Origin: Candidatus Poseidoniales archaeon
GTDB lineage: Archaea; Thermoplasmatota; Poseidoniia; Poseidoniales; Poseidoniaceae
NCBI GenBank assembly: GCA_003602605.1
Contig: QQRW01000018.1
Location: 286 to 64,285, forward strand
DNA: 64,000 nt
Reading direction: 5' to 3'
In this document: one piece after another, positions 1 through 64,000 of the stretch
Numbering within the stretch: position 1 is the stretch's first letter
How the letters are laid out: every line of letters starts with the position of its first letter
The notes under the pieces: model-generated
The model's input: only the letters and a program-made list of their open reading frames with translations
Told to the model about the DNA's origin: nothing
Database searches by the model: none
Made by a program: the position numbers and the translations under genes

Positions 1-7
1 TGAGCAT

Positions 8-478
8 ATGTACTACGGTGTTTGCTGTGGGGTCATGATTACCATCCTGCTTATGGCGCTTAGAGGCTCCATTCGGACGTTGCTCCTCATTGGGGCCTTG
101 GCTGCAGTAGGGTCGGGTGTGTTGACGCTGGGTGTGGGGATGGATACCCCTTGGGCGCCTTGGGAACGCTCATCTGAAACCATGTTTCCTCCCGTGTTAT
201 TCACGCTCGCAAGTTTCGTGGCAACCGTTGCTTTCTGTGCAACTACGGTGGTCTTCCACGCCTCGTTGAAGATGGTGACCAGCGACCCAGATAAGTGGTG
301 GAGGGTCAGCGGCGTACTGTTCTTGATTGCCTACGGAATGTTCTCGTTTGGCTCAGGGACTGTTGAAGCGGCCATCATGCTCAATCTTTTGCATCTCCTT
401 GTAGGTCTTCCAGCCCTTACCCTTCTGCCACGGGCTTTTCGTAACGTTCCCCATACGTCGCACTCCCGCAGCATGTAA
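8..478 (+). CDS. hypothetical polytopic membrane protein (about 4 predicted TM helices)
   Basis: ORF of 156 aa with four hydrophobic stretches; no recognisable catalytic motif. Confidence 0.35.
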   Translation: MYYGVCCGVMITILLMALRGSIRTLLLIGALAAVGSGVLTLGVGMDTPWAPWERSSETMFPPVLFTLASFVATVAFCATTVVFHASLKMVTSDPDKWWRVSGVLFLIAYGMFSFGSGTVEAAIMLNLLHLLVGLPALTLLPRAFRNVPHTSHSRSM

Positions 479-489
479 GACATCGCCGG

Positions 490-1080
490 GTGAAGAGTTA
501 TACTGAGAGTTCGCAGGGGTTCAATGTGGACGATTTCGCTGATCTTGAAGAGGAATTGCAACCTGTAGCGTCTCAGATTTTACATTCGGACATTGTTGAA
601 TTAATCAAGAATATAGAATCGGATGAAGAAACGAATGGGTTCAAATTTACGCCTTATGAAATCATCTGGACACCAGCATCAAGTATAGGCTGTTTAGTAC
701 TTGGAATCGTTTTGACTCCGCTGCTTATCGGGGTATTTTGGCTTTGGATATTTTTTACCCAGAGGCCCAACGTCCCTATTTCGGAGACTTCCTATTTTTA
801 TGAGTGCCAATATTATATTGCTGAACATCATTCAATCCTTGAATACGAAATATTGAACGGAATCTTAGATGTGACAAGTTGTAAGGTTCATCCAATTGCT
901 GCTGGGTCATACATCGGTTATGAGAGGGTGTCTATGGGTGACAATGGTAATTCACGGGCCAAGTATACTGTTCGAACTCCTTCAAATTTCGTTCAATTAA
1001 CAATGAAAGAGTCGGTGAAATCTTCTGAAGTCTCTCGCTTTTCCAAATTTTCTGGTTTAGAAATCAATACGATTTCGTAA
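490..1080 (+). CDS. hypothetical membrane-associated protein
   Basis: 196-aa ORF with acidic N-terminus and one strong hydrophobic segment (LVLGIVLTPLLIGVFWLWIFF). Confidence 0.3.
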   Translation: MKSYTESSQGFNVDDFADLEEELQPVASQILHSDIVELIKNIESDEETNGFKFTPYEIIWTPASSIGCLVLGIVLTPLLIGVFWLWIFFTQRPNVPISETSYFYECQYYIAEHHSILEYEILNGILDVTSCKVHPIAAGSYIGYERVSMGDNGNSRAKYTVRTPSNFVQLTMKESVKSSEVSRFSKFSGLEINTIS

Positions 1081-1294
1081 AGTCAAATCCAAATTTCGAG
1101 GTGTACTCTCCACACACATGCATAGTTTTTAAAAATCAAAATGCTGGAATTTCGGTTGCGGAAAGTAACATTATATCCGATTCAAGATTCATCCGACGAG
1201 TACTCAAGTCAATACAGCGTGATTGTGCTGAAAAAAACGAAAACGAGGGTTTCTTTTATTGCCCCTCGACTCGTGGATTTACTGAGGGATACCA

Positions 1295-1555
1295 ATGGTC
1301 GAGGGCGAAGGTTCAGTATCCCGTCTTACTGGCCTTGAGGTCTATCTCCCAGATGGCCGCAGATTGGGTATTGTCCATGATGCCGTGGTCGATGCCAATG
1401 GATTGAACTGTACGCATTTGTTTGTCCGTGATACTGAAGAGGAACTGGTCGAAGGTTCGGTTCACGTCGCAGTCCCTTGGAGATGGGTTCGAGCCATTGA
1501 CAGAATCGTCTTGCTGCGTTGGTTCCCGCAAACGCCCATACCTCTCCAAAGCTGA
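1295..1555 (+). CDS. PRC-barrel-like small protein
   Basis: 86 aa; 'VYLPDGRRLGIVHDAVVD...' resembles archaeal PRC-barrel domain proteins. Confidence 0.35.
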   Translation: MVEGEGSVSRLTGLEVYLPDGRRLGIVHDAVVDANGLNCTHLFVRDTEEELVEGSVHVAVPWRWVRAIDRIVLLRWFPQTPIPLQS

Positions 1556-1564
1556 GTTGATTTC

Positions 1565-2695
1565 ATGAGTATGGAAATACATATTCTCGGCACCTCATCT
1601 GCACGGCCTACGAGAAAAAGACAGGTCAGTGGAAGTTTGATCCATTGCGACGAGGGGATCGTCGTCATCGATGCTGGTGAAGGCTTCCAAACACGATATG
1701 CAGAACAACGTAAGCGTCTCAAGAACTTCGAAAAAGGTACAACATTGCGAGCATCGAAAATTAACGCCGTTTGCCTCACACACGGCCACCTTGACCACAC
1801 ATGGGGGCTCCTACCCTGGATGCATACGATGGCTTTGGATAAACGGGAGACACCTCTTCTTGTCCTTGGCCCAACTTCAAAGGAAGTTTTCGATTCTCTC
1901 TTGCTCGCAAATGAAATACCGGAATCCGCCTCGAATGCAGAACTGGCACGACAGATGCGTATTTGGCAATCGCTTGGTGCTACGACAGCAGATTTGGGTT
2001 ATCCTGTTCGATGGATTCTTGGGGATGTAGCGGGCGACCGCTGGCTCGAACTGATTCCGGGGCGACAGCCCGTGCAAGTCAAGGAAATGCCTCAGCCGCA
2101 TGGTTGGAAGAAAACCAGAATTCAACCGGTCATTACTCGGCATACCGTTCCATCGTGTGGATGGATGGTTGAGTCCAAAGGCAGTCCGGGAAAATTCAAT
2201 CGGTTGAAGGCAGCTGAAATGAAACTGACAGATGCACAAAAGACACACCTTTCTTCTGGCGAAGACCTCGAGTTGCCCGATGGAACAGTTCTGAAAGCAC
2301 TTGATTTCCGCGGAAAGCGTCGGCCTTCGACCCGCCTCGTAATTTCGGGTGATACTGCAGAGATGGCTGAAGGGTTCACATTACTCGACGGTGTTGATGT
2401 TCTGGTTCACGAAGCGACGTTTCTGGACGACGCACAACAATGGGCAGATGAGTTCCTTCACTGCACCAGTACTGGTGCGGTCAGAACTGCAGCAGTATGC
2501 TCAGCACGGCACCTTGTTTTGACCCATTTCAGTGCGCGCCTCAAAGAGGCTTCCGTATCGCTCAATGAGGCGATGGACGAAGCTTCGGCTTCCGATTTGT
2601 CCGTGACTTCAGCGTCTGATGGTGACCGAGTCGTCATTCGTGAGAACGGAGAAATCCATCATTTGGTATGGCGCAACGACGGCTGGTCCTCTTGA
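1565..2695 (+). CDS. rnz: metallo-beta-lactamase fold ribonuclease, RNase Z-like
   Basis: N-terminal 'ILGTSSARPT...IVVIDAGEG' and 'HGHLDHTWGL' (HxHxDH) motif typical of tRNase Z / MBL fold; longer than short-form RNase Z (insertion). Confidence 0.55.
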   Translation: MSMEIHILGTSSARPTRKRQVSGSLIHCDEGIVVIDAGEGFQTRYAEQRKRLKNFEKGTTLRASKINAVCLTHGHLDHTWGLLPWMHTMALDKRETPLLVLGPTSKEVFDSLLLANEIPESASNAELARQMRIWQSLGATTADLGYPVRWILGDVAGDRWLELIPGRQPVQVKEMPQPHGWKKTRIQPVITRHTVPSCGWMVESKGSPGKFNRLKAAEMKLTDAQKTHLSSGEDLELPDGTVLKALDFRGKRRPSTRLVISGDTAEMAEGFTLLDGVDVLVHEATFLDDAQQWADEFLHCTSTGAVRTAAVCSARHLVLTHFSARLKEASVSLNEAMDEASASDLSVTSASDGDRVVIRENGEIHHLVWRNDGWSS

Positions 2696-2740
2696 GCAAA
2701 CGGCCACATCATTGAAGTGGATAACGGCCTACAGCGGTAT

Positions 2741-5215
2741 ATGCGTTCAACCGTCTTTGTCGCGCTTCTCCTCTGCACAATGCTGCTTCCAGTCACTGCG
2801 ATAGCGACTGAAGGCCGTGAGCAGCCAAATTGCTTGAACGATACTCCTGATGCATTCTCTAGCGCCACAGTTATCGGTGACGGCGCCTGCATCAAAATCA
2901 ACCTCGGTGTATTGACTCCCGGTGATGTTTACGATCTCTCCATCATTGTAAGCCAAGACGCTCTTGATGTTCTCGTGTTCGATCAGAATTCAGTGCAACC
3001 GTATGATTTAGGCCAATCGTATCGCTCTTCATACGAACAAGTACCTTCGACTGAATCTGCTCTCGGCAGTTTCGAGTTTCACTGGAAAGTTCCTCCTTCC
3101 ATCACTTCCAAATCTTGGTACATTGTTTTCGATAACACTGCTCATTCTGGAGACCAAGGCATGGGCGACCAGGGTGGCGCTGACAGTCGTGCCAGTTTGA
3201 CCATTTCCAAAATTACAGAATCGTATTGGACACCCTTCCATGATGTCATCGGTATGCAAAGTGATTCCTACAAAAATCTACTTTCAGGAGACGATTTCCG
3301 ACTTGATGCGGGGACCACAGTCGTCGTTTCGGCTTGGTCATTGGAAGGCAACGGTGATGTCTATCTTCAGACTCAAGGGATGAATGATTTGTACACCTCG
3401 GGTGGTGTTGGTTCTTTGTTCATTACCGGTGCTGGACTACGCTCAGTCGACGGCTCCGACTCTTTTTCTTGGGTTGTTCCAAACGAATTGGACGGAGAGC
3501 CACTTTTCCTCATCGCTGACAACACAGATACACCGGTTGGAGGGGGTGATGGAACTTCTCCAGTCCGAATGACTGTGCGCATAGAATTCGCCCCACTGCT
3601 CAGTCCCGTCATCAACGACGATTCAAATGGAACGACCATCATTGGCAGGGCAGTTTCACTTGACGCAATGGCGACTCCAAATCGGCTTGAACAAGTTGCA
3701 TCAGCATCTTGGGACTTCGATGCTGATTTCGATTCCAACGGAGACGGTGACAAAGTCAACGACGCTGATGCTTCAGGTTGGCAAGCCCTTGCCATTTGGA
3801 CAACCCCTGGAGATCGAACTGTGACGCTTACCGTCACATCTCCAACCGGCGAAGTCGCCACAACCTCTTCGATAATCTCAGTGACCGATGTCGTAGATCC
3901 CGTTGCACGAATCGGTGGTAATGGACAACCCATCAGCGGTGGCTGGAAACTGGTAACTGACCAATCGATTGCTCTCAATTGCGATGGCAGTACCGATGAT
4001 GACCAAGTGAGCACCTGCTCATGGAACCTCGATGGAACTCCATACGGGCAAAACAATTCCATCACACTCTCTTGGAGCGATATTGGCTTGCATACAGTGA
4101 CACTGACGGTCACTGACCCATCCGGAAACAGCAACACCATTTCGACGCTGATCAGGGTGACCGATACCACTCTACCCGTTCTTGACCAGACCTCTCTTGA
4201 TTTACTTCCGTCATCTGGTTTGATTGATGATACGATAAAGTGCAGTGCCTCAGCCAAAGACTCCTACGACTCAAGTGCAGTACTGCGTTACCATTGGGAT
4301 ACAAATCCAAACATTGACTCCGACGGCAACGGTAATGCTCGAGATGATGCAGATTTGAGTGGTTCGACTGCAGAAATTGTTTTTGCAAAGGCGGGAAGTT
4401 ATGATGTTGTTCTCACCGTTTTCGATCAGTCCAATAATTCCGACAGCCATGCCTTCACGATTACCGTTGAAAACGCAGATGAAAAAGGGACCATCGCTGG
4501 AATTTTGATGGTGGTCTTGTTTATTGGGGCAATCACCATGGGCGTTGCTTTGGTTGGTCATCGTCGCTGGCAAAAAGGAATTGCAATGCAACTTCTTCTT
4601 GATCGAGGTTTGAGTTCCGCAGAGGCAAAAGCCCACATGTCAAACGTTTCGAGCACACGAAAACTTCCTCTATTTTCGTCTGCAATTGCACTTGCAGGAT
4701 TGGAAAGCAACGACTCTGTGCAATCAACATCTTCGAAAGCCGAAGACGCAAAGGCTGCTGAAATGGCAGCAATTTACGGAACTGAACCGTCCGTTGCACC
4801 AACTTCGCAAGGCGCTTTCGCCCCTCCAACATTCGCTTCTCGAACCGTTTCAGCCGGTAGTCAAGCAGCAGCCGCAGATGCCATGGCCTTGTTTAACGAC
4901 GATTCGCCTGCACCATCGATACAACCTGTCCTACAAACGCCCCCCCCTCAAACACTCAATGAACTCACGCCCACAGCACCGATTCAAACCGTTGTTCAAA
5001 GCGGCGGTATTTCATTGCCCGACGGTGTCTTGAAACCAGCTAACGCCACACCGCCTCAACCGACTCCAGTGCCCGAACAAGTATCGCAGCCTGTGCAGAC
5101 ACGGGTCACGTGCAGCGCGTGTTCTGCAGTCTTTGCAATACAGATGCCCGTCGGTGTCAATAAAGTGGTCGTTGCTTGCCCTTCATGTTCGAAGGATTCA
5201 ACCGTTGAGTTATGA
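2741..5215 (+). CDS. secreted PKD-repeat surface protein with single TM and C-terminal cytoplasmic zinc ribbon
   Basis: Signal peptide (MRSTVFVALLLCTMLLPVTAIA); repeated 'TVTLTVTxPxG...VTD' PKD-like modules; TM (IAGILMVVLFIGAITMGVALVG) then Pro/Ala/Gln-rich linker and C-x2-C-x17-C-x2-C at extreme C-terminus. ORF track starts at 2717; internal Met at 2741 gives a cleaner signal peptide. Confidence 0.7.
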   Translation: MRSTVFVALLLCTMLLPVTAIATEGREQPNCLNDTPDAFSSATVIGDGACIKINLGVLTPGDVYDLSIIVSQDALDVLVFDQNSVQPYDLGQSYRSSYEQVPSTESALGSFEFHWKVPPSITSKSWYIVFDNTAHSGDQGMGDQGGADSRASLTISKITESYWTPFHDVIGMQSDSYKNLLSGDDFRLDAGTTVVVSAWSLEGNGDVYLQTQGMNDLYTSGGVGSLFITGAGLRSVDGSDSFSWVVPNELDGEPLFLIADNTDTPVGGGDGTSPVRMTVRIEFAPLLSPVINDDSNGTTIIGRAVSLDAMATPNRLEQVASASWDFDADFDSNGDGDKVNDADASGWQALAIWTTPGDRTVTLTVTSPTGEVATTSSIISVTDVVDPVARIGGNGQPISGGWKLVTDQSIALNCDGSTDDDQVSTCSWNLDGTPYGQNNSITLSWSDIGLHTVTLTVTDPSGNSNTISTLIRVTDTTLPVLDQTSLDLLPSSGLIDDTIKCSASAKDSYDSSAVLRYHWDTNPNIDSDGNGNARDDADLSGSTAEIVFAKAGSYDVVLTVFDQSNNSDSHAFTITVENADEKGTIAGILMVVLFIGAITMGVALVGHRRWQKGIAMQLLLDRGLSSAEAKAHMSNVSSTRKLPLFSSAIALAGLESNDSVQSTSSKAEDAKAAEMAAIYGTEPSVAPTSQGAFAPPTFASRTVSAGSQAAAADAMALFNDDSPAPSIQPVLQTPPPQTLNELTPTAPIQTVVQSGGISLPDGVLKPANATPPQPTPVPEQVSQPVQTRVTCSACSAVFAIQMPVGVNKVVVACPSCSKDSTVEL

Positions 5216-5363
5216 ACCGCCCGTAGGGCGAACTTGAGAACCCTTGAAAATCCGTCCATGAAAGGGATGGGTTCTCATAGTGGTAATTCTTGAGTGCATC
5301 ATGGTAGAGGGCCAACCGCGTTTGATTCGAGTTGGTCTGCCTCAGGCATCAGACCCCCGTCGA

Positions 5364-8300
5364 ATGGCTGTAGCCATGGTCATCTTGATGTTCATATCGA
5401 TGGCTCAACCCGCAGGTGCAGACTTGTCGGTTTCAAGAAATGACTTTGGCGTGCTGGATGAATTGGACGAGACGCTTTCAAAGAGAACCGCTAACGGAGA
5501 AGCCATTGTAGCTGCAGAAGGAGCAGCTGACGCTCTGAATGCGGTTGACCTTGCTCAACGCCCAGTTGATGCCACTGATCCACTTTCTCAGGCGAGCTCT
5601 TACCTTGACAGTTTGGAACTCCGAGACGCTTCACCGTTTGAAGCGGACCATCCTCGACCGTATGAGTTTCTAATGGACGCTTCTACTCAACCTGACGGTT
5701 GGCCTTACAATTTGTTCGAAACTTTGTTTTCAGTACAATCACTCGGTCTTGACAACATTCTCGGCATTGGAATCAATACGTATGCAGTGTACGTTAATTT
5801 CACTTCAAGAGATAACGGTCCATCACATGAAGCATGGGTTGAGGGCACTTTTACTGGTGAACTTTTGGTTGGAACAGATCTTGTTTTGTTCAACAATTAC
5901 ATCGATATTGACGGCGATTCAGTCGATGATTTATCGGTCGGACTAACCATTCAAGGCATCATAACCCAAGGCGATGGATTTGGAATTGAGCTTGGCGATT
6001 GTGAGTTAACACCGAGCCCTGGCCCGGGCATACCCCCAGTTACCGTACCGTGTGTGGAAGAATTGTGGGTGCGCCCGACCTTCCAATGGAAAGTTACTGC
6101 GCTTAACCAGAACGATTTCTTGTGGAACAACATGTCGCACCTTGAAGTCAGCTTGATGAAAGGTCTAGCTTTCGATTTAACGCTTGACGACTCGGAATCA
6201 TATGCCATTGTCATCGACACACGATTTACTCAACCTCCTCACGAATTTACACTTGGAGTTGGTCTACAGAAAATGGCATTCAATGTGAATGCGGTTATCA
6301 CCAATACTGCTGGTTTCATCACTTCACTGTTTAACGGCGGCATCAATGCATCGTCGCTAAGTCTGACATCCATTTCTGCTCCTTACGCCATCCGAGTCTC
6401 AAATCCTGATTCCGACAGTTCGGACCGTCAATCCGACTGCGATGATGGCACTGGTTACTATGACCCGTTCACCGATCATAAAACTGAAAGCCATTTGCAT
6501 AAATGTGGATTTGGTCTCGGTGTTGGCTTCATTCGATTTGATGGGTACGGTGGAGGAACGACTGCTCCGATTTTGGAAACCGCATACATCGATGTAGGTT
6601 TCCACCCTGAAGAAGGTGAAACACGAATCCCTAACGAAGTTGACATCACTCTTCGCAACGATAATCTCGGTGCGAACACATTTGATACTGTAGAAATCTT
6701 TTCCGATTACGGCTCAGACATGTACTTCCACTATTTCGAAGACCGTTCGAATACTACGGAGGGTGATTCACCTTTCGGAAACACAACGGATTCTCGAACC
6801 TGGATTCGAGGCCTCCCCTCGGGAACACTTCACCCCGATGAAATCAATGCTATTTTTACCATGATTGGTGAGGCCCCAGGAAGCGCAAATTTACCCGGAG
6901 AAATTCCGAGCCGTCTTTCAATGATGATTGCGATAAAGAACTTCTCAGGCGACAACACCAACAACGTTAACGATCCAACTTTGCCGGTAAATCCTGCTGC
7001 ACCTCCAAACACGCTTGTTGCCATTGTAGCGACCGAATCAATCGATCTTTTGGACTACAAATCGACCTTCAAACGTGGGGGGTATGATGCTGACTCATCT
7101 TCCATTCAACTGAGCATAGCAAATGTTCCCAAAGTCATCATTGTTGAGGGCAGTTTTCAAATCCCCGAAAGCGGCTTGAGTCGAGTATCCTACGATAACC
7201 CCAACCTCAACACGGTTGCTCAGATTTTCGACAATGCCTTACTGACCGTGATTGAAGTTATTCTGGATGTTGGAGATGTTGTCAACGGTCTACCTGAATC
7301 GATTGTCGGAACGGCTGGTTCTTCTGGGGGAGCGGTACGAATGAACTGCTACAACCAAGTCCGATTGAGCCTACCTGCCTCGACGCGCAGTCCGATGGAA
7401 ATTGGTTCAGTTTCGATTGCAATCTCGAGCAGTGACCAACCTTGGTTGCCTGACATCGACCATATTCTACTGTCAGAGGACACCAATATCCAAACTGTAA
7501 ACGGCCGCCTTGGTGTTCAAGAGCCACTTGTTCCCGTTGCAATGAGCGCTCGAATTGGAGGCATATCGAGCGTCAGCCATGATTACGACCCGATTAACGA
7601 TGTTCGACAAATGGAATTACGAGGAATTAACGGAGGACCCCTTTTGATCGGTCACCTGTTACACGATGACGGAGATTTGACCACTGCCAATCAACAGTCT
7701 GCTACGCTCTCAAACCGCCCCAGCACGTTCAATGTTACTCAAACTGCGGAAGCCCTTACCTACACAGCTTCTGCTCCAATTGGAACCATCACTTACGGAG
7801 GTAACGGAGATGGCCAGCGAAACGCAATACGCTTGAACGGTCTTCCCTCTTCGTTCCAACTTATTTTGGGCGATACTGTCGGTTATGTCGCAGCAACCCC
7901 AATGGAATCGATTGAAGTTCAACTCACGAACTCGACTCAACCGCTGACAATGGACGGCGACCACTTCCGATTCTGGGTGAACGAGACCTCTGGTGAAGCA
8001 AGCCTCAGTACCGCAATTTCAGATGTTACGAGCCTGCGTCGCCTTTCCCCCTTAGATCCTGGTTCGAAAGGGCCTGAAGGGAACTCGCGCATCGAACTTA
8101 TCCGCGCCAACTCCGCTCCAATGAATGTCTTGATGGAAGACGACACCGTCTACGAAGATTCCTTCAAGGGAATGAACGGGCGTGTGGCGATCGACCCGCT
8201 TCCAGCAAACATCACTATTGCTTATCCAAGTGGGGTCGATTCAGGCGGACTTGAATTGCCTACTTTTGACGAAGGCGACGGCGTTCAAGCCCTGTCGTTC

Positions 8301-10004
8301 TTTTTGGGTGACTTAGTCAATTTCGGCTCTCTTGTCAATGATTTCGTTTATTCGACGGTTGTGGATTTGGGCGGTTTAGAGGCCGGAAATGAAGACATGT
8401 CACTTGGTCTTGATTTGATTACCGGCGAATTGTTTAATGTCACTATGGACATCGAAAAAGGCTCGAATGTGATTGATGAACCTGAATGGTCTCACGGTAT
8501 TGGGATGGAAGTTTTCGAAGCAACAGTTGTTTCGTTCAACCTCTCACGAATGCCAACGTATACATTATCGAGCCGTGAAGTTGTTGACGAGGCACTGCGT
8601 GATTACAAAATCACTCCAGCGGAATATGAACTGGTTTTGGAAGTGTTTGAGAACACCAACATCTCCGGATTTATTCCACTTCTTCTTGCACTGGAAGACG
8701 GTATTGTGCTCGATTCAGAAATTGAAGGAGTGAACTTGAGCCAGTGGGAGGAGCAGGGAATTACCTTTGAATTACGTCGCTCATGGCACATGCGCTCTTG
8801 GTTGCCGAGTCTTCCAACCGGCCGGATACTCTTGGAATATGATTTCAGAATGATCGGCGACCTTCCCGTGTACGAACTTGATGTTTATCTCGAACAATGG
8901 ACTCCTAAACGCCAGCAACTGAGTATAATCGTGAACGGACTCGAAGGCCGCGACCTCGAATTTGTCATTTCTGGACTGGACACAACCGAGGCCAACAACG
9001 TAGAAGCGAATGCCGTATTTTCGACGCAGGACAACCTCACCGTTCCTCGCGTATCCATCGATATGCATTATGACCTCGGAACCCGTTTGGATTCTGCCCA
9101 TGCTACTTTCATCGACCGGCGAGAACTTAGCCGCGTTGAGGCGTTAATCGTAGGCGTTCCCCAAGAAACCGATTTTTCTACCACGATTGGTGATATTTTC
9201 CTCATTGATCTCTTGGTACCGTCGCAGTACCAAATCGATGGCCACTCTGCAGAATCGTTGATGATTCAACAGATGCGTTTCGTCGATGGGTTCTGGTGGC
9301 CTGCTACCGCATTCATGCGTGATTTACCTGGTGAAATGCATCTTGCTGCTCAGCCGAACACCGAGTTTGATATCCGCTCAGAGGTCTCGTTCCAGGGGAT
9401 GATGGAACTCGATTACAGGTCCAACACTGATGACATGGATTTGTATTTGGAAGCAACTGGCCGGTCTGTTGACACAAAGGGAGATGTTCTGATGCTCGCC
9501 GAAGACCTTCCTTCCACATTCGTTCTCGAGATGACCGATGACTGGGGCGTTCGTGTCGCATCTTCAGGTGACGGTGTAAGCCGTCTTTATCTCAAACAGA
9601 CCGATGTTCCATCGTCACCGGGAGTTGTAGTGGATCGCGTCGAAATAATCGGCCAAAACCTCCAATCTGCAACCATTCATATTTACACTGGACCGTTCCA
9701 GTATCCATTGATTGTCATTGATGACATTACCAACGGCCGAATCGTGGCCAGTGCTGAGGCCACCGTTGAGCCGTACCATACAACTGGTATGCTTGAAGGA
9801 TATTCATTCAACGGTCGTGCTGTTCTTCTCGATGCCCAATTCACGGGCATCTTACCGACCGCTTCGTCGATTGGCGTCAACGGTATGGTCACCGATCTCT
9901 CCTTGGTAGGAACGCTTACCGACGATACTGTAGAAACCCGTCACATTTTGCTTGTTGAACCGATTACGACCGTCATTGCCAGTGGTTTGGCACTCATTTG
10001 GTGA
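5364..10004 (+). CDS. giant secreted surface protein (about 1546 aa) with C-terminal hydrophobic anchor
   Basis: Long ORF with N-terminal signal peptide (MAVAMVILMFISMAQPAGA) and C-terminal hydrophobic tail (TTVIASGLALIW). No recognisable enzymatic motif. Start moved to internal Met at 5364. Confidence 0.6.
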   Translation: MAVAMVILMFISMAQPAGADLSVSRNDFGVLDELDETLSKRTANGEAIVAAEGAADALNAVDLAQRPVDATDPLSQASSYLDSLELRDASPFEADHPRPYEFLMDASTQPDGWPYNLFETLFSVQSLGLDNILGIGINTYAVYVNFTSRDNGPSHEAWVEGTFTGELLVGTDLVLFNNYIDIDGDSVDDLSVGLTIQGIITQGDGFGIELGDCELTPSPGPGIPPVTVPCVEELWVRPTFQWKVTALNQNDFLWNNMSHLEVSLMKGLAFDLTLDDSESYAIVIDTRFTQPPHEFTLGVGLQKMAFNVNAVITNTAGFITSLFNGGINASSLSLTSISAPYAIRVSNPDSDSSDRQSDCDDGTGYYDPFTDHKTESHLHKCGFGLGVGFIRFDGYGGGTTAPILETAYIDVGFHPEEGETRIPNEVDITLRNDNLGANTFDTVEIFSDYGSDMYFHYFEDRSNTTEGDSPFGNTTDSRTWIRGLPSGTLHPDEINAIFTMIGEAPGSANLPGEIPSRLSMMIAIKNFSGDNTNNVNDPTLPVNPAAPPNTLVAIVATESIDLLDYKSTFKRGGYDADSSSIQLSIANVPKVIIVEGSFQIPESGLSRVSYDNPNLNTVAQIFDNALLTVIEVILDVGDVVNGLPESIVGTAGSSGGAVRMNCYNQVRLSLPASTRSPMEIGSVSIAISSSDQPWLPDIDHILLSEDTNIQTVNGRLGVQEPLVPVAMSARIGGISSVSHDYDPINDVRQMELRGINGGPLLIGHLLHDDGDLTTANQQSATLSNRPSTFNVTQTAEALTYTASAPIGTITYGGNGDGQRNAIRLNGLPSSFQLILGDTVGYVAATPMESIEVQLTNSTQPLTMDGDHFRFWVNETSGEASLSTAISDVTSLRRLSPLDPGSKGPEGNSRIELIRANSAPMNVLMEDDTVYEDSFKGMNGRVAIDPLPANITIAYPSGVDSGGLELPTFDEGDGVQALSFFLGDLVNFGSLVNDFVYSTVVDLGGLEAGNEDMSLGLDLITGELFNVTMDIEKGSNVIDEPEWSHGIGMEVFEATVVSFNLSRMPTYTLSSREVVDEALRDYKITPAEYELVLEVFENTNISGFIPLLLALEDGIVLDSEIEGVNLSQWEEQGITFELRRSWHMRSWLPSLPTGRILLEYDFRMIGDLPVYELDVYLEQWTPKRQQLSIIVNGLEGRDLEFVISGLDTTEANNVEANAVFSTQDNLTVPRVSIDMHYDLGTRLDSAHATFIDRRELSRVEALIVGVPQETDFSTTIGDIFLIDLLVPSQYQIDGHSAESLMIQQMRFVDGFWWPATAFMRDLPGEMHLAAQPNTEFDIRSEVSFQGMMELDYRSNTDDMDLYLEATGRSVDTKGDVLMLAEDLPSTFVLEMTDDWGVRVASSGDGVSRLYLKQTDVPSSPGVVVDRVEIIGQNLQSATIHIYTGPFQYPLIVIDDITNGRIVASAEATVEPYHTTGMLEGYSFNGRAVLLDAQFTGILPTASSIGVNGMVTDLSLVGTLTDDTVETRHILLVEPITTVIASGLALIW

Positions 10005-10008
10005 TTCT

Positions 10009-10674
10009 ATGACGGATGATTCTTCAATTTTATACAACGAACATGGAGACATGGTCGTTCATGAAGATGATATTGAATCTCTTGGGTTGCTGGACGTAGC
10101 TCGGTTGCAAAAGATAGAATCACTGGGGTATACTCTCGACGAAGACGGAATTGAGACGTACGAAGACATGCAACGTGTCACCAAAGCTCTTCGTACGATT
10201 CGTCGAGAAGTGAGCCCGAGTCGAGTCGCACTTGCAGGTATTGTTGTTCTGTTGTTGTTTGGAGTTCTAGTCAGCGGATGGTATTGGGCTCTTCCACGCG
10301 ATGCAGTCAATGTTGAGACGCAATACCTTCAGCGCGGCGGACATCTCTTGATGTCAGAAGTTCACAATGTTGGAAGCCGTGATATCACCGATGTTTCGCT
10401 CCTTATTGAATTCCAATCGATAGAAGGCGAAATACTTGACTTCATGTCCATCGAAGTTGACAAAATTGAAAGTCACTCTTCTTTGGCTGGAGATAAACTG
10501 GAAATGATAGTTATTGGTCATTCAGTTTGGGATGAATACGTCATCAAGGTGGATTTACGATACACCAACTACAACGGTGAAATTATTTCTGAAACATGGA
10601 GCCATTCCGTCGGGGTTTGGACTGTAGAACAATTTGTCGATAAGGCTGACAGGACAACATGGCCGATTTCTTGA
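10009..10674 (+). CDS. hypothetical single-pass membrane protein
   Basis: GGTGA RBS 8 nt upstream of ATG at 10009; acidic N-terminal region, one TM (VALAGIVVLLLFGVLVSGWYWAL). Co-transcribed between giant surface protein and subtilase. Confidence 0.45.
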   Translation: MTDDSSILYNEHGDMVVHEDDIESLGLLDVARLQKIESLGYTLDEDGIETYEDMQRVTKALRTIRREVSPSRVALAGIVVLLLFGVLVSGWYWALPRDAVNVETQYLQRGGHLLMSEVHNVGSRDITDVSLLIEFQSIEGEILDFMSIEVDKIESHSSLAGDKLEMIVIGHSVWDEYVIKVDLRYTNYNGEIISETWSHSVGVWTVEQFVDKADRTTWPIS

Positions 10675-10723
10675 CTCTGAAATCAACGAACTGACAGTAA
10701 TTAGAGGAGGGATAGCCGTGAAG

Positions 10724-13700
10724 ATGAATCATTCGATGAAGTGGGCGATTGCCCTCGTCACCCTGTTTGTTTTACAGAGTGCATCACCTCTCATTCACCC
10801 CAATTCAACCCCCGTTTCGAACATGCAATCCGATGGTGGCATCGAATGGGTCCAGTTTGATTTGGTTGAAGGCGTCTACTCTGACGCAATTGGACACGAA
10901 GAGTTCACTACTCATTCAGAGTCACGCTCTGAACTTGCTGTGAGTCGAATCGGAACTTTCGATGCGAATGGACTCGAACTTCAACGTCCAGTCCCAAGCG
11001 ATTGGCTTACTCCACGATTGGATTTGAGTCTCGTTATCGTTTCAAATGAAGTTTTGCTGCTCGATGTACGCAACACCATTCAGGCAGTTCCGGGATTGGC
11101 AATTCGCGAATATATTGCACCTTCTGGACTGCTGGTTCAAGGAACTCCATTAGCGCTTTCAATGCTGAGTCAAACGGAGGGCATCGTTGCACAACATCCA
11201 GTTCCTATGGCTTTACTCGTTGAAGGTGATATTCTGGACGTTCTCCTGCTTGAAGATGGTGAGCAATCACTCGTTGGTTCCTCAATGCGGATCGAGGGTT
11301 GGCGCGATGATTCCGGACCTCTTTCCGGCATAGCGTTCACCGATGTCGAAGGCCACTCATTGGCGCAAGAAGTTGAAACATTCATTCCGTACGCATTTTC
11401 ACCCTTCCGCCAATGGGACGAAGGACGATTTCAAGGCATTCTTTCGTCAGAAAATCTTGTCGAAATTGTTGCACAACCTTCGCTGAGAATTCTACGGTTT
11501 GAACCGCTCTTCTCAGGCGACAACAATCAAGCCCGAACACACATGAAAACCTCCCAAATGACCAGTTACTTTACGACGGATTTGGATGGCTCGGGACAAA
11601 TTGTAGCTGTTGCAGATTCTGGACTCGACGAAGATCACGGTGATTTTGGAAACCGTATACTTTCCAGTAATGATGTCATCGGTGATGGTTCCACTGCGGA
11701 CAAACATTCCGGCCACGGTACTCACGTTGCTTGCACCGTCCTCGGAGACGGGACTCAAGGTGGATATTCTGGCGTTGCAACCTCTGCTGAACTTTACTTC
11801 CAGGCCATGGAAAACGACAACACCGGTAATTTCCAATCCCCATCGCTCAATTATCTTCTCAACTCTGCATACTCCGCAGGAGCTTACACGCACACGAATT
11901 CCTGGGGTTCGTCGCTTGAAAGCGACCAAGGGAAATACACTTCCGAGAGCGAAGATGTTGACGACCGTTCAAATTACTATGATCGGTATTACAACGGTCG
12001 AAATGGCCTCACAATTCTTTTTGCAGCAGGTAACGACGGCCCGAATTCCGGAACTGTAGGCGCTCCTTCCACCGCAAAGAACACCATCACAGTCGGTAAC
12101 CATCAGAACCGCTACTCCGGTGCTCCTGACTCGATTATGTCCGGTTCTTCCCGTGGCCCTACCGACGACGGGCGCATCAAGCCAGACATTATCGCTCCGG
12201 GCGGATATGTTCGTTCTTGCCGTGCGCAAGAGGCTGGAGATACTGCAGGTGCAACCTGGTCCAACACGTATTATCTCGAGTATACTGGAACCTCAATGGC
12301 CACGCCAAATGCCGCTGGTGCAGCAGTGATGGTACGTGAATATCTCGAGGAAATCGCCCAACGGCCATCGCCTCAAGGAGCGTTGGTGAAGGCATTGCTC
12401 ATCTTAGGGGCAGAAGATGTTGGAACGCGTGATATTCCGAACGACGATGAGGGCTGGGGACGACTTAACTTGCGCAACACACTTGCTCCGACTACCGGGC
12501 AAGGAATATGGGTCGATGACCGCTCAGTTCTCTCCGGAACGGGGAATTCAAAGACGTACACATTCAATATTTCACAAGGTAATTCAGGTTTCAAGACGGT
12601 GTTGGCATGGTCGGACGAACGTGGCTCGCCGTTTTCCAACACGCAGTTGGTGAATAACCTCGATATTGAAGTTACCAATCCGAGTGGTGAAGTGTTCTTT
12701 GGTAATGATTTTGCAAACGGACGCTCTACGACCAACGGAGTTTCAGATAGCATCAACAACGTCGAAGTCGTCTTGGTAGACAATGCGGAGATCGGTATTT
12801 GGACGGTCAAAGTGAAGGATGCTTTACACGGCGGAAGTCGGGCCCAACCGTTCGCATTGGCTGTCATGGGGCATGGAGTGAATGACTTACGGCCAGACCC
12901 GGTCGTTCTTGAGGATGAATTCGCAATGTCTGTGACTATTCCACAAGTTGGTGACGAATTACAAGTAACGACCAAAGTATTCAACGTCGGCAATGTTCGG
13001 TCGGGTTTCTTCGATATGGAGTTCGAGGTTGACGGCGTGACCATTGACTCCAAGTCGATTGATCTTGGTGCCGGCTCCACCAAAACTCAGGTGTGGTCAT
13101 GGACCCCACAAACTGCTGGCCAATCCACGCTATCGTTCATTATCGACACCAACGATGTCATCGAAGAGATTTTGGAAAACAACAACCGTTACGATGTGTT
13201 GGTGAACGTAACTGCCCCTGGCGTGAAACTTTCTGCTGAACCTCAAACCATCACGCTGCTCAATACCTCACTCTCAACCACCTCATGGAGTCTTGATTTG
13301 ACCAATACCGCTCTTGTATCGACCAATGCAAGCCTCCTCACTCAAACCGTGTTCAACGAAGACTCTGGCCAATCGATGCCGTGGTATGTTGGTTCAAACG
13401 AATCAAACTTTACGTTAGGCGGACAGGAATCTGCTGAGATTGTTGTTACACTGGTTCATCCAACTCCCCCGCTCCCCGGAACGTATCGCATAGATTTGCT
13501 CGGAATTGATGTTGATAATGGGGTAAATTATCCTTACATGCTCTATTTTATCGTCCCAGACCTTCCGAATCTTCGACTTGAGTACGATTACCAAATTGTT
13601 CCAGTTTCCCCTACAGAACCGACCAGTATCGACATTCGCTTATTCAACATTGGAAACGCCAACATTGGCTATGACCTGTTCCTTGAAGCTCCCGCTGGAT

Positions 13701-15253
13701 GGGACGCAGGTTTTGATACCCTTTCCAGTGTACCGGGTGCGAGTTCGGGTTCGACAGGCCTGATTACGAAGGATACTCACAGAGACATCGGGATGTCGTT
13801 TACTCCTCCACAGGTCATGACTGGAGCCGGTGCGGAACGGATGGTTCGCTTGACGGCCATTTCACAAACAGAGGTTGCGGAAAGTTGGGTCTTTGACATC
13901 CCTATCAAGGTCGATACCGTGAAAGCCATCGACATTGACCTCGAATCGAATCTTGGCGTTCTACGCCCTGATTCATCGTTCAGTATGCTGTTCGCACTGG
14001 AGCACAGGGGGAATGTTGACCTCTCGTTAACTCCTTCGTTTGAATTGCCATCTGGTTGGGCCGTGACTTCAGGAATGGAGGCTTTTGATCTCCCATGGAC
14101 CTCTTCAAAAAATCTGTTGTTTGGAATTTCAGGCGATGGGACTGGGTCCTCAGGTCAAGTAAAATTACACCTTGACAGCGGTTCAGACCGAATGACTTGG
14201 ACAGGTGAATTCAATGTTGAACTGCTTGCTCAACCAACCATCAACTTCGTACAACTTGCCTACGATGGTCAGACTTGGGACACGCCGTTTGGACCAGGCT
14301 CTCATCCCACGGGTGTACCTCTTCAATTCACGTGGCTTATCGGCAATGAGGCCAATGTTGAGTGGCAACCTACTGCGTCCGTTTCACTCTCAAGTGGATT
14401 GTTTGGCGAATGTTCAACGCTCGAAGCAATTGGGCAGGGCGACCTCAAACCAGTGACATGCACAGTCATCATTTCTTCCTCAATGGAACCTCTCTCTGAA
14501 CCGTCTTTCGTGCTCAAACTAGCTGGAGATGAAGTCGAATCGACTCAAAACATTGGCCTCTTGGTTGCTACTGTGGTCGAATCCGCATGGCAGATGGAAC
14601 GCACAACTCAACTGACTACCGGTGCCCAAGAACAGATTCAGGTGACGCTGACAAATGTAGGTAACACCGCATATTCGCATAAGATCGTTGTCGATGGTTC
14701 GAAAGATTGGAAGGCGTCAATCGACGGAAACGATGTCTTGAATTTGGAATCGGGTGAATCAACGAAGATTCGGCTGCTCGTGCGTGCTGACCGCCCAGGT
14801 GATGGCTCAATCACCCTTGCATTGCAAGGTGCTGAGCAAATGACAAACAGCTCGTTTACTTTCTCACTTTCTGCTGTCGGTGAACCAACGGGGACCTCTG
14901 GCCAATCCTTGCCCGTTGGCGCAATAGGTGTTGGTGCTCTTCTCGTGGCACTGCTCATTGTCGGACTTTTCTTATCCCGCCGGAAATCGGAATCTGATTT
15001 TACTATCGACCCTTCGTCGAAATTCACCGCCCCATTGGTGACGGTACCTCCTGTATCGGCAGTTCCGCAAACATCAGCAACTGTGCATTCACCGACATGC
15101 TGGTCATGTCGGCAAGCGATTACTGGGCCAATGCTTGGTTGCCCCGGATGTGGGGCTCGCTACCATCGAAAAGAAGTTCCATCTTGCACTTCTAATACGC
15201 TGCAACAATGTGTAAATTGTAATGCTTCAACTTCGACCTTCGTTCATGCATGA
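10724..15253 (+). CDS. subtilisin-like serine protease (peptidase S8) with CARDB-like C-terminal repeats, TM and cytoplasmic Cys-rich zinc ribbon
   Basis: GAGGAGGG RBS then ATG. Catalytic triad motifs DSGLDEDHGDF, HGTHVACTV, GTSMATPNAAGAAVMV. Downstream repeated 'NxGNxxxG' CARDB-like modules; TM (VGAIGVGALLVALLIVGLFL) followed by CWSC...CPGC...CVNC. Confidence 0.85.
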   Translation: MNHSMKWAIALVTLFVLQSASPLIHPNSTPVSNMQSDGGIEWVQFDLVEGVYSDAIGHEEFTTHSESRSELAVSRIGTFDANGLELQRPVPSDWLTPRLDLSLVIVSNEVLLLDVRNTIQAVPGLAIREYIAPSGLLVQGTPLALSMLSQTEGIVAQHPVPMALLVEGDILDVLLLEDGEQSLVGSSMRIEGWRDDSGPLSGIAFTDVEGHSLAQEVETFIPYAFSPFRQWDEGRFQGILSSENLVEIVAQPSLRILRFEPLFSGDNNQARTHMKTSQMTSYFTTDLDGSGQIVAVADSGLDEDHGDFGNRILSSNDVIGDGSTADKHSGHGTHVACTVLGDGTQGGYSGVATSAELYFQAMENDNTGNFQSPSLNYLLNSAYSAGAYTHTNSWGSSLESDQGKYTSESEDVDDRSNYYDRYYNGRNGLTILFAAGNDGPNSGTVGAPSTAKNTITVGNHQNRYSGAPDSIMSGSSRGPTDDGRIKPDIIAPGGYVRSCRAQEAGDTAGATWSNTYYLEYTGTSMATPNAAGAAVMVREYLEEIAQRPSPQGALVKALLILGAEDVGTRDIPNDDEGWGRLNLRNTLAPTTGQGIWVDDRSVLSGTGNSKTYTFNISQGNSGFKTVLAWSDERGSPFSNTQLVNNLDIEVTNPSGEVFFGNDFANGRSTTNGVSDSINNVEVVLVDNAEIGIWTVKVKDALHGGSRAQPFALAVMGHGVNDLRPDPVVLEDEFAMSVTIPQVGDELQVTTKVFNVGNVRSGFFDMEFEVDGVTIDSKSIDLGAGSTKTQVWSWTPQTAGQSTLSFIIDTNDVIEEILENNNRYDVLVNVTAPGVKLSAEPQTITLLNTSLSTTSWSLDLTNTALVSTNASLLTQTVFNEDSGQSMPWYVGSNESNFTLGGQESAEIVVTLVHPTPPLPGTYRIDLLGIDVDNGVNYPYMLYFIVPDLPNLRLEYDYQIVPVSPTEPTSIDIRLFNIGNANIGYDLFLEAPAGWDAGFDTLSSVPGASSGSTGLITKDTHRDIGMSFTPPQVMTGAGAERMVRLTAISQTEVAESWVFDIPIKVDTVKAIDIDLESNLGVLRPDSSFSMLFALEHRGNVDLSLTPSFELPSGWAVTSGMEAFDLPWTSSKNLLFGISGDGTGSSGQVKLHLDSGSDRMTWTGEFNVELLAQPTINFVQLAYDGQTWDTPFGPGSHPTGVPLQFTWLIGNEANVEWQPTASVSLSSGLFGECSTLEAIGQGDLKPVTCTVIISSSMEPLSEPSFVLKLAGDEVESTQNIGLLVATVVESAWQMERTTQLTTGAQEQIQVTLTNVGNTAYSHKIVVDGSKDWKASIDGNDVLNLESGESTKIRLLVRADRPGDGSITLALQGAEQMTNSSFTFSLSAVGEPTGTSGQSLPVGAIGVGALLVALLIVGLFLSRRKSESDFTIDPSSKFTAPLVTVPPVSAVPQTSATVHSPTCWSCRQAITGPMLGCPGCGARYHRKEVPSCTSNTLQQCVNCNASTSTFVHA

Positions 15254-15344
15254 GTTGATAACTGAGTCACATTAGTTCGAATCAAGCGTGGGTAGCCTTT
15301 TGATAGTAAGGCTTCCACCGGGGGTCATGGACCCCCGAGAAAAG

Positions 15345-18257
15345 ATGCAAAGTCACGCCTCTCGCCGTGCACTCTTCCTTACTGGACTCCTTCTGCTCTC
15401 AATGTTACCAATGGTAGCGCCTGGCGCATCTGCAGACGAGGCACGCGATGCGAGCATCACCATTCAAACCAGCCCTGCAAACAACTTGGAAGTGAATCCT
15501 GGCGAATCCGGAGAATATACCGTGCGAATCTACAACAACGGTCCTGAACCAATAACTGTTCAACTTTCTACCAGCGAAGAGGCAACTCAAGAATGTGGCC
15601 AGTATACCTCAAACATCCAACAAATCCCGGGTGTCATTGAATCAAATGATTTCGGTGAAACCACGATGAACATCACCCTTACCCAAACAGCGGAAGGCAG
15701 TTGTGACACGACAATCACTGCTCAAGCCGCTGAAGCCCCAACCCCTCCAGGTATGGCAGGGCAACCTGCTACTGAAACGAAGACCGTTACAACAACGGCA
15801 GGAGACGGCTCCGGCTCTGCCATTTTCGGTGTTGATTTGTCAATGGCTTCAGAATCTCAGCGTAGCCAACAATGGGCTGGCGAATCGGTTATGGAATTCG
15901 ATGTTGTTGTCGAGAACACTGGCCAGACCAACGAAACCATTGCTTTGTCGCTTTCTGAAGCAGACGGCAGTGGCTGTGTTGGCAATGTTGACGACCTGTC
16001 TGTCGATTTGAGTGATGATACCGTTGCGCTTGACCAAGAAGAAACACAAACGGTCACGGTTTCTGTCGAAGTTCCCGAAGGCCAAGAGGCGAGTAAATAC
16101 TGCTGGGAAATCACCGGTACTGTAACCAATGATCCTTCCCAAGAATCTTCAGATGTCGAGAACTTCGACCTCACGGTTCCCGAACTACACGAATGTTCGA
16201 TGTCGCTCTCTAAAACGAGTATGACGGTCGACCCAGGTGAAGAATCTGAATTGACAGCGACCCTTGAGAACACTGGTAACAGTGATTGGTCCGTAACCAT
16301 GGCAAAAACAGGAAGCCGGGCAGGCTGGGTTTCCTTTGATGGTTCATCCTCAGGGCTCCTGCCTTACAATAACGGCGAAGGAAGTCGAACGTTCGACCTG
16401 ATCGTCTCACCGGATGATTCAGTCACCGCTGGCGACGAATCAGTGATTCAAATTCTCGGCAAAGACGGAAACTCGGTGAAATGTTCAAAAGAACTACGTG
16501 TGATTGTCGGACAGTCGTTTGGCGCATCTCTTTCTCTTTCTACGACCAGCCTTAGCAATGTAGAGCCTGGTGCGAACGGTACAGTTTCTCTCACCGTCAC
16601 CAATCAGGGCAATGGTCTCGACAATCTACGCATATCCTCTTCTGCCCCTCCTTCAGGATGGAGTGTTCAATTGGAATCGACCACCGTTTCAGTTGGTTCA
16701 AAACATGGTTCAGATAAGAGCGAGACGGTGGATGTCGTTGTATCGCTACCTTCCTACGCTTTGGCGACTGAACAAGTCGAAATCGCGTTCTCGGTTCTCC
16801 CTGCAGGTGGCGGAGTTGCATATGCCGAGGTCACGTTGACCGTTTCGGTAAAAGCCATTCATGGTATCGAAGCGCAAGCCACAGCCCTTGACCAAACTGG
16901 GCGCTCAGGCTCTCTAGTGAAGTTCCCCGTGACCATCCAGAACACTGGCAATATCGAAGATAACTACCGTTGCATAGAACAGGACCAAACAGCTTCGCCT
17001 GAATGGGGAGTTCACTGTGAAGACAGTAATGGTAACATCATCTCACCCTCGCAAGGGATTGCTGTAGCGGCACAAAGCTCTGTCCAAGTGTTCATGGTTG
17101 TCAGTATTGACGGCGAAGAAGAACTCTCTTCGTCACGGATTACAGTTCGCATTATCAACAAGGATGATTCAACCAACTCTGGCGACCAAGACGGCGATGG
17201 ATTGCCTGACAATCAGCGTGAGTTCAAGTTCTTGGCAATCCTCTCGGACCGCGTGTTTGCAATGGATGTCCGACTCGAGGATGGGGGACTTGACCAACGT
17301 TCAGGGACCGCTGTTTTGCCACCTTCCGGGACAAAAACATACGGCTTCTGGGTCCAAAATACCGGAGACGGTAACGACAAAGCTGTGTTTGACATTTCAG
17401 GCCTTGAAGGAATTGCAACGCGAGAATTAACGCTCTATGGGCTTCCAGTTGACGGTTCAATCGACGTTCCGGTCGGCTATGGAATATGGGATCAAAACAA
17501 CAGCATGTTCTTGCTTGATTCTTCAGGTGAACCCATTATTGGCTCGACGAAAGATGCTGCTGAAACGCAGATGTGTGAACTCGGCCTGTGTGGAGGGGGC
17601 TATGATGCACGTCCATTCGAACTGTATTTTGAAATGGAATTAACCGTCAATCCAGGAGCTGAAACTGGCGACGGAGGACTGTTAGAAGTGGTTGTTATCA
17701 GTACCAAAAACGCAGCGAATCGTTCGGGTTATTTCGACATCACACTCGATGTTCAAATCCTCTATGATTTCCAATTTAATCTTGAGAATACACCTACTGA
17801 AAGGGACCTCATCTACCCCGACAAAGAAGTTATTCTCGTTAATTTAACCAATACTGGAAACATTCGTGGCGATGTTCTCATTTTTACCTCGGAGAGTTTC
17901 CGTGGTTGGTCTGTTGATCTAAGAGAACCTGATGGCCAGAACTACTGTGAATCAGATGTGAAGGAATTCATATGCGATCTGGAAGTAGGTCAAACCATCG
18001 TCATCAAGCTTGTTGTTCGGCCTCCGAGCGGTGCAGAACAGGCAAACACCCTCAAATTCACGCTTTCTGCTCAACCGGATGAAACCGGTGTTGTAGACCG
18101 AGAAAATGTCGAGTTCACCGTCAGCGGAGATGTGCAATCTGGTTGGTTGAGCCTTGGCATGGAAAGCGAGGAAGCGATGACATACGGGCTTGGTTTGGTT
18201 ATGTTTGTCCTGGCAGTTTTCGTTCTCAGGTCATTCATTGGTGGTTCAAGGCCTTGA
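15345..18257 (+). CDS. large secreted protein with multiple CARDB-like (NxGN) repeats and C-terminal TM anchor
   Basis: Signal peptide (RRALFLTGLLLLSMLPMVAPGASA). At least 7 repeats of the V/L-x-N-T-G-N type. C-terminal hydrophobic helix (GLGLVMFVLAVFVL) plus basic tail. Confidence 0.65.
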   Translation: MQSHASRRALFLTGLLLLSMLPMVAPGASADEARDASITIQTSPANNLEVNPGESGEYTVRIYNNGPEPITVQLSTSEEATQECGQYTSNIQQIPGVIESNDFGETTMNITLTQTAEGSCDTTITAQAAEAPTPPGMAGQPATETKTVTTTAGDGSGSAIFGVDLSMASESQRSQQWAGESVMEFDVVVENTGQTNETIALSLSEADGSGCVGNVDDLSVDLSDDTVALDQEETQTVTVSVEVPEGQEASKYCWEITGTVTNDPSQESSDVENFDLTVPELHECSMSLSKTSMTVDPGEESELTATLENTGNSDWSVTMAKTGSRAGWVSFDGSSSGLLPYNNGEGSRTFDLIVSPDDSVTAGDESVIQILGKDGNSVKCSKELRVIVGQSFGASLSLSTTSLSNVEPGANGTVSLTVTNQGNGLDNLRISSSAPPSGWSVQLESTTVSVGSKHGSDKSETVDVVVSLPSYALATEQVEIAFSVLPAGGGVAYAEVTLTVSVKAIHGIEAQATALDQTGRSGSLVKFPVTIQNTGNIEDNYRCIEQDQTASPEWGVHCEDSNGNIISPSQGIAVAAQSSVQVFMVVSIDGEEELSSSRITVRIINKDDSTNSGDQDGDGLPDNQREFKFLAILSDRVFAMDVRLEDGGLDQRSGTAVLPPSGTKTYGFWVQNTGDGNDKAVFDISGLEGIATRELTLYGLPVDGSIDVPVGYGIWDQNNSMFLLDSSGEPIIGSTKDAAETQMCELGLCGGGYDARPFELYFEMELTVNPGAETGDGGLLEVVVISTKNAANRSGYFDITLDVQILYDFQFNLENTPTERDLIYPDKEVILVNLTNTGNIRGDVLIFTSESFRGWSVDLREPDGQNYCESDVKEFICDLEVGQTIVIKLVVRPPSGAEQANTLKFTLSAQPDETGVVDRENVEFTVSGDVQSGWLSLGMESEEAMTYGLGLVMFVLAVFVLRSFIGGSRP

Positions 18258-18385
18258 AGTTCTCTTCACTGCCATGCAGTGTAGTGGTTTCAAGAATGCT
18301 AGACGCTCACTTTTCCTCGTGATGTTTTGGGAATACTTATGTGAGTCCCTCAAGTCGCAAAGAATGCGGAGCGTATGCTTTGCAT

Positions 18386-18871
18386 ATGGGTGAAAATATG
18401 TCCGGACTCGAATCGGTTCCAAGTGCGTACCTCTCTATTGGTTTCTTGACGGTTCTCGGAATCATCATGCCGCTTACCAATTTCCTCATCACTTGGGTTG
18501 TTCGCCCACGTGTAGATCCTGCTCGACCTCACATTACACGGTCGTATCTTTTGGAGGGCTATGAGCGTGACCACAGCCTCTATCCTCGACGTTTGACGAC
18601 TTTTGAGTGCGGCAGTGAACCGGTTGGTGACGCAATGATCCAATTCCACTTCCAATACTACTGGTACGCTATCATTTTCCTCGTGTTCGATGTCGCATTC
18701 ATGTTCCTCGTTCTTGGTGGAATGGTTGCATCTGATGCAACAACTGCGGACGCTCCTGAAAGCGCAGTGGCTGAAGCAAAGAGCGCATTGATGCTTCTAG
18801 CCCTTTTCTTCGCCATCATGTCACTTGGCGTTTGGTACGTGTTCCGTAAGCGAGGTCGCATTTACATTTGA
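18386..18871 (+). CDS. nuoA: NADH-quinone oxidoreductase subunit A
   Basis: Three TM helices and conserved 'FECGSEP' motif. Start uncertain (ORF begins 18341; Met at 18386/18398 more plausible for NuoA length). Confidence 0.75.
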   Translation: MGENMSGLESVPSAYLSIGFLTVLGIIMPLTNFLITWVVRPRVDPARPHITRSYLLEGYERDHSLYPRRLTTFECGSEPVGDAMIQFHFQYYWYAIIFLVFDVAFMFLVLGGMVASDATTADAPESAVAEAKSALMLLALFFAIMSLGVWYVFRKRGRIYI

Positions 18872-18881
18872 GGTGGATATC

Positions 18882-19475
18882 ATGGCAGAAGCAGGAGAAA
18901 ATTTCGCAGCATTCAACAGTCGCGCATTGGTCGAGATGGTCGGCGGTGTGACCGACGAAGCTCTCAAAGCAACACGAATTAAGAAATTCCTTGGCGTTCT
19001 TGCAGGCCGGTACTTCAACTGGGCTGGGCGTAAATCACTGTTTACGCTTCACTTGGGTATCAAGTGTTGCGCTATCGAGATGGCAGCTGCAGCGACCCCT
19101 CGGTTCGATGGAGACCGGTTTGGTGTCCTGTTCCGTTCATCCCCTCGACAATCCGATGTTCTCCTTATCAACGGACCCATCACCAAGAAATTCGCCGACA
19201 AGGTTGTCCGTCTATGGGAGCAGATGCCGGAGCCAAAGTACTGCATTGCCATGGGTGAATGCGCAATTTCTGGCGGACCTTACTTCCAATCTTACAATAT
19301 TCTCGAAGGCGTCGATACGGTTATTCCAGTCGATGTCTATATTCCTGGTTGCCCTCCACGCCCTGAAGCATTGATTGACGGATTTGGACTGCTCCGTGAA
19401 AAAATCATTCGAATTGGTGGGGCTCCTAGCGTTCAAAGAGTCAGCGAAAAGCCAGTCATTGTGGGAGAGGACTGA
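18882..19475 (+). CDS. nuoB: NADH-quinone oxidoreductase subunit B (20 kDa, N2 cluster)
   Basis: GAGGTGG RBS then ATG at 18882; 'GIKCCAIEM', 'GECAISGGP', 'IPGCPPRPEAL' cluster-N2 cysteine motifs. Confidence 0.9.
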   Translation: MAEAGENFAAFNSRALVEMVGGVTDEALKATRIKKFLGVLAGRYFNWAGRKSLFTLHLGIKCCAIEMAAAATPRFDGDRFGVLFRSSPRQSDVLLINGPITKKFADKVVRLWEQMPEPKYCIAMGECAISGGPYFQSYNILEGVDTVIPVDVYIPGCPPRPEALIDGFGLLREKIIRIGGAPSVQRVSEKPVIVGED

Positions 19476-19476
19476 G

Positions 19477-20130
19477 ATGGTAGGTTCAATTTCCGCAGAA
19501 CAGAACTCATCTGCTGCTGCTTCCTGCCTCGCAGCAATCAACGAACGGTTTGGAGGAAGCGGCATCGTCGCATCCGTCGAAAACCATTCAAACGCAAAGA
19601 AATATGCATTTGTTCGAGCAGTATGCCCTCCTCAACACTGGTTGGCTTTTGCGAAATGGATGAAGTTCGATCTTGGCGTCAATTACTGTTCAATGGTTAC
19701 AGGAACTCATTTTCCCGATGGCCCTGATGAACGTGGATGGGAAGTTGCGTACCATTTCTTGCGACAACCGATCCAAGACCAAACTCCAAACACGTGCACA
19801 GTTCACGATGTGGACTCACTTTCGGGAATGGATATTCCAATGGAATTTGAAGTATTCATCCCACTTCCTCAGGGCGATTCTCCCTCTGTCCCCTCCATAC
19901 AAAGCATCTGGGTCGGAGCCGATTGGAATGAAAAGGAAACTTGGGACTTGGTCGGTATCAAGTTCGAAGGTCACGAAAACATGCACCGAGTCCTCAACCC
20001 GAACGACAGTCCAGAGGGATTCCATCCTCTTCAGAAGCAACATAAGTTGCGCTATCACGATCACAACGAAATGTACGATGACCCGCAGGGATTCATGCGT
20101 AAGCCAGCGGACGAGGGCCGCGTTAAGTGA
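19477..20130 (+). CDS. nuoC: NADH-quinone oxidoreductase subunit C (30 kDa)
   Basis: Position between nuoB and nuoD, stop/start abutting (TGA 19473-75, ATG 19477); NuoC-like size and 'ETWDLVGIKFEGHEN' motif. Confidence 0.8.
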   Translation: MVGSISAEQNSSAAASCLAAINERFGGSGIVASVENHSNAKKYAFVRAVCPPQHWLAFAKWMKFDLGVNYCSMVTGTHFPDGPDERGWEVAYHFLRQPIQDQTPNTCTVHDVDSLSGMDIPMEFEVFIPLPQGDSPSVPSIQSIWVGADWNEKETWDLVGIKFEGHENMHRVLNPNDSPEGFHPLQKQHKLRYHDHNEMYDDPQGFMRKPADEGRVK

Positions 20131-20142
20131 GGTATTATTATG
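20126..20142 (+). promoter_or_regulatory. conserved RBS/spacer element 'GAGGT(G)A(A)TTATTATG' repeated ahead of nuoD, nuoH and nuoI
   Basis: Almost identical 15-17-nt strings at 20126 (gaggtattattatg), 21276 (gaggtgattattatg) and 22795 (gaggtgaattattatg). Confidence 0.5.
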
Positions 20143-21279
20143 GCACAAATGTGGATTACAATGGGACCCCAGCATCCAATGACTCACGGGCTGTGGACAC
20201 TTCGCGTCAAGGTTGACGGTGAGACTGTCGTTGATACTGAAGCCGAACTTGGGTACATACATCGTGGTGTAGAGAAGATTTGCGAAGCACGCGACTTCAC
20301 TCAAGTTACACCGTACTGCGATCGACTTTGTTACGTCAGCGCTATGACCTGGGCTAATTCCTATATTTATGCAGCTGAAGACCTTCTGGAAGCAGATGTC
20401 CCGGCTCGTGCAGAATACATTCGCCTTATTTCAGCAGAATTGCAACGTCTTGCATCTCACCTGATGTGGCTTGGAGCATTCGGTCCTGACATCGGAAACC
20501 TCACGCTCATGACATGGTGCATGCGTGACAGAGAAATGTTCCTTGACCTTCTCCAAGAACTTGGAGGCTCCAGAATGCACTACAATTATCCGCGTATTGG
20601 TGGAGTAAAGCGCGACATGCCAATCGGGTTTGCTGACCGCGTTATCGCGAAGACGAAATTGTTTGAAAAGCGTCTCGACGAATACGAAATGATGCTTGAC
20701 GAATCCACCATTTGGCTCGTTCGATTGCAAGGTGTGGGTTATGCCAACGCTGAATCCATGGTCGATGCAGGCGTCTCAGGTCCAAACGTCCGAGCAGCTG
20801 GTGTAAACTACGACGTTCGCTGGGCTCACCCATACTCCGTCTACGACGAAATCGATTGGGAGCCTGCAGTAGAGAAGCCAACCTCGGTCAAAGGAGCAGA
20901 TTGTTACGACCGTTACCGTGTCCGAATGGAAGAAATGCGTCAATCCTGCCGAATGGTTTTGGATGCTCTCAATAAGATTCCAGGTGGAAAGAACACCAAT
21001 TACGCCAACGGCGATGAGATGATCTACACGAAGGCTCCAACTCGCGCACCTGAAGGTGCTACAGGTTTCAGCAACTACGAGTGTACCCGTGGCGCATCGC
21101 AGTTCTACATCCAAGGCGGTGGCGAAGGGCGTGGAAAGAATCCGTACCGTGTATCGATTCGTTCACCGATGTTCATCACTATTCCTTACGTCGCAAAGAC
21201 GATGATTGGTTACAAGATTGCTGATATTCCAGCAATTATGGGCAGTTTCGACCCGTGCATCGGAGAAACTGACCGCTGA
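20140..21279 (+). CDS. nuoD: NADH-quinone oxidoreductase subunit D (49 kDa)
   Basis: 'MWITMGPQHPMTHG', 'RLCYVSAMTW', 'RIGG' motifs of NuoD / [NiFe]-hydrogenase large-subunit-like family; conserved RBS GAGGTATTATTATG. Confidence 0.9.
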   Translation: MAQMWITMGPQHPMTHGLWTLRVKVDGETVVDTEAELGYIHRGVEKICEARDFTQVTPYCDRLCYVSAMTWANSYIYAAEDLLEADVPARAEYIRLISAELQRLASHLMWLGAFGPDIGNLTLMTWCMRDREMFLDLLQELGGSRMHYNYPRIGGVKRDMPIGFADRVIAKTKLFEKRLDEYEMMLDESTIWLVRLQGVGYANAESMVDAGVSGPNVRAAGVNYDVRWAHPYSVYDEIDWEPAVEKPTSVKGADCYDRYRVRMEEMRQSCRMVLDALNKIPGGKNTNYANGDEMIYTKAPTRAPEGATGFSNYECTRGASQFYIQGGGEGRGKNPYRVSIRSPMFITIPYVAKTMIGYKIADIPAIMGSFDPCIGETDR

Positions 21280-21289
21280 GGTGATTATT

Positions 21290-22798
21290 ATGGATGACAT
21301 CTACGATTTACGCAGTATCTTTCTTGGAAAAGACAGCATTGTCTCTTCTCTGATTACATCGGCTCTCGAAGGCACGCCACTTGAAGAGAATTCAGGAGAT
21401 TTAGCTTTCCTAGTGGGTACTTTTGCCGTTGTGAACATCGTCTTTTTGATGCTGTTCTTTAGCCAATTCGCTATCCTGTGGATTGAACGAAAGGCTGTTG
21501 CCCGTATGAACGACCGCCGTGGTGCAACGACCGCACTCCGCTCCCTTTGGGTCGGAGAAAACGGCGTTACTGCAGGTGAGTGGTGGAAGATGCTTCCATT
21601 TGGTGGCGGAATTGTAGGTGCCATCAACAAATTCCTCAACAAGAAGTTCGGAAACAGAGACGAGAACTTTGCAACCGTGGACCGTGTGAACAACCGTTCA
21701 TGGATGGGTTACTCGATTCTACCCGGTTTCTTCCAAAATGTTGCTGATGGAATGAAGTTCCTTCTCAAGGAACATATGGTCCCTCGACGGGCAGACAAAC
21801 TCATTTTCGAAGTCTCACCGTTCCTTATTGTTTCATCAACTCTACTTATTCTCGGCATTATTCCTCTTTCAAGTGGCATCTATGCAACCAACCCCGATCT
21901 TTCCATTCTCTACGCTATTGCCATCTTTGGAATTGCACCTATTGGAGTTTTCTTTGCCGGATGGTCATCCAACAACAAGTACACATTAATCGGCGGAATT
22001 CGCTCTGCAGCACAACTTACGGCGTACGAAATCCCTCTCCTACTCACACTCTTGTCGGTGGCTATTCTTTCGGGTACATTCAACATCATCGAGAGTATTC
22101 ACTTCCAACACGCCGCCGGTTCATGGAATCTGTTTTTGATGCCTCTGGGCGCTGTCTTGTTCCTCGTGACCATGATTGCAGAGGTTGAGCGTGTTCCGTT
22201 CGATATGCCAGAAGCTGAAGCGGAATTGGTCGAAGGGTGGTGGACCGAATACGGCGGTATGCGATTCGGAATGCTGTTCATGGCTGAATATATTCGAACA
22301 TATGCAGCTTGTTTCCTATTCACTCACTTTTTCTTGGGCGGATGGCACTTGCCATTCCAAGGTACAATCAGTCAAATCCCAGTTCTCGGCGATGCGTATG
22401 TGTTGATTCCAGGCGCTGTTGTTGTTTTGGTTAAGACATGGCTCGTCTTCCTTGTTGTGTTCGTGTGGGCCCGTTTCTCTCTTGCCCGTATCCGTACTGA
22501 TCAAATCCTTGAGTTCGGTTGGAGAATGCTTCTCCCGCTCTCAGTCGTTCAAGTCGTTCTTTCTGCGGTCTACCGACTGTACTTGTTCGAGCCTACCAAC
22601 ATGAGTTATTCTTCTGAAGGTGGAAACGCATGGGATGCATTCGGCATCCCAATGCTCGTCCCTCTTGCAACAACATTGTTTTGGCTCGGCGTCTTCTATG
22701 TGCTTCTCAACGATGAAGACAAGGACGCAGCTCCAGACAGAATGTATCACGTTTACACATTACAGCCCGCGGGAACGCATACTCCGGGAAAGGACTGA
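21290..22798 (+). CDS. nuoH: NADH-quinone oxidoreductase subunit H (ND1)
   Basis: RBS GAGGTGATTATTATG. Polytopic membrane protein with NuoH hallmark 'VERVPFDMPEAEAELVEGW...EYGGMRFGMLFMAEY'. N-terminal extension relative to typical NuoH. Confidence 0.9.
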   Translation: MDDIYDLRSIFLGKDSIVSSLITSALEGTPLEENSGDLAFLVGTFAVVNIVFLMLFFSQFAILWIERKAVARMNDRRGATTALRSLWVGENGVTAGEWWKMLPFGGGIVGAINKFLNKKFGNRDENFATVDRVNNRSWMGYSILPGFFQNVADGMKFLLKEHMVPRRADKLIFEVSPFLIVSSTLLILGIIPLSSGIYATNPDLSILYAIAIFGIAPIGVFFAGWSSNNKYTLIGGIRSAAQLTAYEIPLLLTLLSVAILSGTFNIIESIHFQHAAGSWNLFLMPLGAVLFLVTMIAEVERVPFDMPEAEAELVEGWWTEYGGMRFGMLFMAEYIRTYAACFLFTHFFLGGWHLPFQGTISQIPVLGDAYVLIPGAVVVLVKTWLVFLVVFVWARFSLARIRTDQILEFGWRMLLPLSVVQVVLSAVYRLYLFEPTNMSYSSEGGNAWDAFGIPMLVPLATTLFWLGVFYVLLNDEDKDAAPDRMYHVYTLQPAGTHTPGKD

Positions 22799-22809
22799 GG
22801 TGAATTATT

Positions 22810-23799
22810 ATGCCAATGCATCCACACGCAAAACCGAATTTTAGAAACTTGTTCTGGTATCCGTTCAAAATTACATTGATTACCGCTCTCCGAACCTTCC
22901 CGTTTTTCGGCAAGAGGTTCGGTAAGCGACTCGATTGGGGCTATCACAATACTGAACACCCAGAGTTCCTTGATGATGGAAGTAAATCCCGTGCAGGTAA
23001 AACTTCTGAGTTTAACGACATCTCGGTTCAGACTTTCGCTCCAGACCGGGTCACTTCGGACTTATTCCCTACACTATGGAAGCCTCAAACTGTTCAATAC
23101 CCGTACGAACGCCTTGAGGAAATGGAACCTTGGCTTTTCGTCCCCGGCAACTACAACGGTCGAATCGGCGTCATTTGGGAAACATGCACTGCGTGTAAAT
23201 TGTGCGTCACCGCCTGCCCTAACGATTGTCTTCACATGACCACAGAACTTCGTGTTGACGTTCTTGACGGTGCTGATGGGGAACACGGAGGAATGGGTGG
23301 AGAACTCGAAGTCGGCGGACACGCTGCCACTCTCCTCCCTGAAGTTGCAGCCACTCTTGACGACTTTAACCACGTCACAGCTCACACCGATACTCCGAAT
23401 GAATGGAGATTTGGTGAAGTGCTCGACCTTACCGGCAGTACTGCAACCGTTCGGTGGAACGATTCTGGTGAAGAAGTCGAAATCGAACAGGCTGAGTTGC
23501 GAGTTGCAGACGACCAAATTGTCTCAGGCCGTATTGACTTGGGCCGATGTATGTTCTGTGGATTGTGTATGGAAGCATGTGGTTTCACTTCTTTCTTCAT
23601 GACCAACGAATACGATGGAATGTCTGGATTCACTCGACAGGAACTTTGGATGGATGCCAGCAGAACTCGTGTATTGCCTGGAATCCATCAAGAAGCAGTT
23701 GACACCGAGTTGGCTAAGCGAGCCACCAAGGAACGCACCAAGCGTGCTAAGAAAGCAGCTAAGGCTGCTGAAGCAAAGGCTGCTGAGGAGAGTGCTTGA
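22810..23799 (+). CDS. nuoI: NADH-quinone oxidoreductase subunit I (2x[4Fe-4S] ferredoxin) with large insertion and Lys/Ala-rich C-terminal tail
   Basis: RBS GAGGTGAATTATTATG. Two CxxCxxCxxxCP motifs (CTACKLCVTACP; CMFCGLCMEACG) separated by about 110 aa of extra sequence. C-terminal 'KRAKKAAKAAEAKAAEE'. Confidence 0.8.
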   Translation: MPMHPHAKPNFRNLFWYPFKITLITALRTFPFFGKRFGKRLDWGYHNTEHPEFLDDGSKSRAGKTSEFNDISVQTFAPDRVTSDLFPTLWKPQTVQYPYERLEEMEPWLFVPGNYNGRIGVIWETCTACKLCVTACPNDCLHMTTELRVDVLDGADGEHGGMGGELEVGGHAATLLPEVAATLDDFNHVTAHTDTPNEWRFGEVLDLTGSTATVRWNDSGEEVEIEQAELRVADDQIVSGRIDLGRCMFCGLCMEACGFTSFFMTNEYDGMSGFTRQELWMDASRTRVLPGIHQEAVDTELAKRATKERTKRAKKAAKAAEAKAAEESA

Positions 23800-23800
23800 G

Positions 23801-24076
23801 ATGGACATCGCAAGTGTTGCTGAAACGGGTGTGTTCTTTTTGTTCGCAACCATTGCGATTCTCGGCGCTCTTGGGCTTGTATTGGCCCAAAGAGTTGCTC
23901 ACTCCATGCTTTCTTTGATTTTTTCTTTCATGGCTGTTTCAGGTATTTTCATCCTTTTGGGTGCAGAATTTCTCGCTGCGATTCAGATTCTCGTCTATCT
24001 TGCTAGCGTCGGTCTCGTCGTCTTGTTCGGTATCATGCTGACCCGTCGACAAATCCTAGAGGAGGACTTTGAATGA
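23801..24076 (+). CDS. nuoJ: NADH-quinone oxidoreductase subunit J, N-terminal half (split gene)
   Basis: Begins 1 nt after nuoI stop; 3 TM helices; NuoJ position in operon. Only about 91 aa, so J appears split into two ORFs. Confidence 0.6.
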   Translation: MDIASVAETGVFFLFATIAILGALGLVLAQRVAHSMLSLIFSFMAVSGIFILLGAEFLAAIQILVYLASVGLVVLFGIMLTRRQILEEDFE

Positions 24077-24342
24077 AACTCGTTTCCTTATTCACCCGTA
24101 TGGGCTTGCTCGCTCTTGGTATGATTCTCGTGTCTGTTCTCAGCGCTGACAGCGTTTGGGCGAACAGCAGCGACGATTACCCAACCACCAGCGGTCTAGC
24201 CGATTCACTGCTCAACGATTGGGCGCTTCCTTTGCTTATCCTCGGTATTCTCATGTCGATGGCAATGATTGGTGCTGCATACCTCGTTCGTGACGAGAGA
24301 ATGGAAAACCTTCTTTGGGAATTTGGAGGTGAAGAGGAATGA
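24073..24342 (+). CDS. small 2-TM membrane protein, probable NuoJ C-terminal half
   Basis: Own RBS (GAGGAGG) and ATGA overlap with preceding ORF; 2 TM helices plus acidic tail; sits where C-terminal part of NuoJ is expected. Confidence 0.45.
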   Translation: MKLVSLFTRMGLLALGMILVSVLSADSVWANSSDDYPTTSGLADSLLNDWALPLLILGILMSMAMIGAAYLVRDERMENLLWEFGGEEE

Positions 24343-24641
24343 TTGATCCAGCATTGGTATCCGCACTCTCTGCTTTGATGTTCGTTATCGGACTCGGCGG
24401 CGCATTCACTCGAAAGAACGCTATTATTGTCCTCATGTGCATCGAATTGATGCTGAACGCAGCGAACATGCAATTCGCTGCAGCCGCAGTCCATCACGGC
24501 GATACGACCGGATGGGTTTACACACTCTTTGCCATTGCAATCGCAGCAAGTGAAGTTGCGATTGGTTTGGCGATTTTCCTTGCCGTTTACGGACAGCACG
24601 AAACGATATCATTGGACGATGTGGATGTCCTGAAGAACTGA
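24339..24641 (+). CDS. nuoK: NADH-quinone oxidoreductase subunit K (ND4L)
   Basis: 100 aa, 3 TM, 'CIELMLNAANMQFAA' with conserved Glu; ATGA overlap with upstream ORF. Confidence 0.85.
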   Translation: MIDPALVSALSALMFVIGLGGAFTRKNAIIVLMCIELMLNAANMQFAAAAVHHGDTTGWVYTLFAIAIAASEVAIGLAIFLAVYGQHETISLDDVDVLKN

Positions 24642-24650
24642 GGTGTTTGA

Positions 24651-26930
24651 ATGGCAGGTACAGATGTTACAACTACAATTCAATCGGAGTGGCTCGATTT
24701 CGCTCCGCTCATCATTCTTCTACCAATGGTTACTTTTGCAGTGATTCTCTTTCTTGGTCGAGTGTTCAACGGCCACCCGGTCTGGAAAAACAATCTGAAG
24801 GAAGGCGGCCTCATTGCGCTACCCGTTATGGGTGCCAGCCTTGTGCTCTCTCTTCTCCTGATTTCGGAGTTCCTCGGCGGGTTTAACCCTCTCAAGGTGT
24901 TTGACCCCGAAATTGCAGATAAAATTGCGTGGGTCAATTCAGCTGTTTGGAACGGCGGAAGCACCGTTACTCCTGTCTCTTTTGGTTTCGGCATTTATGT
25001 AGACCACGTTACCGTCATGCTGTTGTTTGTAGCTGCATTCTTGTGTTTGCTCATCAACACATTCAGTATTGGATACATGAACACGGACCCTATTAACGAT
25101 AACCGAAATCACCGTTTCTATGCAGAATTCGTTTTGTTCTGTTCCGGTATGCTCGGCATGGTACTTGCAGATTCGTTCCTTTGGTTGTTCATCTTCTGGG
25201 AGATAATGGGTCTCTGCTCGTACCTCTTGATTGGATTCTATTACGAACGCCCAAGTGCAGCATCTGCAGCAAAGAAGGCTTTCTTGACCACTCGTATTGG
25301 AGACGTATTCCTCATGATTGGACTTGTCATGCTTTGGGACCTCTTCGGATCGCTTGACTACGCAGTCGTCTTTGATACCCACAACATTGAGGAAGTAGCG
25401 AAGAACTCTGCAGGCACACTTCAATGGGCGCTTGGATTAATGTTCATTGGTGCCGTTGGTAAATCTGCCCAATTCCCACTTCACGTTTGGCTGCCAGACG
25501 CTATGGAAGGACCTACGCCAGTCTCCGCACTCATTCACGCTGCCACCATGGTGAACGCTGGATTGTATCTTGTTGCTCGAATGTTCCCGTTCTTTGGAGC
25601 AGAAGCGCTCCACGGCGACCTCGAAGATCTCGCCTTCATTATCGCTGCAATTGGCGGAATTACCGCAGTTATGGCGGCAGCAATCGCTTTCGTCCAGATG
25701 GATTTGAAGAAGGTCCTCGCCTATTCGACCATGAGTCAATTGGCCTACATCTTCACTGGCCTTGGATGTGCAATGTATCTGGCTAATACGCTTGACTGGC
25801 ATCATGATGATGACGCACACTACATCGTTGTTGTCGCCTTCGGTGCTGCTTTGTTCCACCTGTTCAACCACGCTATGGCTAAGGGTATGTTGTTCATGGC
25901 CAGTGGTTCAGTGATTCACGAAGTTCATCACGCTCACCATCACCTCCACCACCACGACGACCATGGTGATGGACACCACGACGACCATCACGACGATGAC
26001 TTTGATGCTCAATCGATGGAAAACATGGGAGGCTTAGCCTCAAAGATGCCAATTACTGCTACCGCAATGCTCGTTGGTTCGGCTTCGATTATGGGATTGC
26101 CACTCATTGGTGGATTCTGGTCTAAGGAAGGCATTATCGCTAACGCTTGGAGAGTTGCACTGGATGACCCACGGTTCTTCCTGCCGGCGACATGCGTACT
26201 TATCGGAGCAGCCATGACTGGCTTCTACATGTCTCGAATGTGGTTCAAGACATTTGCCGGTAAACCAAACAACGAGGTCGCAGCTCATGTTGGACCTACC
26301 AACACATGGATCAAGACGCCTCTGTTCATCTTGACTTTCGTTACCCTTTCTTCGGTAATTTTCGCAGGACTTGGCTTCACACACTGGGCTTCCGATAACG
26401 CGTATGAACTCGGTGAGAAAGGTCTGCTCAAGGGGCTTGTCTACGAATTGGAACACGCCTTTGCAAACTCCGATGCGTTCTTCTTCATCCTGACCTATGT
26501 TGCCATCTTCTTGGGTGCAATCGTCGGTCCCGGACTTGCTATGGCTCTCTACGGAGGCAAACTTGCTGACGGGGAAGAAACAAAGTCATGGATGCGCCCA
26601 GTCATTCAACTCAGTGCTTGGATTAACAAGCGCTTCCACTTCGACAACTCTGCTTTCGCAGAATCCAGTTTGGCCACCGCTCTTGAGAACCGTCTCTACA
26701 TTGATGAGTACTACGACAAAGCTATGGTAAACATCGTGGCAGGATTCTCAAACAAAGCGGCAGAAGCAGACAGCGAAGTCATTGATGGAACCATCAAGGC
26801 GATTGAAAGTGGTTCGCAATCGCTTTCATCCATTGTTCGTTCAATGACCACTGGTTCTGCACGTGATTACATCCTCATGGTGGCAGTTGGAACATTAGCG
26901 ATCTTCATGTTGATTTGGGGGGTGGCTTGA
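24651..26930 (+). CDS. nuoL: NADH-quinone oxidoreductase subunit L (ND5) with His/Asp-rich insertion
   Basis: Antiporter-like subunit motifs ('WLPDAMEGPTPVSALIHAATMV'). Contains 'HEVHHAHHHLHHHDDHGDGHHDDHHDDD' insert; long C-terminal amphipathic extension typical of NuoL. Confidence 0.9.
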   Translation: MAGTDVTTTIQSEWLDFAPLIILLPMVTFAVILFLGRVFNGHPVWKNNLKEGGLIALPVMGASLVLSLLLISEFLGGFNPLKVFDPEIADKIAWVNSAVWNGGSTVTPVSFGFGIYVDHVTVMLLFVAAFLCLLINTFSIGYMNTDPINDNRNHRFYAEFVLFCSGMLGMVLADSFLWLFIFWEIMGLCSYLLIGFYYERPSAASAAKKAFLTTRIGDVFLMIGLVMLWDLFGSLDYAVVFDTHNIEEVAKNSAGTLQWALGLMFIGAVGKSAQFPLHVWLPDAMEGPTPVSALIHAATMVNAGLYLVARMFPFFGAEALHGDLEDLAFIIAAIGGITAVMAAAIAFVQMDLKKVLAYSTMSQLAYIFTGLGCAMYLANTLDWHHDDDAHYIVVVAFGAALFHLFNHAMAKGMLFMASGSVIHEVHHAHHHLHHHDDHGDGHHDDHHDDDFDAQSMENMGGLASKMPITATAMLVGSASIMGLPLIGGFWSKEGIIANAWRVALDDPRFFLPATCVLIGAAMTGFYMSRMWFKTFAGKPNNEVAAHVGPTNTWIKTPLFILTFVTLSSVIFAGLGFTHWASDNAYELGEKGLLKGLVYELEHAFANSDAFFFILTYVAIFLGAIVGPGLAMALYGGKLADGEETKSWMRPVIQLSAWINKRFHFDNSAFAESSLATALENRLYIDEYYDKAMVNIVAGFSNKAAEADSEVIDGTIKAIESGSQSLSSIVRSMTTGSARDYILMVAVGTLAIFMLIWGVA

Positions 26931-28571
26931 ATGCAAGATTGGATTTCATTGCCGCTCGTCGGTTTCCCCTTGATCTCAAGCCTTCTTCTCTTGGCTTTCG
27001 TTTCGAAAGCAAGTGAGTCGATGCGAAACAAACTTTCCGACCCGATCCGAATGGCTTGTTTGGTGTTCTCGTTGGTTCTTCTCGGAATCACCACGGGTAT
27101 GTTCTTCCAGTACTTCGGAGACATCAGTTGGGAGGGTATTGGATTTAACCAATACGAGTACACTCATCGCTACACCTGGATTGAATCACTCGGAATTCAT
27201 TGGACTGTAGGTTTGGATGCCCTCTCCTTCCCAATGGTTTGGTTGACAACTTTCCTCCTACCTGTGACAATCATTGCTACATGGAATGAAAAGAATGGTG
27301 CTACCTACTTCCCAATCGTACTGGCAATGGGCGGCGCTTTAATCGGCGTATTCGTTGCTCTTGACTTGTTCATGTTCTACGTGTTCTGGGAATTGACACT
27401 GATTCCGATGTTCTTCCTCATCCTCATGTGGGGTGGAGCAGACAGAAAGTATGCTTCTCAGAAGTTCTTCATCTACACCTTTACCGCCTCTGTAGTGATG
27501 TTGCTCGGTCTGATAACGCTCTACTTCTTCCAAGACCCCGGAAATCCATTGGATTACGCAGGCAGCATGACCGGTCGAAGTTTCGATATTCCAACCATTA
27601 CACAACACGCTCTTGCAGAGAACAGCAATGGAAACTGGTACCTTGGAGCTAACATTCAGAAGATTCTGTTCGTAATGCTCATGCTTGGGTTCTTGGTTAA
27701 ACTTCCAGCAGTTCCATTCCACACCTGGCTGCCTGACGCTCACGTTCAAGCGCCCACGGGTGGTTCAATGCTACTAGCAGGCGTAATGCTCAAGATGGGT
27801 GCTTACGGCATGTTCCGACTGCCAATCAGTTTGTTCCCGCATGCTTTGGAGTATTTCCAACTCGCTTTGATGATTATCGGTATGATTTCGCTTGTTTGGG
27901 GAGCCATTGTCTGTTTGGGTCAAACCAATCTGAAGAAGATGGTTGCCTACTCATCCGTTTCTCACATGGGTGTCATTCTCATCGGAATCGCTACAATGCA
28001 ACCAATGGGATGGGCAGCAGCCCTCTTCATGATGTTTGCTCACGGCATCATCAGCCCGATGCTTTTCGCCGTGTGTGGCGCTTTCAAGCACCACTACCAC
28101 AGCATGGAAATCGGAGCTATGCGTGGAATGGCAAAGCACTCACCTTGGATTGCCACATCAATGATGTTTGCATGGATGGCCTCACTCGGTCTTCCACTTT
28201 TGGCAGGATTCGTTGCTGAATTAATGATGTTCATTGCTTTGTGGTATTTCATTGATGCTAACGGATGGAGCGTCTTTTGGATGGTCGGACCGGCGCTTGT
28301 ACTCGCTGTTACCGCTGCATACTACCTTTGGTCGATGCAACGAACAATCTTTGAGGGTGGAGACGAAACTCAACCTCCTGCTTCGTTGCACGGAGAACCA
28401 GTGCCCGATCTTGCATCGCCGGAGAAATTGGCTATGCTCATTCTGGCTGCCTTCACAATCCTGTTCGGTGTCATGCCGTGGATTGGTCTCGATATGATGC
28501 ATGATTGGACAAAACAAATCTTTGACGGTTTGATTTTACCAATTCTTGGTGACTTTAGCGGAGGTATCTGA
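26931..28571 (+). CDS. nuoM: NADH-quinone oxidoreductase subunit M (ND4)
   Basis: 'FHTWLPDAHVQAPTGGSMLLAGVMLKMGAYG' Mrp-antiporter-like motif; operon position. Confidence 0.9.
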   Translation: MQDWISLPLVGFPLISSLLLLAFVSKASESMRNKLSDPIRMACLVFSLVLLGITTGMFFQYFGDISWEGIGFNQYEYTHRYTWIESLGIHWTVGLDALSFPMVWLTTFLLPVTIIATWNEKNGATYFPIVLAMGGALIGVFVALDLFMFYVFWELTLIPMFFLILMWGGADRKYASQKFFIYTFTASVVMLLGLITLYFFQDPGNPLDYAGSMTGRSFDIPTITQHALAENSNGNWYLGANIQKILFVMLMLGFLVKLPAVPFHTWLPDAHVQAPTGGSMLLAGVMLKMGAYGMFRLPISLFPHALEYFQLALMIIGMISLVWGAIVCLGQTNLKKMVAYSSVSHMGVILIGIATMQPMGWAAALFMMFAHGIISPMLFAVCGAFKHHYHSMEIGAMRGMAKHSPWIATSMMFAWMASLGLPLLAGFVAELMMFIALWYFIDANGWSVFWMVGPALVLAVTAAYYLWSMQRTIFEGGDETQPPASLHGEPVPDLASPEKLAMLILAAFTILFGVMPWIGLDMMHDWTKQIFDGLILPILGDFSGGI

Positions 28572-28572
28572 A

Positions 28573-30303
28573 ATGTCGAACCTAACTGAAATCGAACCGT
28601 TCGGAGAAGGATTTGTCGAAGCAATGGGGCCAGAACTCATTTTGTTTGTTGGCATGATACTCCTTATCATCGTACCAAATCTCGGTAAAGGTACATTCCG
28701 CATACCTGGAACTCAAGTGAGACTACCTTGGCTTCTGGGTGGTCAGCGTTTTACAATTACCAGTGACCCACGGCTGCCTGCTTGGCTGGCAACCTTGACT
28801 TTAGGCGGTGCTTTCTTCAATGTTCTCTACACATTCAGCCAGGGACTCGACCGGGTTGCTATCGTGACTGAATCTGGAAAGCAATTGCTACTTGTAAACG
28901 GCTTCAGTAGGATTTTCGAACTGATTTTCTTTGGTGCTCTTGCACTTGCTGCATTTTCAAGCATGAACCGTCTACGTGTGGATGGTGTTGGTTCAAAGGT
29001 ATCAGAAACTGAATTATTCAACAACCGACGGCAAGCTGATTTCTACATCTTGATGGTAACTTGTGCACTGGGAATGTCCGTTGTCGCACTTGCCCAAGAT
29101 CTGTTTGTGTTGTTCATCGGGCTTGAACTTGCATCGTTCTCTACCTATGTCCTCGTTGCGTTCCTCAAGGAATCCAAGGTTGGGGTTGAATCTGGAATGA
29201 AATACTTCATCGTCGGTTCAGTTGCTTCAGGTGTCGGTCTATACGGCCTGTCGATGCTTTACCTCTGGGCAGGTTCGCTGCAATTCGATGTATTGGCTAC
29301 TGCTTTTGCAACGACCAGTTCAACAGAAATGGCTCTGCCGTTAATCGGAATCGGCTTTGTGCTGGTTGGATTTGGTTTCAAGGTCAGTGCAGCCCCATTC
29401 CACTTCGCTGCTCCAGATGCGTATGCTGGAGCAACAAGTCCTGTTGCCGGTGTTCTTGCAACTGCAAGCAAGGCAATGGGAATGATTGGATTGGTTCGTA
29501 TGTTACTCATTGTTGCGGCTCCTGAAACCGGTGATGGCAGTGCTATCTGGCTTGTTTGTCTTGGCGTTCTTGCAGCGGTTACCATGACTTGGGGTAACCT
29601 GGCCGCTCTTGGCAGCGACAATCCAAAGCGAATGCTCGCTTATTCCTCCGTTGCTCACGCTGGTTACATGCTGGCTGCTCTCACTGCAGTTGGTGCTTGG
29701 AACTGGGATGCTGCAGTGTCTGGCGATGCTGGTGCGGCAGCGGTTGCCGTCTTGACGGCTGTAATCTTCCACCTGCTGGTTTTGGTTGCCTTCAAACTCG
29801 GCGCCTTCCTCGTACTGTCCATTCTTGAATCAGAAGGCGATGTTTCCCGTTTGTCTTCACTTGGCGGCCTTGCTAAGCGAGAACCACTCCTTGCAGTCTC
29901 AATGTTCATCTTCATGATTTCACTTGCAGGTGTTCCACCAATGGCTGGGTTCCTTTCGAAGTTACTCGTCATCATGGGAATCGTCCGTGTCGCCGTTGGT
30001 GACATGGGTGCGGAACTCGCCGATGGCGGCATCTACGCACTAGGCGACATGCACTGGGTTTGGTGGCTTGCGTTGTTAATGGTCCTCAACTCAGCGATTT
30101 CGATGTTCTACTATCTTCGTGTCGGTGTCGTTATGTTCTTTGACGAACCTGAAGAAGGCCGTGAAGGGCCACTTCCGTCCGGCTGGCAAGTACGTGCAGC
30201 AATCTTTGCTTGTGTCCTTACGACACTCATCATTGGTGTCGCTGGAGACGCAGTGCTTCGCCTTTGTGAAATGGCTGCTCAGAGTCTCAACTACAACTGG
30301 TGA
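28573..30303 (+). CDS. nuoN: NADH-quinone oxidoreductase subunit N (ND2)
   Basis: GAGGT RBS then ATG at 28573; 'APFHFAAPDAYAGATSPVAGVLATASKAMG' antiporter-like motif; last gene of operon. Confidence 0.85.
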   Translation: MSNLTEIEPFGEGFVEAMGPELILFVGMILLIIVPNLGKGTFRIPGTQVRLPWLLGGQRFTITSDPRLPAWLATLTLGGAFFNVLYTFSQGLDRVAIVTESGKQLLLVNGFSRIFELIFFGALALAAFSSMNRLRVDGVGSKVSETELFNNRRQADFYILMVTCALGMSVVALAQDLFVLFIGLELASFSTYVLVAFLKESKVGVESGMKYFIVGSVASGVGLYGLSMLYLWAGSLQFDVLATAFATTSSTEMALPLIGIGFVLVGFGFKVSAAPFHFAAPDAYAGATSPVAGVLATASKAMGMIGLVRMLLIVAAPETGDGSAIWLVCLGVLAAVTMTWGNLAALGSDNPKRMLAYSSVAHAGYMLAALTAVGAWNWDAAVSGDAGAAAVAVLTAVIFHLLVLVAFKLGAFLVLSILESEGDVSRLSSLGGLAKREPLLAVSMFIFMISLAGVPPMAGFLSKLLVIMGIVRVAVGDMGAELADGGIYALGDMHWVWWLALLMVLNSAISMFYYLRVGVVMFFDEPEEGREGPLPSGWQVRAAIFACVLTTLIIGVAGDAVLRLCEMAAQSLNYNW

Positions 30304-30407
30304 GGCTGTTCTTTCGGCTTAAACGCCCTATTGCGGGACTTTTGAGACGGGTTCTTGGGTGCTGTATTCAAGAAGGGTCGGCTGTTGGGATATACAGGTG
30401 AGACTAC

Positions 30408-31109
30408 TTGGGTCGACGTTATGAAGAAAAAGTGGATGTAGAAGAGCTTGCTCGACTCGAAAATCCAGAAGACGCGTCAGGCGGTAAAATCCGTGTCAAG
30501 ATGCCGAACCGTAAAATCAACGAAATGTTTGCATTTGCTGAACAGATCCTAGGTGGTCGACGTGTTACTGTTCTCTGTGAAGACGGTGAAACCCGTATGG
30601 CTCGAATCCCCGGTAAGATGCGCCGCCGTCAGTGGGTCCGTGATGGGGACCTCATCATTGTCTGGCCTTGGGATTTCCAAGACTCCAAAGCAGATGTAAA
30701 GCACCGTTACACCAAAACTCAAGCAATGTACCTTTCACGCAAAGGCGTTCTCCCGAAGGAGTTGGATTTCTTTGGTATGAATACATCAAACGATGATGAC
30801 GATGATGAATTCTCTGACACCTTCGGTACGATGGATGAGCCTGAAGAACAAGAAACCGATGATTTGTTTGGTTCTGATGACGACGATGATGACGATGATT
30901 TGTTTGGTTCTGATGATGACGATGACGATGATTTGTTCGGCTCAGACGACGATGACGATGATGACGATGATTTGTTTGGTTCCGATGATACAGAGGAAGA
31001 AGCACCGGCTGAAGAAGTTCCACACATCCCTGTTGAAGAATATCCCGCAGAAGACGATGACGACGATGACGATGACGATGACGAGGACCTCGAAGCCTTG
31101 TTTGGTTGA
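30408..31109 (+). CDS. eif1a: translation initiation factor aIF-1A with extended poly-Asp repeat C-terminal tail
   Basis: N-terminal about 110 aa match the eIF-1A OB-fold ('KIRVKMPNRKINEMFAFAEQILGGRRVTVLCEDGETRMARIPGKMRRRQWVRDGDLIIV'). This is followed by four or more 'DDLFGSDDDDDDD' repeats and a terminal 'DLEALFG'. Confidence 0.8.
   Translation: MGRRYEEKVDVEELARLENPEDASGGKIRVKMPNRKINEMFAFAEQILGGRRVTVLCEDGETRMARIPGKMRRRQWVRDGDLIIVWPWDFQDSKADVKHRYTKTQAMYLSRKGVLPKELDFFGMNTSNDDDDDEFSDTFGTMDEPEEQETDDLFGSDDDDDDDDLFGSDDDDDDDLFGSDDDDDDDDDLFGSDDTEEEAPAEEVPHIPVEEYPAEDDDDDDDDDDEDLEALFG
30857..30990 (+). repeat. in-frame tandem repeat (about 39-bp unit, about 3.5 copies) encoding DDLFGSDDDDDDD
   Basis: 'gatgatttgtttggttctgatgatgacgatgacgatgat' recurs with minor variation at 30860, 30899, 30935 and 30968. 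Confidence 0.8.
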
Positions 31110-31135
31110 AGTGATGCAAGACCCTGGGTGGGCGA

Positions 31136-32143
31136 ATGGCGAAAGGAAACGACTGGGAAGACGAGTTGGGCTCCAACAAACGCCAGCGTAAACGCCGTCG
31201 CCAGAATAAACAAGCTCGAAAAAAGAACTCTTCAGAGCAGAGCATGGATGAAGACTATGCAAAGAGCGAACAAGACCACTTTCTCAGCAACCTTGAGGCA
31301 AAATCCGGTGCTTTCAACTGGATGAAGGAAGACCGTTACAAGCGAATGTTTCGCGACATAGAATCCAAGATTCAAGGTGCGTTAGGAACTGGGACATACG
31401 ATTGGGTTGACCGACGAGTATTCGACCAGGTTTTTGACAGAATGACCCTCATGTCTCTGTACAAATTGATGAAAGCCGGTACGATTGACACCCTCGATTT
31501 CCCAATCGCTCGAGGTAAGGAAGCTCACGTCTTCCACGCAACAGACATTGACGGCAAAGTCGTAGCTGTGAAGATTTTCCATACCTCCAATGCCGTTTTC
31601 AAGAATCTGATTCAGTACATCGAAGGTGATCGCAGATTTGGCGGCCTACGACGCCGACACCGCGATCTTGTTGACATCTGGGTTCGAAAGGAGCACCGTA
31701 ATTTGTCACGTCTTTCACGTTGGGGATTGAATGTACCTCGCCCGCTTGGCATACACAAGAATGTCCTCGTGATGGAGTATGTAGGAAACAATGTATCAGC
31801 ATCGCCTAAACTCCGTGAGGTGAAAGTTGATGACTCCGAAAGTGTCTTCAAAGATTTGTTGGAATTTTTGGCAATTTGTTGGCAAAAAGCAAACTTAGTC
31901 CATGGAGATTTTTCGCCGTACAATATTCTCTGGCACGACGGAAGAGCCATGGTTATCGATGTCGGCCAAGCGGTCATCCAAACCCACCCTAAAGCACAGG
32001 AGTTCCTCGTTCGCGATGTCACTCGTTTGGTCGAGTGGGGTAAGAAAAACGGAGTAAAAATGGAACTCGCTGAAGCAATGTTTGAGGTGCTCAACATGAA
32101 CCTCGACCACATTCAGCAGCAGATGTTTTCTGAAGAGGAATAA
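31136..32143 (+). CDS. rio1: RIO-type serine/threonine protein kinase (Rio1)
   Basis: Basic N-terminal region, 'AHVFHA', 'LVHGDFSPYNILW', 'VIDVGQAV' kinase motifs; lies next to aIF-1A in a conserved archaeal neighbourhood. Confidence 0.85.
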   Translation: MAKGNDWEDELGSNKRQRKRRRQNKQARKKNSSEQSMDEDYAKSEQDHFLSNLEAKSGAFNWMKEDRYKRMFRDIESKIQGALGTGTYDWVDRRVFDQVFDRMTLMSLYKLMKAGTIDTLDFPIARGKEAHVFHATDIDGKVVAVKIFHTSNAVFKNLIQYIEGDRRFGGLRRRHRDLVDIWVRKEHRNLSRLSRWGLNVPRPLGIHKNVLVMEYVGNNVSASPKLREVKVDDSESVFKDLLEFLAICWQKANLVHGDFSPYNILWHDGRAMVIDVGQAVIQTHPKAQEFLVRDVTRLVEWGKKNGVKMELAEAMFEVLNMNLDHIQQQMFSEEE

Positions 32144-32953
32144 TCACTCTTCGCCCCAACTGACTTCTTCATCTTCTGCAAGTTCCATCATTTCGATGAC
32201 AGCTTCTTCGTCTTCCGGGTCAACTTGGGCTGCACGCATGCGTCGATTCCGTCGTTCAGAGAGGTCAGATAAGCCAGGTACGAGTCCTTCAAATCCAGTG
32301 GAAGGGGCAGTTGTGTCCTCGCGTATTTCGATGCTGTCAAGTTGACGATTTACGATTCGAGACCGTCTTCGATCCCGTTCGAGGAAGTTGAGTACGGTCC
32401 CATGTTCTGCCCCACCGGCAATCATTTCGATAGCTTGACGGGCAGCGGAAAGGCCTTCTTCTTCACCGACCAATACAACCGTAGAATTGTAAATGGTGAT
32501 TTGAGTGTCGGTTAATCCCTCGATGAGTTTGCGGATTTTCCCTTGGCTTCCAATAATACGCCCGCGGATTCTGCGTTGTTGATTCGATCTTTTACCAACG
32601 AATTTTCGGATATCAACAAGTTCGAAAAAGTGGTTGTCTTCAAGCAACTGAATTGCCGCTTTCGGAGCCATACCTCTGCCGATAGCTTTGATGACGTTTG
32701 GAAATTTCATTGCTTTGACAGGATCATAAGTGCCAGGCTCTCCCCAAACAACTTCGACATCACCGGTTTCGGAGTCGATGTTGAATTCCTCGCATCCTGA
32801 TGCGGTTCGGAGGGACTTCGCAGTCGCTCCTTTTGAACCAATAAGCACCGCGATGCGGTTCATTGGTACACGAGGCAGTGGCTGGCGCATGGCTAATCCT
32901 ACAGCCGACCTCTTTTCAATCTCTTGTTCGGCGTTGGAATACACTGATGGCAA
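32144..32953 (-). CDS. KH-domain RNA-binding protein (archaeal Dim2/Pno1-like)
   Basis: Two KH-like GxxG segments ('IGSKGATAK', 'IIGSQGKIRK'); completes the aIF1A-Rio1-KH archaeal gene neighbourhood; acidic C-terminus. Confidence 0.65.
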   Translation of the reverse strand: MPSVYSNAEQEIEKRSAVGLAMRQPLPRVPMNRIAVLIGSKGATAKSLRTASGCEEFNIDSETGDVEVVWGEPGTYDPVKAMKFPNVIKAIGRGMAPKAAIQLLEDNHFFELVDIRKFVGKRSNQQRRIRGRIIGSQGKIRKLIEGLTDTQITIYNSTVVLVGEEEGLSAARQAIEMIAGGAEHGTVLNFLERDRRRSRIVNRQLDSIEIREDTTAPSTGFEGLVPGLSDLSERRNRRMRAAQVDPEDEEAVIEMMELAEDEEVSWGEE

Positions 32954-34721
32954 AACCAGCCAAGAGAAGAAGCATTACTGACGGAGCAAAAGACGGCACT
33001 AATCCTGGTGAACCGATCGAAGCGCCAGTAACGACCATGTGGTTGTAATTGTTACCTTCGTCGTACTCATCGATGACGTTCACGTAGTCGATGACCAGGC
33101 GTAGGTCGAACTGTCCGGTTTTCGGAACTGTGTAGTTCCAAATAAGCAACTCTTCACGGTCGGCGAGCGAGTTCGTTTCCAAAGTTCGTGATTCCATTAC
33201 AGTCCATGATACGGATGAGGTTCGGTCAGCCGGTGCTGATTCAAGCCGTACAACGACGCTTCCACCATAATCTTGGTTGCTTTCCAGCAGGCTCGTGATT
33301 GTAACATTACCATCAGTTTCTCCCGGTCGAACAATCTGTCGGTCAAGATTGGTTTCTGTTGCGTTCCAGTACAGATCAAGGCCTGGAAGGATTTGGTAAG
33401 CGCTTGGATTGGATGTGTATTCATTTCCAGCATTGTCAACAACGATTGCCCGGAACATCAAGTATTGACGCGATTTTGTGGCCCAGCTGGCGAGTCCAAT
33501 TGAGCCGGTAAGCCCCGGTGAGCTCATTTGCAACCAGTTACCGGAGAGGTCAGGAGTTTGTCCAACACCGTTTGAGTCGAAACCGAATTGGATGTATGAG
33601 TTGGATGAATCAATTCCCGAGCCGTCGTCTACGGCATTGAATTGAACATTCGCCGGACCGATGCGACTTGTGGTTAACTCATCGACGGCCCATCCAATCG
33701 ACACTGGAAGTGTGTCATCGATTCGGATTTCGACCAAGGTAGTGGCACCAATGTTACCGACTCTGTCAATAGCGCGAACTGAGACGGTGTGGTTGCCTTC
33801 TGCAAGGCTAAGTTGGACGGAATCAGAAGTCGTTGTGTTCCATACCACGCCGTCCAATGAATATTCAGCGGATGCAACACCGCTGCCTTGACCATCATCG
33901 GCGTTGTTGATGAGACCACTCAAGGTGACATCGGTTGATTTTTGCCAGTTTGAGCCGTCTCCGACTGTAACTGATGAAAGCGTAGGTCCCGTTCTGTCGA
34001 TACCGACAAACATTGTCTTGGTTGCAGATAGACTCGAACTGTCGTAAACAGTGAGACGTGAGTTCCACGTTCCTTCCGCCATGGCGCCACTGCTCCAATC
34101 CCATCCATAGGCAAGGTTTCCAGGTCCGTCGTTTGCTGGTGCTCCTGGACCAGGTACATTGGTAATTGTCGCATAGCTGAGGTCGTCATCGCTTGCGCCC
34201 CAACGGTAGGCCAATGTTCCGTCCGTTGGGATACTAAACCATGCTCTGTCCGAAGCCGATGTGCCGGTTCCAGCAGCTGCATTGAGTGCTGTGAAAATTG
34301 TGATTACTGGGACTTGATTGACGATGTTGAAGGTGCCTGATGTTGCAACAACAGATTCGTTGACATCATCATCCCATGCTGTCGCTCGAAGGCTGTAAGA
34401 GCCGTTGGTATAACTTGTTGAGTCAAAGTAGGTTAACCATGGCGTAGTCGTGAGGTTGGTAACCGTTGTCCAACTGCTTCCATCACTGGAAATTTCTATG
34501 AGGATGGATGACACATTTGCCTCACCGCTCATCGAAAACGACAGGCTGAGCAGCCCAGTTACATCCTGATTTTGAGTCGGACCGTTTGAGAAACCCAGTG
34601 TTAAATCTGAGTTTGTGAAAAGGTTGGTTTTCGAATCGTCGAGTTCGAGATGAACTGTAGGAGTTGTACTCATGAATAGGAGAAGTACGACGAGAACCAC
34701 ACTCGGCCAACTCCTTCCCAT
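32916..34721 (-). CDS. secreted Ig-like/CARDB-like surface protein with C-terminal TM anchor
   Basis: Signal peptide (MGRSWPSVVLVVLLLFMSTTPTV). Beta-rich Thr/Ser/Asn/Gly composition. C-terminal 'LVPSFAPSVMLLLLAGFAISVFQRRTRD' (PGF-CTERM-like variant). Confidence 0.6.
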   Translation of the reverse strand: MGRSWPSVVLVVLLLFMSTTPTVHLELDDSKTNLFTNSDLTLGFSNGPTQNQDVTGLLSLSFSMSGEANVSSILIEISSDGSSWTTVTNLTTTPWLTYFDSTSYTNGSYSLRATAWDDDVNESVVATSGTFNIVNQVPVITIFTALNAAAGTGTSASDRAWFSIPTDGTLAYRWGASDDDLSYATITNVPGPGAPANDGPGNLAYGWDWSSGAMAEGTWNSRLTVYDSSSLSATKTMFVGIDRTGPTLSSVTVGDGSNWQKSTDVTLSGLINNADDGQGSGVASAEYSLDGVVWNTTTSDSVQLSLAEGNHTVSVRAIDRVGNIGATTLVEIRIDDTLPVSIGWAVDELTTSRIGPANVQFNAVDDGSGIDSSNSYIQFGFDSNGVGQTPDLSGNWLQMSSPGLTGSIGLASWATKSRQYLMFRAIVVDNAGNEYTSNPSAYQILPGLDLYWNATETNLDRQIVRPGETDGNVTITSLLESNQDYGGSVVVRLESAPADRTSSVSWTVMESRTLETNSLADREELLIWNYTVPKTGQFDLRLVIDYVNVIDEYDEGNNYNHMVVTGASIGSPGLVPSFAPSVMLLLLAGFAISVFQRRTRD

Positions 34722-34914
34722 GATGCTGTGACGGGTGCGGTTATCCTTGAATGCTCCCCTTGATATGGGTCGTTTCTCGTCAAATGAGTTCTGTCTTTTT
34801 CACATCAGTCATGTATTACCTCTCACGGAGCAGACGAATCTTTGCCTTGAAGTGGTTTTTTTTCATGGCTCGCAGAGATGGGTTCAAGTGCTCCGCAGGT
34901 TGTCGAATACCTAC

Positions 34915-37716
34915 ATGGCAAGCGCGTGGAAGCCGATATTGGCAATTCTTCTCCTCTGTATAGCATCGGTTCCGATGCCTGTATCAGCGGAGCAAAGCGG
35001 TTCGATTCAGGCAAGTCCGAGTACGGTTGCCCTACTTCCAGCCAATCCTGTTGCAGGTGGTTCGGTCACGATTAACCTGCAATTGTACAACAGCGGCAAC
35101 TATGCGACAGATGTCGAATACTCATTTTATCGTGATTCGAGAGGTCCTGACCAACTTCTCAAAGAAGCCACGATTGATATCGATACAGAAACCTCTGCGC
35201 AGGTTTCAGCAGTGTGGAACGGACTCACTGAAGGTGATCACGAGGTTCATATCACTTTCGAACATCCTCGAAACTCTGGTAACGAAGCGCATTTCTGGGT
35301 TGACTTTACCGTTACCGGGCTTCCGAACCTCAAGGTAACGCAAACTGAACTTACACCAGCGACTGGAATTTTCTCAGGAGACACTGTTATGCTTTCTTCA
35401 CTTGTCCGAAATGTAGGCAGTGAACCTGCAGTCTCAAGTATCCTTCACATCGACTTACCCGGTTCGAGCGACTTGGATCTCACAACTCCGCCTCTTGACG
35501 CAGGGGCAACAGAATGGGTCAACACAACTTTTACCGCTCCTGAAAGTGGCTCACACATACTCTATGTTACGCCGGATTACCAAGATGCAGTTCAGGAGTC
35601 ATCAGAATTCAACAAAGTGATAGAAGTTCCACTCGTTGTTGATACTCGGATGGATGTTTTCCACATTGGAGAACTAACAGTAGACATTGCCGAAGGGGCT
35701 CTTCAAGGCCCGTGGGTGGTTTCAGGAAAACTCGGCCGAACCAATGGTACCGGTTTATCGGATGTACCAATGTGGCTCCAAATTTCAAGTCTAACCGGTC
35801 AATTGGTTACAACTGCGCCATTTAGCGTGCCGTTGAGTGGAACAGGATATGCTGAATCGACGTGGAGCCATACCCTTACCGCTGCTGAACTCGATGGACT
35901 ACCTGCCGGTATGCATACCATCACTGCTAAGATTGACCCGTTCTCGAATGCTGCTTTTACACAAGAGTCAACAGATAACGACGAGGTTTCAAGCACCCTC
36001 TCTAAGTTTGAGGTGCCTGATGTATTCGTTGATGCGAACGCTATCGCCTCATCCCCATCGGTAAACTCCGGAGATTCGGTTGAATGGCGTGTAAGTATGA
36101 TCAATACTGGCGATATTCGTGTTTCTGGTCGATTACACTACACATGGGAAGGGACAACTGAAACCTCTCCGATTATCTATCTCGATTCCGGTCAAGATTA
36201 CACCTGGGTCGTTGAACTCACCACCGCTATTGGTGCACACCAGGCTGACTTCGAGGCTCAGTGGGTCGCTTCTTCAAACAGTTGGGACTCAAACCCCTTG
36301 AACAGCGTTGCAACCGGTACGGTCTCCGTAGAAGCAAATTTACGTCTTAGCTGGGCTCTCTCAACCCTCGAAGTGACCGATTCAGAAGGTTCGGCATTCA
36401 CACTCCCAATGACTCAAGGAAACGATTATTCCCTTACCATCGATTTGACCAGTACTGCTACTGGTTCACTAACTTATGATTGTGTAGATGGCAACGATGA
36501 ACTCATTAGCACAGTTACTGCTGAAGTTGTGAACCTCGGAGACAAGGTCACGCTTACATGTGATTTTACCGCAGTAGCCCCGTCTACTGTCGTGCGATTG
36601 GTGCCCTCGGATTCAACGATTTCAAACACCTTTACGCGGACATTCTCTACCGTACTAAGCGGAGATGAAATTGATGATATGAATTCCAATTCTGAACTTG
36701 GGACGTTCACGCTGATTGGGTTCGTTGCCGTTATTCTCATAGCTATCCTGGCAATTTCAGTGTTTTTGACCCGTGAATCAGAGGAAGAAGTTGAACGTGA
36801 CATTTTCGAGTACTGCCCAGCATGCGATGGTGAACTCGAAGGTGATGAAGACCGATGCCCTCATTGTTCATTCAATCTCAAGAAGGCGAGAAAGCAATTC
36901 CATGATTGCAATGAATGTGGCGAATCGATTCCAGATTTACTCGACAATTGTGTCTATTGCGGTGCTGAACAAGACGTCTCCTCCTTCTTTGAGAAGCGAG
37001 AACGTAAGGAACGCACGGTCAAAGAAACGGTTGCTTTGCCTGATGAAATTGACGAAGACGCTATCGTTACAGGAACCGAGAACTTTGCTCAAGCTGTGAA
37101 AGAGTTTGGATTTGATGAAGATGAACTTGAGTTTGAATGGGATGAGAACATCGCAACTGCTGAAGCGGAAGTCGAAGCCGCTTATGATCGTCGAAACGCT
37201 GACGAAATTCTGCGTGAGGACATGACTGAAGAAGAATTGGAAGCGTACGAAAACACAGTTACAACCACGCTCAAGAGCATGAAGGATCTCAGTGAGAGTT
37301 CAAACGACATCGACGCTATTTTGGCTTCGAAGGGCGAGATTATTGCACACAAGGACGATGGAAAGGATCTTTCAGCAAGCGATGCAGACATTCGTGGTCG
37401 ACTGTATGAGATTACTGGGGAAGACGGAATCATGCCGGGCGACAAAGTGAACGTCGGCATGCAACTGTCAGATTCAGCATTTGCAGGAAACGAAGTAACG
37501 GAAACCACCTCTGATTTCACTGTAATTGACGACGAAAAACCGCTTTCAAAGATCGAAGATTTGGCTCCTAAGGCTGAGAAACCTGCCCGCAGGAGAGGTG
37601 CTCGTCGCAAAGCTGCTGAAGAAGTAAAGCCCGATGTTGCAGAGTGTGGTGCGTGCGGTGCTGATTTGCCGGTTGAAGCTACTGAATGTGGAACCTGTGG
37701 CGCTAAGTTTGAGTGA
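34915..37716 (+). CDS. CARDB-repeat surface protein with TM and cytoplasmic domain bearing three zinc ribbons
   Basis: Signal peptide (MASAWKPILAILLLCIASVPMPVSA). Repeated 'NxGxxxA' CARDB-like modules. TM (FTLIGFVAVILIAILAISVFL). Cytoplasmic 'CPACDGELEGDEDRCPHC', 'CNECGESIPDLLDNCVYC', an acidic helical region, and terminal 'CGACGADLPVEATECGTCGAKFE'. T9 tract 55 bp upstream. Confidence 0.7.
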   Translation: MASAWKPILAILLLCIASVPMPVSAEQSGSIQASPSTVALLPANPVAGGSVTINLQLYNSGNYATDVEYSFYRDSRGPDQLLKEATIDIDTETSAQVSAVWNGLTEGDHEVHITFEHPRNSGNEAHFWVDFTVTGLPNLKVTQTELTPATGIFSGDTVMLSSLVRNVGSEPAVSSILHIDLPGSSDLDLTTPPLDAGATEWVNTTFTAPESGSHILYVTPDYQDAVQESSEFNKVIEVPLVVDTRMDVFHIGELTVDIAEGALQGPWVVSGKLGRTNGTGLSDVPMWLQISSLTGQLVTTAPFSVPLSGTGYAESTWSHTLTAAELDGLPAGMHTITAKIDPFSNAAFTQESTDNDEVSSTLSKFEVPDVFVDANAIASSPSVNSGDSVEWRVSMINTGDIRVSGRLHYTWEGTTETSPIIYLDSGQDYTWVVELTTAIGAHQADFEAQWVASSNSWDSNPLNSVATGTVSVEANLRLSWALSTLEVTDSEGSAFTLPMTQGNDYSLTIDLTSTATGSLTYDCVDGNDELISTVTAEVVNLGDKVTLTCDFTAVAPSTVVRLVPSDSTISNTFTRTFSTVLSGDEIDDMNSNSELGTFTLIGFVAVILIAILAISVFLTRESEEEVERDIFEYCPACDGELEGDEDRCPHCSFNLKKARKQFHDCNECGESIPDLLDNCVYCGAEQDVSSFFEKRERKERTVKETVALPDEIDEDAIVTGTENFAQAVKEFGFDEDELEFEWDENIATAEAEVEAAYDRRNADEILREDMTEEELEAYENTVTTTLKSMKDLSESSNDIDAILASKGEIIAHKDDGKDLSASDADIRGRLYEITGEDGIMPGDKVNVGMQLSDSAFAGNEVTETTSDFTVIDDEKPLSKIEDLAPKAEKPARRRGARRKAAEEVKPDVAECGACGADLPVEATECGTCGAKFE

Positions 37717-37863
37717 TGTCCGTCGGCTTTCATAGGGTTCGTCATCGCAGGTGCTCGGCAACCACAAGCGTCATTCGGACAGATCGTGCTGCATCCATTA
37801 GGCTTCAAACCCTCGTATCATTCCGACATTGAATTGATATGTGGGGCGCTCTTGGCATCTACG

Positions 37864-38421
37864 ATGAAGAGCAGTTGGAGTGTACCATTTTTACTGGTCA
37901 TGACACTCTTTCTCAGTTCATTCTCTGGATGTTTAGGGCTTCTCCAATCGAGAGAGTGGTTGGAAGACCGGAGAGATCCCCCGGTTTTGGAAACAAAAAC
38001 AGACAGTTACAAAGAAATCAAAGTATTCAACAATCTGTTTGAATGGGAGGCATATACCAACACGACCTTCATTCCAATCGATGACTCGGTCAGCGAAATT
38101 TCAATTTACAGGAAAGTGCAGATAACCGGAACAGAAGACATCGGATGTTTCGAGAGTTTTACCCGCTATGTGCGTGCTGAGTTGTATACTCCTTCGAATA
38201 ATCTGGTTTGGTCCATTGATGTGTGTCAAGACCTCGGAGCATCGACAGAACCGCTTACTATGGAAGAAGGATCGACTACCTTTGAGAGTGGAAATTGGCG
38301 ATTGGAGATTGATGCACGCGGTGGTGGATTGCAAAATACTGCCTTGCAAGACAATTTCCAAGTCGACGTCAACATCGAGAGAACCTGTTTGACGTATCCA
38401 CTGGAAGATGTTTGTGAATGA
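37864..38421 (+). CDS. small secreted lipoprotein-like protein
   Basis: Signal peptide ending in lipobox-like 'LSSFSGC'; about 185 aa mature; no other motif. Confidence 0.4.
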   Translation: MKSSWSVPFLLVMTLFLSSFSGCLGLLQSREWLEDRRDPPVLETKTDSYKEIKVFNNLFEWEAYTNTTFIPIDDSVSEISIYRKVQITGTEDIGCFESFTRYVRAELYTPSNNLVWSIDVCQDLGASTEPLTMEEGSTTFESGNWRLEIDARGGGLQNTALQDNFQVDVNIERTCLTYPLEDVCE

Positions 38422-38422
38422 T

Positions 38423-39619
38423 TTAGACAAGTGAATCGTTGCAAGCGTATCGCCGAGAACAATTCCTACACTTGCCGGGGCGATCGTGATTACGCGCTGC
38501 ACCACCTTCGACCATGAGCCTCTGAATTTCAAATACGGCATCGAAGAGTTCGTTTTTTGCACTTTCAGTCCAAGGTATCTGGTGCAGGTTTTCACTTCCA
38601 TACCTTAACACGCCATAGGGGGAACTTTTGTTTGTACTTTTTTCGACTAAATGCAGGTATGCAAGGAGCTGCATTCGGTGGCTTGGGTGTGGATTTTTTG
38701 GCACCTTACCCGTTTTCTGCTCGACCGGAATAAACTCGCCATCCACGATGACAATTTGGTCGGGTCTGCCTCGCAGTCCCAGTTTTTCATCGCTGAGAAG
38801 GTTTGAGTCGACATCGTTATCGGAATAGGCTATTTCATCATCCTTTTCCAAGTCAATATCCTTCTTCATCGATTGAAGTTCGTTATCAGATAGCAGTACG
38901 CGCTGGAGTTGCCACGATGCTGCTAAAGTCCAAGTCATTGCGGTAATGAAGAGGATAAAAGTGGCTTGTTCACGGTTATCTGCAGCTGCTAAGGCAATTG
39001 CGTGAAGACCTAAAACGATCGAGCCGAACAGTAAACTTGCCTCAACTCTGCCTGCCTCAAACCAGCCTCCAATGAATCCTTTCGGCTCCCAGAATTGATT
39101 CAAATCATCGCGCTCTTCCAAGAACTTTGTTTTCTGTCGAGGTAGCGTTTCATTGAGTCCAATCCAAGAGCGCCATGGGACCGAAATTGCGATCAGTCCG
39201 GCAATCAATGTCGTTACGCTCCACAAAGCGAGATACCTCGCCATGTAGAGTGGCGTGACTACGTCATCGATGTAATTGAACGCTACAGCGTCAATCGATA
39301 ATGCAATGATGACGGAGAACCACCAAGTCCAGATGGTGACGGAACGACGCATTTGAGTTTGAACCTCTTTGAAATCTTTCATTTTGGAGTGAATTTCTGC
39401 GTGTCTTTTGATTCCGGCGGTGATGGCTTCACCTTGCCCAGAATTTCCTTCCCGGGACAGCGACCATGAAAGCGGGCAATACTCGTGGCGTTCTAAATCG
39501 CTGGCGCTTACTGGTAAAGCAACTCCCTGAGAGTCACGCCAAACACCGTCTTCGGATTGAGTTGCACTCAGTCCACCGATTAGTCCAGTGCTCTCTGTCA
39601 TTTGCAACCCCCCTCCCAT
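38423..39619 (-). CDS. Cas4/DUF83-like PD-(D/E)xK Fe-S nuclease interrupted by a 4-TM membrane insertion
   Basis: N-terminal 'HEYCPLSW' (Cas4 N-terminal Cys helix). Four hydrophobic helices (residues about 95-240). Then 'IVIVDGEFIPVEQKTGK' (D..ExK), 'QLLAY' (QhxxY) and C-terminal 'C-x2-C-x5-C' (CRNCSRRYAC). This is the canonical Cas4 motif order. Confidence 0.55.
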   Translation of the reverse strand: MGGGLQMTESTGLIGGLSATQSEDGVWRDSQGVALPVSASDLERHEYCPLSWSLSREGNSGQGEAITAGIKRHAEIHSKMKDFKEVQTQMRRSVTIWTWWFSVIIALSIDAVAFNYIDDVVTPLYMARYLALWSVTTLIAGLIAISVPWRSWIGLNETLPRQKTKFLEERDDLNQFWEPKGFIGGWFEAGRVEASLLFGSIVLGLHAIALAAADNREQATFILFITAMTWTLAASWQLQRVLLSDNELQSMKKDIDLEKDDEIAYSDNDVDSNLLSDEKLGLRGRPDQIVIVDGEFIPVEQKTGKVPKNPHPSHRMQLLAYLHLVEKSTNKSSPYGVLRYGSENLHQIPWTESAKNELFDAVFEIQRLMVEGGAARNHDRPGKCRNCSRRYACNDSLV

Positions 39620-39753
39620 TGAACACCTTCGCTTTACCTCTTGAGTTCTTCCTAGGTAATCCCGCCCAAATTACCCAATGGTTCGTCTGTATTTCGTTCC
39701 GATACTCTACGAACCGCTTTAATATGGAGTCCAAGTCGGACGACTGCTGAGGA

Positions 39754-40368
39754 ATGACCATGTCCGAAGAATCGAACTTACTCTTGCCCTTCGAATCGTA
39801 TGAAGAGAACGCAGTCAACATTGGTACTCAACAGAAGAGTGCTGACATGGCTCGATTCATCGAACGTGTTCGTGAAGACGGATTGTACCTCCTTGATGTT
39901 AATATGACCGACTCTCGTATTCGCTCCATCGCACAATTCCTCAACAAGTACGATGCAGGAAGAATCATGGTCGTTTCTGCTCGTCAATACGGCCAACGCC
40001 CTGCTCGTCTTTTCTCAGAAGCAATTGGGGCTAACGCTGCAGTAGGTCGTTTCATTCCTGGTTCCCTTACCAACCCAGTTCTTCGTTCATATGTTGAGCC
40101 GGATGTCCTGTTCGTCACTGACCCAGCTGCAGACCAACAAGCACTTCGAGAAGCAGTCAACTCCGGATTGCCAATTGTCGGCATTGTTGATGCGAACAAC
40201 AACCTCCGAAACGTCGATGTTGCTCTACCAGCAAACAACAAGGGACGCCGTTCTCTTGCACTTGTTTACTGGCTCTTGGCTCGTGAAGTCCTCAAGGTAC
40301 GTGGTGAAACAACCGACGAAGATTGGGCAGCTTCCCAAGATTTGGAAGACTGGCAATCCACCTTCTGA
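39754..40368 (+). CDS. rps2: 30S ribosomal protein uS2
   Basis: Archaeal S2 motifs ('YLLDVNMTDSRIRSIAQFL', 'RIMVVSARQY', 'LPIVGIVDANNNLRNVDVALPANNKGRRSLALVYWLLAREV'). Confidence 0.85.
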   Translation: MTMSEESNLLLPFESYEENAVNIGTQQKSADMARFIERVREDGLYLLDVNMTDSRIRSIAQFLNKYDAGRIMVVSARQYGQRPARLFSEAIGANAAVGRFIPGSLTNPVLRSYVEPDVLFVTDPAADQQALREAVNSGLPIVGIVDANNNLRNVDVALPANNKGRRSLALVYWLLAREVLKVRGETTDEDWAASQDLEDWQSTF

Positions 40369-40398
40369 GACGTTTTAACCCTGCTTCGCTGCAGAACA

Positions 40399-41427
40399 TC
40401 ACTCGTTGGCTGCTAAATATGTCGATATTGCATCAGCGAACGCTTCAGGCGTAGGAGCACCGTGCATCAAGTTTCGAATCTTCTTCGCACCGGGTAGTCC
40501 CTTGGTGAATGCGACAGCATGTCGCTGCATCCAACGAGGCTGTAAGCCAACGCTTTGATGAGAATAATCGATGTATTTGTCCCAACACCATTTACGGGTG
40601 GCAAAAGCCTGTCCGATCGCTGAGCGTTCGTACCATTCATCACCAAGGTCTTGAATCCATGGTAAATCCTCTTCTTTCATCCAACCAAGTCCCACTTTAA
40701 TGTCTCCAAAAATCGACGGTCGGCCTATTGCACCTCTTCCAATCATCAGCCCGGCAGCGTGCGTAGTCTCAAGGCATAATTTTGCGCTCTTGGCGTCAAC
40801 TACATCCCCGTTGGCAATGACTGGAACTTCAACAGCCTCAACAATGCGCTTGATTTCGTTCCAATCTGCCTCGCCAGAATATCGCTGACGCAGGGTTCGG
40901 CCGTGAACACACAATCGTGAAGTGCCGATGTCCTCAAGTTCTTTGCAAATCTCAAATGCATTGTTTGCACCCTGTCCAGTGCCAAGCCGCATCTTTGCAG
41001 TCACTGGAATATCCACACGTTGTATTATTCCATCAACCATGGAGACCAGATTTTCTGGTTCTCCCATCAGTGCTGCACCCGCACATATCTTGGTAACTTT
41101 AGGAGCAGGGCAACCAAAGTTGAGATCGATAATGTCAGCGCTTGATTCAAGCATTTCTGCGGCAGTTGCCATGTCTCCTGCATCTCCTCCAAATATTTGA
41201 GGAATGAAAGGAACTTCCTTTTCGTGCGATTCCATTTTTCTCCATGACATAGCAGCCTCACGCGATAAGGCAGTGCTGTTGGTGAATTCTGTAATCGTGA
41301 CATCAGCGCCACATTCTTTGGCAAGTAATCGGAACGGAAGGTCAGATACTCCAGCCATCGGAGCGAGAAAGAGAAGACGGGATTCACCCTCCCATGTGCC
41401 AGGTTTAGCACCGATGTGTTCACTCAT
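40399..41427 (-). CDS. dus: tRNA-dihydrouridine synthase
   Basis: TIM-barrel Dus motifs: 'LAPMAGVSDLPFR', 'IDLNFGCPAPKVTK' (catalytic Cys), 'VTAKMRLG', 'LCVHGRT'. Confidence 0.8.
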   Translation of the reverse strand: MSEHIGAKPGTWEGESRLLFLAPMAGVSDLPFRLLAKECGADVTITEFTNSTALSREAAMSWRKMESHEKEVPFIPQIFGGDAGDMATAAEMLESSADIIDLNFGCPAPKVTKICAGAALMGEPENLVSMVDGIIQRVDIPVTAKMRLGTGQGANNAFEICKELEDIGTSRLCVHGRTLRQRYSGEADWNEIKRIVEAVEVPVIANGDVVDAKSAKLCLETTHAAGLMIGRGAIGRPSIFGDIKVGLGWMKEEDLPWIQDLGDEWYERSAIGQAFATRKWCWDKYIDYSHQSVGLQPRWMQRHAVAFTKGLPGAKKIRNLMHGAPTPEAFADAISTYLAANE

Positions 41428-41445
41428 ATTCTCACGACCTCTGCT

Positions 41446-42573
41446 TCACTCGACAGGTTCGTCTTTAGGACTCATTTCCTTTTCATACAATAGAGCAACT
41501 CTTCGCATACGGCGAAGAATTTTATCAATTCGTGTGGAGATTTCCCTGTGCACTTCATCGGATGAGAACCCTGACATTTGGTGTCCGAGTGGCAGTCTTC
41601 CTCCGAGCAAATTGAGCAACAACATTTGTTCCTCAGGGGAGTGTCCTTTCATGTTCTTTTCCACATCTTCGACTTTCAATTTTCCCGCCTTCAATTGTGA
41701 GAGGAGTGCGGATTGTTGTTTTGTCTTCAAAATGCGCTGAAACCCACCTTTCTTCAACATCCAGTCTTCACCGCGCCGTTGGTGCTGCGCCGTCATTGCG
41801 GTCCATAAGGCGATGTTCAATCGGTCGATTCGTGGCACTCTTTGTACCATACCAGTGGTACGAAACCGTTCCAGTATTCGACCCAAACGAGGTTTCTGTT
41901 CATCCAGTAATTCTCCGGCTTCATCCAATGAAAGAGGTATGTCTCTACTCAGCAACAATTCAAACAGTTGAACCGATATTGACTCGGCATGGGCTTCTTT
42001 TCCTGGCCGCTCTCCAAGTAGGCCAAAATCTCCCATCCATTGCGAGAGGGTGTTTTCTTGGCTATCGGAAAACAGTGGTCGGTGATCGACAATACCGATG
42101 GTGAGGGGAGGTGTCTCAGATGGCGTGGTTTTGACTGCAGAAGGCAGTTCTTTTCGATTCCAATGTGCATCGAGAAGTGCCATTCGTTGTTTCACAATGG
42201 TCTCGCATTGAAGCGTGAAAAATTCAACAGCGTTGGGCAGTGAGCCCCCTCGCAGAAAATAGCGTCGCCACCCTTTGCCTTCATTCGAAAAACCGATGAT
42301 ACCTGCCTCAACAAGTCGGGTAAGATGGTGATTGAGCGAAGCGGGAGTCAACGCTAATTCATCAGCGAGCATTTTGGCATCCCAACTGACGTCCGGTTGT
42401 GCAAACAAGTATTCCTTTAGCAGGCGATGTACCGGTCCGGCCCTGCCAAAATCCGCAGTTGCTTCTCCTCGTTTTCGTACAAGGCAAAGCGTCTCGATAA
42501 ACCACCCTACAAGATTGTCCAAATCTCGCTCGCTTGCAGGCAGCGAAACTTCCGATAATCGGACGCTAAACAT
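41446..42573 (-). CDS. winged-HTH transcriptional regulator (ArsR/TrmB-like N-terminal HTH plus large C-terminal domain)
   Basis: 'MLADELALTPASLNHHLTRLVEAGII' HTH; rest unassigned. Confidence 0.45.
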   Translation of the reverse strand: MFSVRLSEVSLPASERDLDNLVGWFIETLCLVRKRGEATADFGRAGPVHRLLKEYLFAQPDVSWDAKMLADELALTPASLNHHLTRLVEAGIIGFSNEGKGWRRYFLRGGSLPNAVEFFTLQCETIVKQRMALLDAHWNRKELPSAVKTTPSETPPLTIGIVDHRPLFSDSQENTLSQWMGDFGLLGERPGKEAHAESISVQLFELLLSRDIPLSLDEAGELLDEQKPRLGRILERFRTTGMVQRVPRIDRLNIALWTAMTAQHQRRGEDWMLKKGGFQRILKTKQQSALLSQLKAGKLKVEDVEKNMKGHSPEEQMLLLNLLGGRLPLGHQMSGFSSDEVHREISTRIDKILRRMRRVALLYEKEMSPKDEPVE

Positions 42574-42652
42574 GATACTCAGCCTTCGTTTCTGTCGAAG
42601 GTCTTTGAAGCCTGTGGATTATTTGCCGCTCAAGCGGCGAAAAATAGAACGG

Positions 42653-43315
42653 TTATCGTCGCTCGTCGTTCCAATCGTAATCCACGCCTTTCGAACCATG
42701 CCATTCGATTTCCATATCGATGTGTGGCATCATTTCGATTCGATCTTCACGCAGAATCCCTCTTCTTCGTAAGACCTTGACAGCAGAGTGGACGGTTGCA
42801 CGAGAGCGACCAATCCTGCGAGCTAGAGCGGCTTGAGAGCGAGGAACGCCTTCTTTTTGGATGTCTTCGATAATGAGTTTCTGAACTAGAGATAGGCCAA
42901 TTGGGAGTGCTGAAGCTGCGCGTTCTTCCGTAACTGCAATTCCGCGAAGGATTTCGACTTGACTTGGAGCTCCAGCGAAGTAGCATGTTCTGCCGTTTAC
43001 TGGAAGAACGGTGACGCTTCTCCGGGTTTGTAATACGTCCAAATGATGACGAAGCGTTCCATTCGCTGCATTAAGCGTTGATTGGAGTTCTCGATAACAC
43101 AGACCGGGATGTTGCTCCAACGTGGACAAAATTCTTTGCCGTAATGGATGTTCGTAGGCTCGAGATTTGCTTGAGACACTGCCGACAGCAAAGGCTCCAA
43201 CAGCGGTAGCAGCGGCCGCTACACCACTCGCAATTCCAGCTACGCCCCCGGCGGCACCCACCAGGCCTGCAGACAACCAAGGTCGTTGTCGTACCCATTG
43301 TGCAAGCAGAGGCAT
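42653..43315 (-). CDS. transcriptional regulator with two winged-HTH modules and N-terminal TM segment
   Basis: 'LRQRILSTLEQHPGLCYRELQSTLNAANGTLRHHLDVL' and 'RSQAALARRIGRSRATVHSAVKVLRRRGIL' HTH-like segments; N-terminal hydrophobic Gly/Ala-rich stretch. Confidence 0.45.
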   Translation of the reverse strand: MPLLAQWVRQRPWLSAGLVGAAGGVAGIASGVAAAATAVGAFAVGSVSSKSRAYEHPLRQRILSTLEQHPGLCYRELQSTLNAANGTLRHHLDVLQTRRSVTVLPVNGRTCYFAGAPSQVEILRGIAVTEERAASALPIGLSLVQKLIIEDIQKEGVPRSQAALARRIGRSRATVHSAVKVLRRRGILREDRIEMMPHIDMEIEWHGSKGVDYDWNDERR

Positions 43316-43371
43316 GCATCGAACTCGAAGTTCTCCTTTCTTAATCCATCCCTCTCATGTTTGAGAGTTGA

Positions 43372-43836
43372 TCATTCGTCTTGGGCTATGACCGTTCCCA
43401 GATGAATCTTCAGGTGGGCGACAAGAGGAGAGAGAAGGCGGCCACAGGTTCGACCGTGTTCGGTAAGAAGATAGGACACTCGAATTGGTGGCCCTTCAGT
43501 GACCTGCCGGTGTACGAGTCCTTCCTCAGCGAGATAGCGCAGTTTATCGGAAAGTGTCCGGGAAGATATCCCTTCAAGGAGGTTTTTCATTTGATTGAAT
43601 CGACGCGGTCCAGCAATGTACAACGCCGAGAGTATTTCGATGGTCCATCGAGAGCCGAAGACGCTCAAAGCTTCTCCAGCCCTACACACCTCATTGTGCA
43701 AATCGTTGGTTGGGTTCAATTCCTTTTGGGATTCGAGAATACCTCGAATATCTCCACCGAGTGAGATGGCGTTTTCGATTGAACTTCGAACATCGTTGTA
43801 ATCTTCACGTGAAACTCGAAGCGGGGGTATTGTCAT
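43372..43836 (-). CDS. HxlR-family transcriptional regulator
   Basis: 'CRAGEALSVFGSRWTIEILSALYIAGPRRFNQMKNLLEGISSRTLSDKLRYLAEEGLV' is a good match to the HxlR wHTH consensus. Confidence 0.65.
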   Translation of the reverse strand: MTIPPLRVSREDYNDVRSSIENAISLGGDIRGILESQKELNPTNDLHNEVCRAGEALSVFGSRWTIEILSALYIAGPRRFNQMKNLLEGISSRTLSDKLRYLAEEGLVHRQVTEGPPIRVSYLLTEHGRTCGRLLSPLVAHLKIHLGTVIAQDE

Positions 43837-43966
43837 ATTCTCATCTCAAACAGCGCTAACTGTTCGACTACTTAATTCCATTTTAACACTGAATTATGAA
43901 ATGAAATGAGAAAACTACCGGAGTTTGAGTCTCACCTTTGAAGAAGTCTCGCTGCGTGGGTCAATC

Positions 43967-45136
43967 ATGCCCAAACAGGTGTTGCTCGTCCGAGGCGGCG
44001 CCCTCTCAAGCAATACGGGTATCGGCGGGGCTCATCACAACCTTGCAACTTCACTTGCCGAAGGAGAGATTTCCGGATGGTCTACTTCCCAAGTTTGCGA
44101 GTACCCTTTGCGCCGTCGCATGAACCCGCTTTCACGTCTCTACAAGCGATGGTTTTCTCATCCTCGAAAAGTTGAGAAAAAGACACGAGGAGAGCATGGA
44201 CTTACTCTTCTTCATATCACAGATCAAGAACAAGCCCACCTCATTCCAGAAAATTGCTCTCTGCCTGTTGTTGTTACCGTTCACGATCTATTCCATCTGT
44301 GTCCTCAACAAATTCAAATTGGTGACGAAATAATCGATGTTGGCGAACAGAAACCGGGCTGGTTTCGTCGCAAAGATTTGCAAAAATTACGAGATGGACT
44401 TTCGCGTGCGGACCTCCTCGTTTGTGATTCACAAGCAACTCTGTCTGCATGCAAACAACATTTCCCTGAGATAAAATCGGTTTGCGTACCGCTCGGACTT
44501 CGTATTCAATCGTTCACTCCAGTTGCTCAAGATTCAGTCGATGTACTTACTCCCGCTCGCGACTTTACGAAGAAATGCCATTTGCTCATCGTTGGAAGTC
44601 ACGCCCCTCGAAAGCGCCTTGAATTCCTGTGCAAGGTTCTCGGTGAATTGGAAGAGGAAGTCAAAAACAGCATTCAGATTCATCATGTTGGGAATGAGAA
44701 ATGCCCATTTGGAGGCCCATCTGCATCTGCACATGCTCGCGCTCACAAGGTTCTCAATTGGACATCCCATGGTGGTGATGTTTCCAGTGAAGCATTGATG
44801 CATATGCGGTTCGCCAGTGAAGCATTGCTTTTCCCGAGTGCAAGTGAAGGATTTGGCTACCCTCCGCTTGAGGCGATGGCGAGTGGCACTCCTGTACTGT
44901 GTTCAAATCTCCCTTCACACAATGAACTGATGCCTGATGACACATGCCTAAGAGCTGATGACAAAGAAGCATGGAAAGAAGCCATTCTTTCTGTCCATTC
45001 AAATTGGAAGAATCGTACCAAAAACGACACTGAACATTCCTGGCCAAAACCTCGTTCAGGCTTAATCGAGTTTGCTACACGTTTCGATCAAAGCAGATTT
45101 TGCGCACGAATGGCTGAAGTATACGATTCCTTGTGA
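43967..45136 (+). CDS. GT4-family glycosyltransferase
   Basis: C-terminal 'FPSASEGFGYPPLEAMASGTPVLCSNLPS' (EX7E-like GT4 motif); N-terminal 'GGAHHNLATSL'. Confidence 0.7.
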   Translation: MPKQVLLVRGGALSSNTGIGGAHHNLATSLAEGEISGWSTSQVCEYPLRRRMNPLSRLYKRWFSHPRKVEKKTRGEHGLTLLHITDQEQAHLIPENCSLPVVVTVHDLFHLCPQQIQIGDEIIDVGEQKPGWFRRKDLQKLRDGLSRADLLVCDSQATLSACKQHFPEIKSVCVPLGLRIQSFTPVAQDSVDVLTPARDFTKKCHLLIVGSHAPRKRLEFLCKVLGELEEEVKNSIQIHHVGNEKCPFGGPSASAHARAHKVLNWTSHGGDVSSEALMHMRFASEALLFPSASEGFGYPPLEAMASGTPVLCSNLPSHNELMPDDTCLRADDKEAWKEAILSVHSNWKNRTKNDTEHSWPKPRSGLIEFATRFDQSRFCARMAEVYDSL

Positions 45137-45239
45137 ACAGTACGCTTGTTCGGAAAGCACAGTCGAACATTCAGCAGTCCGTATGCCGTTCCATGCCTAC
45201 TTTGAGAGTCGGCACCTTTGCTCTGGAACTGAAATTGGT

Positions 45240-45773
45240 TTAGATTTGGAAGAGAAGGATGAGCAACATCGAGACCGCAAACACTGCATTCGCGGTTCGG
45301 AATCTGTTCCAACGGTTCCACGGCGATTCAAATTCCGTACGTGATGCTGAGGCACTGGAATCATCGAGTGCATCAATATCCAATGCTTGCAACGAATCAT
45401 TGAGAGGAATGTTGAATCGAAATGTTGGTAATTGGACACCCAATAAATACAGAGCAGATGCGATCCAGAGAAGATAGACTTGTATTCCAGTCAAATTCAT
45501 TGTTCCCAGTACTAGTGTCGCAAGAACTGTGAGAATTGAACCGGCCCAGACCAGAATGAACAGAGGTTGATTGTTCTGTATGATTTCATCCATGTGTTTG
45601 AAAGCTAGAAGGAATTTTTTGTCTGTGAGTTTAGCAATACCTGGCATTACGACTATCGCAAATCCAAACAAGAGCCCTGCCACTAACGAGCACAATAAAA
45701 TCGACAACATGAGTGCCACATGTAGAGGGGTTAAGTCCATCTTAGGACCTCCTTGCACGTAACAGTTTTTCAC
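45240..45773 (-). CDS. small 4-TM membrane protein (DUF1772-like)
   Basis: 177 aa, four hydrophobic helices; weak resemblance to DUF1772/anthrone-oxygenase-like family. Hydrophobicity is the only firm evidence. Confidence 0.35.
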   Translation of the reverse strand: MKNCYVQGGPKMDLTPLHVALMLSILLCSLVAGLLFGFAIVVMPGIAKLTDKKFLLAFKHMDEIIQNNQPLFILVWAGSILTVLATLVLGTMNLTGIQVYLLWIASALYLLGVQLPTFRFNIPLNDSLQALDIDALDDSSASASRTEFESPWNRWNRFRTANAVFAVSMLLILLFQI

Positions 45774-45925
45774 TGTGCATGACTACCGCCATGTGGCCGA
45801 GTAAACAATTCTTTCTGATGCAGGTTTACACGGAATCAAAAATAAACTTCGACCGAGTGATCTTCTTCTATCTAACAGGTTGGCAGTCGGTAGCGTTCAA
45901 TACGGCCCATAGAAAGCGACTCCTC

Positions 45926-46591
45926 TCATCGGTGTTCGTAGACCATTGAGACGAAACGGTTTGCTTTATTTTTATCACTAAAGGAAATTGTTTGTTCATC
46001 GTTCACAGGAATATTGTATTTGTAGTGGCTCTGTCTTTCATCATAGTACTGAAATTCCTCAGTAATAGGAAGGTTTTTTTTGCGAATGAATTGGAGATTA
46101 GTCGGATGCCATCCACTGCGAAATTCCTGCATGGTGATGAACACCTCTTCCACTGGATCGTAATATTTTCTAATTCCGCCATCCCTCCAGAAGAATAATT
46201 TGTGGCTCCTTATGAAATTTGAAACGATGTGGATCGTGGCAAACAAAACAAGTGGTATTCCCGCAAAGAAAATGCTCCCCGCCACGAGTCCCCAATTTAA
46301 TTCACCTTCGTAGATGCTGAACGTGATTAAACGGTCATCTGGAATCTCTCCGTCGTTTGATTGGATGTAAGCCAATTTTTCTTCATAGCAACCCTCGGAC
46401 TTTAGCACCAAACTCCAGTGGTGTTCTGAATATTCAACATCGCCGGAGTGTGGCGGACCGACTTCAAAATCACTTCCGCAAGATGGACACTCAAAGGATA
46501 AACCCTGGGCGGTATCCATGTCGAGTTGTTCATCGCAATTTGGACACTGCACGAGCATTGAAGGCCCCTGAAGTGAGTGGTTTATATTCAA
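45926..46591 (-). CDS. N-terminal zinc-ribbon protein with single TM
   Basis: 'CPNCDEQLDMDTAQGLSFECPSCGSDFEV' (C-x2-C-x15-C-x2-C) followed by TM (GLVAGSIFFAGIPLVLFATIHIV). Contains A8 homopolymer in CDS (46074-46081). Confidence 0.45.
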   Translation of the reverse strand: MNINHSLQGPSMLVQCPNCDEQLDMDTAQGLSFECPSCGSDFEVGPPHSGDVEYSEHHWSLVLKSEGCYEEKLAYIQSNDGEIPDDRLITFSIYEGELNWGLVAGSIFFAGIPLVLFATIHIVSNFIRSHKLFFWRDGGIRKYYDPVEEVFITMQEFRSGWHPTNLQFIRKKNLPITEEFQYYDERQSHYKYNIPVNDEQTISFSDKNKANRFVSMVYEHR

Positions 46592-46861
46592 ATCGCCGAC
46601 GTTTTTTTTTCTGTGCAGGGGGACCCATCCTTGAGGTGCCTATTGGATGGGTGTTGGATGGGTTACAATTTTTCAATGCCTCTTCATGGAATGAATATGG
46701 ATGGTAAACAGTTTTTTTCAATCTCACAACGACTTTCCAACCTTGCTGGCCAAGTCCATTTAATTTAGATTGAAAATCGGAATCAACTATCGATAGCAGT
46801 GAGGCTTTCAGCCTTGCCCGTCGGGTCAACCTTCTTATGGGACGAGGTGTGGGAAGTCGCC

Positions 46862-49800
46862 ATGAAGGTACAGACCCTCCTACTGACTTTGATGCTGTTG
46901 CTCTCCGGATGCCTCGGCATGGCCGATGAAGACATTGAAATCGACAAGAACGATATGTTCCCAGATGATGATGCAGCGTACTACGATACCGATGGTGATG
47001 GATTACCAGACCAACTTGATGGTGAATCAACGTCCACACCCCCGCTCGTCGCAGACACGGACGACGATAACGATGGTTTCCTAGACACGATGGAAACCAC
47101 TTGTGGCACAGATCCACTCAACGCAACCTCCTTCCCGGAGGATCTTGATGGGGACTTCGAATGTGACGAGTACGATTTTGATATTGATGGTGACACCGTA
47201 ATCAACGACGCTGATGCCTTCCCTCGAGATGCCAGCGCATCTACCGACACTGACGGCGATGGCATGCCTGACACACTCACCGGGGAATCTACCCTCATTG
47301 AAGATCTCGACGACGATAACGATGGCTGGTCAGACCTCGATGAAACAGCGTGTGGTAGCAACTCATTGGTTGCAAGCCTCATGCCAGTTGATGCAAACGG
47401 AGACGGCATCTGTGATGCAGTTTCGACTGACGACGATGCTGACACCTACTCCGATGACGAAGAGACACAGTGTGGATCAGACCCACTCGATGCAGCAAGC
47501 ATTCCTGCTGACCTTGACAACGACACAATTTGTGACGCATTGGACGATGACATGGACGGCGACGGCACACCCAATGCCCAAGACATGTACCCACGTGACC
47601 CAAGCAAGCACGAAGACGTCCCAGGTTGCACCGACACCGCCTCATTCAACTTTGATGCCGATGCAAACCTCGATGATGGAACGTGCGTTGACGCAGAAGA
47701 TGTCTTCGGCATGATGCTGAATTTCGTGGAGAACGAAACATGGCACAGTTTCGATTCCTCTAGCGAGGACTTTGACGGTGATGGAGCTGTTGATTTCATC
47801 ATGAGTATGCTCATGATTTCCGCACCGGCACAAGATTCAGTGCTCATGAATCAAGTGATTTCTAATCCTGATGGTGAAGAGATGCTCAACATCACCTACC
47901 TATACTCGAGTGGAACGATTCAACTGGACCAATATGTTGTTGTGGAAGAAGATGAGGACAGTGGCGAACAACTCACCATGAACGATCAAGTCCTCATCCA
48001 CCACCAATACATGGCTAATCCTTTCATAGAGGCTCCAGAATGGATGCATTGCGAGCAACTTCCTGACAACACATGGCTTTGTTCCGATTCGGATTATTTT
48101 ACTGAAGGCAACCCCGACAGCGCCACAGAAACGCTCCACCAGTACACATGCGCCGATGGAACAACCATCATGAGCAGCGAGGTCAATGACGGAACTGAAG
48201 ACTGCGCTGATGGTTCTGACGAACCACAATTCACAGAAACCTACTCTTACACCTGCTTGAGCGGCGAAACAATCGGCCTCATGCACGTTAACGACGGAGA
48301 CGAAGACTGTGCTGATGGGTCAGACGAGGCCAAAATATTCCAATGCGCTGATGGTTCCTATGTGTACTTTGCAGTAGCAAACAACGGTGGCGCTGACTGC
48401 AACGATGATTCGGACGAACCTGCATATAATGTTACTGAACTCTCAACCTATGATTGCGCGGACGGCAGTCAAATTTACCTCTCACAGGTCAACGACGGCG
48501 TTGAAGATTGCCTGGATGCAGATGATGAACCCACTTACGAAGATACTGAACAGACTTACTTTGATTGTGACGACGGAATCTCATACATTTACCTCTCACA
48601 AGTCAACGATGGTACCGAAGACTGTGCAGATGGTGAAGACGAAGCAACCTTTGACGAAGATGGTGAAGAAACATCTACCTTCGAATGTGAATACACTGGA
48701 GATATCATACCATTGTCATATGTCAACGATGGTGAGGAAGATTGCTATTACGGTGACGACGAGCCATTTGTTGGGGAAGAAGAGACTTCCGTCTTCGATT
48801 GCGCTGATGGTTCAGATACCATTGATCTCTCAGAAGTCAATGACGAATACCAAGACTGTGAGGACGGTTCAGACGAACCAGTCTATGATATGACAGAGAC
48901 CTCGATGTTCGACTGTGAGGATGGCAGTCAAATCTTCTTCTCACTCGCAAATGATGGTGTTGAAGATTGTGCAAACGGTGAGGATGAACCGTCTGAAGAA
49001 TACGTTGAATACACAAGCTTTGATTGCGCTAATGGTGACACTATTCCATTATCCCTCGTCAACGATGGTACTGAAGACTGCCAAAGCGGCGATGATGAAC
49101 CATCCTACGATCCAATCACAGGTTCAGAACTCACCACTTATCAATGTCCATATTCGGGAGAGTCAATCGCTCTTTCCTTGGTGAACGATGGAAGTTATGA
49201 TTGTGGAGACTATGAAGATGAACCTTATGGTGATATTGAGGAGACCTCTTTCTTCACTTGCGACAATGGCGACGAAATCGTGATGAGCTGGCTCAACGAT
49301 AATTACAATGACTGCGAAGGTGGTGAAGACGAAGCACAGTTCGACATGGGAGAAGAAATCAGTGTCTTTACGTGCGCTGACGGATCTGAAGTGTCATTCT
49401 CATTGGTGAACGATAACAACAACGACTGCGCTGACGGTGAAGATGAATACTACACCTACGAGTGTGCAGATGGTAGCGACACTATTCCGCTTCTCGCAGT
49501 TAACTTTGGATACTATTTCTGTCAGGATGATTCCGATGAATCCGATGCTGAAGAATCGAGCGAATTCACTTGCTTTGATGGAGAAACTATTCCGCTGAGT
49601 TACTACTCTGATGGTGAAGCAGACTGCTCAGATCGCTCTGATGAGATCTCTTTCGACGACGATTATACCGATTGTGTTTGGGACGCTGAGGCTGGATTCT
49701 GGGTCTGTGCCGAGACAATGCCTGAAGGCACTTGGTCAGGTGAAATGCAAGAGGATGGCGGCATGATTGTCACCATCACCGAAATCGACCCCGATTCTTT

Positions 49801-50887
49801 GGTAGAAGAGAACATGAGAGTGACAATTTCCCCTGATATGTCAGTTGTATCAATCGAAATCGAAGAAACGGTTGAGGGAGATGTTGTCATCATGTCCTAT
49901 GTTGCCGGAACCGGCGGCCATGACCTCTTGATTGACACGACCCTCGAAGAAGCCGCTCCACCGTTTGTTGTTGCCTTTGATGGGGAACCAATTCAACAGG
50001 CTACATTTGAGTGCAATGATGGAACAATCATCGATTTTGCTCTCCTCAACGATGGTGCTTATGATTGCGCTGATGAAGAAGATGAACCTGATTTTGTGGA
50101 AGAAGAAATAACTTTCTGGATGTGCGCTGATGGCGAATCTGAGATTCTCCTCTCTGCTGTTTCGAATGGAAACCCCGACTGTGATGATGGGTCTGATGAA
50201 ATTCTTACTTCAACCTTCGATTGTGATGACGGAACCTCAATCACCCTCGATAAAGTGAGTGATGAAAACATGGATTGCGTCGGCGGCGAGGATGAGCCTC
50301 AATTTGAACAGGGAGAGGACAACAATATCTTCTACTGTTATGATGGCTCAGACTCAGTACCTATGGAATGGGTCAATGACGACTGGGATGATTGTGCTGA
50401 CGGATCTGACGAAGGCCTTGGCGATGGTCACGGTTATGGCCAATACATGGTCGGAGCAATCGGTATGGCGGCTGACGATATTGTTGAATGGAACGGAGGT
50501 TCAATTACCGATGCAACAAGTGCAGACGGCATGGATCTTGTCCTATCATTGTGTGATTCATTCAAGACAATCGACGGCGAAAATGGCGAATACACCGTCG
50601 GTGAAGGCTGTGGTGACGATGTTGAGCGTTGGTCGTTTGCTGACATTGCAGCAGGCGATGTCGACGGAATTGAGTTTTATGACGCTGATGAAAGCGGTAC
50701 ACTCACCGATGGAGACATGTTCAGTATCACGGACCTTGATACCATGGAGGACTGGAACGCAGTTCGATTGGCAAAGGGTACGACCTACGCTGATGAGAAT
50801 CCTGAAGTCGTACTTCCTGGATTCACAGCAGCACTTGGTATCATCTCGATGCTCGGTGCAGCGCTGCTTGTTCGCAAGAACGAGTGA
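46862..50887 (+). CDS. extremely acidic cell-surface Ca2+-binding-repeat protein (TSP3-like N-terminal repeats plus about 25 degenerate LDL-receptor class A-like 'C-x-DGS-x-I-x-LS-x-VNDG-x-EDC-x-DGSDE' repeats) with PGF-CTERM-like anchor
   Basis: Lipobox-like signal (MKVQTLLLTLMLLLSGCLG). 'DTDGDGLPDQLD', 'DTDDDNDGFLD' TSP3-type motifs. Periodic repeat of about 30-33 aa with the 2-Cys 'DCxDGSDE' core. C-terminal 'VLPGFTAALGIISMLGAALLVRKNE'. Confidence 0.7.
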   Translation: MKVQTLLLTLMLLLSGCLGMADEDIEIDKNDMFPDDDAAYYDTDGDGLPDQLDGESTSTPPLVADTDDDNDGFLDTMETTCGTDPLNATSFPEDLDGDFECDEYDFDIDGDTVINDADAFPRDASASTDTDGDGMPDTLTGESTLIEDLDDDNDGWSDLDETACGSNSLVASLMPVDANGDGICDAVSTDDDADTYSDDEETQCGSDPLDAASIPADLDNDTICDALDDDMDGDGTPNAQDMYPRDPSKHEDVPGCTDTASFNFDADANLDDGTCVDAEDVFGMMLNFVENETWHSFDSSSEDFDGDGAVDFIMSMLMISAPAQDSVLMNQVISNPDGEEMLNITYLYSSGTIQLDQYVVVEEDEDSGEQLTMNDQVLIHHQYMANPFIEAPEWMHCEQLPDNTWLCSDSDYFTEGNPDSATETLHQYTCADGTTIMSSEVNDGTEDCADGSDEPQFTETYSYTCLSGETIGLMHVNDGDEDCADGSDEAKIFQCADGSYVYFAVANNGGADCNDDSDEPAYNVTELSTYDCADGSQIYLSQVNDGVEDCLDADDEPTYEDTEQTYFDCDDGISYIYLSQVNDGTEDCADGEDEATFDEDGEETSTFECEYTGDIIPLSYVNDGEEDCYYGDDEPFVGEEETSVFDCADGSDTIDLSEVNDEYQDCEDGSDEPVYDMTETSMFDCEDGSQIFFSLANDGVEDCANGEDEPSEEYVEYTSFDCANGDTIPLSLVNDGTEDCQSGDDEPSYDPITGSELTTYQCPYSGESIALSLVNDGSYDCGDYEDEPYGDIEETSFFTCDNGDEIVMSWLNDNYNDCEGGEDEAQFDMGEEISVFTCADGSEVSFSLVNDNNNDCADGEDEYYTYECADGSDTIPLLAVNFGYYFCQDDSDESDAEESSEFTCFDGETIPLSYYSDGEADCSDRSDEISFDDDYTDCVWDAEAGFWVCAETMPEGTWSGEMQEDGGMIVTITEIDPDSLVEENMRVTISPDMSVVSIEIEETVEGDVVIMSYVAGTGGHDLLIDTTLEEAAPPFVVAFDGEPIQQATFECNDGTIIDFALLNDGAYDCADEEDEPDFVEEEITFWMCADGESEILLSAVSNGNPDCDDGSDEILTSTFDCDDGTSITLDKVSDENMDCVGGEDEPQFEQGEDNNIFYCYDGSDSVPMEWVNDDWDDCADGSDEGLGDGHGYGQYMVGAIGMAADDIVEWNGGSITDATSADGMDLVLSLCDSFKTIDGENGEYTVGEGCGDDVERWSFADIAAGDVDGIEFYDADESGTLTDGDMFSITDLDTMEDWNAVRLAKGTTYADENPEVVLPGFTAALGIISMLGAALLVRKNE

Positions 50888-50995
50888 ATCTGCTTACGGT
50901 GAACATCTGTTGTGGGTTGGCCTTGCTCGACTGTGTCAACCTTTGATCGGAATGTGTACAGAAAAGACTAATGCAGGGTTTTATCTAGTGATTTC

Positions 50996-51535
50996 ATGAC
51001 TGTGAAGAATTTGATGATGGCTCTCATGATGGCGTCAATGGTTTTCGTTGGCTGCATAAGTGATTTAACACCGTTTGGTGGAGAGAATGTTGGAACTTTT
51101 GACATCGATGGCCTCGGCACTGGAACAGCTGAAACGGATGACATGATTGTGAAGTTAGAGTTGATAAACAGCACATCTCCAATCCAGTTCCACGATGGTA
51201 CATCTGCACAGGATGGAGCAGAACACTACAGATTTCGCCTCGTAGTAGGCGATCCAGATGACGAAAACAGCCCCACGTACGAATGTAGGCTAGCATCCAA
51301 TTCACCAGATGCTTGTCTCATCATAGAAACCGTCGAAGACGGAGTATGGATGCCTGAGGAAATTATTACATTGCGAGAGAACAATGTGGACATATGCAGT
51401 GAAGGTTGTCTCAATCAATTGACAATTATGAACGGAGACATAACGACCGAACAGGAAGAGAATCTGCAATATCTCGGCCAAGAATCAACGAGTGGGTCCG
51501 TTGGACACACGACGAATTTTTGGATGGGTCAATAA
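50996..51535 (+). CDS. small secreted lipoprotein-like protein
   Basis: Signal peptide with 'VFVGC' lipobox-like motif; acidic mature domain. Confidence 0.4.
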   Translation: MTVKNLMMALMMASMVFVGCISDLTPFGGENVGTFDIDGLGTGTAETDDMIVKLELINSTSPIQFHDGTSAQDGAEHYRFRLVVGDPDDENSPTYECRLASNSPDACLIIETVEDGVWMPEEIITLRENNVDICSEGCLNQLTIMNGDITTEQEENLQYLGQESTSGSVGHTTNFWMGQ

Positions 51536-51536
51536 C

Positions 51537-51905
51537 TCAAATTTGTATCGAATCACTGACAAGTTCTGCTCCGCAGTTCATGCAATGCTTGCCTTGCGAG
51601 GGTGTCTGCTCATTGCACGTGTTGCAGGTGATGTAGCCATGAAGTTCGAGCACAGCCCTTTGTTTGATCATCACCCAAGCGACCCATGCATAGGCCACAG
51701 TCAGCAACACAAACAGTCCAAAGACAGCACCGGTGCCGAGAGATAAGAACTGAACACCTAGAGCAAAAGCGAGGAATACACTGGCAGTAAATGCATAGAC
51801 CGGCCATTCCAAGCGCATGCTTAACCCACTCTGTGCATGTATTTGATTTATATTCAGAGATGAGTCCAACACTTGCATAACTTGCAGTGTTGTAAGAACC
51901 CACAA
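51537..51905 (-). CDS. small 3-TM protein with C-terminal zinc ribbon
   Basis: Three hydrophobic helices then 'CNTCNEQTPSQGKHCMNCGAEL' (C-x2-C-x11-C-x2-C). Confidence 0.45.
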   Translation of the reverse strand: MWVLTTLQVMQVLDSSLNINQIHAQSGLSMRLEWPVYAFTASVFLAFALGVQFLSLGTGAVFGLFVLLTVAYAWVAWVMIKQRAVLELHGYITCNTCNEQTPSQGKHCMNCGAELVSDSIQI

Positions 51906-51936
51906 CGCTCAAAGGGGTCGGAGCGAAGGCACGTGT

Positions 51937-53172
51937 ATGAGCACCCGCCGTCTCTTCGCCGCAGTGCGAGACCTCGATCCACCAGGAGGCGGTGCAGAGC
52001 GTTCTTTGGCGACCCTGCTGAACGGTATTTCCGTACCTGGGCCAACGCTCGAAACCGCTCCAACGTTCGTTCCCATGTCATCCGCTGCAGATGCTCCAAC
52101 GCATCCAGCGTGGACGGTGAGTGCCTTTGCAAGTCACGACAGAGGCGACCCTATCGGTTTGCTTGAACCCGAGGTGACATTTGAAACCACAGACCTTCCA
52201 CTCGAAGAATTCTGGTCGAAGGTCGCATGGGTTCTGCGAGAGCGCAAAGGCGAGCTTAGACGTAGAAAGTGGGCCCTTGACCGACACATTGCCAAGCGAA
52301 GTTCCCAATTCGCCGCAGAAGTTGGTTCATGGTTGGACAAACACGATGTAGAAGGCGGCATTGGCCTGACCCAACTTGACTGGGCACCAGGGGCCGCAGA
52401 AGCGTTTGCTTCCCGTGGAATGCCTTATGTCATGTTCGTTCGAGATGACAAGCCTTTCTTGCTCGAGGAACGCTTTCGCCCTGTAATAGAGGGCGCAGCC
52501 CTCGTGTGTGCAGCTGGGGAAGGTTTGCTGGCTGATATTGAATCACGTTTTTCCATCCAGAAAGGTCACAACGTACCATTACCAATCGACTTTACTCGAC
52601 GCTTTGGGAGCATAGAAGAGGTTAACGCCTTGCGTTTGGCTGAGCAAGCGAAGCGACCTGCTGGTTCTCCACCAACCATCGGGATTATGGGAGTGGTCCC
52701 TGAAAAGGGGCTTCGAACATCTCAACGCATCCTACCTAGGTTGCTCGAACGATGGCCCGAGGCAGAAGTTCTGATCGCAGGAGATAATACGTATTCGCAA
52801 GATCTCGCTCACCATCCAAACGCACGGATTCTAGGCTACATTGATGCAGCAGCGTTCTTCTCGAAAATCGATATCCATCTTATTCTATTTGAGAGGACAG
52901 GAACGTGGGGACGGGTCATAGGGGAAGCAGGCTTGTTCGGTGTACCAAGTGTGACTTCCGACATTGGCTCGCAAAAGGAAGCGTTGGGAGAGGGAGGCAT
53001 TCTGGTGGACGATGGTCATGATACGGATGCAGTCATTGATGCCCTGATGGCCGTGTATGAGGACCGAGAGCGCTATGGGGCACTGGCGCGCAAGCACACA
53101 CAAATGGTTGATCATCGGCGGTCTGTGGCCGCCTTCCGCACCGGGCTTGAGGATTTGTTTGAAGGCCGTTGA
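51937..53172 (+). CDS. GT4-family glycosyltransferase
   Basis: N-terminal 'PGGGAERSLATL'; C-terminal 'GRVIGEAGLFGVPSVTSDIGSQKEALGEGGILV' GT4 signature. Confidence 0.7.
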   Translation: MSTRRLFAAVRDLDPPGGGAERSLATLLNGISVPGPTLETAPTFVPMSSAADAPTHPAWTVSAFASHDRGDPIGLLEPEVTFETTDLPLEEFWSKVAWVLRERKGELRRRKWALDRHIAKRSSQFAAEVGSWLDKHDVEGGIGLTQLDWAPGAAEAFASRGMPYVMFVRDDKPFLLEERFRPVIEGAALVCAAGEGLLADIESRFSIQKGHNVPLPIDFTRRFGSIEEVNALRLAEQAKRPAGSPPTIGIMGVVPEKGLRTSQRILPRLLERWPEAEVLIAGDNTYSQDLAHHPNARILGYIDAAAFFSKIDIHLILFERTGTWGRVIGEAGLFGVPSVTSDIGSQKEALGEGGILVDDGHDTDAVIDALMAVYEDRERYGALARKHTQMVDHRRSVAAFRTGLEDLFEGR

Positions 53173-53385
53173 GTCCAGTCTGCTTGAAGGACCCTACACT
53201 CACCCACTGAGCCAGCTAAGGTTTGGAGTGAGCAGCGGGCAACATGAGCGCCCAGCTCAGTGAGGCTCCAGTGTACCGTGTTAGGTAGAAATGATTTGGG
53301 CCATAGTAAGGGAACGTTCTTGAGCAAAAGGGTTGTCCCCGTAATATCAGGTAATGGTTATACCAGTGTCTGTTGAGGTTTTTGA

Positions 53386-54030
53386 ATGATAAATCGGATT
53401 CGGCAAATGCTATTTAGAATGCGTCATAAAAACAGCCCTTTCCCGGGGTCTTCTGAATATTGGGACCGCCGTTACCGTAGTGGAGGTACTTCGGGGGATG
53501 GTTCGTACGGCGGTTTGGCGGATTTCAAGGCCGAAATAATCAACGTATTTGTCGAGGAAAACGGTATTGATACTGTAGTCGAATTAGGTTGTGGTGATGG
53601 GAACCAACTTGGATTGATGGATGTCCCACAGTATACTGGTTATGATATTTCTAAAAAAGCTGTAGAGATGTGTGCAAAAAAGTACTCGGCTGATTCTTCA
53701 AAGAAATTTATTCACTATTTACCCAACCAATACGATGGTGAGGCGAAAGCGCAACTTTCACTCTCATTGGATATCATTTACCACTTAGTCGAGGATGTAG
53801 TATTTGAAACGTATATGCACCATTTATTCCAGTTAGCCAGTGATTGGGTCATTGTCTATTCCAGTAACTCGGAGGATCCGGAAGCAGAAGGGATTGAACA
53901 CTGTAGGAATCGAAAGTTCGTCGATTGGGTTGGTGCAAATATTTCAGGCTGGGAACTTGTTAACAAAATCAAAAACCGCTACCCTGAACGTTCAAGATGT
54001 GATTTCTATATTTACAAAAAGTCGGCATGA
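53386..54030 (+). CDS. class I SAM-dependent methyltransferase
   Basis: 'VVELGCGDGNQLGLM' (motif I GxGxG), 'YTGYDIS' (motif II). Confidence 0.6.
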   Translation: MINRIRQMLFRMRHKNSPFPGSSEYWDRRYRSGGTSGDGSYGGLADFKAEIINVFVEENGIDTVVELGCGDGNQLGLMDVPQYTGYDISKKAVEMCAKKYSADSSKKFIHYLPNQYDGEAKAQLSLSLDIIYHLVEDVVFETYMHHLFQLASDWVIVYSSNSEDPEAEGIEHCRNRKFVDWVGANISGWELVNKIKNRYPERSRCDFYIYKKSA

Positions 54031-54053
54031 TTTAACCGGTATCCAGGCGAAGG
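53951..54053 (+). repeat. direct repeat copy 1 (about 100 bp, 3 mismatches versus copy 2), spanning the methyltransferase 3' end and stop
   Basis: 'aacaaaatcaaaaaccgctaccctgaacgttcaagatgtgatttctatatttacaaaaagtcggcatgatttaaccggtatccaggcgaagg' recurs at 55248. Confidence 0.85.
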
Positions 54054-54201
54054 CCGCTCGGCTTTTTGGTGTTCTTGCTCATCCACATTCTAAATTGCAA
54101 AACACCAAATCTGGTGTGTGTGACCAAAGTGTTATTGCCAAAATGCTGGTTATCGAAATCACACCAAAAATAAACCTTTCATTAAAAATTGAAAATGAAA
54201 T

Positions 54202-55164
54202 CTATTTGTCATTAATTAAAAGTTCATATTCCATGCCATTTTTATTATTCGGCATATCTAACTTATGAGGTAAATTGTAGTCTGTTGAAACATTTGAGTG
54301 TTTGGAAAAAGTTACCTCCAATACAAGGGGCAAATCATCATCTTCGCGTAATGGACGGAAATTATTAGCATGAACATGAACTAAATTTAAACTCAATTCA
54401 TTTATGAACTTTTCAATTTTGTTAAGATGTATATCAACATCATGAAACTCAAGCACTAAGCCAGTAATTCTCTCTTCATTAGCGACAATGTCATGCAAGA
54501 TCCGATATTCAGATCCTTCTATATCAATTTTCAAAAAAATATTGTTACTTTCAGTTTGATTTAAAACATCCATAAAAGTGCAGTACTGCTCACTTTTAAT
54601 ATTCGAGCCTACAAATTTTTGGAGATGATTAACATTTGGTTGAGTTTTAATATCCATGCTTACAAATTTTGTGATATGATTAACATTTGATTGAGAGAAG
54701 AATTTTCTATAATTTAAGAGCACATTTAGCGAATTCAGAAAGCGTTTAAATCTATAAATCCTTAATGCAGATCCCAAGAGGCGTCTGAAGAAAATTCTTT
54801 CACTAACACTCGCATCATAAGCCTCTATGGATACTTTTTTTTGATTTAAGAAATCCTCTTCAAAACTCCAATCATCACTAATACCAAATCCTAAAAGTAA
54901 ATCTGTTTGTTCAATGTCTGATTTTGAAACGAGATATCCTCCATCATAATCCCTTCCAATTCGGACTAAATCCGTTGATTGCTTTATTGAAAAGAAATGT
55001 GGTAGTCGTGCTTTCATAATGTTATGGACAGGAGGAGGGGCAATAAGTGTTTTTGAATGGTTGATAATATCTGTTGCTAAGGGCAGACGCTGGGAAAAAG
55101 TCCCATGTTCCTTCTTTAGTAAGGGGTTATCCGAAACCCCTTTGCATTTTATATCCCGATACAT
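54202..55164 (-). CDS. FkbM-family methyltransferase
   Basis: 'FLKIDIEGSEYRILHDI' (FkbM 'DIEGxE' signature); low GC; lies between the two direct repeats. Confidence 0.6.
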   Translation of the reverse strand: MYRDIKCKGVSDNPLLKKEHGTFSQRLPLATDIINHSKTLIAPPPVHNIMKARLPHFFSIKQSTDLVRIGRDYDGGYLVSKSDIEQTDLLLGFGISDDWSFEEDFLNQKKVSIEAYDASVSERIFFRRLLGSALRIYRFKRFLNSLNVLLNYRKFFSQSNVNHITKFVSMDIKTQPNVNHLQKFVGSNIKSEQYCTFMDVLNQTESNNIFLKIDIEGSEYRILHDIVANEERITGLVLEFHDVDIHLNKIEKFINELSLNLVHVHANNFRPLREDDDLPLVLEVTFSKHSNVSTDYNLPHKLDMPNNKNGMEYELLINDK

Positions 55165-55247
55165 GGGGATTCAGTGGGTCGATACAGACGCTCCCCTCTG
55201 CTTGACCCATCTTGAAGGCGCAGGGTTATGATGGAGGCTATCTCGTT

Positions 55248-55342
55248 TAACAAAATCAAAAACCGCTACCCTGAACGTTCAAGATCTGATTTCTATATTT
55301 ACAAAAAGTCGGCATCATTTAACCGGCATCCAGGCGAAGGTC
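55248..55342 (+). repeat. direct repeat copy 2
   Basis: Near-identical to 53951-54053; encodes a pseudo-ORF fragment 'NKIKNRYPERSRSDFYIYKKSA'. Confidence 0.85.
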
Positions 55343-55353
55343 CAACCTACCGT

Positions 55354-56250
55354 TTACCCTTGCTCAAGAAGACGTTCTTGTTCTGCGAGCAGAGCATAGG
55401 TGCTGGGAAGGAAGGTCTGGCGAAGTTGCACATCGTTTTGTTGTTCAGAAACATTGGTCTTATGCAGGGCTTGTTCTTGGCTCCCAGGTATATTGTCAAA
55501 TTCAATGCTTTCCTCTGCTACTAAACCAATACCAACGCCGTGTTCAATGGATTGAAATGTGAGCCAAATGTCATCGGCTCGGGGACATGTTTCCCTAAAT
55601 CCATCTCCTGCCTTCCGCATTATCTCAAGGAAATTCGGGGGAAACAATACTCCTGAGACACACGTGGCAAAATTCAGATGACTCGGTCCTTTAATTCCGG
55701 GTGGCCACGAATTATAGGGGGCGAGCCCTTTCTTGTCATCACTGAGAACTATTCTGTGTGCTCGATGTGCCATGACTGAAGTTGGTTCACGTTGTGCTGC
55801 TTCAAGGATGCGTTCCAGCCACCAATTTGGATAGAATATATCGTCGTCGGCAACAATATGTGGGCGAGAAAAATCTGGAGCGTTTTGAATCCACCACTGT
55901 ATCTTCGTATGCGGACCGAGATTTTCAGCCAGATGGATTTCCAAACCTCGTTTCATCAGCCGTTTCAAGGCCTTAGTTGGATGCAATACATCTTTCTCTA
56001 CATCTAAATAAAGCATGAATCTTGAGGGGAGAACCGTCCCCTTAGCAATTGTCTCGATGGCGATGTGGGCAGTTTTCAAGCGTTGCCCGTAGGTTGTCAT
56101 TGAGACAGTGGGGCCTTCTGGATGAAGGATGGAGGAAGAAGTGAAACGGTTTCTCAATCCGAGACGAAATGCTCTCAACGGCAGCAGAATCCTCTTTAGA
56201 TGATTTCGGAGGTAGGATTTCACATTGGGAACTCTCATGCACTTTACCAA
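55354..56250 (-). CDS. putative glycosyltransferase (DxD-type)
   Basis: 'PHIVADDDIFYPNWW' DxD-like motif; no closer assignment possible by eye. Confidence 0.4.
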   Translation of the reverse strand: MVKCMRVPNVKSYLRNHLKRILLPLRAFRLGLRNRFTSSSILHPEGPTVSMTTYGQRLKTAHIAIETIAKGTVLPSRFMLYLDVEKDVLHPTKALKRLMKRGLEIHLAENLGPHTKIQWWIQNAPDFSRPHIVADDDIFYPNWWLERILEAAQREPTSVMAHRAHRIVLSDDKKGLAPYNSWPPGIKGPSHLNFATCVSGVLFPPNFLEIMRKAGDGFRETCPRADDIWLTFQSIEHGVGIGLVAEESIEFDNIPGSQEQALHKTNVSEQQNDVQLRQTFLPSTYALLAEQERLLEQG

Positions 56251-56368
56251 CGTTGTTGATTCAAAGGGCTAATTCGCGTATTCTTATACCTTTCCCAGCA
56301 CTGGTGCTACCGAAGAAAACGATACACTGCAGTTCACATCATGAGGCCAGTATCTGTTCTGGATCTTC

Positions 56369-56929
56369 TTACACTCCGAGAACAGTGACAAATCTTTGAA
56401 CAGTATCTTGAAATTTTTTCCTCCACCCCTTTTCTTTGGAGTTTTTATGGAATACTGTGATTTCAAGTTCCCAATCTTCACCCCACAAAGTGCTACCTTG
56501 AATCCATATCCCACTTGAACCTCCCGAACCTTTTCCATCGCCGGTATCTTCGGCGATATTCATTTTCACCTTCTTCACTTCGGACAATTTGTGTTCAAAG
56601 GTTTGATCGATTTTGCCAAAGAGCGTGGAACGAAGTTCCAATGTGTCACGGCCTTTATCGATTTGAATCACATAAATGCGTAACAGTCCACGTTGAGTTC
56701 TGAAAATGAGGTAGGGTATGACGGCGTAAAACGGCCCAATACAGATGGTGCCTAAAATGCCAAGAACCATTTCTCGTCTCCCAGTTTGAATCACATCCGT
56801 AAGTGATGTCAAAGGGAGCACGATGGAAAATACCAATAGAGGAATAAGGAAAATGGAAATGAATACTTTTTCATGAAAAGGATACTCTCCTTTTTCTTGA
56901 TATTGAGCAGCATGGGTTTCTTGTTCCAC
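56369..56929 (-). CDS. hypothetical 3-TM membrane protein
   Basis: 186-aa ORF with three hydrophobic helices N-terminal and a soluble Gly-rich C-terminal region. Confidence 0.35.
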   Translation of the reverse strand: MEQETHAAQYQEKGEYPFHEKVFISIFLIPLLVFSIVLPLTSLTDVIQTGRREMVLGILGTICIGPFYAVIPYLIFRTQRGLLRIYVIQIDKGRDTLELRSTLFGKIDQTFEHKLSEVKKVKMNIAEDTGDGKGSGGSSGIWIQGSTLWGEDWELEITVFHKNSKEKGWRKKFQDTVQRFVTVLGV

Positions 56930-57048
56930 AATTGAACTCGCGCGATTCTATTTTTAATCTATACCCCTGCGTATTGGTCTCGCTGCACAACAGAACAGAG
57001 AGAACTTCTGAGCGGAGTATTCATGGGTGGGTTTTTGCTGGCACTGCT

Positions 57049-59139
57049 ATGCAACCTATTCAGCGTGTAGCAATCGTCGGTGCGGGAAACATGGGTTCCG
57101 GTATCGCTCAGAAAACGGCTCAGGAAGAATTCGACGTCCAGATGGTTGACAGAGAGCAACAGTGGGTCGACCGCGGGCAAGGCATCATTCGTGATTTCCT
57201 CTCTGAGGCAGTAGAACGGCGCATTTTTTCACCGGCTCAAGTCGAGGCGATCCAAGGTCGAATTACGGGAGTTGTTGGCGTTGAAAACACAGCCGCAAAC
57301 ACCGACCTCGTTATCGAGGCTGTTTTCGAAGATTTTGACATTAAAACGGCAGTTTTCAACACATTGGACTCTGCATGTGGGCCCGAAACAATTCTTGCCT
57401 CTAACACGTCTTCGCTTTCCGTGAATGCCCTTGCTGAAGCAACGGGTCGAGCTGACCGGTTCGTTGGATTGCACTTTTTCTACCACCCGGCAAAGAACCG
57501 CTTAGTCGAGGTTATTCCAGCTGAAGCATCAAGCGCTGAAACAGTCGAGAAGGTCGTTCAATACTGTAAGATGTTGGGTAAAGTGGTCATTGTTTGTGGC
57601 GACCGACCAGGATTTGTAGTCAATCGATTCTTTGTTCCATGGCTCAATGAAGCATGTTTACTGCTTGAAGAGGGCGTTGCTACCGCTGCACAAATTGATG
57701 CAGCAGCATGCAAAGCGTTCCGAATTGGTTTGGGACCCTTTGGCCTCATGAACCTCACAGGCCCACCGATTGCTCTGCATTCTACGGATTACCTTGCTGA
57801 ACAACTTCATACTCCTCGCTACACCGGTGCTCAAAATCTACGGGATCTCATCGAAGCAAATGAGCACTGGGATGTATCTGGCGATCAAACATACTCTCCT
57901 GAACAGTACGCTGCAGTCGCAGAGCGACTCTACGGTGTCGTCTTTGGCGTTGCAGCACAAATTGTCGAAGAAGGCGTTTGTTCGATGGAAGATGTGGACC
58001 GCGGGGCGAAAGTTGGACTACGCTGGGCGCGAGGACCTTTCGAAATGATGAACCGTGTTGGTATTCAAGAAGCGCATCGCATGGCACAAGCTTACGCAGA
58101 TTTGAGTGCTGAAACCGACCCTGGACGCTCATGGACCGTTCCTGAATACTTTTCCAAGCAAGCGCAAGCAAACCAAGGATGGAACTTCTCGTACGTCGAT
58201 GTAAGCATCGAATCTGGAGTTGCCACGCTCACTATCAATCGACCCGAAGCCATGAATGCGCTCAATGAAACGGTCGTTGGACAACTGAACGATGCTCTTG
58301 ACCTTGTCAATGCTGATGCAGAAGTTCACACCATTGTACTCGATGGTGCTGGAAAGGCATTTGTTGCCGGCGCGGATGTCAAGTTTTTCGTTGATAAAAT
58401 TAGAGCGGAATCAATCCCTGACATCGTTACATTTACCGCTGATGGACACACCATGCTCAACAAATTGGAATCATCAAAGAAGACCACTGTTGCATTGACG
58501 ACAGGTCTTGCTCTTGGCGGTGGTTTGGAATTGGCTCTTGCTTGTGACTATCGAATCGGTACTCGGCGTACACAATTCCGTTTCCCGGAGACCTCCATCG
58601 GTATTTACCCTGGATTGGGTGGTACGCAACGCCCTGCACGTATTTGCGGCATTCCAGCTGCACGCTGGTCTGTTCTCGCTGGAAATTTCATGGATGCACA
58701 AACTGGATATGACCTTGGTCTTCTCACACACTTGGTTGATGTGGCTTCGGTTGATTCATGCGTTGCAGAATTGGCATCGGCCGGTAAACCGGACAACAAA
58801 TACCCCGGTGCACCTACAAACCCTACCAGTCCAGCAGCTGCTTTTGCTGCCTCGTTTTACAGCGATGAGAACATGGCATCCATCTTGAACGGGACATGCC
58901 CAGAAGGGTTTGACGCCGAGGATAAGATCGTCTCACGGCAATTGAAATCGCTCTCTCGAACCGCGCCAATTGCTTTGAAGATGGCCAGCGATTTGATCGA
59001 CGCCACTTCGACCACTGAATTGCCTGCAGGGCTTCAGATGGAACTCGACCAGTTGACAGATATTTTCTCAACCGCAGATTCATTGGAAGGTTTGTCTGCA
59101 CTCATCGAAGGTCGAAAACCGTCGTATTCAAACTCGTGA
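57049..59139 (+). CDS. fused 3-hydroxyacyl-CoA dehydrogenase (N-terminal) / enoyl-CoA hydratase (C-terminal)
   Basis: 'VAIVGAGNMGSGIAQ' Rossmann plus 3HCDH region; C-terminal crotonase motifs 'GKAFVAGADVKFF', 'ALGGGLELALACDYRIG'. ORF track starts at 56932; Met at 57049 precedes the Rossmann motif. Confidence 0.8.
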   Translation: MQPIQRVAIVGAGNMGSGIAQKTAQEEFDVQMVDREQQWVDRGQGIIRDFLSEAVERRIFSPAQVEAIQGRITGVVGVENTAANTDLVIEAVFEDFDIKTAVFNTLDSACGPETILASNTSSLSVNALAEATGRADRFVGLHFFYHPAKNRLVEVIPAEASSAETVEKVVQYCKMLGKVVIVCGDRPGFVVNRFFVPWLNEACLLLEEGVATAAQIDAAACKAFRIGLGPFGLMNLTGPPIALHSTDYLAEQLHTPRYTGAQNLRDLIEANEHWDVSGDQTYSPEQYAAVAERLYGVVFGVAAQIVEEGVCSMEDVDRGAKVGLRWARGPFEMMNRVGIQEAHRMAQAYADLSAETDPGRSWTVPEYFSKQAQANQGWNFSYVDVSIESGVATLTINRPEAMNALNETVVGQLNDALDLVNADAEVHTIVLDGAGKAFVAGADVKFFVDKIRAESIPDIVTFTADGHTMLNKLESSKKTTVALTTGLALGGGLELALACDYRIGTRRTQFRFPETSIGIYPGLGGTQRPARICGIPAARWSVLAGNFMDAQTGYDLGLLTHLVDVASVDSCVAELASAGKPDNKYPGAPTNPTSPAAAFAASFYSDENMASILNGTCPEGFDAEDKIVSRQLKSLSRTAPIALKMASDLIDATSTTELPAGLQMELDQLTDIFSTADSLEGLSALIEGRKPSYSNS

Positions 59140-59379
59140 TTATGCCCATTGGTTCTGGAGCTCTTCCATCTGTTTGATGAGCGCCACGATATCCAATGTT
59201 TCATCCTGCTCGTGAGCAAGTTCGATTCGATTCTTGACTGCTTGAACAAATTCTTGTTCTGGTTTTACACCAGTGATGTTTTCGATGAAGTCATCCAGTG
59301 AAGTGCCTTTTCCTTGAGCAATTGCAATTCGTGCTTTGATTTTCTCAGCGTCGTCCTTAGGTTTTCGGATTCCACTCAT
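59140..59379 (-). CDS. small (79 aa) predicted all-helical Lys/Glu-rich protein, translationally coupled to upstream JAMM gene
   Basis: ATG overlaps JAMM stop (ATGA on minus strand). Sequence 'MSGIRKPKDDAEKIKARIAIAQGKG...MEELQNQWA'. No Gly-Gly C-terminus. Confidence 0.4.
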   Translation of the reverse strand: MSGIRKPKDDAEKIKARIAIAQGKGTSLDDFIENITGVKPEQEFVQAVKNRIELAHEQDETLDIVALIKQMEELQNQWA

Positions 59380-59927
59380 GCTCTCACCTCTTCGGTGTTG
59401 AGGTTGCTTTCATACCAATCACCCCAAGGAATAATTTCTTCATCTGACCAATCATTCAACGGGCCGTTGGATGCAATTCTTGCCGTGTCTTCAGTCAACG
59501 GTAGCATGGTGGCGTTGTGAGCACATTTGACTCCAGGTGACCCGAGAACCATTGCTTTCTCAACGATACCTACTCCGATGGAGAGGCTTCGAGTATCTGT
59601 TCCGGACCAGTACGCACTGAATCCTGGATGTGTATGTACCCAGAGTTTGAACGGTGCAACACAACCAATCGGTGGTGAAAGTTGGACGAAACCGGAGGTT
59701 CCCCAATCGATCGAGATGACATTCTCTGCATCGATAAGCACCGATGTCTCAAGACCAGCGAGAACCGATATTGCATAGACGACATCCCATCGACCGTTCT
59801 GTGCTGCACGCTGTTGTACATCGAGCAAGACTTCGTCGTCAATTTGCCGTTGCTGAGCCATTTCAGTCACATGAGACCACATCTCTTCATCGACATTCAG
59901 TTGTTCTAGTCCGGGAATGAATATCAT
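59376..59927 (-). CDS. JAB/MPN (JAMM) metalloprotease-domain protein
   Basis: 'LWVHTHPGFSAYWSGTD' = HxHx7Sx2D JAMM zinc motif with upstream acidic residues. Start chosen at Met overlapping E1 stop (ATGA); ORF track extends to 60041 in another frame overlapping the E1 gene. Confidence 0.65.
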   Translation of the reverse strand: MIFIPGLEQLNVDEEMWSHVTEMAQQRQIDDEVLLDVQQRAAQNGRWDVVYAISVLAGLETSVLIDAENVISIDWGTSGFVQLSPPIGCVAPFKLWVHTHPGFSAYWSGTDTRSLSIGVGIVEKAMVLGSPGVKCAHNATMLPLTEDTARIASNGPLNDWSDEEIIPWGDWYESNLNTEEVRA

Positions 59928-60577
59928 GCATTCACCTCCATTGACGAGCTGCTTACCTTCGGGAATTCGAAACTCCCGTATGTGAGGCTTCCAATCGATT
60001 GCAACGGCGCACGCTTTTCTCTCAATTGCTGCAGAATCCATTGAGCACCGAACGTCCCAGCGATGGAAAATCCAAATTCAAGATTTCCTGCATCGAGCGC
60101 TCCCTCCACTTGGCAACTCATCGGTTCGTGGTCGGGTGTCATTTGAGCCACTAATTCTGGGTTGGAATCTGAAGTGAATACCATCCAACCATCACCAGAG
60201 CATCGTAAATCAATCCAAGGCACATCAAGGGAATGAACGAGGCGACGTGGCTCAGGTCTGTCGACACAGACCACAATCAAATCATATCCCTTAAGTTGTT
60301 CAAACTGCCTCAAGTTTTCGGCAACTGAGCGTACTTGGATGCCATTGGCGTTGGACCATTTGCCTGCGAGAGCATCCACTTTGAATGCCCCAATATCGGA
60401 AGCAGTGTAGTTTTGATGACCGAGGTTTGAGGCTTCAACAGTATCACCATCCATTAGGGTAATTTGGGCACTGAGTTGTATTCGATCAAGTGCTGGAACG
60501 AGTAGGTCGACAACGGTTGTTCCGATGCCTCCGGCACCAACTATCAGCAGCGATTTTGGCGATGATTTTTCATCCAT
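59924..60577 (-). CDS. minimal E1-like (ThiF/MoeB/HesA superfamily) adenylyltransferase
   Basis: 'LLIVGAGGIGTTVVDLLV' nucleotide-binding loop, 'MDGDTVEASNLGHQ' (DxDxxExSNLxRQ-like), 'IVVCVDRPEPRR'. Only 217 aa, with no C-terminal CxxC or rhodanese. Confidence 0.7.
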   Translation of the reverse strand: MDEKSSPKSLLIVGAGGIGTTVVDLLVPALDRIQLSAQITLMDGDTVEASNLGHQNYTASDIGAFKVDALAGKWSNANGIQVRSVAENLRQFEQLKGYDLIVVCVDRPEPRRLVHSLDVPWIDLRCSGDGWMVFTSDSNPELVAQMTPDHEPMSCQVEGALDAGNLEFGFSIAGTFGAQWILQQLREKRAPLQSIGSLTYGSFEFPKVSSSSMEVNA

Positions 60578-60808
60578 GAGGACTTAAGAAATCGACCTTA
60601 CATAAACTTCGAGGAAGGTGATTCACCAACGGTTTGGATTGACCCTGCTGTCATGAATGCTATGGTCGTTGGAATACTCTGCGTTTTCTTTATGCCTTCA
60701 ACTGAATAAGAGAGAACAAAACTAAATAGCAAAAACAAGGAGAGAAATATATGGCAAGTGCTTCAACAAGAGTGTGGGCACACAATCAAGTTCAACTGAG
60801 GTTTTGAC

Positions 60809-61648
60809 ATGCTTCGAGCGTTTTATTGGCGCCTTAATCTTGGCCTTAAGAAAATAAAATCAAAGCGTCTTAGGAAGAAACTTGGTAGCAATATCAAAGC
60901 CATCATTACGAACAGTGAGAACGGTATATTCGCAGTTGACCCTGAGGATCTTGAAGTAGGCCAAAAGTTACGTTCAGGTGGATTTGGTATCGGCGAAGTG
61001 GAACGCCTAAAGAAATTCATCAACAATAAATCCAAGGTTTTGATTGTTGGAACGCATATTGGTTCGTTAGCAATACCACTTTCAGAACATTGTAAGGAAA
61101 TAACAGCGATTGAAGCAAATCCGAACACCTTTGAATTACTCGAGATAAATCTCCAACTTAACAACAGTAAAAACATAACACCACACAATATTTTTGCCAA
61201 TGATTCTCACGAAAAAGTAGAGTTTCTACTCAATACAGTAAACTCAGGTGGAAGTAAGAGGAAACCAAAAAAGAGCAGTTTTCTGTACGATTATGATGAC
61301 CCCGAAATTATTGAATTAGAATCACACAGACTTGATGATTATTTACCTCAACATGATTATGATCTCGTTCTATTGGACATCGAGGGTTCTGAGTACTTTG
61401 CAATGAAAGGTATGAAAGAAATTCTATCCAATTGTAACACATTAGTTGTTGAATTCCTACCGCATCACCTCAAGAACGTCGCAGATATCGATGTCGAAAC
61501 ATTCCTCTCTGTTTTACCAGATCATTTTACCAAGTTTAAATTACCAGACAACAAACAAGAACACAACATTTCAGATGTCAAGACAGTACTGCAGGACATG
61601 TATGACGCTAACATCGGCGAGGATGGAATCATTTTCACTTCAAATTAG
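60809..61648 (+). CDS. FkbM-family methyltransferase
   Basis: 'LVLLDIEGSEYFAMKGMKEIL' FkbM signature; AT-rich. Confidence 0.6.
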   Translation: MLRAFYWRLNLGLKKIKSKRLRKKLGSNIKAIITNSENGIFAVDPEDLEVGQKLRSGGFGIGEVERLKKFINNKSKVLIVGTHIGSLAIPLSEHCKEITAIEANPNTFELLEINLQLNNSKNITPHNIFANDSHEKVEFLLNTVNSGGSKRKPKKSSFLYDYDDPEIIELESHRLDDYLPQHDYDLVLLDIEGSEYFAMKGMKEILSNCNTLVVEFLPHHLKNVADIDVETFLSVLPDHFTKFKLPDNKQEHNISDVKTVLQDMYDANIGEDGIIFTSN

Positions 61649-61705
61649 AACTTGGTTCTACTGTAACGGCTCAACATTATAGCAACCATCCCTGTCACAC
61701 GACAC

Positions 61706-62941
61706 ATGGCTAACCATCAAAGAAAGCGCCTTTTACTCGTGAAAGGCTCTTTTGAGCACTTCGGTGGTGGTGAAAGAGATTTGATTAACAATCTCGAAGC
61801 TTGGTCTGAATATTTCGAATTGAGTGTCGCAACATTACATCCTAACCAGGAACTCGTAGAGAAATTAAATCAATTGGATATACCACTGTTTTCTCCAGTA
61901 AGCAATTGGTCTTACTCGCGAGGAATTTTTTCTGAAATTTTCGCAAAATCATCAAAAAACGCGTCAAGAAAATGGTACTCTATGCTTTCTTTAACAAAAC
62001 AAGGAGTTGGTTTGAGTACATCATTTTCCAACATTGACGCCGTGAACATAACTACTGGGATGGCTTCTTTAGAAATTCTCCCATACATACCTGAGGACAT
62101 CCCTGTTCACACATACATGCACGAACCAAACAGGGGGCTGCACAGCAACGACTTACACTTCGATGTTGACGGAACACCCAAACAAAACCTCAAGTTAACA
62201 AATCTCCTTTTGTCAAAACAAAGAAAAATAGACGAAAAATTAGTAACTCTTGCATCCAAGAGAGGGAAGATCAGTGGTAATTCGAAAAATACGTGTGATC
62301 GAATCAAGCAAGTTTACGATGTCGAATCGGACTTTCTTTATCCCAGCATAAATACAGATCTTTGGCCGATTAAACCAACCAAAGATGAAGACTGGGAGTC
62401 TGTAAAAAAGGAATTTGACCTTGTCAAAAACAAGTATGTAATTACCATTGGACATGCTATTTTTGCAAAAGGACTGTGGGAGACGATCACAAAACTTAGC
62501 AATTCAAATTTGCAAGTCGTCCAAATCGGCGGTGGGGTCAATGAAAAACACGAGGAGCACGCCAGAAAAATGAACGTAGAATTAAAAGCCCTGCCAAGAG
62601 TCTCTCAAGCGACCATTCGAGCATTGATGAGAAATGCTAAGGCATTGGTTAGCAATGCTATCAACGAACCATTCGGCTTAACTCCACCAGAAGCATATTT
62701 CGTCGATTGCCCAGTAATAGTATCGAATCAAGGAGGATTTACAGAAACCGTTGTTGATGGAAAAACAGGACGGTTAATGGAGGACGGAGATGATTGGATT
62801 TTGGCAATCGATCAAGGGCATAAAAATCGAAAGGAGTGGTCGAAGGCTGGGCGAGAACACATCAAAAAAATCGATTTAACACCTGAAACTCAAGCAAGGA
62901 AAGTATTCGAATCCTTTTCTCAGTATTTTGAAGAGGAATAA
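61706..62941 (+). CDS. glycosyltransferase, GT4-like
   Basis: C-terminal 'SNAINEPFGLTPPEAYFVDCPVIVSNQGGFTETVVDGKTGRL' GT4 motif. Confidence 0.7.
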   Translation: MANHQRKRLLLVKGSFEHFGGGERDLINNLEAWSEYFELSVATLHPNQELVEKLNQLDIPLFSPVSNWSYSRGIFSEIFAKSSKNASRKWYSMLSLTKQGVGLSTSFSNIDAVNITTGMASLEILPYIPEDIPVHTYMHEPNRGLHSNDLHFDVDGTPKQNLKLTNLLLSKQRKIDEKLVTLASKRGKISGNSKNTCDRIKQVYDVESDFLYPSINTDLWPIKPTKDEDWESVKKEFDLVKNKYVITIGHAIFAKGLWETITKLSNSNLQVVQIGGGVNEKHEEHARKMNVELKALPRVSQATIRALMRNAKALVSNAINEPFGLTPPEAYFVDCPVIVSNQGGFTETVVDGKTGRLMEDGDDWILAIDQGHKNRKEWSKAGREHIKKIDLTPETQARKVFESFSQYFEEE

Positions 62942-63058
62942 TCAATTCGACTGCACAATCCACGCGTTTCAAATACACTCACATCTCTTATGCCATGTTC
63001 TCTTTTTACACACAATCCTACGCGACGATTGAAAAAGGGAGGCGCTAACGGATACACA

Positions 63059-64000
63059 TGAACGGCAAGACAGCAATGATTACCGGTGTTACCGGTCAAG
63101 ACGGTTCTTATCTTGCTGAATTACTTCTTGAGAAGGGGTATGTCGTCTATGGATTGGTTCGTCGAGTATCTCAACCGACTTCCGGCCGCAGCCTCATCAA
63201 CCACCTAATGGAGAATGAGAACTTCCACCTTCTCAACGGTGACCTTGCCGATCAAAATTCCATTGACAACGCTGTATCTCGTGCTCATCCCGATGAGTTT
63301 TACAATCTCGGAGCTATGTCCTTTGTTCCTGAATCATGGCGCTCTCCTATGATGACAGCAGATATTACAGGTCTTGGTGCTCTGCGATGCCTTGAAGCAA
63401 TTCGCAAACATGCTCCAGACTGCCGTTTCTACCAAGCGGGTTCATCCGAACAGTACGGTAAAGTTCGTGACGTTCCTCAAACTGAAGCGACTCCATTCCA
63501 CCCACGTTCCCCCTATGGTTGTGCGAAAGTGTTCGCTTTCGAAATCACTCGTAATTATCGAGAATCTTACGATATGTTTGCATGTACTGGGATTCTTTTC
63601 AATCACGAAAGCCCTCGACGTGGACTTGAATTTGTAACACGAAAGGTAACGATGACGGCTGCTCGCATCTCTCATGGCTTTGATGAGTGTTTGTGGATTG
63701 GGAACGTCGATGCAAAGCGCGATTGGGGGTTTGCAGGAGACTACGTCGAGATGCAGTGGCGAATGCTGCAACAAGATACCCCCGGTGACTATGTCGTTGC
63801 AACCGGCCGAACGCACAGTGTTCGTGACATGATTACTCTCGCTTTCTCTCACGTTGGCATGGACCTCGTTTGGTCCGGAGAAGGAGTTGACACCATTGCT
63901 AAGGATCAAAACGATATCGTCCGGGTTCGTACCAACCCCAAGTTCTTCCGACCAGCAGAGGTCGACTTGCTGATTGGAGATCCTGCTCTTGCAGAGAAAG
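63059..64000 (+). CDS. gmd: GDP-mannose 4,6-dehydratase (3' end outside window)
   Basis: '[30 protein letters not shown]', '[12 protein letters not shown]', '[39 protein letters not shown]' are the canonical Gmd/SDR motifs. Runs to the end of the window with no stop. Confidence 0.85.

Follow-up and report, generated by a model that had tools for sequence, protein, structure and literature searches.

Conserved, predicted cytoplasmic zinc modules on three surface proteins of a Marine Group II archaeon

Three unrelated proteins encoded in a 64-kb window (the whole stretch of DNA that was analysed, from a Candidatus Poseidoniaceae archaeon of Marine Group II, with about 50 genes on a rough call) each combine a signal peptide, a large ectodomain and one transmembrane (TM) helix with a tail that carries a cluster of cysteines. 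These are core, syntenic surface proteins, and their predicted cytoplasmic zinc modules are as conserved as the ectodomains or more so. The initial annotation of this DNA had already given the three proteins a common topology, and this is borne out: the open reading frames exist and their features are as it described. Few archaea are as abundant in surface seawater as those of Marine Group II, which have no cultured member and whose cell envelope is all but unknown.

Three surface proteins with cysteine-cluster tails

The three proteins are a PKD-repeat protein, an S8 subtilase and a CARDB protein, with the following features:

2741 to 5215, plus strand: PKD-repeat surface protein of 824 aa, with signal peptide, PKD ectodomain, one TM helix and a 218-aa tail with one ribbon
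4493 to 4561, plus strand: TM helix of the PKD protein, IAGILMVVLFIGAITMGVALVGH, followed by a conserved HRRWQK
4562 to 4906, plus strand: conserved juxtamembrane block of the PKD protein, predicted cytoplasmic (RGLS..EA.AH ... AGLD ... IYG ... FAP ... SQ.S..AA)
5102 to 5200, plus strand: C-terminal ribbon of the PKD protein, CxxC-x18-CxxC, probably of MJ0042/Zn_ribbon_4 (ZitP/GltJ) type
10724 to 15253, plus strand: membrane-anchored S8 subtilase of 1509 aa (RJU82412), with signal peptide, one TM helix and a 92-aa tail
about 11588 to 12460, plus strand: Peptidase_S8 domain of the subtilase, which also has CARDB and Ig-like domains
14912 to 14974, plus strand: TM helix of the subtilase, followed by SRRK and a variable Pro-rich linker
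15092 to 15250, plus strand: C4-H-C3 module of the subtilase, CWxCR-x8-GCPxCGARYH-x6-C-x7-CxxC-x6-F
34915 to 37716, plus strand: CARDB surface protein of 933 aa, with signal peptide, ectodomain, one TM helix and a 315-aa acidic tail with three predicted zinc ribbons
36703 to 36771, plus strand: TM helix of the CARDB protein
36808 to 36966, plus strand: double zinc ribbon (Pfam DZR) of the CARDB protein, two CxxC-x10-CxxC units, 12 residues past the TM helix
37576 to 37611, plus strand: basic patch EKPARRRGARRK of the CARDB protein, upstream of the last ribbon
37639 to 37704, plus strand: third ribbon of the CARDB protein, ECGACGA-x7-ECGTCGA, at the C-terminus

The pattern CxxC-x(4-40)-CxxC is restricted to five proteins of the approximately 50 called genes, all five of which have a hydrophobic segment. 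When the residues of each protein are shuffled the C4 pattern recurs in 0 to 29 of 20,000 trials (<=0.15%), and by this measure the Cys pattern of the tails is beyond chance. Cysteines are likewise enriched in the tails of the S8 protein (7 in 92 aa, against 4 in 1365 aa) and of the CARDB protein (12 in 315 aa, against 2 in 565 aa). In orthologue sets that reach down to about 38-50% identity, all 12 tail cysteines of the CARDB protein (n=117) and all four of the PKD ribbon (n=52) are invariant, as are six of the seven in the S8 tail together with its one ligand His (n=71), the remaining cysteine, Cys1459, being kept in 70 of 71. The initial annotation had allowed that the Cys pairs might not be conserved among orthologues; the ligands are in fact kept in 52 to 117 of them, and this invariance supports the view that the tails are functional parts rather than incidental.

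The ribbons, whose homology the initial annotation had proposed to check by aligning the tails, do not make up one family. At least two ribbon types can be distinguished, DZR-type (CxxC-x10-CxxC) and ZitP/GltJ-type (x15-18), together with one putatively binuclear module; the CxxC-x10-CxxC spacing is common to CARDB ribbons 1-3, the first half of the S8 module and a 93-aa protein described below. The earlier count of one to three ribbons per tail holds for the PKD protein (one) and the CARDB protein (three), but the S8 tail has an eight-ligand module and no single Cys4 ribbon.

The PKD protein is 'hypothetical protein' in its public record (RJU82409), and its PKD repeats were confirmed by Pfam. 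Its juxtamembrane block is without detectable relatives and is followed by a Pro/Ala-rich linker of variable length, the whole tail ranging from about 220 to 330 aa across orthologues. A UBA-like fold was considered for this block, on the RGLS..EA.AH motif, and rejected, as neither scanning 16 members against Pfam nor searching the PDB by profile gave a match. The ribbon scores 16.7-23 bits against Pfam Zn_ribbon_4/5 (cut-off 30.3), Zn_ribbon_4 (PF13717) matches 20 of 20 orthologue ribbons (best E 2.1e-6, sub-threshold) and, of solved structures, the ribbon profile matches the GltJ/AgmX ribbon 7zok_A (E 0.013); these ZitP/GltJ-type matches, like the Prok-RING matches given next, are sub-threshold, and in domains of 30-55 residues Cys spacing alone can give such scores.

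A Pfam scan of the S8 protein confirmed Peptidase_S8 and CARDB. The tail reads C-x2-C-x10-C-x2-C-x4-H-x6-C-x7-C-x2-C, and all eight ligands (numbered C7, C10, C21, C24, H29, C36, C44 and C47 within the module) are invariant in a 19-sequence alignment, while the linker from the TM helix varies from about 25 to 80 aa across orthologues. Since eight ligands are conserved, the module probably has two Zn sites, with a RING/PHD-like look. Prok-RING_1 (PF14446) scores 17.6 bits on the window module, below its threshold of 29.1, and matches 17 of 19 members over the full length of the Prok-RING_1 model (best E 2.3e-4, all below the gathering threshold); DZR fits equally well (19/19 members). Against PDB structures the module aligns with 2nb9_A, a 49-aa ribbon of ZitP/GltJ type (E 0.004). 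The two alignments imply different ligand pairing: that with 2nb9_A joins C3 and C4 with C7 and C8, as in a cross-brace, and that with DZR pairs C1-C4, as in a tandem arrangement. A single-sequence AF2 model was unusable (pLDDT 47).

In the CARDB protein Pfam identifies CARDB and DZR, the latter (PF12773) passing at 27.8 bits against a gathering threshold of 27.3 and being precomputed on most of the 120 homologues listed. The double ribbon, whose cysteines (634/637/648/651 and 665/668/679/682) are invariant among the 117 orthologues, is the best-conserved block of the protein, with a mean identity of 0.87-0.90 and nearly invariant flanks. Over most of its length the tail has a mean identity of 0.6-0.9, dipping to 0.43 around the basic patch; that of the ectodomain is lower, at 0.45-0.67. 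The tail is strongly acidic (pI 4.3; 84 D+E against 37 K+R). Ribbon 3 is invariant in the 117 close orthologues and absent from several distant ones; the basic patch, two of whose Arg are invariant, persists even in orthologues without ribbon 3. An AF2 model of the tail has the TM helix, ribbons at a pLDDT of about 70-80, one helical segment at 83-91 and disorder elsewhere. Its pTM of 0.21 describes beads on a string, which makes a global fold search meaningless, and Foldseek against the PDB gave nothing at E <= 1 and otherwise just generic ribbons some 25 residues long. An exhaustive profile search found the CARDB tail on no other ectodomain; it is specific to one orthologous family. Two positional orthologues have a cupredoxin-like domain in place of the double ribbon, and one of these, P0162, has no His/Met copper ligands after its Cys.

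Topology, anchoring and gene neighbourhood

An N-terminal hydrophobic segment is found in 115/117 CARDB, 62/71 S8 and 51/52 PKD orthologues, and K+R is higher after the TM helix than before it in 103/117, 58/70 and 49/52, respectively. Signal peptides, the single TM helix and the positive-inside rule together predict that the tails of the three large proteins are cytoplasmic. The initial annotation had considered an inverted topology, with the Cys pairs outside the cell, and prediction places them in the cytoplasm. Inversion would make the Cys clusters extracellular disulfide knots instead of cytoplasmic zinc sites, and we regard it as exceedingly improbable: the signal peptides, the single later TM helix and the K/R bias of the large proteins are consistent across 52-117 orthologues, the ectodomain cysteines, unlike those of the CxxC clusters, come in invariant pairs that stand apart and are likely to form disulfides, and the tails are disordered or acidic and have no other Cys. 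The one protein that favours inversion is a small one, in which the positive-inside rule puts the ribbon side outside. It is one of two small ribbon proteins encoded in a variable island:

45926 to 46558, minus strand: 210-aa protein
51537 to 51818, minus strand: 93-aa protein (RJU82438)

Both had been reported earlier, as frames 45926-46591 and 51537-51905; they exist, but the true starts are 46558 and 51818, the latter confirmed by an exact database match. The 210-aa protein has an N-terminal ribbon, CxxC-x15-CxxC (46469-46552), with 4/4 Cys conserved in seven sequences and a match to Pfam Zn_ribbon_4/5 at E 0.0019, and a hydrophobic segment of 30 residues (46211-46300) in which a G-x-P is invariant. 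It is more than the TM segment plus zinc ribbon first described, since about 55 aa separate the two and a C-terminal region of about 95 aa follows. Homologues are confined to eight clusters. One K/R precedes the hydrophobic segment and five follow it, a bias that puts the C-terminal side inside and makes the location of the ribbon ambiguous. In the 93-aa protein two helices make up a membrane hairpin (51663-51800), and the ribbon, CxxC-x10-CxxC, is at the C-terminus (51567-51632).

Five surface genes, among them those of the PKD and S8 proteins, form a cluster that is syntenic across the family and keeps its order in 56-80 genomes; its other members are:

5280 to 10004, plus strand: 1574-aa surface protein with a short hydrophobic C-terminal anchor and no zinc tail
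9952 to 10674, plus strand: bitopic protein of about 220-240 aa, predicted to have its acidic N-terminal region in the cytoplasm, one TM helix and its C-terminal domain outside
15288 to 18257, plus strand: 989-aa protein with Ig-like domains and a short C-terminal anchor

Elsewhere in the window, the protein encoded at 46799-50887 matches the Pfam PGF-CTERM model (24 bits against 18.8) and, like three other proteins, stops within a few residues of a hydrophobic segment. The three zinc-tailed proteins have neither a Pfam PGF-CTERM match nor a PGF motif. The earlier point that archaeal surface anchoring does not need a zinc ribbon is thus well taken: plain C-terminal and PGF-CTERM anchors coexist with the zinc tails in the same window, and plain anchors in the same cluster, which argues that the tails are an additional feature and no anchoring device.

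Among the annotated neighbouring genes there is no obvious cytoplasmic adaptor, and no Roadblock/MglB-like protein, small GTPase or scaffold was found as a candidate partner in the window. No regulator gene is kept beside the PKD/S8 or the CARDB locus; between these loci and the HTH genes at 41.4-43.8 kb lie several genes, housekeeping genes among them. A ThiF/E1-like gene (59924-60577, minus strand) is of housekeeping type, with no evidence for a ubiquitin-like link. In 80 related loci no TM + ribbon families were found beyond the PKD and S8 orthologues and three singletons, which are probably chance ORFs; as these loci are all syntenic, the survey is no genome-wide census. In the literature we found no paper on zinc-ribbon tails in Poseidoniales, and Rinke et al. 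(2018), who treat adhesion genes and a zinc transporter, do not describe them.

Possible functions of the tails

As the zinc tails are unneeded for anchoring, binding of a cytoplasmic partner is the most reasonable function to propose. The explanation that we tentatively prefer takes the tails for docking modules on a leash in the cytoplasm, like those of ZitP and GltJ. Three unrelated type-I surface proteins would bear small zinc-stabilised modules on their cytoplasmic tails, placed either directly under the membrane (the CARDB double ribbon) or on a flexible linker of variable length (PKD, S8 and CARDB ribbon 3). These knobs would bind a cytoplasmic or inner-leaflet partner, or one another, and docking may position, cluster or regulate the surface adhesins and the surface protease from inside. 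That the modules bind zinc, that they dock onto proteins and that a partner exists is what we infer here. Invariant ligands combined with linkers free in length and sequence are the pattern of a tethered binding module, and the five-gene synteny fits a multi-protein surface assembly that needs organising.

A self-contained structural role, in which the knobs drive homo- or hetero-oligomerisation or clustering, or act as folded stoppers or topology locks, with no dedicated soluble partner, is possible though on balance doubtful. The closeness of the CARDB double ribbon to the membrane makes lateral contacts between neighbouring tails possible, the confident helical segment of the same tail could be a coiled-coil contact, and one cluster holds two zinc-tailed proteins. 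However, TM-adjacent K/R already fix the topology, the other giant proteins of the cluster manage with short anchors, the long flexible linkers of PKD and S8 make a stopper pointless, and one trivial role would need three module types to have evolved. We consider it unlikely that the tails signal across the membrane, with an outside ligand or proteolysis altering the tail so that a regulator (a transcription factor, TFB/TBP or RNA polymerase) is freed or captured, as in zinc-binding anti-sigma factors (ZAS) and one-component systems. The tails are conserved and predicted to be cytoplasmic, the GltJ ribbon is a conformational switch, and the S8 tail of the window happens to read H-x3-C-x2-C (VHSPTCWSC). 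Yet this sole HxxxCxxC, on which a ZAS reading could rest, is there by chance, its His giving way to P, Q, A or G in orthologues; the tails yielded no zf-HC2, HTH or other output domain, neither locus retains a regulator gene, and disordered linkers of 25-170 residues in single-pass proteins are poor transmitters of conformation. Moreover, to our knowledge Archaea lack sigma factors.

Two further proposals concern what the ribbons might bind or sense. That the CARDB basic patch and ribbon, or the ribbons generally, bind RNA or DNA or dock ribosomes at the membrane is very unlikely. The patch and ribbon 3 align weakly with ribosomal protein bL32 (E 0.07), Foldseek aligns stretches of about 25 residues locally with L40e and RanBP2-type ribbons, the automatic JGI name of the family is 'ribosomal protein L40E', and the two patch Arg are invariant; but no match is significant (E > 0.05; Foldseek E > 1), so acidic a tail disfavours nucleic-acid binding, ribbon 3 is dispensed with in several of the distant orthologues, and the PKD and S8 modules are without a basic flank. 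Zn-Cys4 sites are known redox switches (RsrA, Hsp33), and the Cys4 sites might be thiol switches or zinc/copper sensors that modulate the surface protein according to oxidative stress or metal status in sunlit surface water. The cupredoxin-like swap at the double-ribbon position could point to such a metal or redox role instead of docking. We nonetheless hold it to be most unlikely, because P0162, as one of the two variants, is without the His/Met copper ligands, nothing links the sites to an output, and the ribbons resemble ordinary structural ribbons.

An extension of the docking explanation would make the five-gene cluster a surface machine that is coupled mechanically or regulatorily to the cytoplasm through its zinc tails, an archaeal counterpart of the linkages that serve focal adhesion (GltJ) or polarity (ZitP) in bacteria, with the RING/PHD-like C4HC3 knob of the protease as a regulated adaptor that possibly touches SAMP, the ubiquitin-like system of archaea. 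This is distinctly unlikely; if true, the planktonic archaea that are most abundant in the surface ocean would have their first described device for coupling inside and outside. A membrane-bound subtilase with a zinc module has a likely role in protein degradation, and the short, expressible tail peptides offer a handle with which to fish for partners in the cytoplasm and, through these, to study the organisation of adhesion and extracellular proteolysis in these cells. The analysis also corrects public annotation, which reads 'hypothetical protein' or, wrongly, 'ribosomal protein L40E'.

Comparison with known systems

PGF-CTERM/archaeosortase anchors are also C-terminal on archaeal surface proteins, and both kinds of C-terminus occur in the window; the zinc-tailed proteins differ in keeping tails of 92-315 residues. 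The ZAS proteins (RsrA, RslA, ChrR), to which the initial annotation had compared the tails, are similar in that some membrane-spanning regulators carry a zinc site on their cytoplasmic side. The comparison fails in that no tail has a conserved HxxxCxxC and Pfam finds no zf-HC2 or anti-sigma domain in the tails or the neighbouring genes, nor is there an adjacent sigma factor gene. The S8 module is reminiscent of the binuclear treble clef of Prok-RING_1/PHD/RING proteins in its C4-H-C3 order and PHD-like C-x4-H spacing, whereas its H-x6-C and C-x7-C spacings differ from those of PHD. The Prok-RING_1 family is characterised by a transmembrane domain (PMC4029887); we found no evidence for a ubiquitin-like function of the S8 module. 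A ribbon joined to a TM segment (DZR, zinc_ribbon_2/3) is a common prokaryotic architecture with no function assigned to the family, an example being YdjG of B. subtilis, a TM protein with a zinc ribbon encoded in the pspA operon (PMC9239133). The CARDB ribbons differ from this type: they follow a large secreted ectodomain on its C-terminal side and are accompanied by a third ribbon and by an acidic tail some 220 residues long.

There is also a likeness to ZitP of Caulobacter crescentus and GltJ/AgmX of Myxococcus xanthus, which are bitopic proteins of the envelope and whose cytoplasmic ribbon is of MJ0042 type (Pfam zinc_ribbon_4/5). The shared elements are a single membrane pass, a CxxC-x(15-19)-CxxC ribbon inside (by prediction in the archaeal proteins), a flexible linker to the TM helix and a functional domain outside; weak matches to this ribbon type come from the PKD ribbon, the 210-aa ribbon and the second half of the S8 module. 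The 210-aa protein repeats the ZitP layout of N-terminal ribbon, linker, TM segment and C-terminal domain, although that domain is not DUF3426. The ribbons of the two bacterial proteins act as protein-binding modules by which an envelope machine is localised or regulated: that of ZitP binds PopZ (PMC5182065), and that of GltJ binds MglB and its own linker, acting as a conformational switch that controls focal-adhesion turnover (PMC11135422). PopZ and MglB are bacterial, whereas the host here is an archaeon; the ribbon, N-terminal in ZitP and GltJ, is C-terminal in the PKD and S8 proteins and N-terminal only in the 210-aa protein, and the large proteins are type-I, with giant ectodomains of which one is a protease. 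The design is already known and what is new here is its protein families, which add archaeal type-I examples to a combination of ribbon, TM helix and outside domain that is understood functionally only in the bacterial ZitP and GltJ.

Anatomy and predicted topology of the zinc-tailed proteins

Translation of the three large genes confirmed the anatomy given to them in the initial annotation, and located the Cys-rich C-terminal tails that follow their transmembrane (TM) helices. Two small membrane/zinc-ribbon genes complete the set.

2741-5215, plus strand: PKD protein, 824 aa; signal peptide, PKD repeats, TM at aa 585-607, 218-aa tail
10724-15253, plus strand: S8 protein, 1509 aa; signal peptide, Peptidase_S8, CARDB and Ig-like domains, TM at aa 1397-1417
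34915-37716, plus strand: CARDB protein, 933 aa; signal peptide, TM at aa 597-619, 315-aa tail
45926-46558, minus strand: 210-aa protein
51537-51818, minus strand: 93-aa protein

Pfam supports PKD in the first protein, Peptidase_S8 (with its D/H/S context intact) and CARDB in the second, and CARDB and DZR in the third, DZR being barely over threshold. The PKD tail carries CxxC-x18-CxxC right at its C-terminal end, the 92-aa S8 tail has seven Cys, and the CARDB tail has three CxxC-x10-CxxC units (ribbons 1-3). In a rough gene call (about 50 genes), the C4 pattern occurs only in these five proteins, all of them membrane proteins; residue shuffling reproduced it no more than 29 times in 20,000 trials for any one protein, and Cys density in the tails is 10-25 times that of the ectodomains.

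By its own account the initial annotation depended on the Cys pairs being conserved among orthologues, and in all three families they are. The CARDB protein has 172 homologues; in an alignment of the 117 full-length sequences, which share 51-93% identity, none of the 12 tail Cys varies, and ribbons 1 and 2 together form the best-conserved stretch of the protein (mean identity 0.87-0.90 vs 0.45-0.67 for the ectodomain). For the S8 protein, scanning a single genome from each GTDB species gave 248 relatives, from which 80 loci were taken; among the seven tail Cys only Cys1459 is not invariant in 71 full-length orthologues, being present in 70, all 19 sequences in an alignment of the module have the His of GCPxCGARYH, and the linker between TM and module ranges from ~25 to ~80 residues. 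All four Cys of the PKD ribbon are invariant in 52 orthologues (38-94% identity), and a juxtamembrane block of ~115 residues is conserved in this tail, followed by a Pro/Ala-rich linker of very variable length.

Topology was assessed at the level of families by combining hydropathy with signal-peptide logic and the positive-inside rule. Among the orthologues, 115/117 CARDB, 62/71 S8 and 51/52 PKD sequences have a hydrophobic segment at the N-terminus, Lys and Arg are more numerous in the 15-residue stretch behind the TM than in front of it in 103/117, 58/70 and 49/52, respectively, and the ectodomain Cys form separate invariant pairs, likely disulfides, unlike the CxxC clusters of the tails. 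Together these features predict that all three tails are cytoplasmic, as had been proposed.

Ribbon types and variants of the CARDB tail

The idea of one shared ribbon family did not hold, since DZR-like and MJ0042/Zn_ribbon_4 types are found alongside an eight-ligand S8 module; apart from DZR in the CARDB protein, all family matches fall under curated thresholds. All three CARDB ribbons, the N-terminal half of the S8 module and the 93-aa protein have the CxxC-x10-CxxC spacing in common. The CARDB ribbons and the S8 half align in register (hhalign probability 49-92%), with 84-92% for pairs involving ribbons 2 and 3, and with ribbon 1 scoring 54% against ribbon 3 and 49-71% against the S8 module; the group with this spacing is DZR/zinc_ribbon_2-like. 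It should be noted that in domains this short a common Cys spacing is no proof of shared descent. The ribbons of the PKD (x18) and 210-aa (x15) proteins are of the MJ0042/Zn_ribbon_4 type as judged from matches below curated thresholds, among them PF13717 in 20/20 PKD-orthologue ribbons, and a PDB profile search with the PKD ribbon retrieved the GltJ/AgmX ribbon 7zok_A (E 0.013).

Eight ligands are conserved in the S8 module (C-x2-C-x10-C-x2-C-x4-H-x6-C-x7-C-x2-C), which thus probably binds two zincs, at sites that may be either cross-braced or tandem. Below curated thresholds, 19/19 members match DZR and 17/19 match Prok-RING_1 over its full length. The second half can be aligned (E 0.004) with the 49-aa ribbon 2nb9_A (CPxC...RY...CxxC), which we take to be the ZitP finger, and a C1 domain is next in the profile search (E 0.015). 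A ThiF/E1-like gene (59924-60577, minus strand) is listed solely because of the RING-type finger likeness of the S8 tail.

An AF2 model of the CARDB tail, built with a 15-sequence alignment, has a beads-on-a-string form (pTM 0.21) in which the TM helix is followed by two ribbons (pLDDT ~70), one confidently modelled helical segment (83-91), a long disordered acidic stretch and ribbon 3 (~78); Foldseek returned no significant match to this model. A profile search run exhaustively over 1.84 billion representatives found the tail confined to proteins of the same size and layout (~25 full-length representatives); these make up a single orthologous family, and the tail is not a shuffled module. Distant members (P0140-P0142, P0147, P0149, P0150) end just past the Arg-rich basic patch and lack ribbon 3, which is thus dispensable in part of the family, while retaining the double ribbon, the acidic helices and the motif LSASDA..IR...TGE.GV.PG. 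In two further distant members, P0158 and P0162 (related locus L082, 10001-12826), a Cupredoxin_1-like domain (31.9 bits vs GA 27 in P0162) stands where others have the juxtamembrane double ribbon, and the topology reasoning used above would place it in the cytoplasm. P0162 is without the usual copper ligands after its Cys, and its location in the same gene neighbourhood makes it a positional orthologue.

Genomic setting and a variable island

The source of the window is a Marine Group II archaeon of the Poseidoniales (Candidatus Poseidoniaceae): the CARDB-protein homologues and the 80 related loci all belong to Poseidoniaceae or Poseidonia MAGs, and four proteins match a public MAG exactly, where they are annotated 'hypothetical protein' (DWC09_02165, DWC09_02180, DWC09_02335). 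The region is core chromosome.

2.7-18.3 kb: surface-protein cluster
18.3-30.3 kb: nuo (complex I) operon
Beyond nuo: eIF1A, RIO kinase, KH protein
Beyond these: Big-domain surface protein, CARDB protein next
After the CARDB gene: Cas4-like nuclease, rpS2, Dus
Then: HTH regulators and glycosyltransferases
Also: FadB-like enzyme

The five-gene surface block directly upstream of nuo (2741-18257) is a conserved, previously undescribed cell-surface gene cluster. It encodes, with gaps of -52 to +65 nt, the PKD protein (position 1), a 1574-aa protein, a ~220-240-aa bitopic protein, the S8 protein (position 4) and a 989-aa protein, in an order kept in 56-80 of 80 Poseidoniaceae loci; the 1574-aa and 989-aa giants end in a short hydrophobic anchor. 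The neighbourhood of the CARDB gene is fixed too, down to 52% identity. A ~200-aa protein is encoded downstream of the CARDB gene also in the related loci L081 and L082; here the ORF following that gene (37786-38421, plus strand) is small and secreted/lipoprotein-like, with an SGC lipobox-like motif.

Both small ribbon genes lie in a ~12-kb stretch (~45.0-57.0 kb) absent from the syntenic locus L081, and this accounts for the 210-aa protein being so narrowly distributed (eight homologue clusters only, all with the four N-terminal Cys). The 93-aa protein belongs to a 59-member 90%-identity cluster and is predicted to be a two-helix hairpin with both termini inside. The 210-aa protein is the exception: one Lys/Arg precedes its hydrophobic 30-mer and five follow it, which places the C-terminal side inside; given an invariant G-x-P in mid-segment, a re-entrant hairpin seems more likely than an outward-facing ribbon. 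The two genes share a TGAATATAAA box (46585-46594 and 51848-51857, minus strand) ~25-35 nt upstream of ATG. This TATA-like element would suit transcripts with a short leader or none, and it supports the shorter start codons.

The stretch also holds an anthrone-oxygenase-like gene, a glycosyltransferase, a methyltransferase and several family-less ORFs, GC falls to 0.39 at 54-56 kb, and the whole has the look of a flexible island concerned with the cell surface or glycosylation. Its 1362-aa protein (46799-50887, plus strand), with a lipobox-like N-terminus (LLSGC) and a PGF-CTERM anchor, contains 51 Cys and combines at least five LDL-receptor class A repeats (185 bits) with a bacterial TSP3 repeat, a eukaryote-like repeat set unusual for an archaeon. 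It is followed by a second small secreted/lipoprotein-like ORF (50996-51535, plus strand; VGC); neither this nor 37786-38421 has a Pfam family.

Possible roles of the zinc tails

Invariant metal ligands, strongly conserved module surfaces, freely varying linker length, predicted cytoplasmic location and ordinary anchors in the same operon are the signature of a tethered binding module. Two bacterial precedents are at hand: ZitP uses its ribbon to bind the polar scaffold PopZ (PMC5182065), and the ribbon of GltJ binds MglB and its own linker, setting the lifetime of gliding focal adhesions (PMC11135422). On these grounds we tentatively favour a model in which the zinc tails, through inferred zinc binding and an inferred partner, would dock in the cytoplasm, so that surface proteins might be positioned, clustered or regulated from inside the cell.

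The tails might instead oligomerise without a partner or act as a stopper, which we regard as a less probable alternative. Signalling after the fashion of bacterial zinc-binding anti-sigma factors or one-component systems, the role first suggested for these proteins, is unlikely; the anti-sigma analogy failed each defining test run. RNA or ribosome binding is less likely still. The basic patch and ribbon 3 of the CARDB tail show only a weak likeness to bL32 (E 0.07), and the pI of the tail is 4.3. The label 'ribosomal protein L40E' that JGI/IMG attaches to many family members (P0016, P0298-P0305) stems from the zinc ribbons of a 933-aa surface protein and is an annotation artefact. We consider a redox or metal switch marginally more improbable again, and an inverted topology, against which the family-level predictions speak, very improbable indeed.

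Proteins in which a TM helix joins a ribbon to an outside domain are known and common in prokaryotes, and nothing here is categorically new. The protein families themselves appear new, being publicly un-annotated or mis-annotated, and our literature search found nothing on such zinc-tailed surface-protein families. Also apparently new are the type-I, C-terminal placement of ribbons on giant ectodomains, which include an apparently active subtilase, the C4HC3 module of the S8 tail, the multi-ribbon acidic tail of the CARDB protein, and the fixation of zinc-tailed families at syntenic core loci in a family of archaea that is abundant but uncultured. The experimentally understood cases of the tethered-ribbon design, ZitP and GltJ, are exclusively bacterial.

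Follow-up and report, generated by a model that had tools for sequence, protein, structure and literature searches.

Introduction

Archaeal translation initiation factor 1A (aIF1A) is located in the A site of the 30S subunit, where it adjoins aIF5B. It is said to have no C-terminal tail (PMC7531240, PMC9226500, PMC5009744), and reviews as well as structural papers treat aIF1A as a bare OB fold of ∼100 residues and the contact between the tail of eIF1A and eIF5B as a eukaryotic invention. In eukaryotes, the tail of eIF1A binds domain IV of eIF5B (eIF5B-D4), the helical subdomain of which exists in archaea (PMC5009744), and in the 30S complex of P. abyssi the C-terminal helix of aIF1A touches domain IV of aIF5B (PMC9226500). 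A tail attached to aIF1A would thus emerge beside aIF5B.

Three other systems combine acidic, flexible segments with short hydrophobic motifs in a manner that is relevant here. First, the archaeal ribosomal stalk pools translation factors by means of seven copies, and binds aIF5B and ABCE1 as well (PMC7768734). Conserved C-terminal residues of the stalk protein aP1 directly recognise aEF2, aEF1A and aIF5B; within the C-terminal peptide of P. horikoshii aP1 (EALAGLSALFG), L103, L106 and F107 are essential for GTPase binding, and G102, L103, L106 and F107 are needed for aEF2 (PMC5887453). Second, the central acidic region of eEF1B is a dynamic translation-factor element (PMC9458455). This region binds TCTP. 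Third, bacterial SSB consists of an OB fold, a disordered linker and an acidic C-terminal tip (…DDDIPF), and constitutes a protein-interaction hub.

Here we describe a tailed aIF1A encoded in a 64-kb window, by which we mean the whole stretch of 64,000 nucleotides that was analysed. The first-pass annotation of this DNA had stated that an archaeal aIF1A is normally a bare OB fold, in agreement with the reviews cited above, and it is by comparison with these that the tail is exceptional.

Results

Identity of the gene and architecture of the tail

The features of the gene, all on the forward strand, are as follows.

30396..30402, forward: Shine-Dalgarno-like AGGTGAG, 6 nt upstream of the TTG start (direct reading of the sequence)
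30408..31109, forward: aIF1A gene, 233 aa, TGA stop included (profile matches; exact protein on 10 + 4 independent contigs)
30471..30764, forward: OB fold and C-terminal helix of aIF1A, residues 22-119 (NCBIfam, Pfam and PDB matches)
30750..30782, forward: motif M1, LPKELDFFGMN, residues 115-125 (D120, F122, G123, M124 and N125 invariant in 31 Poseidoniaceae sequences)
30792..30827, forward: motif M2, DDDDDEFSDTFG, residues 129-140 (F139 invariant)
30858..30983, forward: four tandem DDLFGS units with D8, D7 and D9 spacers, residues 151-192 (DNA period 36/33/39 nt)
31020..31046, forward: motif M4, PHIPVEEYP, residues 205-213 (V209 and E210 invariant; PVEEYP core in most Poseidoniaceae lineages)
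31053..31082, forward: Asp10 run, residues 216-225 (length shifts by single codons among near-identical alleles)
31083..31106, forward: terminal motif EDLEALFG-COOH, residues 226-233 (L228, L231 and F232 at i, i+3 and i+4)

Profile and PDB matches show that the open reading frame (ORF) at 30408..31109, which starts with TTG and stops with TGA at 31107-31109, encodes aIF1A, as the first-pass annotation had proposed; the protein is the genuine factor of an archaeon of the Poseidoniaceae (Marine Group IIa). Family profiles match above their curated cut-offs: residues 22-119 match Pfam PF01176 (8.9e-19, 67.3 bits, cut-off 30.2; match spanning residues 38-100), and matches are likewise obtained with NCBIfam NF003084 (2.5e-36, 123.7, cut-off 91; residues 25-118), TIGR00523 (9.1e-34, 115.4, cut-off 102.9) and NCBIfam NF003085 (residues 22-115). 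The aIF1A chains 1jt8, 4mno and 5jb3 of the PDB align to residues 26-119, with a best E-value of 1.6e-26. The N-terminus MGRR(Y/R/H)EEKVD is kept in homologues from Poseidoniaceae and Thalassarchaeaceae, in favour of translation starting from the TTG at 30408. Some gene callers take the GTG at codon 9 as the start of aIF1A.

The tail comprises 114 residues (120-233), is composed of Asp to 41% and carries a net charge of -62 next to an OB part with a charge of +6; its composition suggests that it is intrinsically disordered. A long acidic tail had been recognised before, with a claimed length of 120 residues that turns out to be slightly too large, and its reading as four 'DDLFGSD' repeats, a further stretch and a terminal LEALFG is exactly what we find: four DDLFGS units spaced by D8, D7 and D9, followed by EEAPAEEVPHIPVEEYPAE, D10, EDLEALFG and the stop codon. 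The total of five hydrophobic motifs which that reading implied has to be raised to seven Φ-F-G motifs, since LDFFG (119-123) and DTFG (137-140) stand ahead of the repeats. Four of the seven are located in the tandem repeat of 33-39 nt, the units of which start at 30858, 30894, 30927 and 30966. This DNA repeat is real, but the single period of 39 bp assigned to it is not, the units being spaced by 36, 33 and 39 nt. TRF reports 3.6-3.7 copies (73-80% match), and no perfect repeat is longer than 29 nt.

Such a tail is present in no other real ORF of the window, and the ORFs overlying it (30655-31245 and 30719-31213 on the reverse strand, 30793-31191 on the forward strand), rich in Ser or His/Arg, were discarded as repeat shadows. 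Comparison of the tail alone with Pfam (E ≤ 10) yielded no significant family and no match to the acidic family of eEF1B (EF1_beta_acid); a single match to Nucleoporin_FG was below threshold, treated as compositional and rejected. For the last 39 residues no match was found among PDB sequences. An AlphaFold2 monomer, calculated with a shallow alignment of 31 near-identical sequences, had a mean pLDDT of 48, left even the OB fold unmodelled and was discarded.

The only PDB match of the tail, a weak one (E = 0.032), is eEF1B-delta. The central acidic region of eEF1B-alpha/beta/delta (…DDDIDLFGSD(N/D)EEE…; PDB 2mvm, 2n51) shares with the tail an identical hexapeptide, DLFGSD, and acidic flanks, but is present as a single internal copy in an unrelated protein. 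The design of bacterial SSB provides another analogy: a nucleic-acid binder of the OB-fold type continues into an acidic, disordered linker and finishes with an acidic-hydrophobic-Phe motif. This likeness extends to tail-less relatives of the aIF1A, which end in …EIDIF, while family and process are unrelated.

Conservation of the tail across Marine Group II

In more than 200 unique sequences from Poseidoniaceae and Thalassarchaeaceae (assignment to these families being confirmed by source names), the reading frame continues through the tail, which measures 85-125 residues across Marine Group II. In the sequences compared, it is an order-wide feature with three conserved motifs, located (i) at the junction with the OB fold, (ii) ∼15 residues later and (iii) at the end, whereas drift is seen in spacers, codons and the lengths of poly-Asp. 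Among 31 Poseidoniaceae sequences with diverging spacers, D120, F122, G123, M124, N125, F139, V209, E210, D225 and F232 are invariant. Gly follows 74% of all Phe in 95 unique Poseidoniaceae-type tails, compared with 6% expected (range 74-84% versus 6-7%), corresponding to a ∼12-fold enrichment of FG. Every one of 116 intact Poseidoniaceae-type tails closes with hydrophobic-Phe-Gly (once Phe-Ala) as the last three residues of a six-residue motif; the terminal hexapeptide is IDSLFG in 45, LESLFG in 36 and LEALFG in 24 of these, with others in the remainder. Endings encountered in relatives also include IDIDSLFG (many lineages) and EINDLFG.

Thalassarchaeaceae tails are far poorer in Asp, yet keep the three motifs: LPEIVDVFG is equivalent to M1, DDAGIFG to M2, and the end reads …IDSLFGPA. 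As Pro-Ala follows LFG, the terminal motif is not strictly C-terminal in this family. The Ser after FG lacks conservation outside Poseidoniaceae. The motif peptides are encoded by different codons in genomes of 43%, 48% and 63% GC (LFG, for example, by TTG-TTT-GGT in the window and by CTG-TTC-GGA in the related locus L002), so that selection acts on the protein and not on the DNA repeat. The earlier view that the hydrophobic motifs matter is thus borne out, in that invariant columns and FG excess mark them as the conserved, selected part of the tail.

Depending on the lineage, Poseidoniaceae have between 0 and 4 DDLFG units; Thalassarchaeaceae lack the tandem poly-Asp DDLFG expansion, although a few of them have one extra LF dipeptide. 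Hence, it was too coarse to contrast a eukaryote-like elaboration with a low-complexity expansion, as was done initially: low-complexity growth is seen in the DDLFGSD(n) tandem expansion only, which in our comparisons is specific to Poseidoniaceae, and it is superimposed on an order-wide tail with three motifs. The copy-number instability predicted for the repeat was likewise overstated. The 90%-identity cluster of the window aIF1A has 96 members, and in all 13 listed members with a complete tail the number of DDLFGS units is four; between alleles of this species-level cluster, Asp-run lengths alone vary, by 1-2 codons. Finally, the tail is not an assembly artefact, as a collapsed or expanded repeat would be: the identical 233-residue protein is encoded on 10 contigs and its version with the alternative start on 4 more, which amounts to 14 independent contigs for this exact protein.

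The nearest tail-less relatives stop exactly at the first tail motif (…LPKEIDIF-COOH). Whether close relatives lack the tail, which the first-pass annotation had regarded as decisive, receives a split answer: orthologues with at least 73% identity all have it, and those with 52-58% identity do not. In one lineage to which NCBI gives the name Poseidoniales, the orthologue has no tail, which indicates that near relatives can do without it. The possibility that this protein is a second aIF1A paralogue was rejected, as it is encoded in its own aIF1A-Rio1-KH operon; a single aIF1A in each of the window, L001 and L002 also speaks against a paralogue. No aIF1A relatives were found in viral contigs.

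Gene neighbourhood

Two genes located downstream of aIF1A in the window are of interest.

31136..32143, forward: Rio1-type kinase, 27 nt downstream of aIF1A (Pfam RIO1, 7.2e-51)
32144..32953, reverse: KH-domain protein (Dim2/Pno1/KRR1-like) with acidic C-terminal extension (Pfam KH_KRR1_2nd and KH_1)

The context nuoN-aIF1A-Rio1-KH is conserved in the window and in the tail-bearing loci L001 and L002, in L001 as far as a partial Rio1 at the contig end; the order aIF1A-Rio1-KH is found in L002 and in L084/L085. In all three tail-bearing loci, Rio1 possesses an N-terminal polybasic extension (KRQRKRRRQNKQARKK) of ∼80 residues, which is absent from the tail-less locus L084 (Rio1 of 246 residues); its polybasic segment lies at about residues 12-32. 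The KH protein has 269 residues in the window versus 173 in L084, and the acidic C-terminal extension is present in both tail-bearing loci in which it can be read (window and L002). The Rio1 extension has possibly co-evolved with the aIF1A tail. A gene for aIF5B or another translational GTPase was found neither in the window nor in L001, L002, L084 or L085, and there is no ribosomal stalk operon at the ends of the window.

Comparison with the ribosomal P-stalk tip

At the level of sequence, LEALFG at the end of the tail corresponds to LxxLFG, with which the archaeal stalk proteins aP1/aP0 end. Profile searches with a real aP1 alignment and with a chimeric profile (aP1 N-terminal domain plus Marine Group II tail) yielded aP1 C-termini of which about 190 of roughly 200 end in GLxxLFG; the remaining ones are near-variants or truncated sequences. 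With regard to aP1 from Marine Group II itself, the chimeric profile retrieved only aP1 from Thermococcales, Sulfolobales, halophile-like archaea and Methanoculleus, a metagenome scan with the real aP1 alignment gave 80 loci, none of Marine Group II-like composition, and a scan of viral contigs gave none.

The aIF1A tail and the P-stalk share (i) an acidic flexible region followed by L-x-x-L-F-G-COOH (LEALFG versus LSALFG/LGALFG), (ii) the spacing of L228, L231 and F232, which is that of L103, L106 and F107 in aP1 (i, i+3, i+4), and (iii) the presence of multiple copies per particle, with seven stalk tips on the one hand and seven Φ-FG motifs on the other. However, the stalk is a 50S ribosomal protein and the tail belongs to a 30S initiation factor; Asp replaces G102 of aP1, which is needed for aEF2 binding; the internal copies of the tail are not C-terminal; and Thalassarchaeaceae add Pro-Ala after LFG. 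The internal DDDLFG units of the window, moreover, have no hydrophobic residue at i-3. The protein is not itself a stalk protein, because it does not match the dimerisation domain PF00428 and its N-terminal part is the OB fold of aIF1A. The factor-binding end of the P-stalk, the closest archaeal analogue of the tail end, did not feature in the first-pass annotation.

Discussion

Since aIF1A resides beside aIF5B in the A site and its tail ends in a stalk-like tip, we propose, with a probability of roughly 0.4, that the tail provides the small subunit with a flexible arm, multivalent and stalk-like, which recruits a factor, most likely aIF5B. The tail strings together short linear motifs of the acidic-hydrophobic-Phe-Gly type, held between fast-evolving acidic spacers, and Poseidoniaceae added 1-4 further DDLFG units by tandem duplication. 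We infer the binding partner and the mechanism of recruitment as follows. The short peptide of the stalk inserts into hydrophobic grooves of aIF5B, aEF1A, aEF2 and ABCE1, and the arm might correspondingly bind aIF5B-GTP and raise its local concentration on the 30S initiation complex ahead of the arrival of the 50S subunit, which brings a stalk of its own. The tail would then be an archaeal, independently evolved counterpart of the eIF5B-binding tail of eukaryotic eIF1A. It is tempting to extend this, if only tentatively, to a 'stalk on the small subunit': 3-7 copies of the stalk peptide might gather aIF5B, possibly along with ABCE1 or aEF1A, and pass the factor on to the 50S stalk at subunit joining, so that archaea would have reinvented the link between eIF1A tail and eIF5B by using the stalk code. 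In that case, the …(E/K)xIDIF ends of tail-less aIF1As could be a minimal version of the docking signal.

The tail might instead dock on domain IV of aIF5B in the very manner of eukaryotic eIF1A, with its acidic-hydrophobic end (…EDIDIDSLFG or …EDLEALFG) lying on the helical subdomain as DIDDI does, and with the proximal F-G motifs corresponding to the Phe repeats of scanning enhancers (FGFES/FEFGN in yeast). The proteins are orthologous, the tails are attached at the same point after the C-terminal helix (…LP…), and both are acidic and, to judge by composition in the case of aIF1A, disordered, contain F-G dipeptides and have an acidic-hydrophobic end, which in many Marine Group II lineages reads IDIDSLFG. 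HMMER aligns yeast eIF1A (3wbk_C, 3j80_i) without gaps over residues 117-158, placing DTFGTMDE on FEFGNADE; the E-value of 1.8e-5 includes the end of the OB fold, and the score over the tail, between distant lineages, is largely compositional. Furthermore, the tail described here is 3-4 times longer (114 versus about 26-40 residues), has tandem DDLFG units, ends in LxxLFG where eukaryotes have DIDDI, and is not accompanied by the basic, Lys-rich N-terminal tail of eIF1A. To our knowledge, archaea do not scan, which also counts against this reading. In some archaeal aIF5Bs, an extra C-terminal helix covers the D4 surface that the eIF1A tail uses (PMC5009744, PMC7531240). As Marine Group II is placed in Thermoplasmatota, at a great distance from the eukaryotic stem, any likeness to the eukaryotic tail would be convergent; this lineage does not scan, so that the tail most likely originated independently of that of eIF1A, and the nearest relatives end in …LPKEIDIF. 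We therefore regard docking in the eukaryotic manner as unlikely.

One may also consider that the tail acts chiefly as a polyanion, either by folding back on the basic, RNA-binding face of the OB fold (auto-inhibition) or by repelling 23S rRNA and thereby counteracting premature joining of the 50S subunit, or both, with F-G motifs being weak intramolecular anchors only. A net charge of -62 over 114 residues beside an OB part of +6, and spacers that evolve freely while remaining acidic, are in line with this view. The acidic tip of bacterial SSB folds back on its OB fold in such an auto-inhibitory manner. In human eIF1A, contact of the tail with the OB domain of the same protein reduces the affinity for eIF5B-D4 (PMC5009744). 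Charge alone, however, does not account for the strict conservation of Phe-Gly and of the terminal hydrophobic motif, nor for the three motifs being kept in the Asp-poor tails of Thalassarchaeaceae, and this renders a purely electrostatic role doubtful.

Still less probable is that the partner of the tail is the neighbouring machinery of 30S maturation, i.e., that the tail binds the polybasic extension of Rio1 or the extended KH/Dim2-like protein and thus couples late 30S maturation to initiation. The extension of Rio1 in three tail-bearing loci, that of the KH protein in two of these, and the short forms of both in tail-less L084 would fit, as would the acidophilic kinase context of the Ser in LFGSDDD. 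But this co-occurrence derives from four loci only, the cluster aIF1A-Rio1-KH occurs generally in archaea whose aIF1A has no tail, and the Ser is a feature of Poseidoniaceae.

That the tail is a neutral, slippage-driven expansion or a mis-assembled repeat, as single-codon variation of Asp runs among near-identical alleles, frameshifted tails in many 50%-cluster representatives and the tail-less lineage named Poseidoniales might suggest, is very improbable in view of the exact allele on 14 independent contigs, the maintenance of the reading frame in two families, and the invariant, FG-enriched motifs kept with different codons at 43-63% GC.

A stalk-like arm recruiting aIF5B is hence the reading we favour. 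A tailed aIF1A is conserved in an archaeal order that is among the most abundant of the surface ocean. Even if the tail binds nothing, it would still be a clean natural case of selected short linear motifs embedded in drifting poly-Asp. If it binds aIF5B, coupling of factors 1A and 5B by a tail would have evolved at least twice, Marine Group II would offer a testable system for the recruitment of translational GTPases by multivalent disordered arms, and the small subunit would possess a factor-pooling device of its own.

Gene and tail architecture

The window comes from a Poseidoniaceae (Marine Group IIa) archaeon. The C-terminal tail of its aIF1A is a conserved, in-frame, order-wide acidic extension with selected short linear motifs, encoded as follows:

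30396-30402, + strand: Shine-Dalgarno-like AGGTGAG, with the TTG start 6 nt downstream
30408-31109, + strand: aIF1A ORF, 233 residues
30858, 30894, 30927 and 30966, + strand: starts of the four LFG units (periods of 36, 33 and 39 nt)

The TTG start is credible because homologues in two families share the N-terminal MGRR(Y/R/H)EEKVD; some gene callers use the GTG at codon 9. Residues 22-119 constitute the OB fold and C-terminal helix, matching PF01176 (Pfam; 8.9e-19) as well as NF003084 and TIGR00523 (NCBIfam; 2.5e-36 and 9.1e-34), all above curated cut-offs, and the solved archaeal chains 1jt8, 4mno and 5jb3 align with residues 26-119. Only a single aIF1A is found in the window and at each of two further tail-bearing loci, L001 and L002.

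The tail (residues 120-233; 114 residues, 41% Asp) begins with LDFFGMNTSN-DDDDDEFSDTFG-TMDEPEEQET, continues with the repeats DDLFGS-D8-LFGS-D7-LFGS-D9-LFGS, and closes with DDTEEEAPAEEVPHIPVEEYPAE, D10, EDLEALFG and the stop codon. TRF yields 3.6-3.7 copies in the tail DNA (match 73-80%), the longest perfect repeat being 29 nt, and no comparable tail was found in other real ORFs of the 64-kb window. The first-pass annotation had described an OB fold with a 120-residue tail encoded by a 39-bp repeat, which is borne out apart from these small numbers; its motif inventory missed two more Phe-Gly motifs, which lie ahead of the repeats. Ser156, Ser168, Ser179 and Ser192 (window 30864-30983) each directly follow an LFG unit and precede an Asp run (LFGSDDDD), by sequence an ideal acidophilic (CK2-type) phospho-acceptor context; their counterpart in the DLFGSD motif of eEF1B is phosphorylated by CK2. 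Many Poseidoniaceae tails have this Ser, which Thalassarchaeaceae do not conserve.

Conservation within Marine Group II

The identical 233-residue protein occurs on 10 contigs and an alternative-start form on 4 more, and four LFG units are present in 13/13 listed members of its 90%-identity cluster that have a complete tail, which excludes the assembly artefact contemplated in the first-pass annotation. The only differences among those 13 tails are of one or two codons for Asp or Glu; the cluster comprises 96 members, among them MDG1555557.1 ('Candidatus Poseidoniaceae archaeon'). In many database copies of Marine Group II (MGII) aIF1A the tail switches, within the GAT/GAC repeat, to frame +1 or +2, giving MTTMMTT… or Arg/Ser-rich ends (protein representatives P0122-P0126, P0129; P0025, P0059, P0065). 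Such copies are either real frameshift alleles or products of mistakes made in sequencing or assembling the repeat, and clusters of the MGII family are often represented by them.

A genome-collection scan gave matches in Poseidoniales and Poseidoniaceae MAGs. When searched with the OB part alone (E <= 1e-10), 2350 proteins were returned, the best 120 of which share an OB fold 89-99% identical and one common tail plan, mostly at 206-223 residues. That relatives might lack the tail holds for the distant ones and fails for the near: in a 50%-identity representative library, homologues of at least 73% identity keep it and those of at most 58% stop right after the OB fold. A second search, seeded with the 73%-identity representative, returned 120 proteins of 194-241 residues, with source names including 'Candidatus Thalassarchaeum' and 'Thalassarchaeaceae' (Marine Group IIb). 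Their tails (85-100 residues) have a Glu/Pro/Ala-rich spacer without poly-Asp tandem repeats, and 115 of the 120 contain the three motifs LPEIVDVFG, DDAGIFG and DDDIDSLFGPA. The tail thus spans the order, and the DDLFGSD(n) tandem expansion, with 0-4 units by lineage, is a Poseidoniaceae addition. Several non-MGII aIF1A (P0198, P0230, P0235, P0249, P0253) have Glu-rich C-terminal tails of 40-50 residues without F-G motifs.

An alignment of 31 Poseidoniaceae sequences reveals invariant tail columns (D120, F122, G123, M124, N125, F139, V209, E210, D225, F232) amid unalignable spacers. Gly follows 74% of Phe in 95 unique Poseidoniaceae-type tails and 84% in 113 unique Thalassarchaeaceae tails, where 6-7% is expected from Gly frequency; Phe is preceded by Leu, Met, Ile, Val, Thr or Phe, with mostly Asp at -2 and -3. 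In all 116 intact tails the C-terminus is a six-residue motif that closes with hydrophobic-Phe-Gly (Phe-Ala in one). The same motif peptides are encoded by different codons at loci of 43%, 48% and 63% GC (LFG is TTG-TTT-GGT in the window versus CTG-TTC-GGA in L002; Asp is GAT 29, GAC 18 versus GAT 8, GAC 41), and the constraint therefore lies on the peptide.

Tail-less relatives and origin

Among the nearest relatives that lack a tail (52-58% identity), every one ends …(I/L/V)P(K/E)x(I/L/V)D(I/V)(F/Y)-COOH, for example IPKEIDIF, IPKVVDIF or IPEILDIY, exactly at the position of the first tail motif at the OB-fold junction, M1 (LPKELDFFG), so that the MGII tail looks appended. To judge from these termini, it looks like an extension of an ancestral acidic-hydrophobic C-terminus, of which the later hydrophobic-Phe-Gly (Phi-FG) motifs are plausibly copies. 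One of these tail-less proteins falls in a cluster NCBI-named 'Candidatus Poseidoniales archaeon'; since it has an aIF1A-Rio1-KH operon of its own, on a Tara contig of 37.5% GC (L084), we rejected a paralogue and consider it the orthologue in a more distant lineage.

The tail-less Thermoplasmatota-type representatives (P0133-P0141, P0152, P0159, P0176, P0206 and others) all have such ends, and several other archaeal representatives end acidic and aromatic (…EEF, …EDF, …GEF, …LEF, …LPEEFGE, …LPRDFGI). Archaeal aIF1A may widely possess a short acidic-hydrophobic signal at the C-terminus, though the literature calls the factor tail-less.

Proposed role and alternatives

The window's aIF1A ends in E-D-L-E-A-L-F-G at a free C-terminus behind an acidic run, with L228, L231 and F232 at the i, i+3, i+4 spacing seen in the ribosomal stalk protein aP1. 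Roughly 200 real archaeal aP1 sequences were compared, 120 of them out of the protein database and 80 metagenomic, from Thermococcales, Sulfolobales, methanogens, halophile-like and other lineages; about 190 end G-L-x-x-L-F-G, and the remainder are truncated or near-variants. The helical C-terminal peptide of P. horikoshii aP1, EALAGLSALFG, fits G102, L103, L106 and F107 into an aEF2 groove that is hydrophobic. GTPase binding cannot do without L103, L106 and F107, and aEF2, aEF1A and aIF5B are directly recognised by conserved aP1 C-terminal residues (PMC5887453). The seven stalk tips gather factors in the vicinity of the ribosome, aIF5B and ABCE1 also being among those served (PMC7768734). The likeness is incomplete, however: the equivalent of G102 is Asp, Thalassarchaeaceae tails add Pro-Ala after the motif, and the window's internal DDDLFG units have no i-3 hydrophobic residue; in other lineages internal units read VDDLFG or VDAMFG.

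We tentatively propose (probability roughly 0.4) that the tail is a stalk-like, flexible, multivalent arm capturing aIF5B-GTP on the 30S subunit. Such an arm would emerge next to domain IV of aIF5B in the 30S initiation complex and use stalk-type Phi-FG peptides to catch aIF5B-GTP, and perhaps ABCE1 or aEF1A too, ahead of the arrival of the 50S subunit with its stalk; at subunit joining, the stalk tips would compete for the same groove.

The first-pass annotation raised docking on aIF5B domain IV as in eukaryotes, which we consider unlikely. Three papers describe archaeal aIF1A as lacking a C-terminal tail and the contact of the eIF1A tail with eIF5B domain IV (D4) as eukaryote-specific; they record that archaea, too, have the D4 helical subdomain and that in P. 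abyssi the C-terminal helix of aIF1A contacts domain IV of aIF5B on the 30S subunit (PMC9226500, PMC5009744, PMC7531240). HMMER aligns yeast eIF1A (3wbk_C, 3j80_i) gaplessly over residues 117-158, placing DTFGTMDE on FEFGNADE, a resemblance that appears real in pattern and largely compositional, and that we read as convergence because of the phylogenetic distance. The sole PDB match of the tail alone (E = 0.032) falls in human eEF1B-delta, in its central acidic region, EDDDIDLFGSDNEEE, which is dynamic and a binding site for TCTP (PMC9458455); we treat the match as a curiosity at motif level.

That the tail acts chiefly by electrostatics, whether in cis or in anti-association, is similarly doubtful. 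The net charge is -62 in the tail versus +6 in the adjoining OB part. It is improbable that the tail is tied to the adjacent maturation factors, Rio1 and KH. The surrounding genes are:

24651-30303: three consecutive Proton_antipo_M genes (nuoL/M/N-like; 759, 546 and 585 aa), ending 104 nt upstream of aIF1A
31136-31380, + strand: Rio1 kinase N-terminus, 27 nt downstream of aIF1A, an approximately 80-residue extension with a polybasic run
32144-32953, - strand (opposite to aIF1A): KH (Dim2/Pno1/KRR1-like) protein, 269 aa
2717-5215, 5280-10004, 10634-15253, 15288-18257, 32916-34721 (- strand), 34735-37716 and 46799-50887: very large ORFs (600-1570 aa)
38423-39619, - strand: protein of 398 aa whose C-terminal part is a PD-(D/E)XK / Cas4-like nuclease domain (Pfam 1.7e-10 and 6e-09)

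The polybasic run reads KRQRKRRRQNKQARKK in the window, NRNRKRKSKRSKSKKK in L001 (about 6380-6600) and RSRQRRGRRGRRRR in L002 (6683-6900), and is absent from the short Rio1 (246 aa) of tail-less L084 (8466-9206); acidic aIF1A tail and basic Rio1 extension therefore co-occur. The KH proteins of the window and L002 (7709-8674, - strand; an ORF of at most 321 aa) combine an Arg-rich segment with a C-terminal extension that is acidic (…DPEDEEAVIEMMELAEDEEVSWGEE); that of the tail-less lineage (L084 9203-9724) is co-directional and has 173 residues. In L001 and L002 nuoN again adjoins aIF1A; in L084 it does not. Those large window ORFs that were scanned contain PKD, CARDB or bacterial Ig-like domains, and in one case zinc ribbons, and have the look of surface or adhesion proteins of the kind typical of MGII. 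Neutral expansion of the tail, finally, is very hard to credit.

No account of aIF1A in Marine Group II, or of the initiation factor in Poseidoniales, was found in the accessible portions of the literature collection searched, within which the tail thus appears undescribed. It represents a real, conserved novelty on a known factor, with a specific, testable mechanistic lead.

Follow-up and report, generated by a model that had tools for sequence, protein, structure and literature searches.

A predicted integral-membrane Cas4-family nuclease encoded outside CRISPR-cas loci in Poseidoniales and other Thermoplasmatota

The intact open reading frame at 38423-39619 (minus strand) of the window, i.e. 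of the whole 64-kb stretch of DNA analysed here, codes for a protein of 398 aa (plus stop codon) that is probably an integral-membrane, CRISPR-independent solo Cas4-family 4Fe-4S PD-(D/E)xK nuclease. Its Cas4 domain would be broken in the loop after the GxxxH helix by two tandem membrane hairpins of ~60 residues each, with both the N- and the C-terminus in the cytoplasm. The piece carrying C48 and H73 and the piece carrying D287, E300, K302, Q317, Y321, C384, C387 and C393 would rejoin as one nuclease domain, which is expected to hang below the membrane on two helices continuous with the first and the last transmembrane (TM) helix. Relatives of the protein were found in at least 586 species genomes, and all the named members of the family belong to Thermoplasmatota.

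The split Cas4 domain

The protein is 100% identical to the database protein P0001. An alternative start (M7, at 39601) is used by many orthologues and yields 392 aa. A database search with the 398-aa protein returned 1108 homologues at E<=1e-3, and conservation was read from three alignments of diverse homologues (n=18, 114 and 10). All parts of the protein described below are encoded on the minus strand.

Residues 1-35 (39515-39619) form an N-terminal extension specific to Poseidoniales (MGII) and weakly conserved elsewhere: its mean identity is 39% inside MGII and 8% between clades. In the AlphaFold2 model pLDDT stays below 50 over residues 1-13. The extension is followed by the N-terminal fragment of the Cas4 domain (residues 36-88, 39356-39514), which includes the SASDLERxxYC48PLSW helix with the predicted first 4Fe-4S ligand (Cys48 codon at 39476-39478) and the G69xxxH73 motif with the predicted metal-binding His. 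E43 and Y47 of this fragment are invariant in the homologue alignments, and block-mean pLDDT reaches 95-97 over residues 21-50.

The C-terminal fragment (residues 271-398, 38426-38809) comprises the beta-sheet core and a Cys cluster. It contains the predicted catalytic D287...E300-x-K302 motif (DQIVIVDGEFIPVEQK, 38714-38761), the QxxxY motif Q317-L-L-A-Y321 (38657-38671) and the predicted C-terminal Fe-S ligands C384-x2-C387-x5-C393 (38441-38470), all of them located by alignment. These hallmarks and their order (N-terminal Cys, D...ExK, QxxxY, C-x2-C-x5-C) had been read from the sequence in a preliminary description and are confirmed by profiles and alignments. The same description had placed the catalytic Asp within 'IVIVDG', which has to be corrected: D293 of this string falls into a variable alignment column, and the conserved Asp is D287 of the GRPD motif in the C-terminal part.

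In all three alignments C48, G69, H73, G284, P286, D287, E300, K302, Q317, Y321, C384, C387 and C393 show complete or nearly complete conservation. For D287 and K302 it is complete in each alignment, for E300 in two (with at least 90% in the third) and for Q317 throughout; Y321 is either invariant or at least 90% conserved. P307, P310, S313-H314 and R376-N-H378, the last immediately upstream of the C-terminal Cys cluster, are invariant throughout the membrane-Cas4 family (18- and 114-sequence alignments). C48, C384, C387 and C393 are the only cysteines of the whole protein and are unchanged across relatives with two, four and eight TM helices. They are the predicted ligands of an Fe-S cluster that the protein may be expected to carry. 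The catalytic residues of this putative metal-dependent DNA nuclease are intact.

Profile searches agree with this assignment. PF01930 matches residues 271-394 with 36.6 bits (cutoff 22.7) and PF12705 matches the C-terminal part with 41.7 bits (cutoff 22); both models match 114/114 aligned homologues. With the PADLOC models of Cas4 the best score is 70.8 bits. TIGR00372 falls just under its cutoff of 65 bits with the native protein (64.9) and passes it (68.7) with the protein devoid of residues 89-255. The same deletion in silico leads to a single collinear match covering positions 3-189 of the Cas4g/Cas1g model. Searching PDB by phmmer with the insert-deleted sequence gave just weak matches to AdnA and Cas4, and in its N-terminal motif the protein is similar to the AdnA nuclease; the thioredoxin and GPCR matches of the full protein were rejected as chance ones.

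The AlphaFold2 model of the window protein (pLDDT 84.4, pTM 0.72) has its best Foldseek matches among Cas4 structures (8d3l, 8d3q and 7mi4), Dna2, MGME1, ACE1 and AdnAB. Sequence profiles and structural matches thus agree on the PD-(D/E)xK/Cas4 homology that the preliminary description had left for checking. For the 2-TM relative P0479, the model can be superposed on type I-C Cas4 over the full length (TM-score 0.65-0.66 per target). This means that, in the models, the N- and C-terminal pieces come back together around the insert as one Cas4 domain.

The membrane hairpins

Residues 36-88 and 271-398 are separated by an insert of 167 aa that contains four TM helices. The insert lies between H73 and D287, so the protein does not have the contiguous soluble layout of ~170-220 aa typical of Cas4. 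The preliminary description had put a four-helix insertion between the Cys motif and the nuclease core; the four-helix insert itself stands, but its position is after the GxxxH helix, so that the N-terminal fragment also holds H73.

The hydrophobic segments, each of 19-23 residues, are located at ~96-114 (TM1) and 129-147 (TM2) in hairpin 1 (residues 89-150, 39170-39355) and at ~194-212 (TM3) and 220-238 (TM4) in hairpin 2 (residues 189-245, 38885-39055). In the AlphaFold2 model they are held by helices H63-116, H123-146, H191-211 and H216-255, the first of which runs unbroken from GxxxH into TM1 and the last from TM4 toward the core. The hairpins are connected by a K/R-rich, presumably cytoplasmic loop (residues 151-188, 39056-39169), which is longer in MGII and missing from the short 4-TM clade. 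Seven K+R residues occur in this loop, counted there as 46 aa, and the model has short helices there at 149-153 and 159-169, with low confidence at residues 180-184. Residues 246-270 (38810-38884) constitute a helical stalk or linker leading from TM4 to the nuclease core, which is defined solely by the secondary structure of the model: H216-255 runs on from TM4, and residues 266-270 are of low confidence.

Several signals favour TM helices over buried core helices, the alternative raised in the preliminary description: the length of the segments, the distribution of charges, its constancy among homologues and the even helix numbers. K+R count inside versus outside is 15 vs 2 in the window protein and 30-39 vs 1-4 in the 8-TM forms, and a positive-inside bias with N-in/C-in orientation is seen in 114/114 aligned homologues. 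On an approximate Hessa-type scale, the hydrophobicity of TM1 and TM4 is no more than marginal (2.6-2.7). The view that the hydrophobic segments behave as TM helices and not as buried core helices is supported. The protein has neither a signal nor a Tat motif; judging by its sequence, both nuclease halves appear to be cytoplasmic and the enzyme appears to be embedded in the cell membrane with its nuclease on the cytoplasmic side. Few polar residues are conserved in the TM segments, where W230 is nearly invariant (18- and 114-sequence alignments).

Profile searches with the window protein and the 114 homologues found no known membrane domain for the insert. A weak MARVEL domain match (16-17.6 bits, cutoff 32.8) was rejected as compositional, as were other matches scattered over no more than 5/114 homologues.

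The insert consists of two tandem copies of a two-helix hairpin of ~60 aa. Hairpins 1 and 2 align to each other in hhalign with a probability of 97.2% (E 4.4e-11, score 53.2), while reversed and shuffled controls score 15.4 at most. An HMM of the hairpin, derived from 4-TM proteins, matches residues 87-152 with 77.9 bits; it detects exactly four copies in 6/6 8-TM proteins and one copy in the 2-TM proteins P0479 and P0190. Relatives thus have one, two or four hairpins and two, four or eight helices, always an even number. Odd numbers appear to be excluded because both halves of the domain must share one side of the membrane in order to rejoin. Within MGII the identity of the TM3-4 hairpin is 77.6% versus 76.4% for the nuclease core, and this high conservation suggests that the membrane part is more than an anchor.

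Distribution and genomic context

Insert-bearing relatives are present in at least 586 species genomes. The best 80 of these genomes are all from Poseidoniales, and in 79 of the 80 the gene adjoins the uS2 gene (PF00318). In the window uS2 is the divergent neighbour (39754-40368, plus strand); we treat it as a synteny marker and not as a functional part. Thermoplasmatota loci outside Poseidoniales also have housekeeping neighbours. A gene fusion or an assembly artefact was rejected because the same architecture recurs in more than 1000 proteins of the database and in at least 586 genomes. Viral or mobile origin was rejected as well, as no relatives were found in IMG/VR or GenBank phages.

No CRISPR-like tandem array is located in the 64-kb window. 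Among the 25/48 families listed for the 45 window ORFs scanned, no Cas family other than the target's own Cas4 appeared, bar weak Csa3 matches (E 1.1e-7) of three ORFs, which are assumed to be neighbouring helix-turn-helix regulators. The lack of an array or a cas gene noticed earlier in the window thus holds, and it extends to the nine further clade contexts inspected. The gene therefore lies outside CRISPR-cas loci and mobile elements, as solo-Cas4 genes do, and does not have the adjacent cas1/cas2 and array by which CAS-Cas4 is recognised. CRISPR-Cas prevalence in Thermoplasmatota is low (PMC12988326). No helicase was found in the protein domains or among the neighbours inspected.

The gene next to the cas4-like one in the window (37786-38421) encodes a lipoprotein-like MGII protein of 211 aa. 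It was considered as a phylum-wide partner and rejected: its similarity to the small downstream proteins of other clades (tblastn E 0.048, hhalign probability 36%) is limited to the signal peptide. A TPD (PF14811) gene, a small 2-TM protein, L15e and FtsZ are each recurrent in subsets of clades only. The small 2-TM protein, which has a coiled coil, directly adjoins the gene at its 3' end in three loci of Thermoplasmata and is absent from the MGII window. One locus (L084) has L15e, a PRC-barrel protein, an RHH protein and FtsZ as neighbours; FtsZ occurs also in L086 and L15e in L089. As no neighbour is conserved across clades, no specific pathway is indicated by the context. The window also encodes a subtilase and PKD/CARDB surface proteins.

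Relation to known nucleases and possible functions

Members of the Cas4 family (COG1468/PF01930/TIGR00372) encoded outside CRISPR-cas loci are known as solo-Cas4 (Hudaiberdiev et al. 2017, PMC5704561); Solo-Cas4 of M. mazei is another example (PMC12501428), and the role of many solo-Cas4 genes is still open (PMC5704561; PMC12501428). The MGII protein has in common with them the N-terminal Cys and C-x2-C-x5-C, GxxxH, D...ExK and QxxxY motifs, as well as a gene distant from any cas gene. Unlike known solo-Cas4 proteins, which are soluble and ~170-220 aa long, it has its domain broken by the 167-aa four-helix insert, and its gene is a syntenic core gene of the whole order. The Cas4 phylogenomics paper makes no mention of TM segments (PMC5704561), and no description of a transmembrane Cas4 was found in the literature searched, the coverage of which is incomplete. 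To that extent the architecture is undescribed, as had been supposed at the outset; the sequences themselves are public under the automatic names 'CRISPR-associated protein Cas4', 'Cas4' or 'Dna2/Cas4 domain-containing protein'.

CAS-Cas4 proteins (8d3l, 8d3q, 7mi4) are the best structural matches (E 1e-4 to 1e-6) and are alike in catalytic and cluster residues, but they have Cas1, Cas2 and an array as partners, while the MGII protein lacks these and is predicted to be membrane-embedded. The fold class is also common to the nuclease domains of Dna2, AddB, AdnAB, MGME1, Exo5 and ACE1, which are soluble and act on DNA ends. Dna2, AddB and AdnAB have a helicase fused or as a partner and ACE1 has an Argonaute partner; in the MGII protein a membrane module is found instead, and no helicase.

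Among PD-(D/E)xK nucleases, RmuC (COG1322) and COG4741 have one N-terminal TM helix (Kosinski et al. 2005, PMC1189080), and COG4741 was speculated to guard against incoming DNA (PMC1189080). Like them, the MGII protein is predicted to place its nuclease at the cytoplasmic face of the membrane. RmuC and COG4741 belong to McrC-like/YraN-like subfamilies without an Fe-S cluster and are anchored by a terminal helix, whereas the MGII protein is of the Cas4 type with an Fe-S motif and has a hairpin array inside the catalytic domain.

The nearest sequence relatives outside Thermoplasmatota are single-pass 'Cas4-like' proteins of ~170-180 aa from Anaerolineaceae and Woesearchaeota (P0229-P0270), also auto-named Cas4, for which we found no paper in the literature searched. 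They share with the MGII protein a membrane helix followed by a K/R cluster and the Cas4 C-terminal core, but differ in lacking the N-terminal Cys/GxxxH fragment, in having only three Cys and in having one N-terminal helix instead of internal hairpins. The presumed soluble Cas4 outgroup of our neighbour-joining tree consists of fragments or single-pass membrane forms.

Characterised Cas4 proteins are reported to be 5'-3' ssDNA exonucleases that contain Fe-S (PMC3466216; Lemak 2013). By analogy, a metal-dependent nuclease activity on single-stranded DNA ends can be expected for the MGII protein. With the membrane tether limiting its reach, the substrates of the nuclease are probably DNA ends that emerge at the inner side of the membrane. 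We tentatively propose that it trims or destroys linear DNA entering the cell, as a RecBCD-like gatekeeper or for salvage, which is the most likely single role but still less likely than not. Such a role would be a constitutive, vertically inherited chromosomal function and not that of a mobile defence gene. For a core syntenic gene, housekeeping fits at least as well.

A secreted or outward-facing nuclease digesting environmental DNA for nutrients is scarcely credible: the heterotrophic MGII have numerous surface hydrolases, a subtilase and PKD/CARDB proteins are encoded in the window, and bacteria possess the membrane-bound uptake nucleases EndA and NucA, but K+R distribution puts both domain halves into the cytoplasm in all homologues tested, a signal or Tat motif is lacking, and a two-segment four-Cys domain would require export of both segments. 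An ordinary CRISPR adaptation Cas4 acting in trans with cas1-cas2 located elsewhere in the genome is very improbable too, even though the automatic annotation reads 'CRISPR-associated protein Cas4', Cas4 models are the best PADLOC and NCBIfam matches and the best fold matches are Cas4 subunits of Cas4-Cas1-Cas2 complexes. Neither cas1 and cas2 nor an array accompanies the gene in the window or in the nine other clade contexts, the gene is kept in at least 586 species genomes of a CRISPR-Cas-poor phylum, and a membrane tether is hard to square with assembly on a Cas1-Cas2 integrase.

Chromosome maintenance at the membrane, where the enzyme would resect or clear DNA ends in repair, replication termination or division (e.g., septum-trapped DNA), is unlikely, yet it has the near-universal, single-locus, vertical inheritance in Poseidoniales on its side, together with the L15e, PRC-barrel, RHH and FtsZ neighbours of the three loci named above and the fact that the nearest structural relatives (Dna2, MGME1, Exo5, AdnAB) are repair or replication nucleases. 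The neighbourhoods vary by clade, however, and may represent mere ancestral synteny, and this reading offers no explanation why a repair nuclease should require two to eight membrane helices. In another reading the hairpins would sense virus entry, envelope stress or a partner membrane protein and switch on the nuclease via the TM1-His73 helix in innate or abortive-infection defence. H63-116 and H216-255 are continuous between TM helices and nuclease parts, TM3-4 is conserved to a degree odd for a passive anchor (77.6% vs 76.4% in the catalytic core), three Thermoplasmata loci have the small 2-TM coiled-coil protein at the 3' end of the gene, and membrane-sensing defence complexes such as Kiwa are known. 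Such a signal-gated effector is nevertheless unlikely, as the gene is a core syntenic one amid housekeeping genes and not in defence islands, the variation between one, two and four hairpin copies is more in keeping with spacing or anchoring than with a site for a specific ligand, conserved polar residues in the TM segments are few, and the small 2-TM neighbour is absent from the MGII window. Distinctly unlikely is a further speculation that the hairpin array is the membrane half of a device for DNA-entry surveillance or uptake, either lining or docking onto a DNA conduit that feeds the Cas4 site or gating the nuclease by passing on a membrane perturbation through TM1-GxxxH.

Were the array such a DNA-entry device, the CRISPR-poor Thermoplasmatota, abundant ocean archaea included, would own an unrecognised constitutive membrane-coupled nuclease barrier, and it would show what a solo Cas4 does outside CRISPR. 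The 'CRISPR-associated' label that annotation pipelines give to these proteins misleads counts of CRISPR components in metagenomes. The protein is unusual in design, since its enzyme domain harbours a modular two-helix hairpin, which has been expanded so that family members have one, two or four of them, and the architecture of the family offers a testable handle through localisation, topology and stalk mutants. This conserved chromosomal gene belongs to Poseidoniales, which are described as ranking with the most abundant microbes of the surface ocean and are still uncultured (PMC10160649). Only a few of the functions specific to this lineage are understood. Overall, Cas4 is known as a soluble helper in CRISPR spacer capture, and a CRISPR-unlinked Cas4 threaded through the membrane across an archaeal phylum points to a membrane-associated, CRISPR-independent job for this family.

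A Cas4 domain divided by a membrane insert

The gene at 38423-39619 on the reverse strand, TM-Cas4, is an uninterrupted ORF of 398 aa whose product is 100% identical to a database protein; many orthologues start at Met7, giving 392 aa. Residues 271-394 match PF01930 (36.6 bits) and PF12705 (41.7 bits), both above the cutoff. The native protein reaches 64.9 bits with TIGR00372 (cutoff 65) and at most 70.8 bits with the PADLOC Cas4 models. Cutting residues 89-255 out in silico leaves a 201-aa sequence, which gives a single collinear alignment with the Cas4g/Cas1g model (positions 3-189) and passes the TIGR00372 cutoff (68.7 bits). Judged by these profiles, the insert-deleted protein behaves as one Cas4 domain.

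Alignments of homologues with two, four or eight membrane helices, with identity down to 24%, show two blocks of invariant or nearly invariant residues: an N-terminal one (S38, A39, E43, Y47, C48, W52, G69, H73) and a C-terminal one (G284, P286, D287, P298, E300, K302, G304, P307, P310, S313, H314, Q317, Y321, G336, Y340, R376, H378, K383, C384, C387, R389, C393). There are just four cysteines in the protein, C48, C384, C387 and C393. In Sulfolobus Cas4, the histidine of the GxxxH motif (His62, PDB 4IC1) is described as a ligand of the catalytic metal (PMC13621843). Since C48 and H73 are among the conserved N-terminal residues, the N-terminal fragment carries two functional elements of Cas4, the first cluster cysteine and the GxxxH histidine. 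By its residues the Cas4 domain is catalytically complete, in a split architecture. The Cas4 hallmarks listed in the preliminary description are confirmed by profiles and alignments, except that the catalytic Asp is D287 within 'GRPD' and not D293 of 'IVIVDG', which occupies a variable column.

Four hydrophobic stretches of 19-23 residues each lie at about residues 96-114, 129-147, 194-212 and 220-238; TM1 and TM4 are of only marginal hydrophobicity on the scale used. In the structural model, TM1 is unbroken with the GxxxH helix (H63-116) and TM4 runs on into a cytoplasmic stalk (H216-255). Successive loops contain 5, 1, 7, 1 and 3 Lys and Arg residues, which adds up to 15 for the putative cytoplasmic side and 2 for the outside. 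The same bias is found in 114 out of 114 aligned homologues, and the alternation is stronger in the eight-helix relatives (e.g., 7, 0, 12, 0, 7, 0, 9, 1, 4). This distribution suggests an N-in/C-in topology, with the two nuclease fragments and therefore the four cysteines all located in the cytoplasm. Hydrophobic stretches, modelled helices and the Lys+Arg alternation together bear out the four-helix membrane insertion proposed earlier.

For the native protein, AlphaFold2 yields a confident model with a mean pLDDT of 84.4, a pTM of 0.72 and block-mean pLDDT values of 95-97 at residues 21-50. The solved structures that match this model best all belong to end-processing nucleases of the Cas4 type: the Cas4 chain in the type I-C Cas4-Cas1-Cas2 complex (8d3l_I, E 9.6e-5), the Geobacter Cas4/Cas1 fusion (7mi4, rmsd 2.4 Å over 122 columns), Dna2, MGME1, ACE1, AdnAB and Exo5. 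A minimal two-helix relative, P0479 (275 aa; pLDDT 82.0, pTM 0.73), aligns end to end with the entire type I-C Cas4 chain at a target-normalised TM-score of 0.65-0.66. In the models, the two fragments thus rejoin across the insert as a canonical Cas4 fold. The Cas4/PD-(D/E)xK homology assumed at the outset is thereby backed by profiles as well as by Foldseek matches of the model.

A repeated hairpin module and its relatives

Profile-profile comparison of the first hairpin (TM1-TM2, residues 86-152) with the second (TM3-TM4, residues 186-250) gave a probability of 97.2%, an E-value of 4.4e-11 and a score of 53.2, while the reversed and eight column-shuffled controls scored at most 15.4. An HMM built solely from four-helix proteins found exactly four non-overlapping copies in all six eight-helix proteins (per-copy E 3e-4 to 3e-18) and one significant copy in each of the two-helix proteins P0479 and P0190; it was marginal in two other two-helix proteins. 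Sequence comparison therefore points to a repeated two-helix hairpin, present once, twice or four times in different versions of the family. The helix number is always even, as the topology requires if both domain halves are to meet on the same side of the membrane. In the target and its homologues, the module is covered by no Pfam family. Within marine group II (MGII), mean pairwise identity is 77.6% for the TM3-TM4 hairpin vs 76.4% for the nuclease core, which argues against a purely passive anchor.

The nearest relatives outside Thermoplasmatota, P0229-P0270, are proteins of about 170-180 aa, absent from the window and all auto-annotated as Cas4; named sources are Anaerolineaceae and Woesearchaeota. 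They have one N-terminal membrane helix, a K/R cluster and only the C-terminal two-thirds of the Cas4 domain (TIGR00372 positions ~55-180, up to 85 bits). As the N-terminal Cys/GxxxH fragment is missing, only three cysteines are kept. From their sequences, they look like a second membrane-anchored Cas4-like family, apparently undescribed.

Gene neighbourhood and distribution

The search found 1108 homologues at E≤1e-3 in a 90%-clustered collection and 932 in a 50%-clustered library. Organism-named members all belong to Thermoplasmatota (Poseidoniales/Poseidoniia, Thermoplasmata, Ca. Natronoplasma, Methanomassiliicoccales). Relatives occur in at least 586 species-representative genomes; the best 80 of these are all Poseidoniales. 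The window is archaeal core chromosome of an MGII archaeon (Candidatus Poseidoniaceae): genes for ribosomal protein uS2, dihydrouridine synthase and HTH regulators lie near TM-Cas4, and a nuo operon, RIO kinase and eIF-1A are also encoded. Among the best 80 Poseidoniales loci, uS2 adjoins TM-Cas4 divergently in 79; the same CARDB/zinc-ribbon protein flanks it in 74 loci, the same 211-aa protein in 72 loci. TM-Cas4 shows the behaviour of a core gene.

The 211-aa protein (37786-38421, forward strand) is encoded tail to tail with TM-Cas4, 1 nt apart. It has a lipoprotein-like signal (…LSSFSGC) and no Pfam match. Past the signal peptide, its sequence is not significantly similar to the genes that lie downstream in other clades. 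The CARDB-domain protein (34735-37716, forward strand; PF07705, PF12773), syntenic in those 74 loci, is a large surface protein; its translated sequence suggests that one hydrophobic membrane segment follows the CARDB part, and after it a tail bearing several zinc-ribbon motifs of the CxxC type.

In other Thermoplasmatota clades the neighbours differ from those in MGII and are again housekeeping genes; no cas or recognisable defence genes adjoin TM-Cas4 in the loci inspected. In one Thermoplasmata clade, a co-oriented PF14811 'TPD' gene lies directly upstream at a distance of 24-53 nt (L081 7200-7976, L082 4513-5289, L083 7177-7947), with GlmS and GlmU downstream; the TPD gene was not found in the window. 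Elsewhere TM-Cas4 adjoins ribosomal protein L15e, with PRC-barrel, small RHH protein and FtsZ genes nearby (L084 6386-11668, L086 1-983, L089 6991-7608). L15e, PRC-barrel, RHH and FtsZ are found in L084, L15e in L089, and FtsZ, Trm1, TruD and RNA polymerase subunit L in L086 and L087; the RHH protein recurs in L088. This neighbourhood may reflect ancestral synteny or hint at a connection with cell division. Three diverged lineages of Thermoplasmata have a convergent gene that overlaps the TM-Cas4 stop codon (L085 8659-9018, L088 5960-6298, L090 5993-6301, all reverse strand). Its products (100-120 aa; mutual blastp E 1e-22 to 1e-25) have two TM helices, a C-terminal coiled coil and the motif FTPFEEEMLKMR; the MGII window has no counterpart.

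No CRISPR-like repeat array was found in the window. Among the Cas families listed (25 of 48), none besides Cas4 on TM-Cas4 itself matched the window's 45 ORFs, except for Csa3, which weakly matched three ORFs, presumably the helix-turn-helix regulators. This agrees with the absence of CRISPR context noted in the preliminary description. No relatives occur in IMG/VR or GenBank phages. Synteny, housekeeping context and the lack of array, cas genes and viral relatives show TM-Cas4 to be a vertically inherited, CRISPR-independent chromosomal gene. CRISPR-Cas prevalence is described as low in Thermoplasmatota in a recent survey (PMC12988326).

Several other features of the window were recorded. 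The ORF at 46799-50887 (forward strand, 1362 aa) has numerous class A repeats of the LDL receptor (PF00057, 185 bits) as well as a PRKCSH-like region; this domain is known mostly from eukaryotes and hence unusual in an archaeon. The eIF-1A homologue (30408-31109, forward strand) has an Asp-rich C-terminal tail that a 36-nt tandem repeat encodes (3.7 copies, 30857-30988). G+C content drops to 0.39 at 54001-56000 and 0.41 at 60001-62000 vs ~0.48 elsewhere, and these regions may form an island that is variable or was acquired horizontally. ORFs 54202-55164, which includes a 51-nt tandem repeat (54594-54695), and 55354-56250 have no Pfam match; glycosyltransferase and FkbM methyltransferase matches occur within the window.

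Possible roles of TM-Cas4

TM-Cas4 belongs to the Cas4 family by sequence and fold and fits solo-Cas4 by genomic context. Textbook Cas4 is a contiguous soluble domain associated with cas1-cas2, whereas here the domain is split, membrane-embedded and, in the loci inspected, unaccompanied by these genes. The Cas4 phylogenomics study (PMC5704561) does not mention membrane segments, and the literature searched contained no description of a TM Cas4, in keeping with the novelty first claimed for this architecture. PD-(D/E)xK nucleases with a membrane anchor are not new in themselves, RmuC and COG4741 being described in PMC1189080; however, these are terminally anchored members of other subfamilies without an Fe-S cluster, while TM-Cas4 is Cas4-type with an internal anchor. 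With the D287 correction, the interpretation as a Cas4-type nuclease split by a membrane insertion is supported. We consider this molecular description well supported.

By analogy, TM-Cas4 would work like the Cas4 family: its domain would bind an Fe-S cluster and a divalent metal and cut single-stranded DNA ends, as described for characterised Cas4 enzymes (PMC3466216). Since the domain is predicted to hang on a two-helix stalk beneath the membrane, its substrates would be DNA ends occurring there. We tentatively prefer, at less than even confidence, a role in trimming or destroying linear DNA on cell entry, as an innate, RecBCD-like gatekeeper or in salvage of the same kind. The same role was suggested, as speculation, for the COG4741 nucleases, which are unrelated and anchored by a single helix (PMC1189080). 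The continuity of TM1 with the His73 helix in the model and the conservation of the TM3-TM4 hairpin would also suit an effector gated by a membrane signal. The core-gene pattern and the FtsZ and L15e neighbourhoods of some clades would favour a rival reading as a housekeeping enzyme of repair, segregation or division. Classical CRISPR adaptation in trans is unlikely, and an outward-facing nuclease is contradicted by the topology signals. Public sequences of the family are auto-labelled 'CRISPR-associated protein Cas4', a name that misleads for this family.
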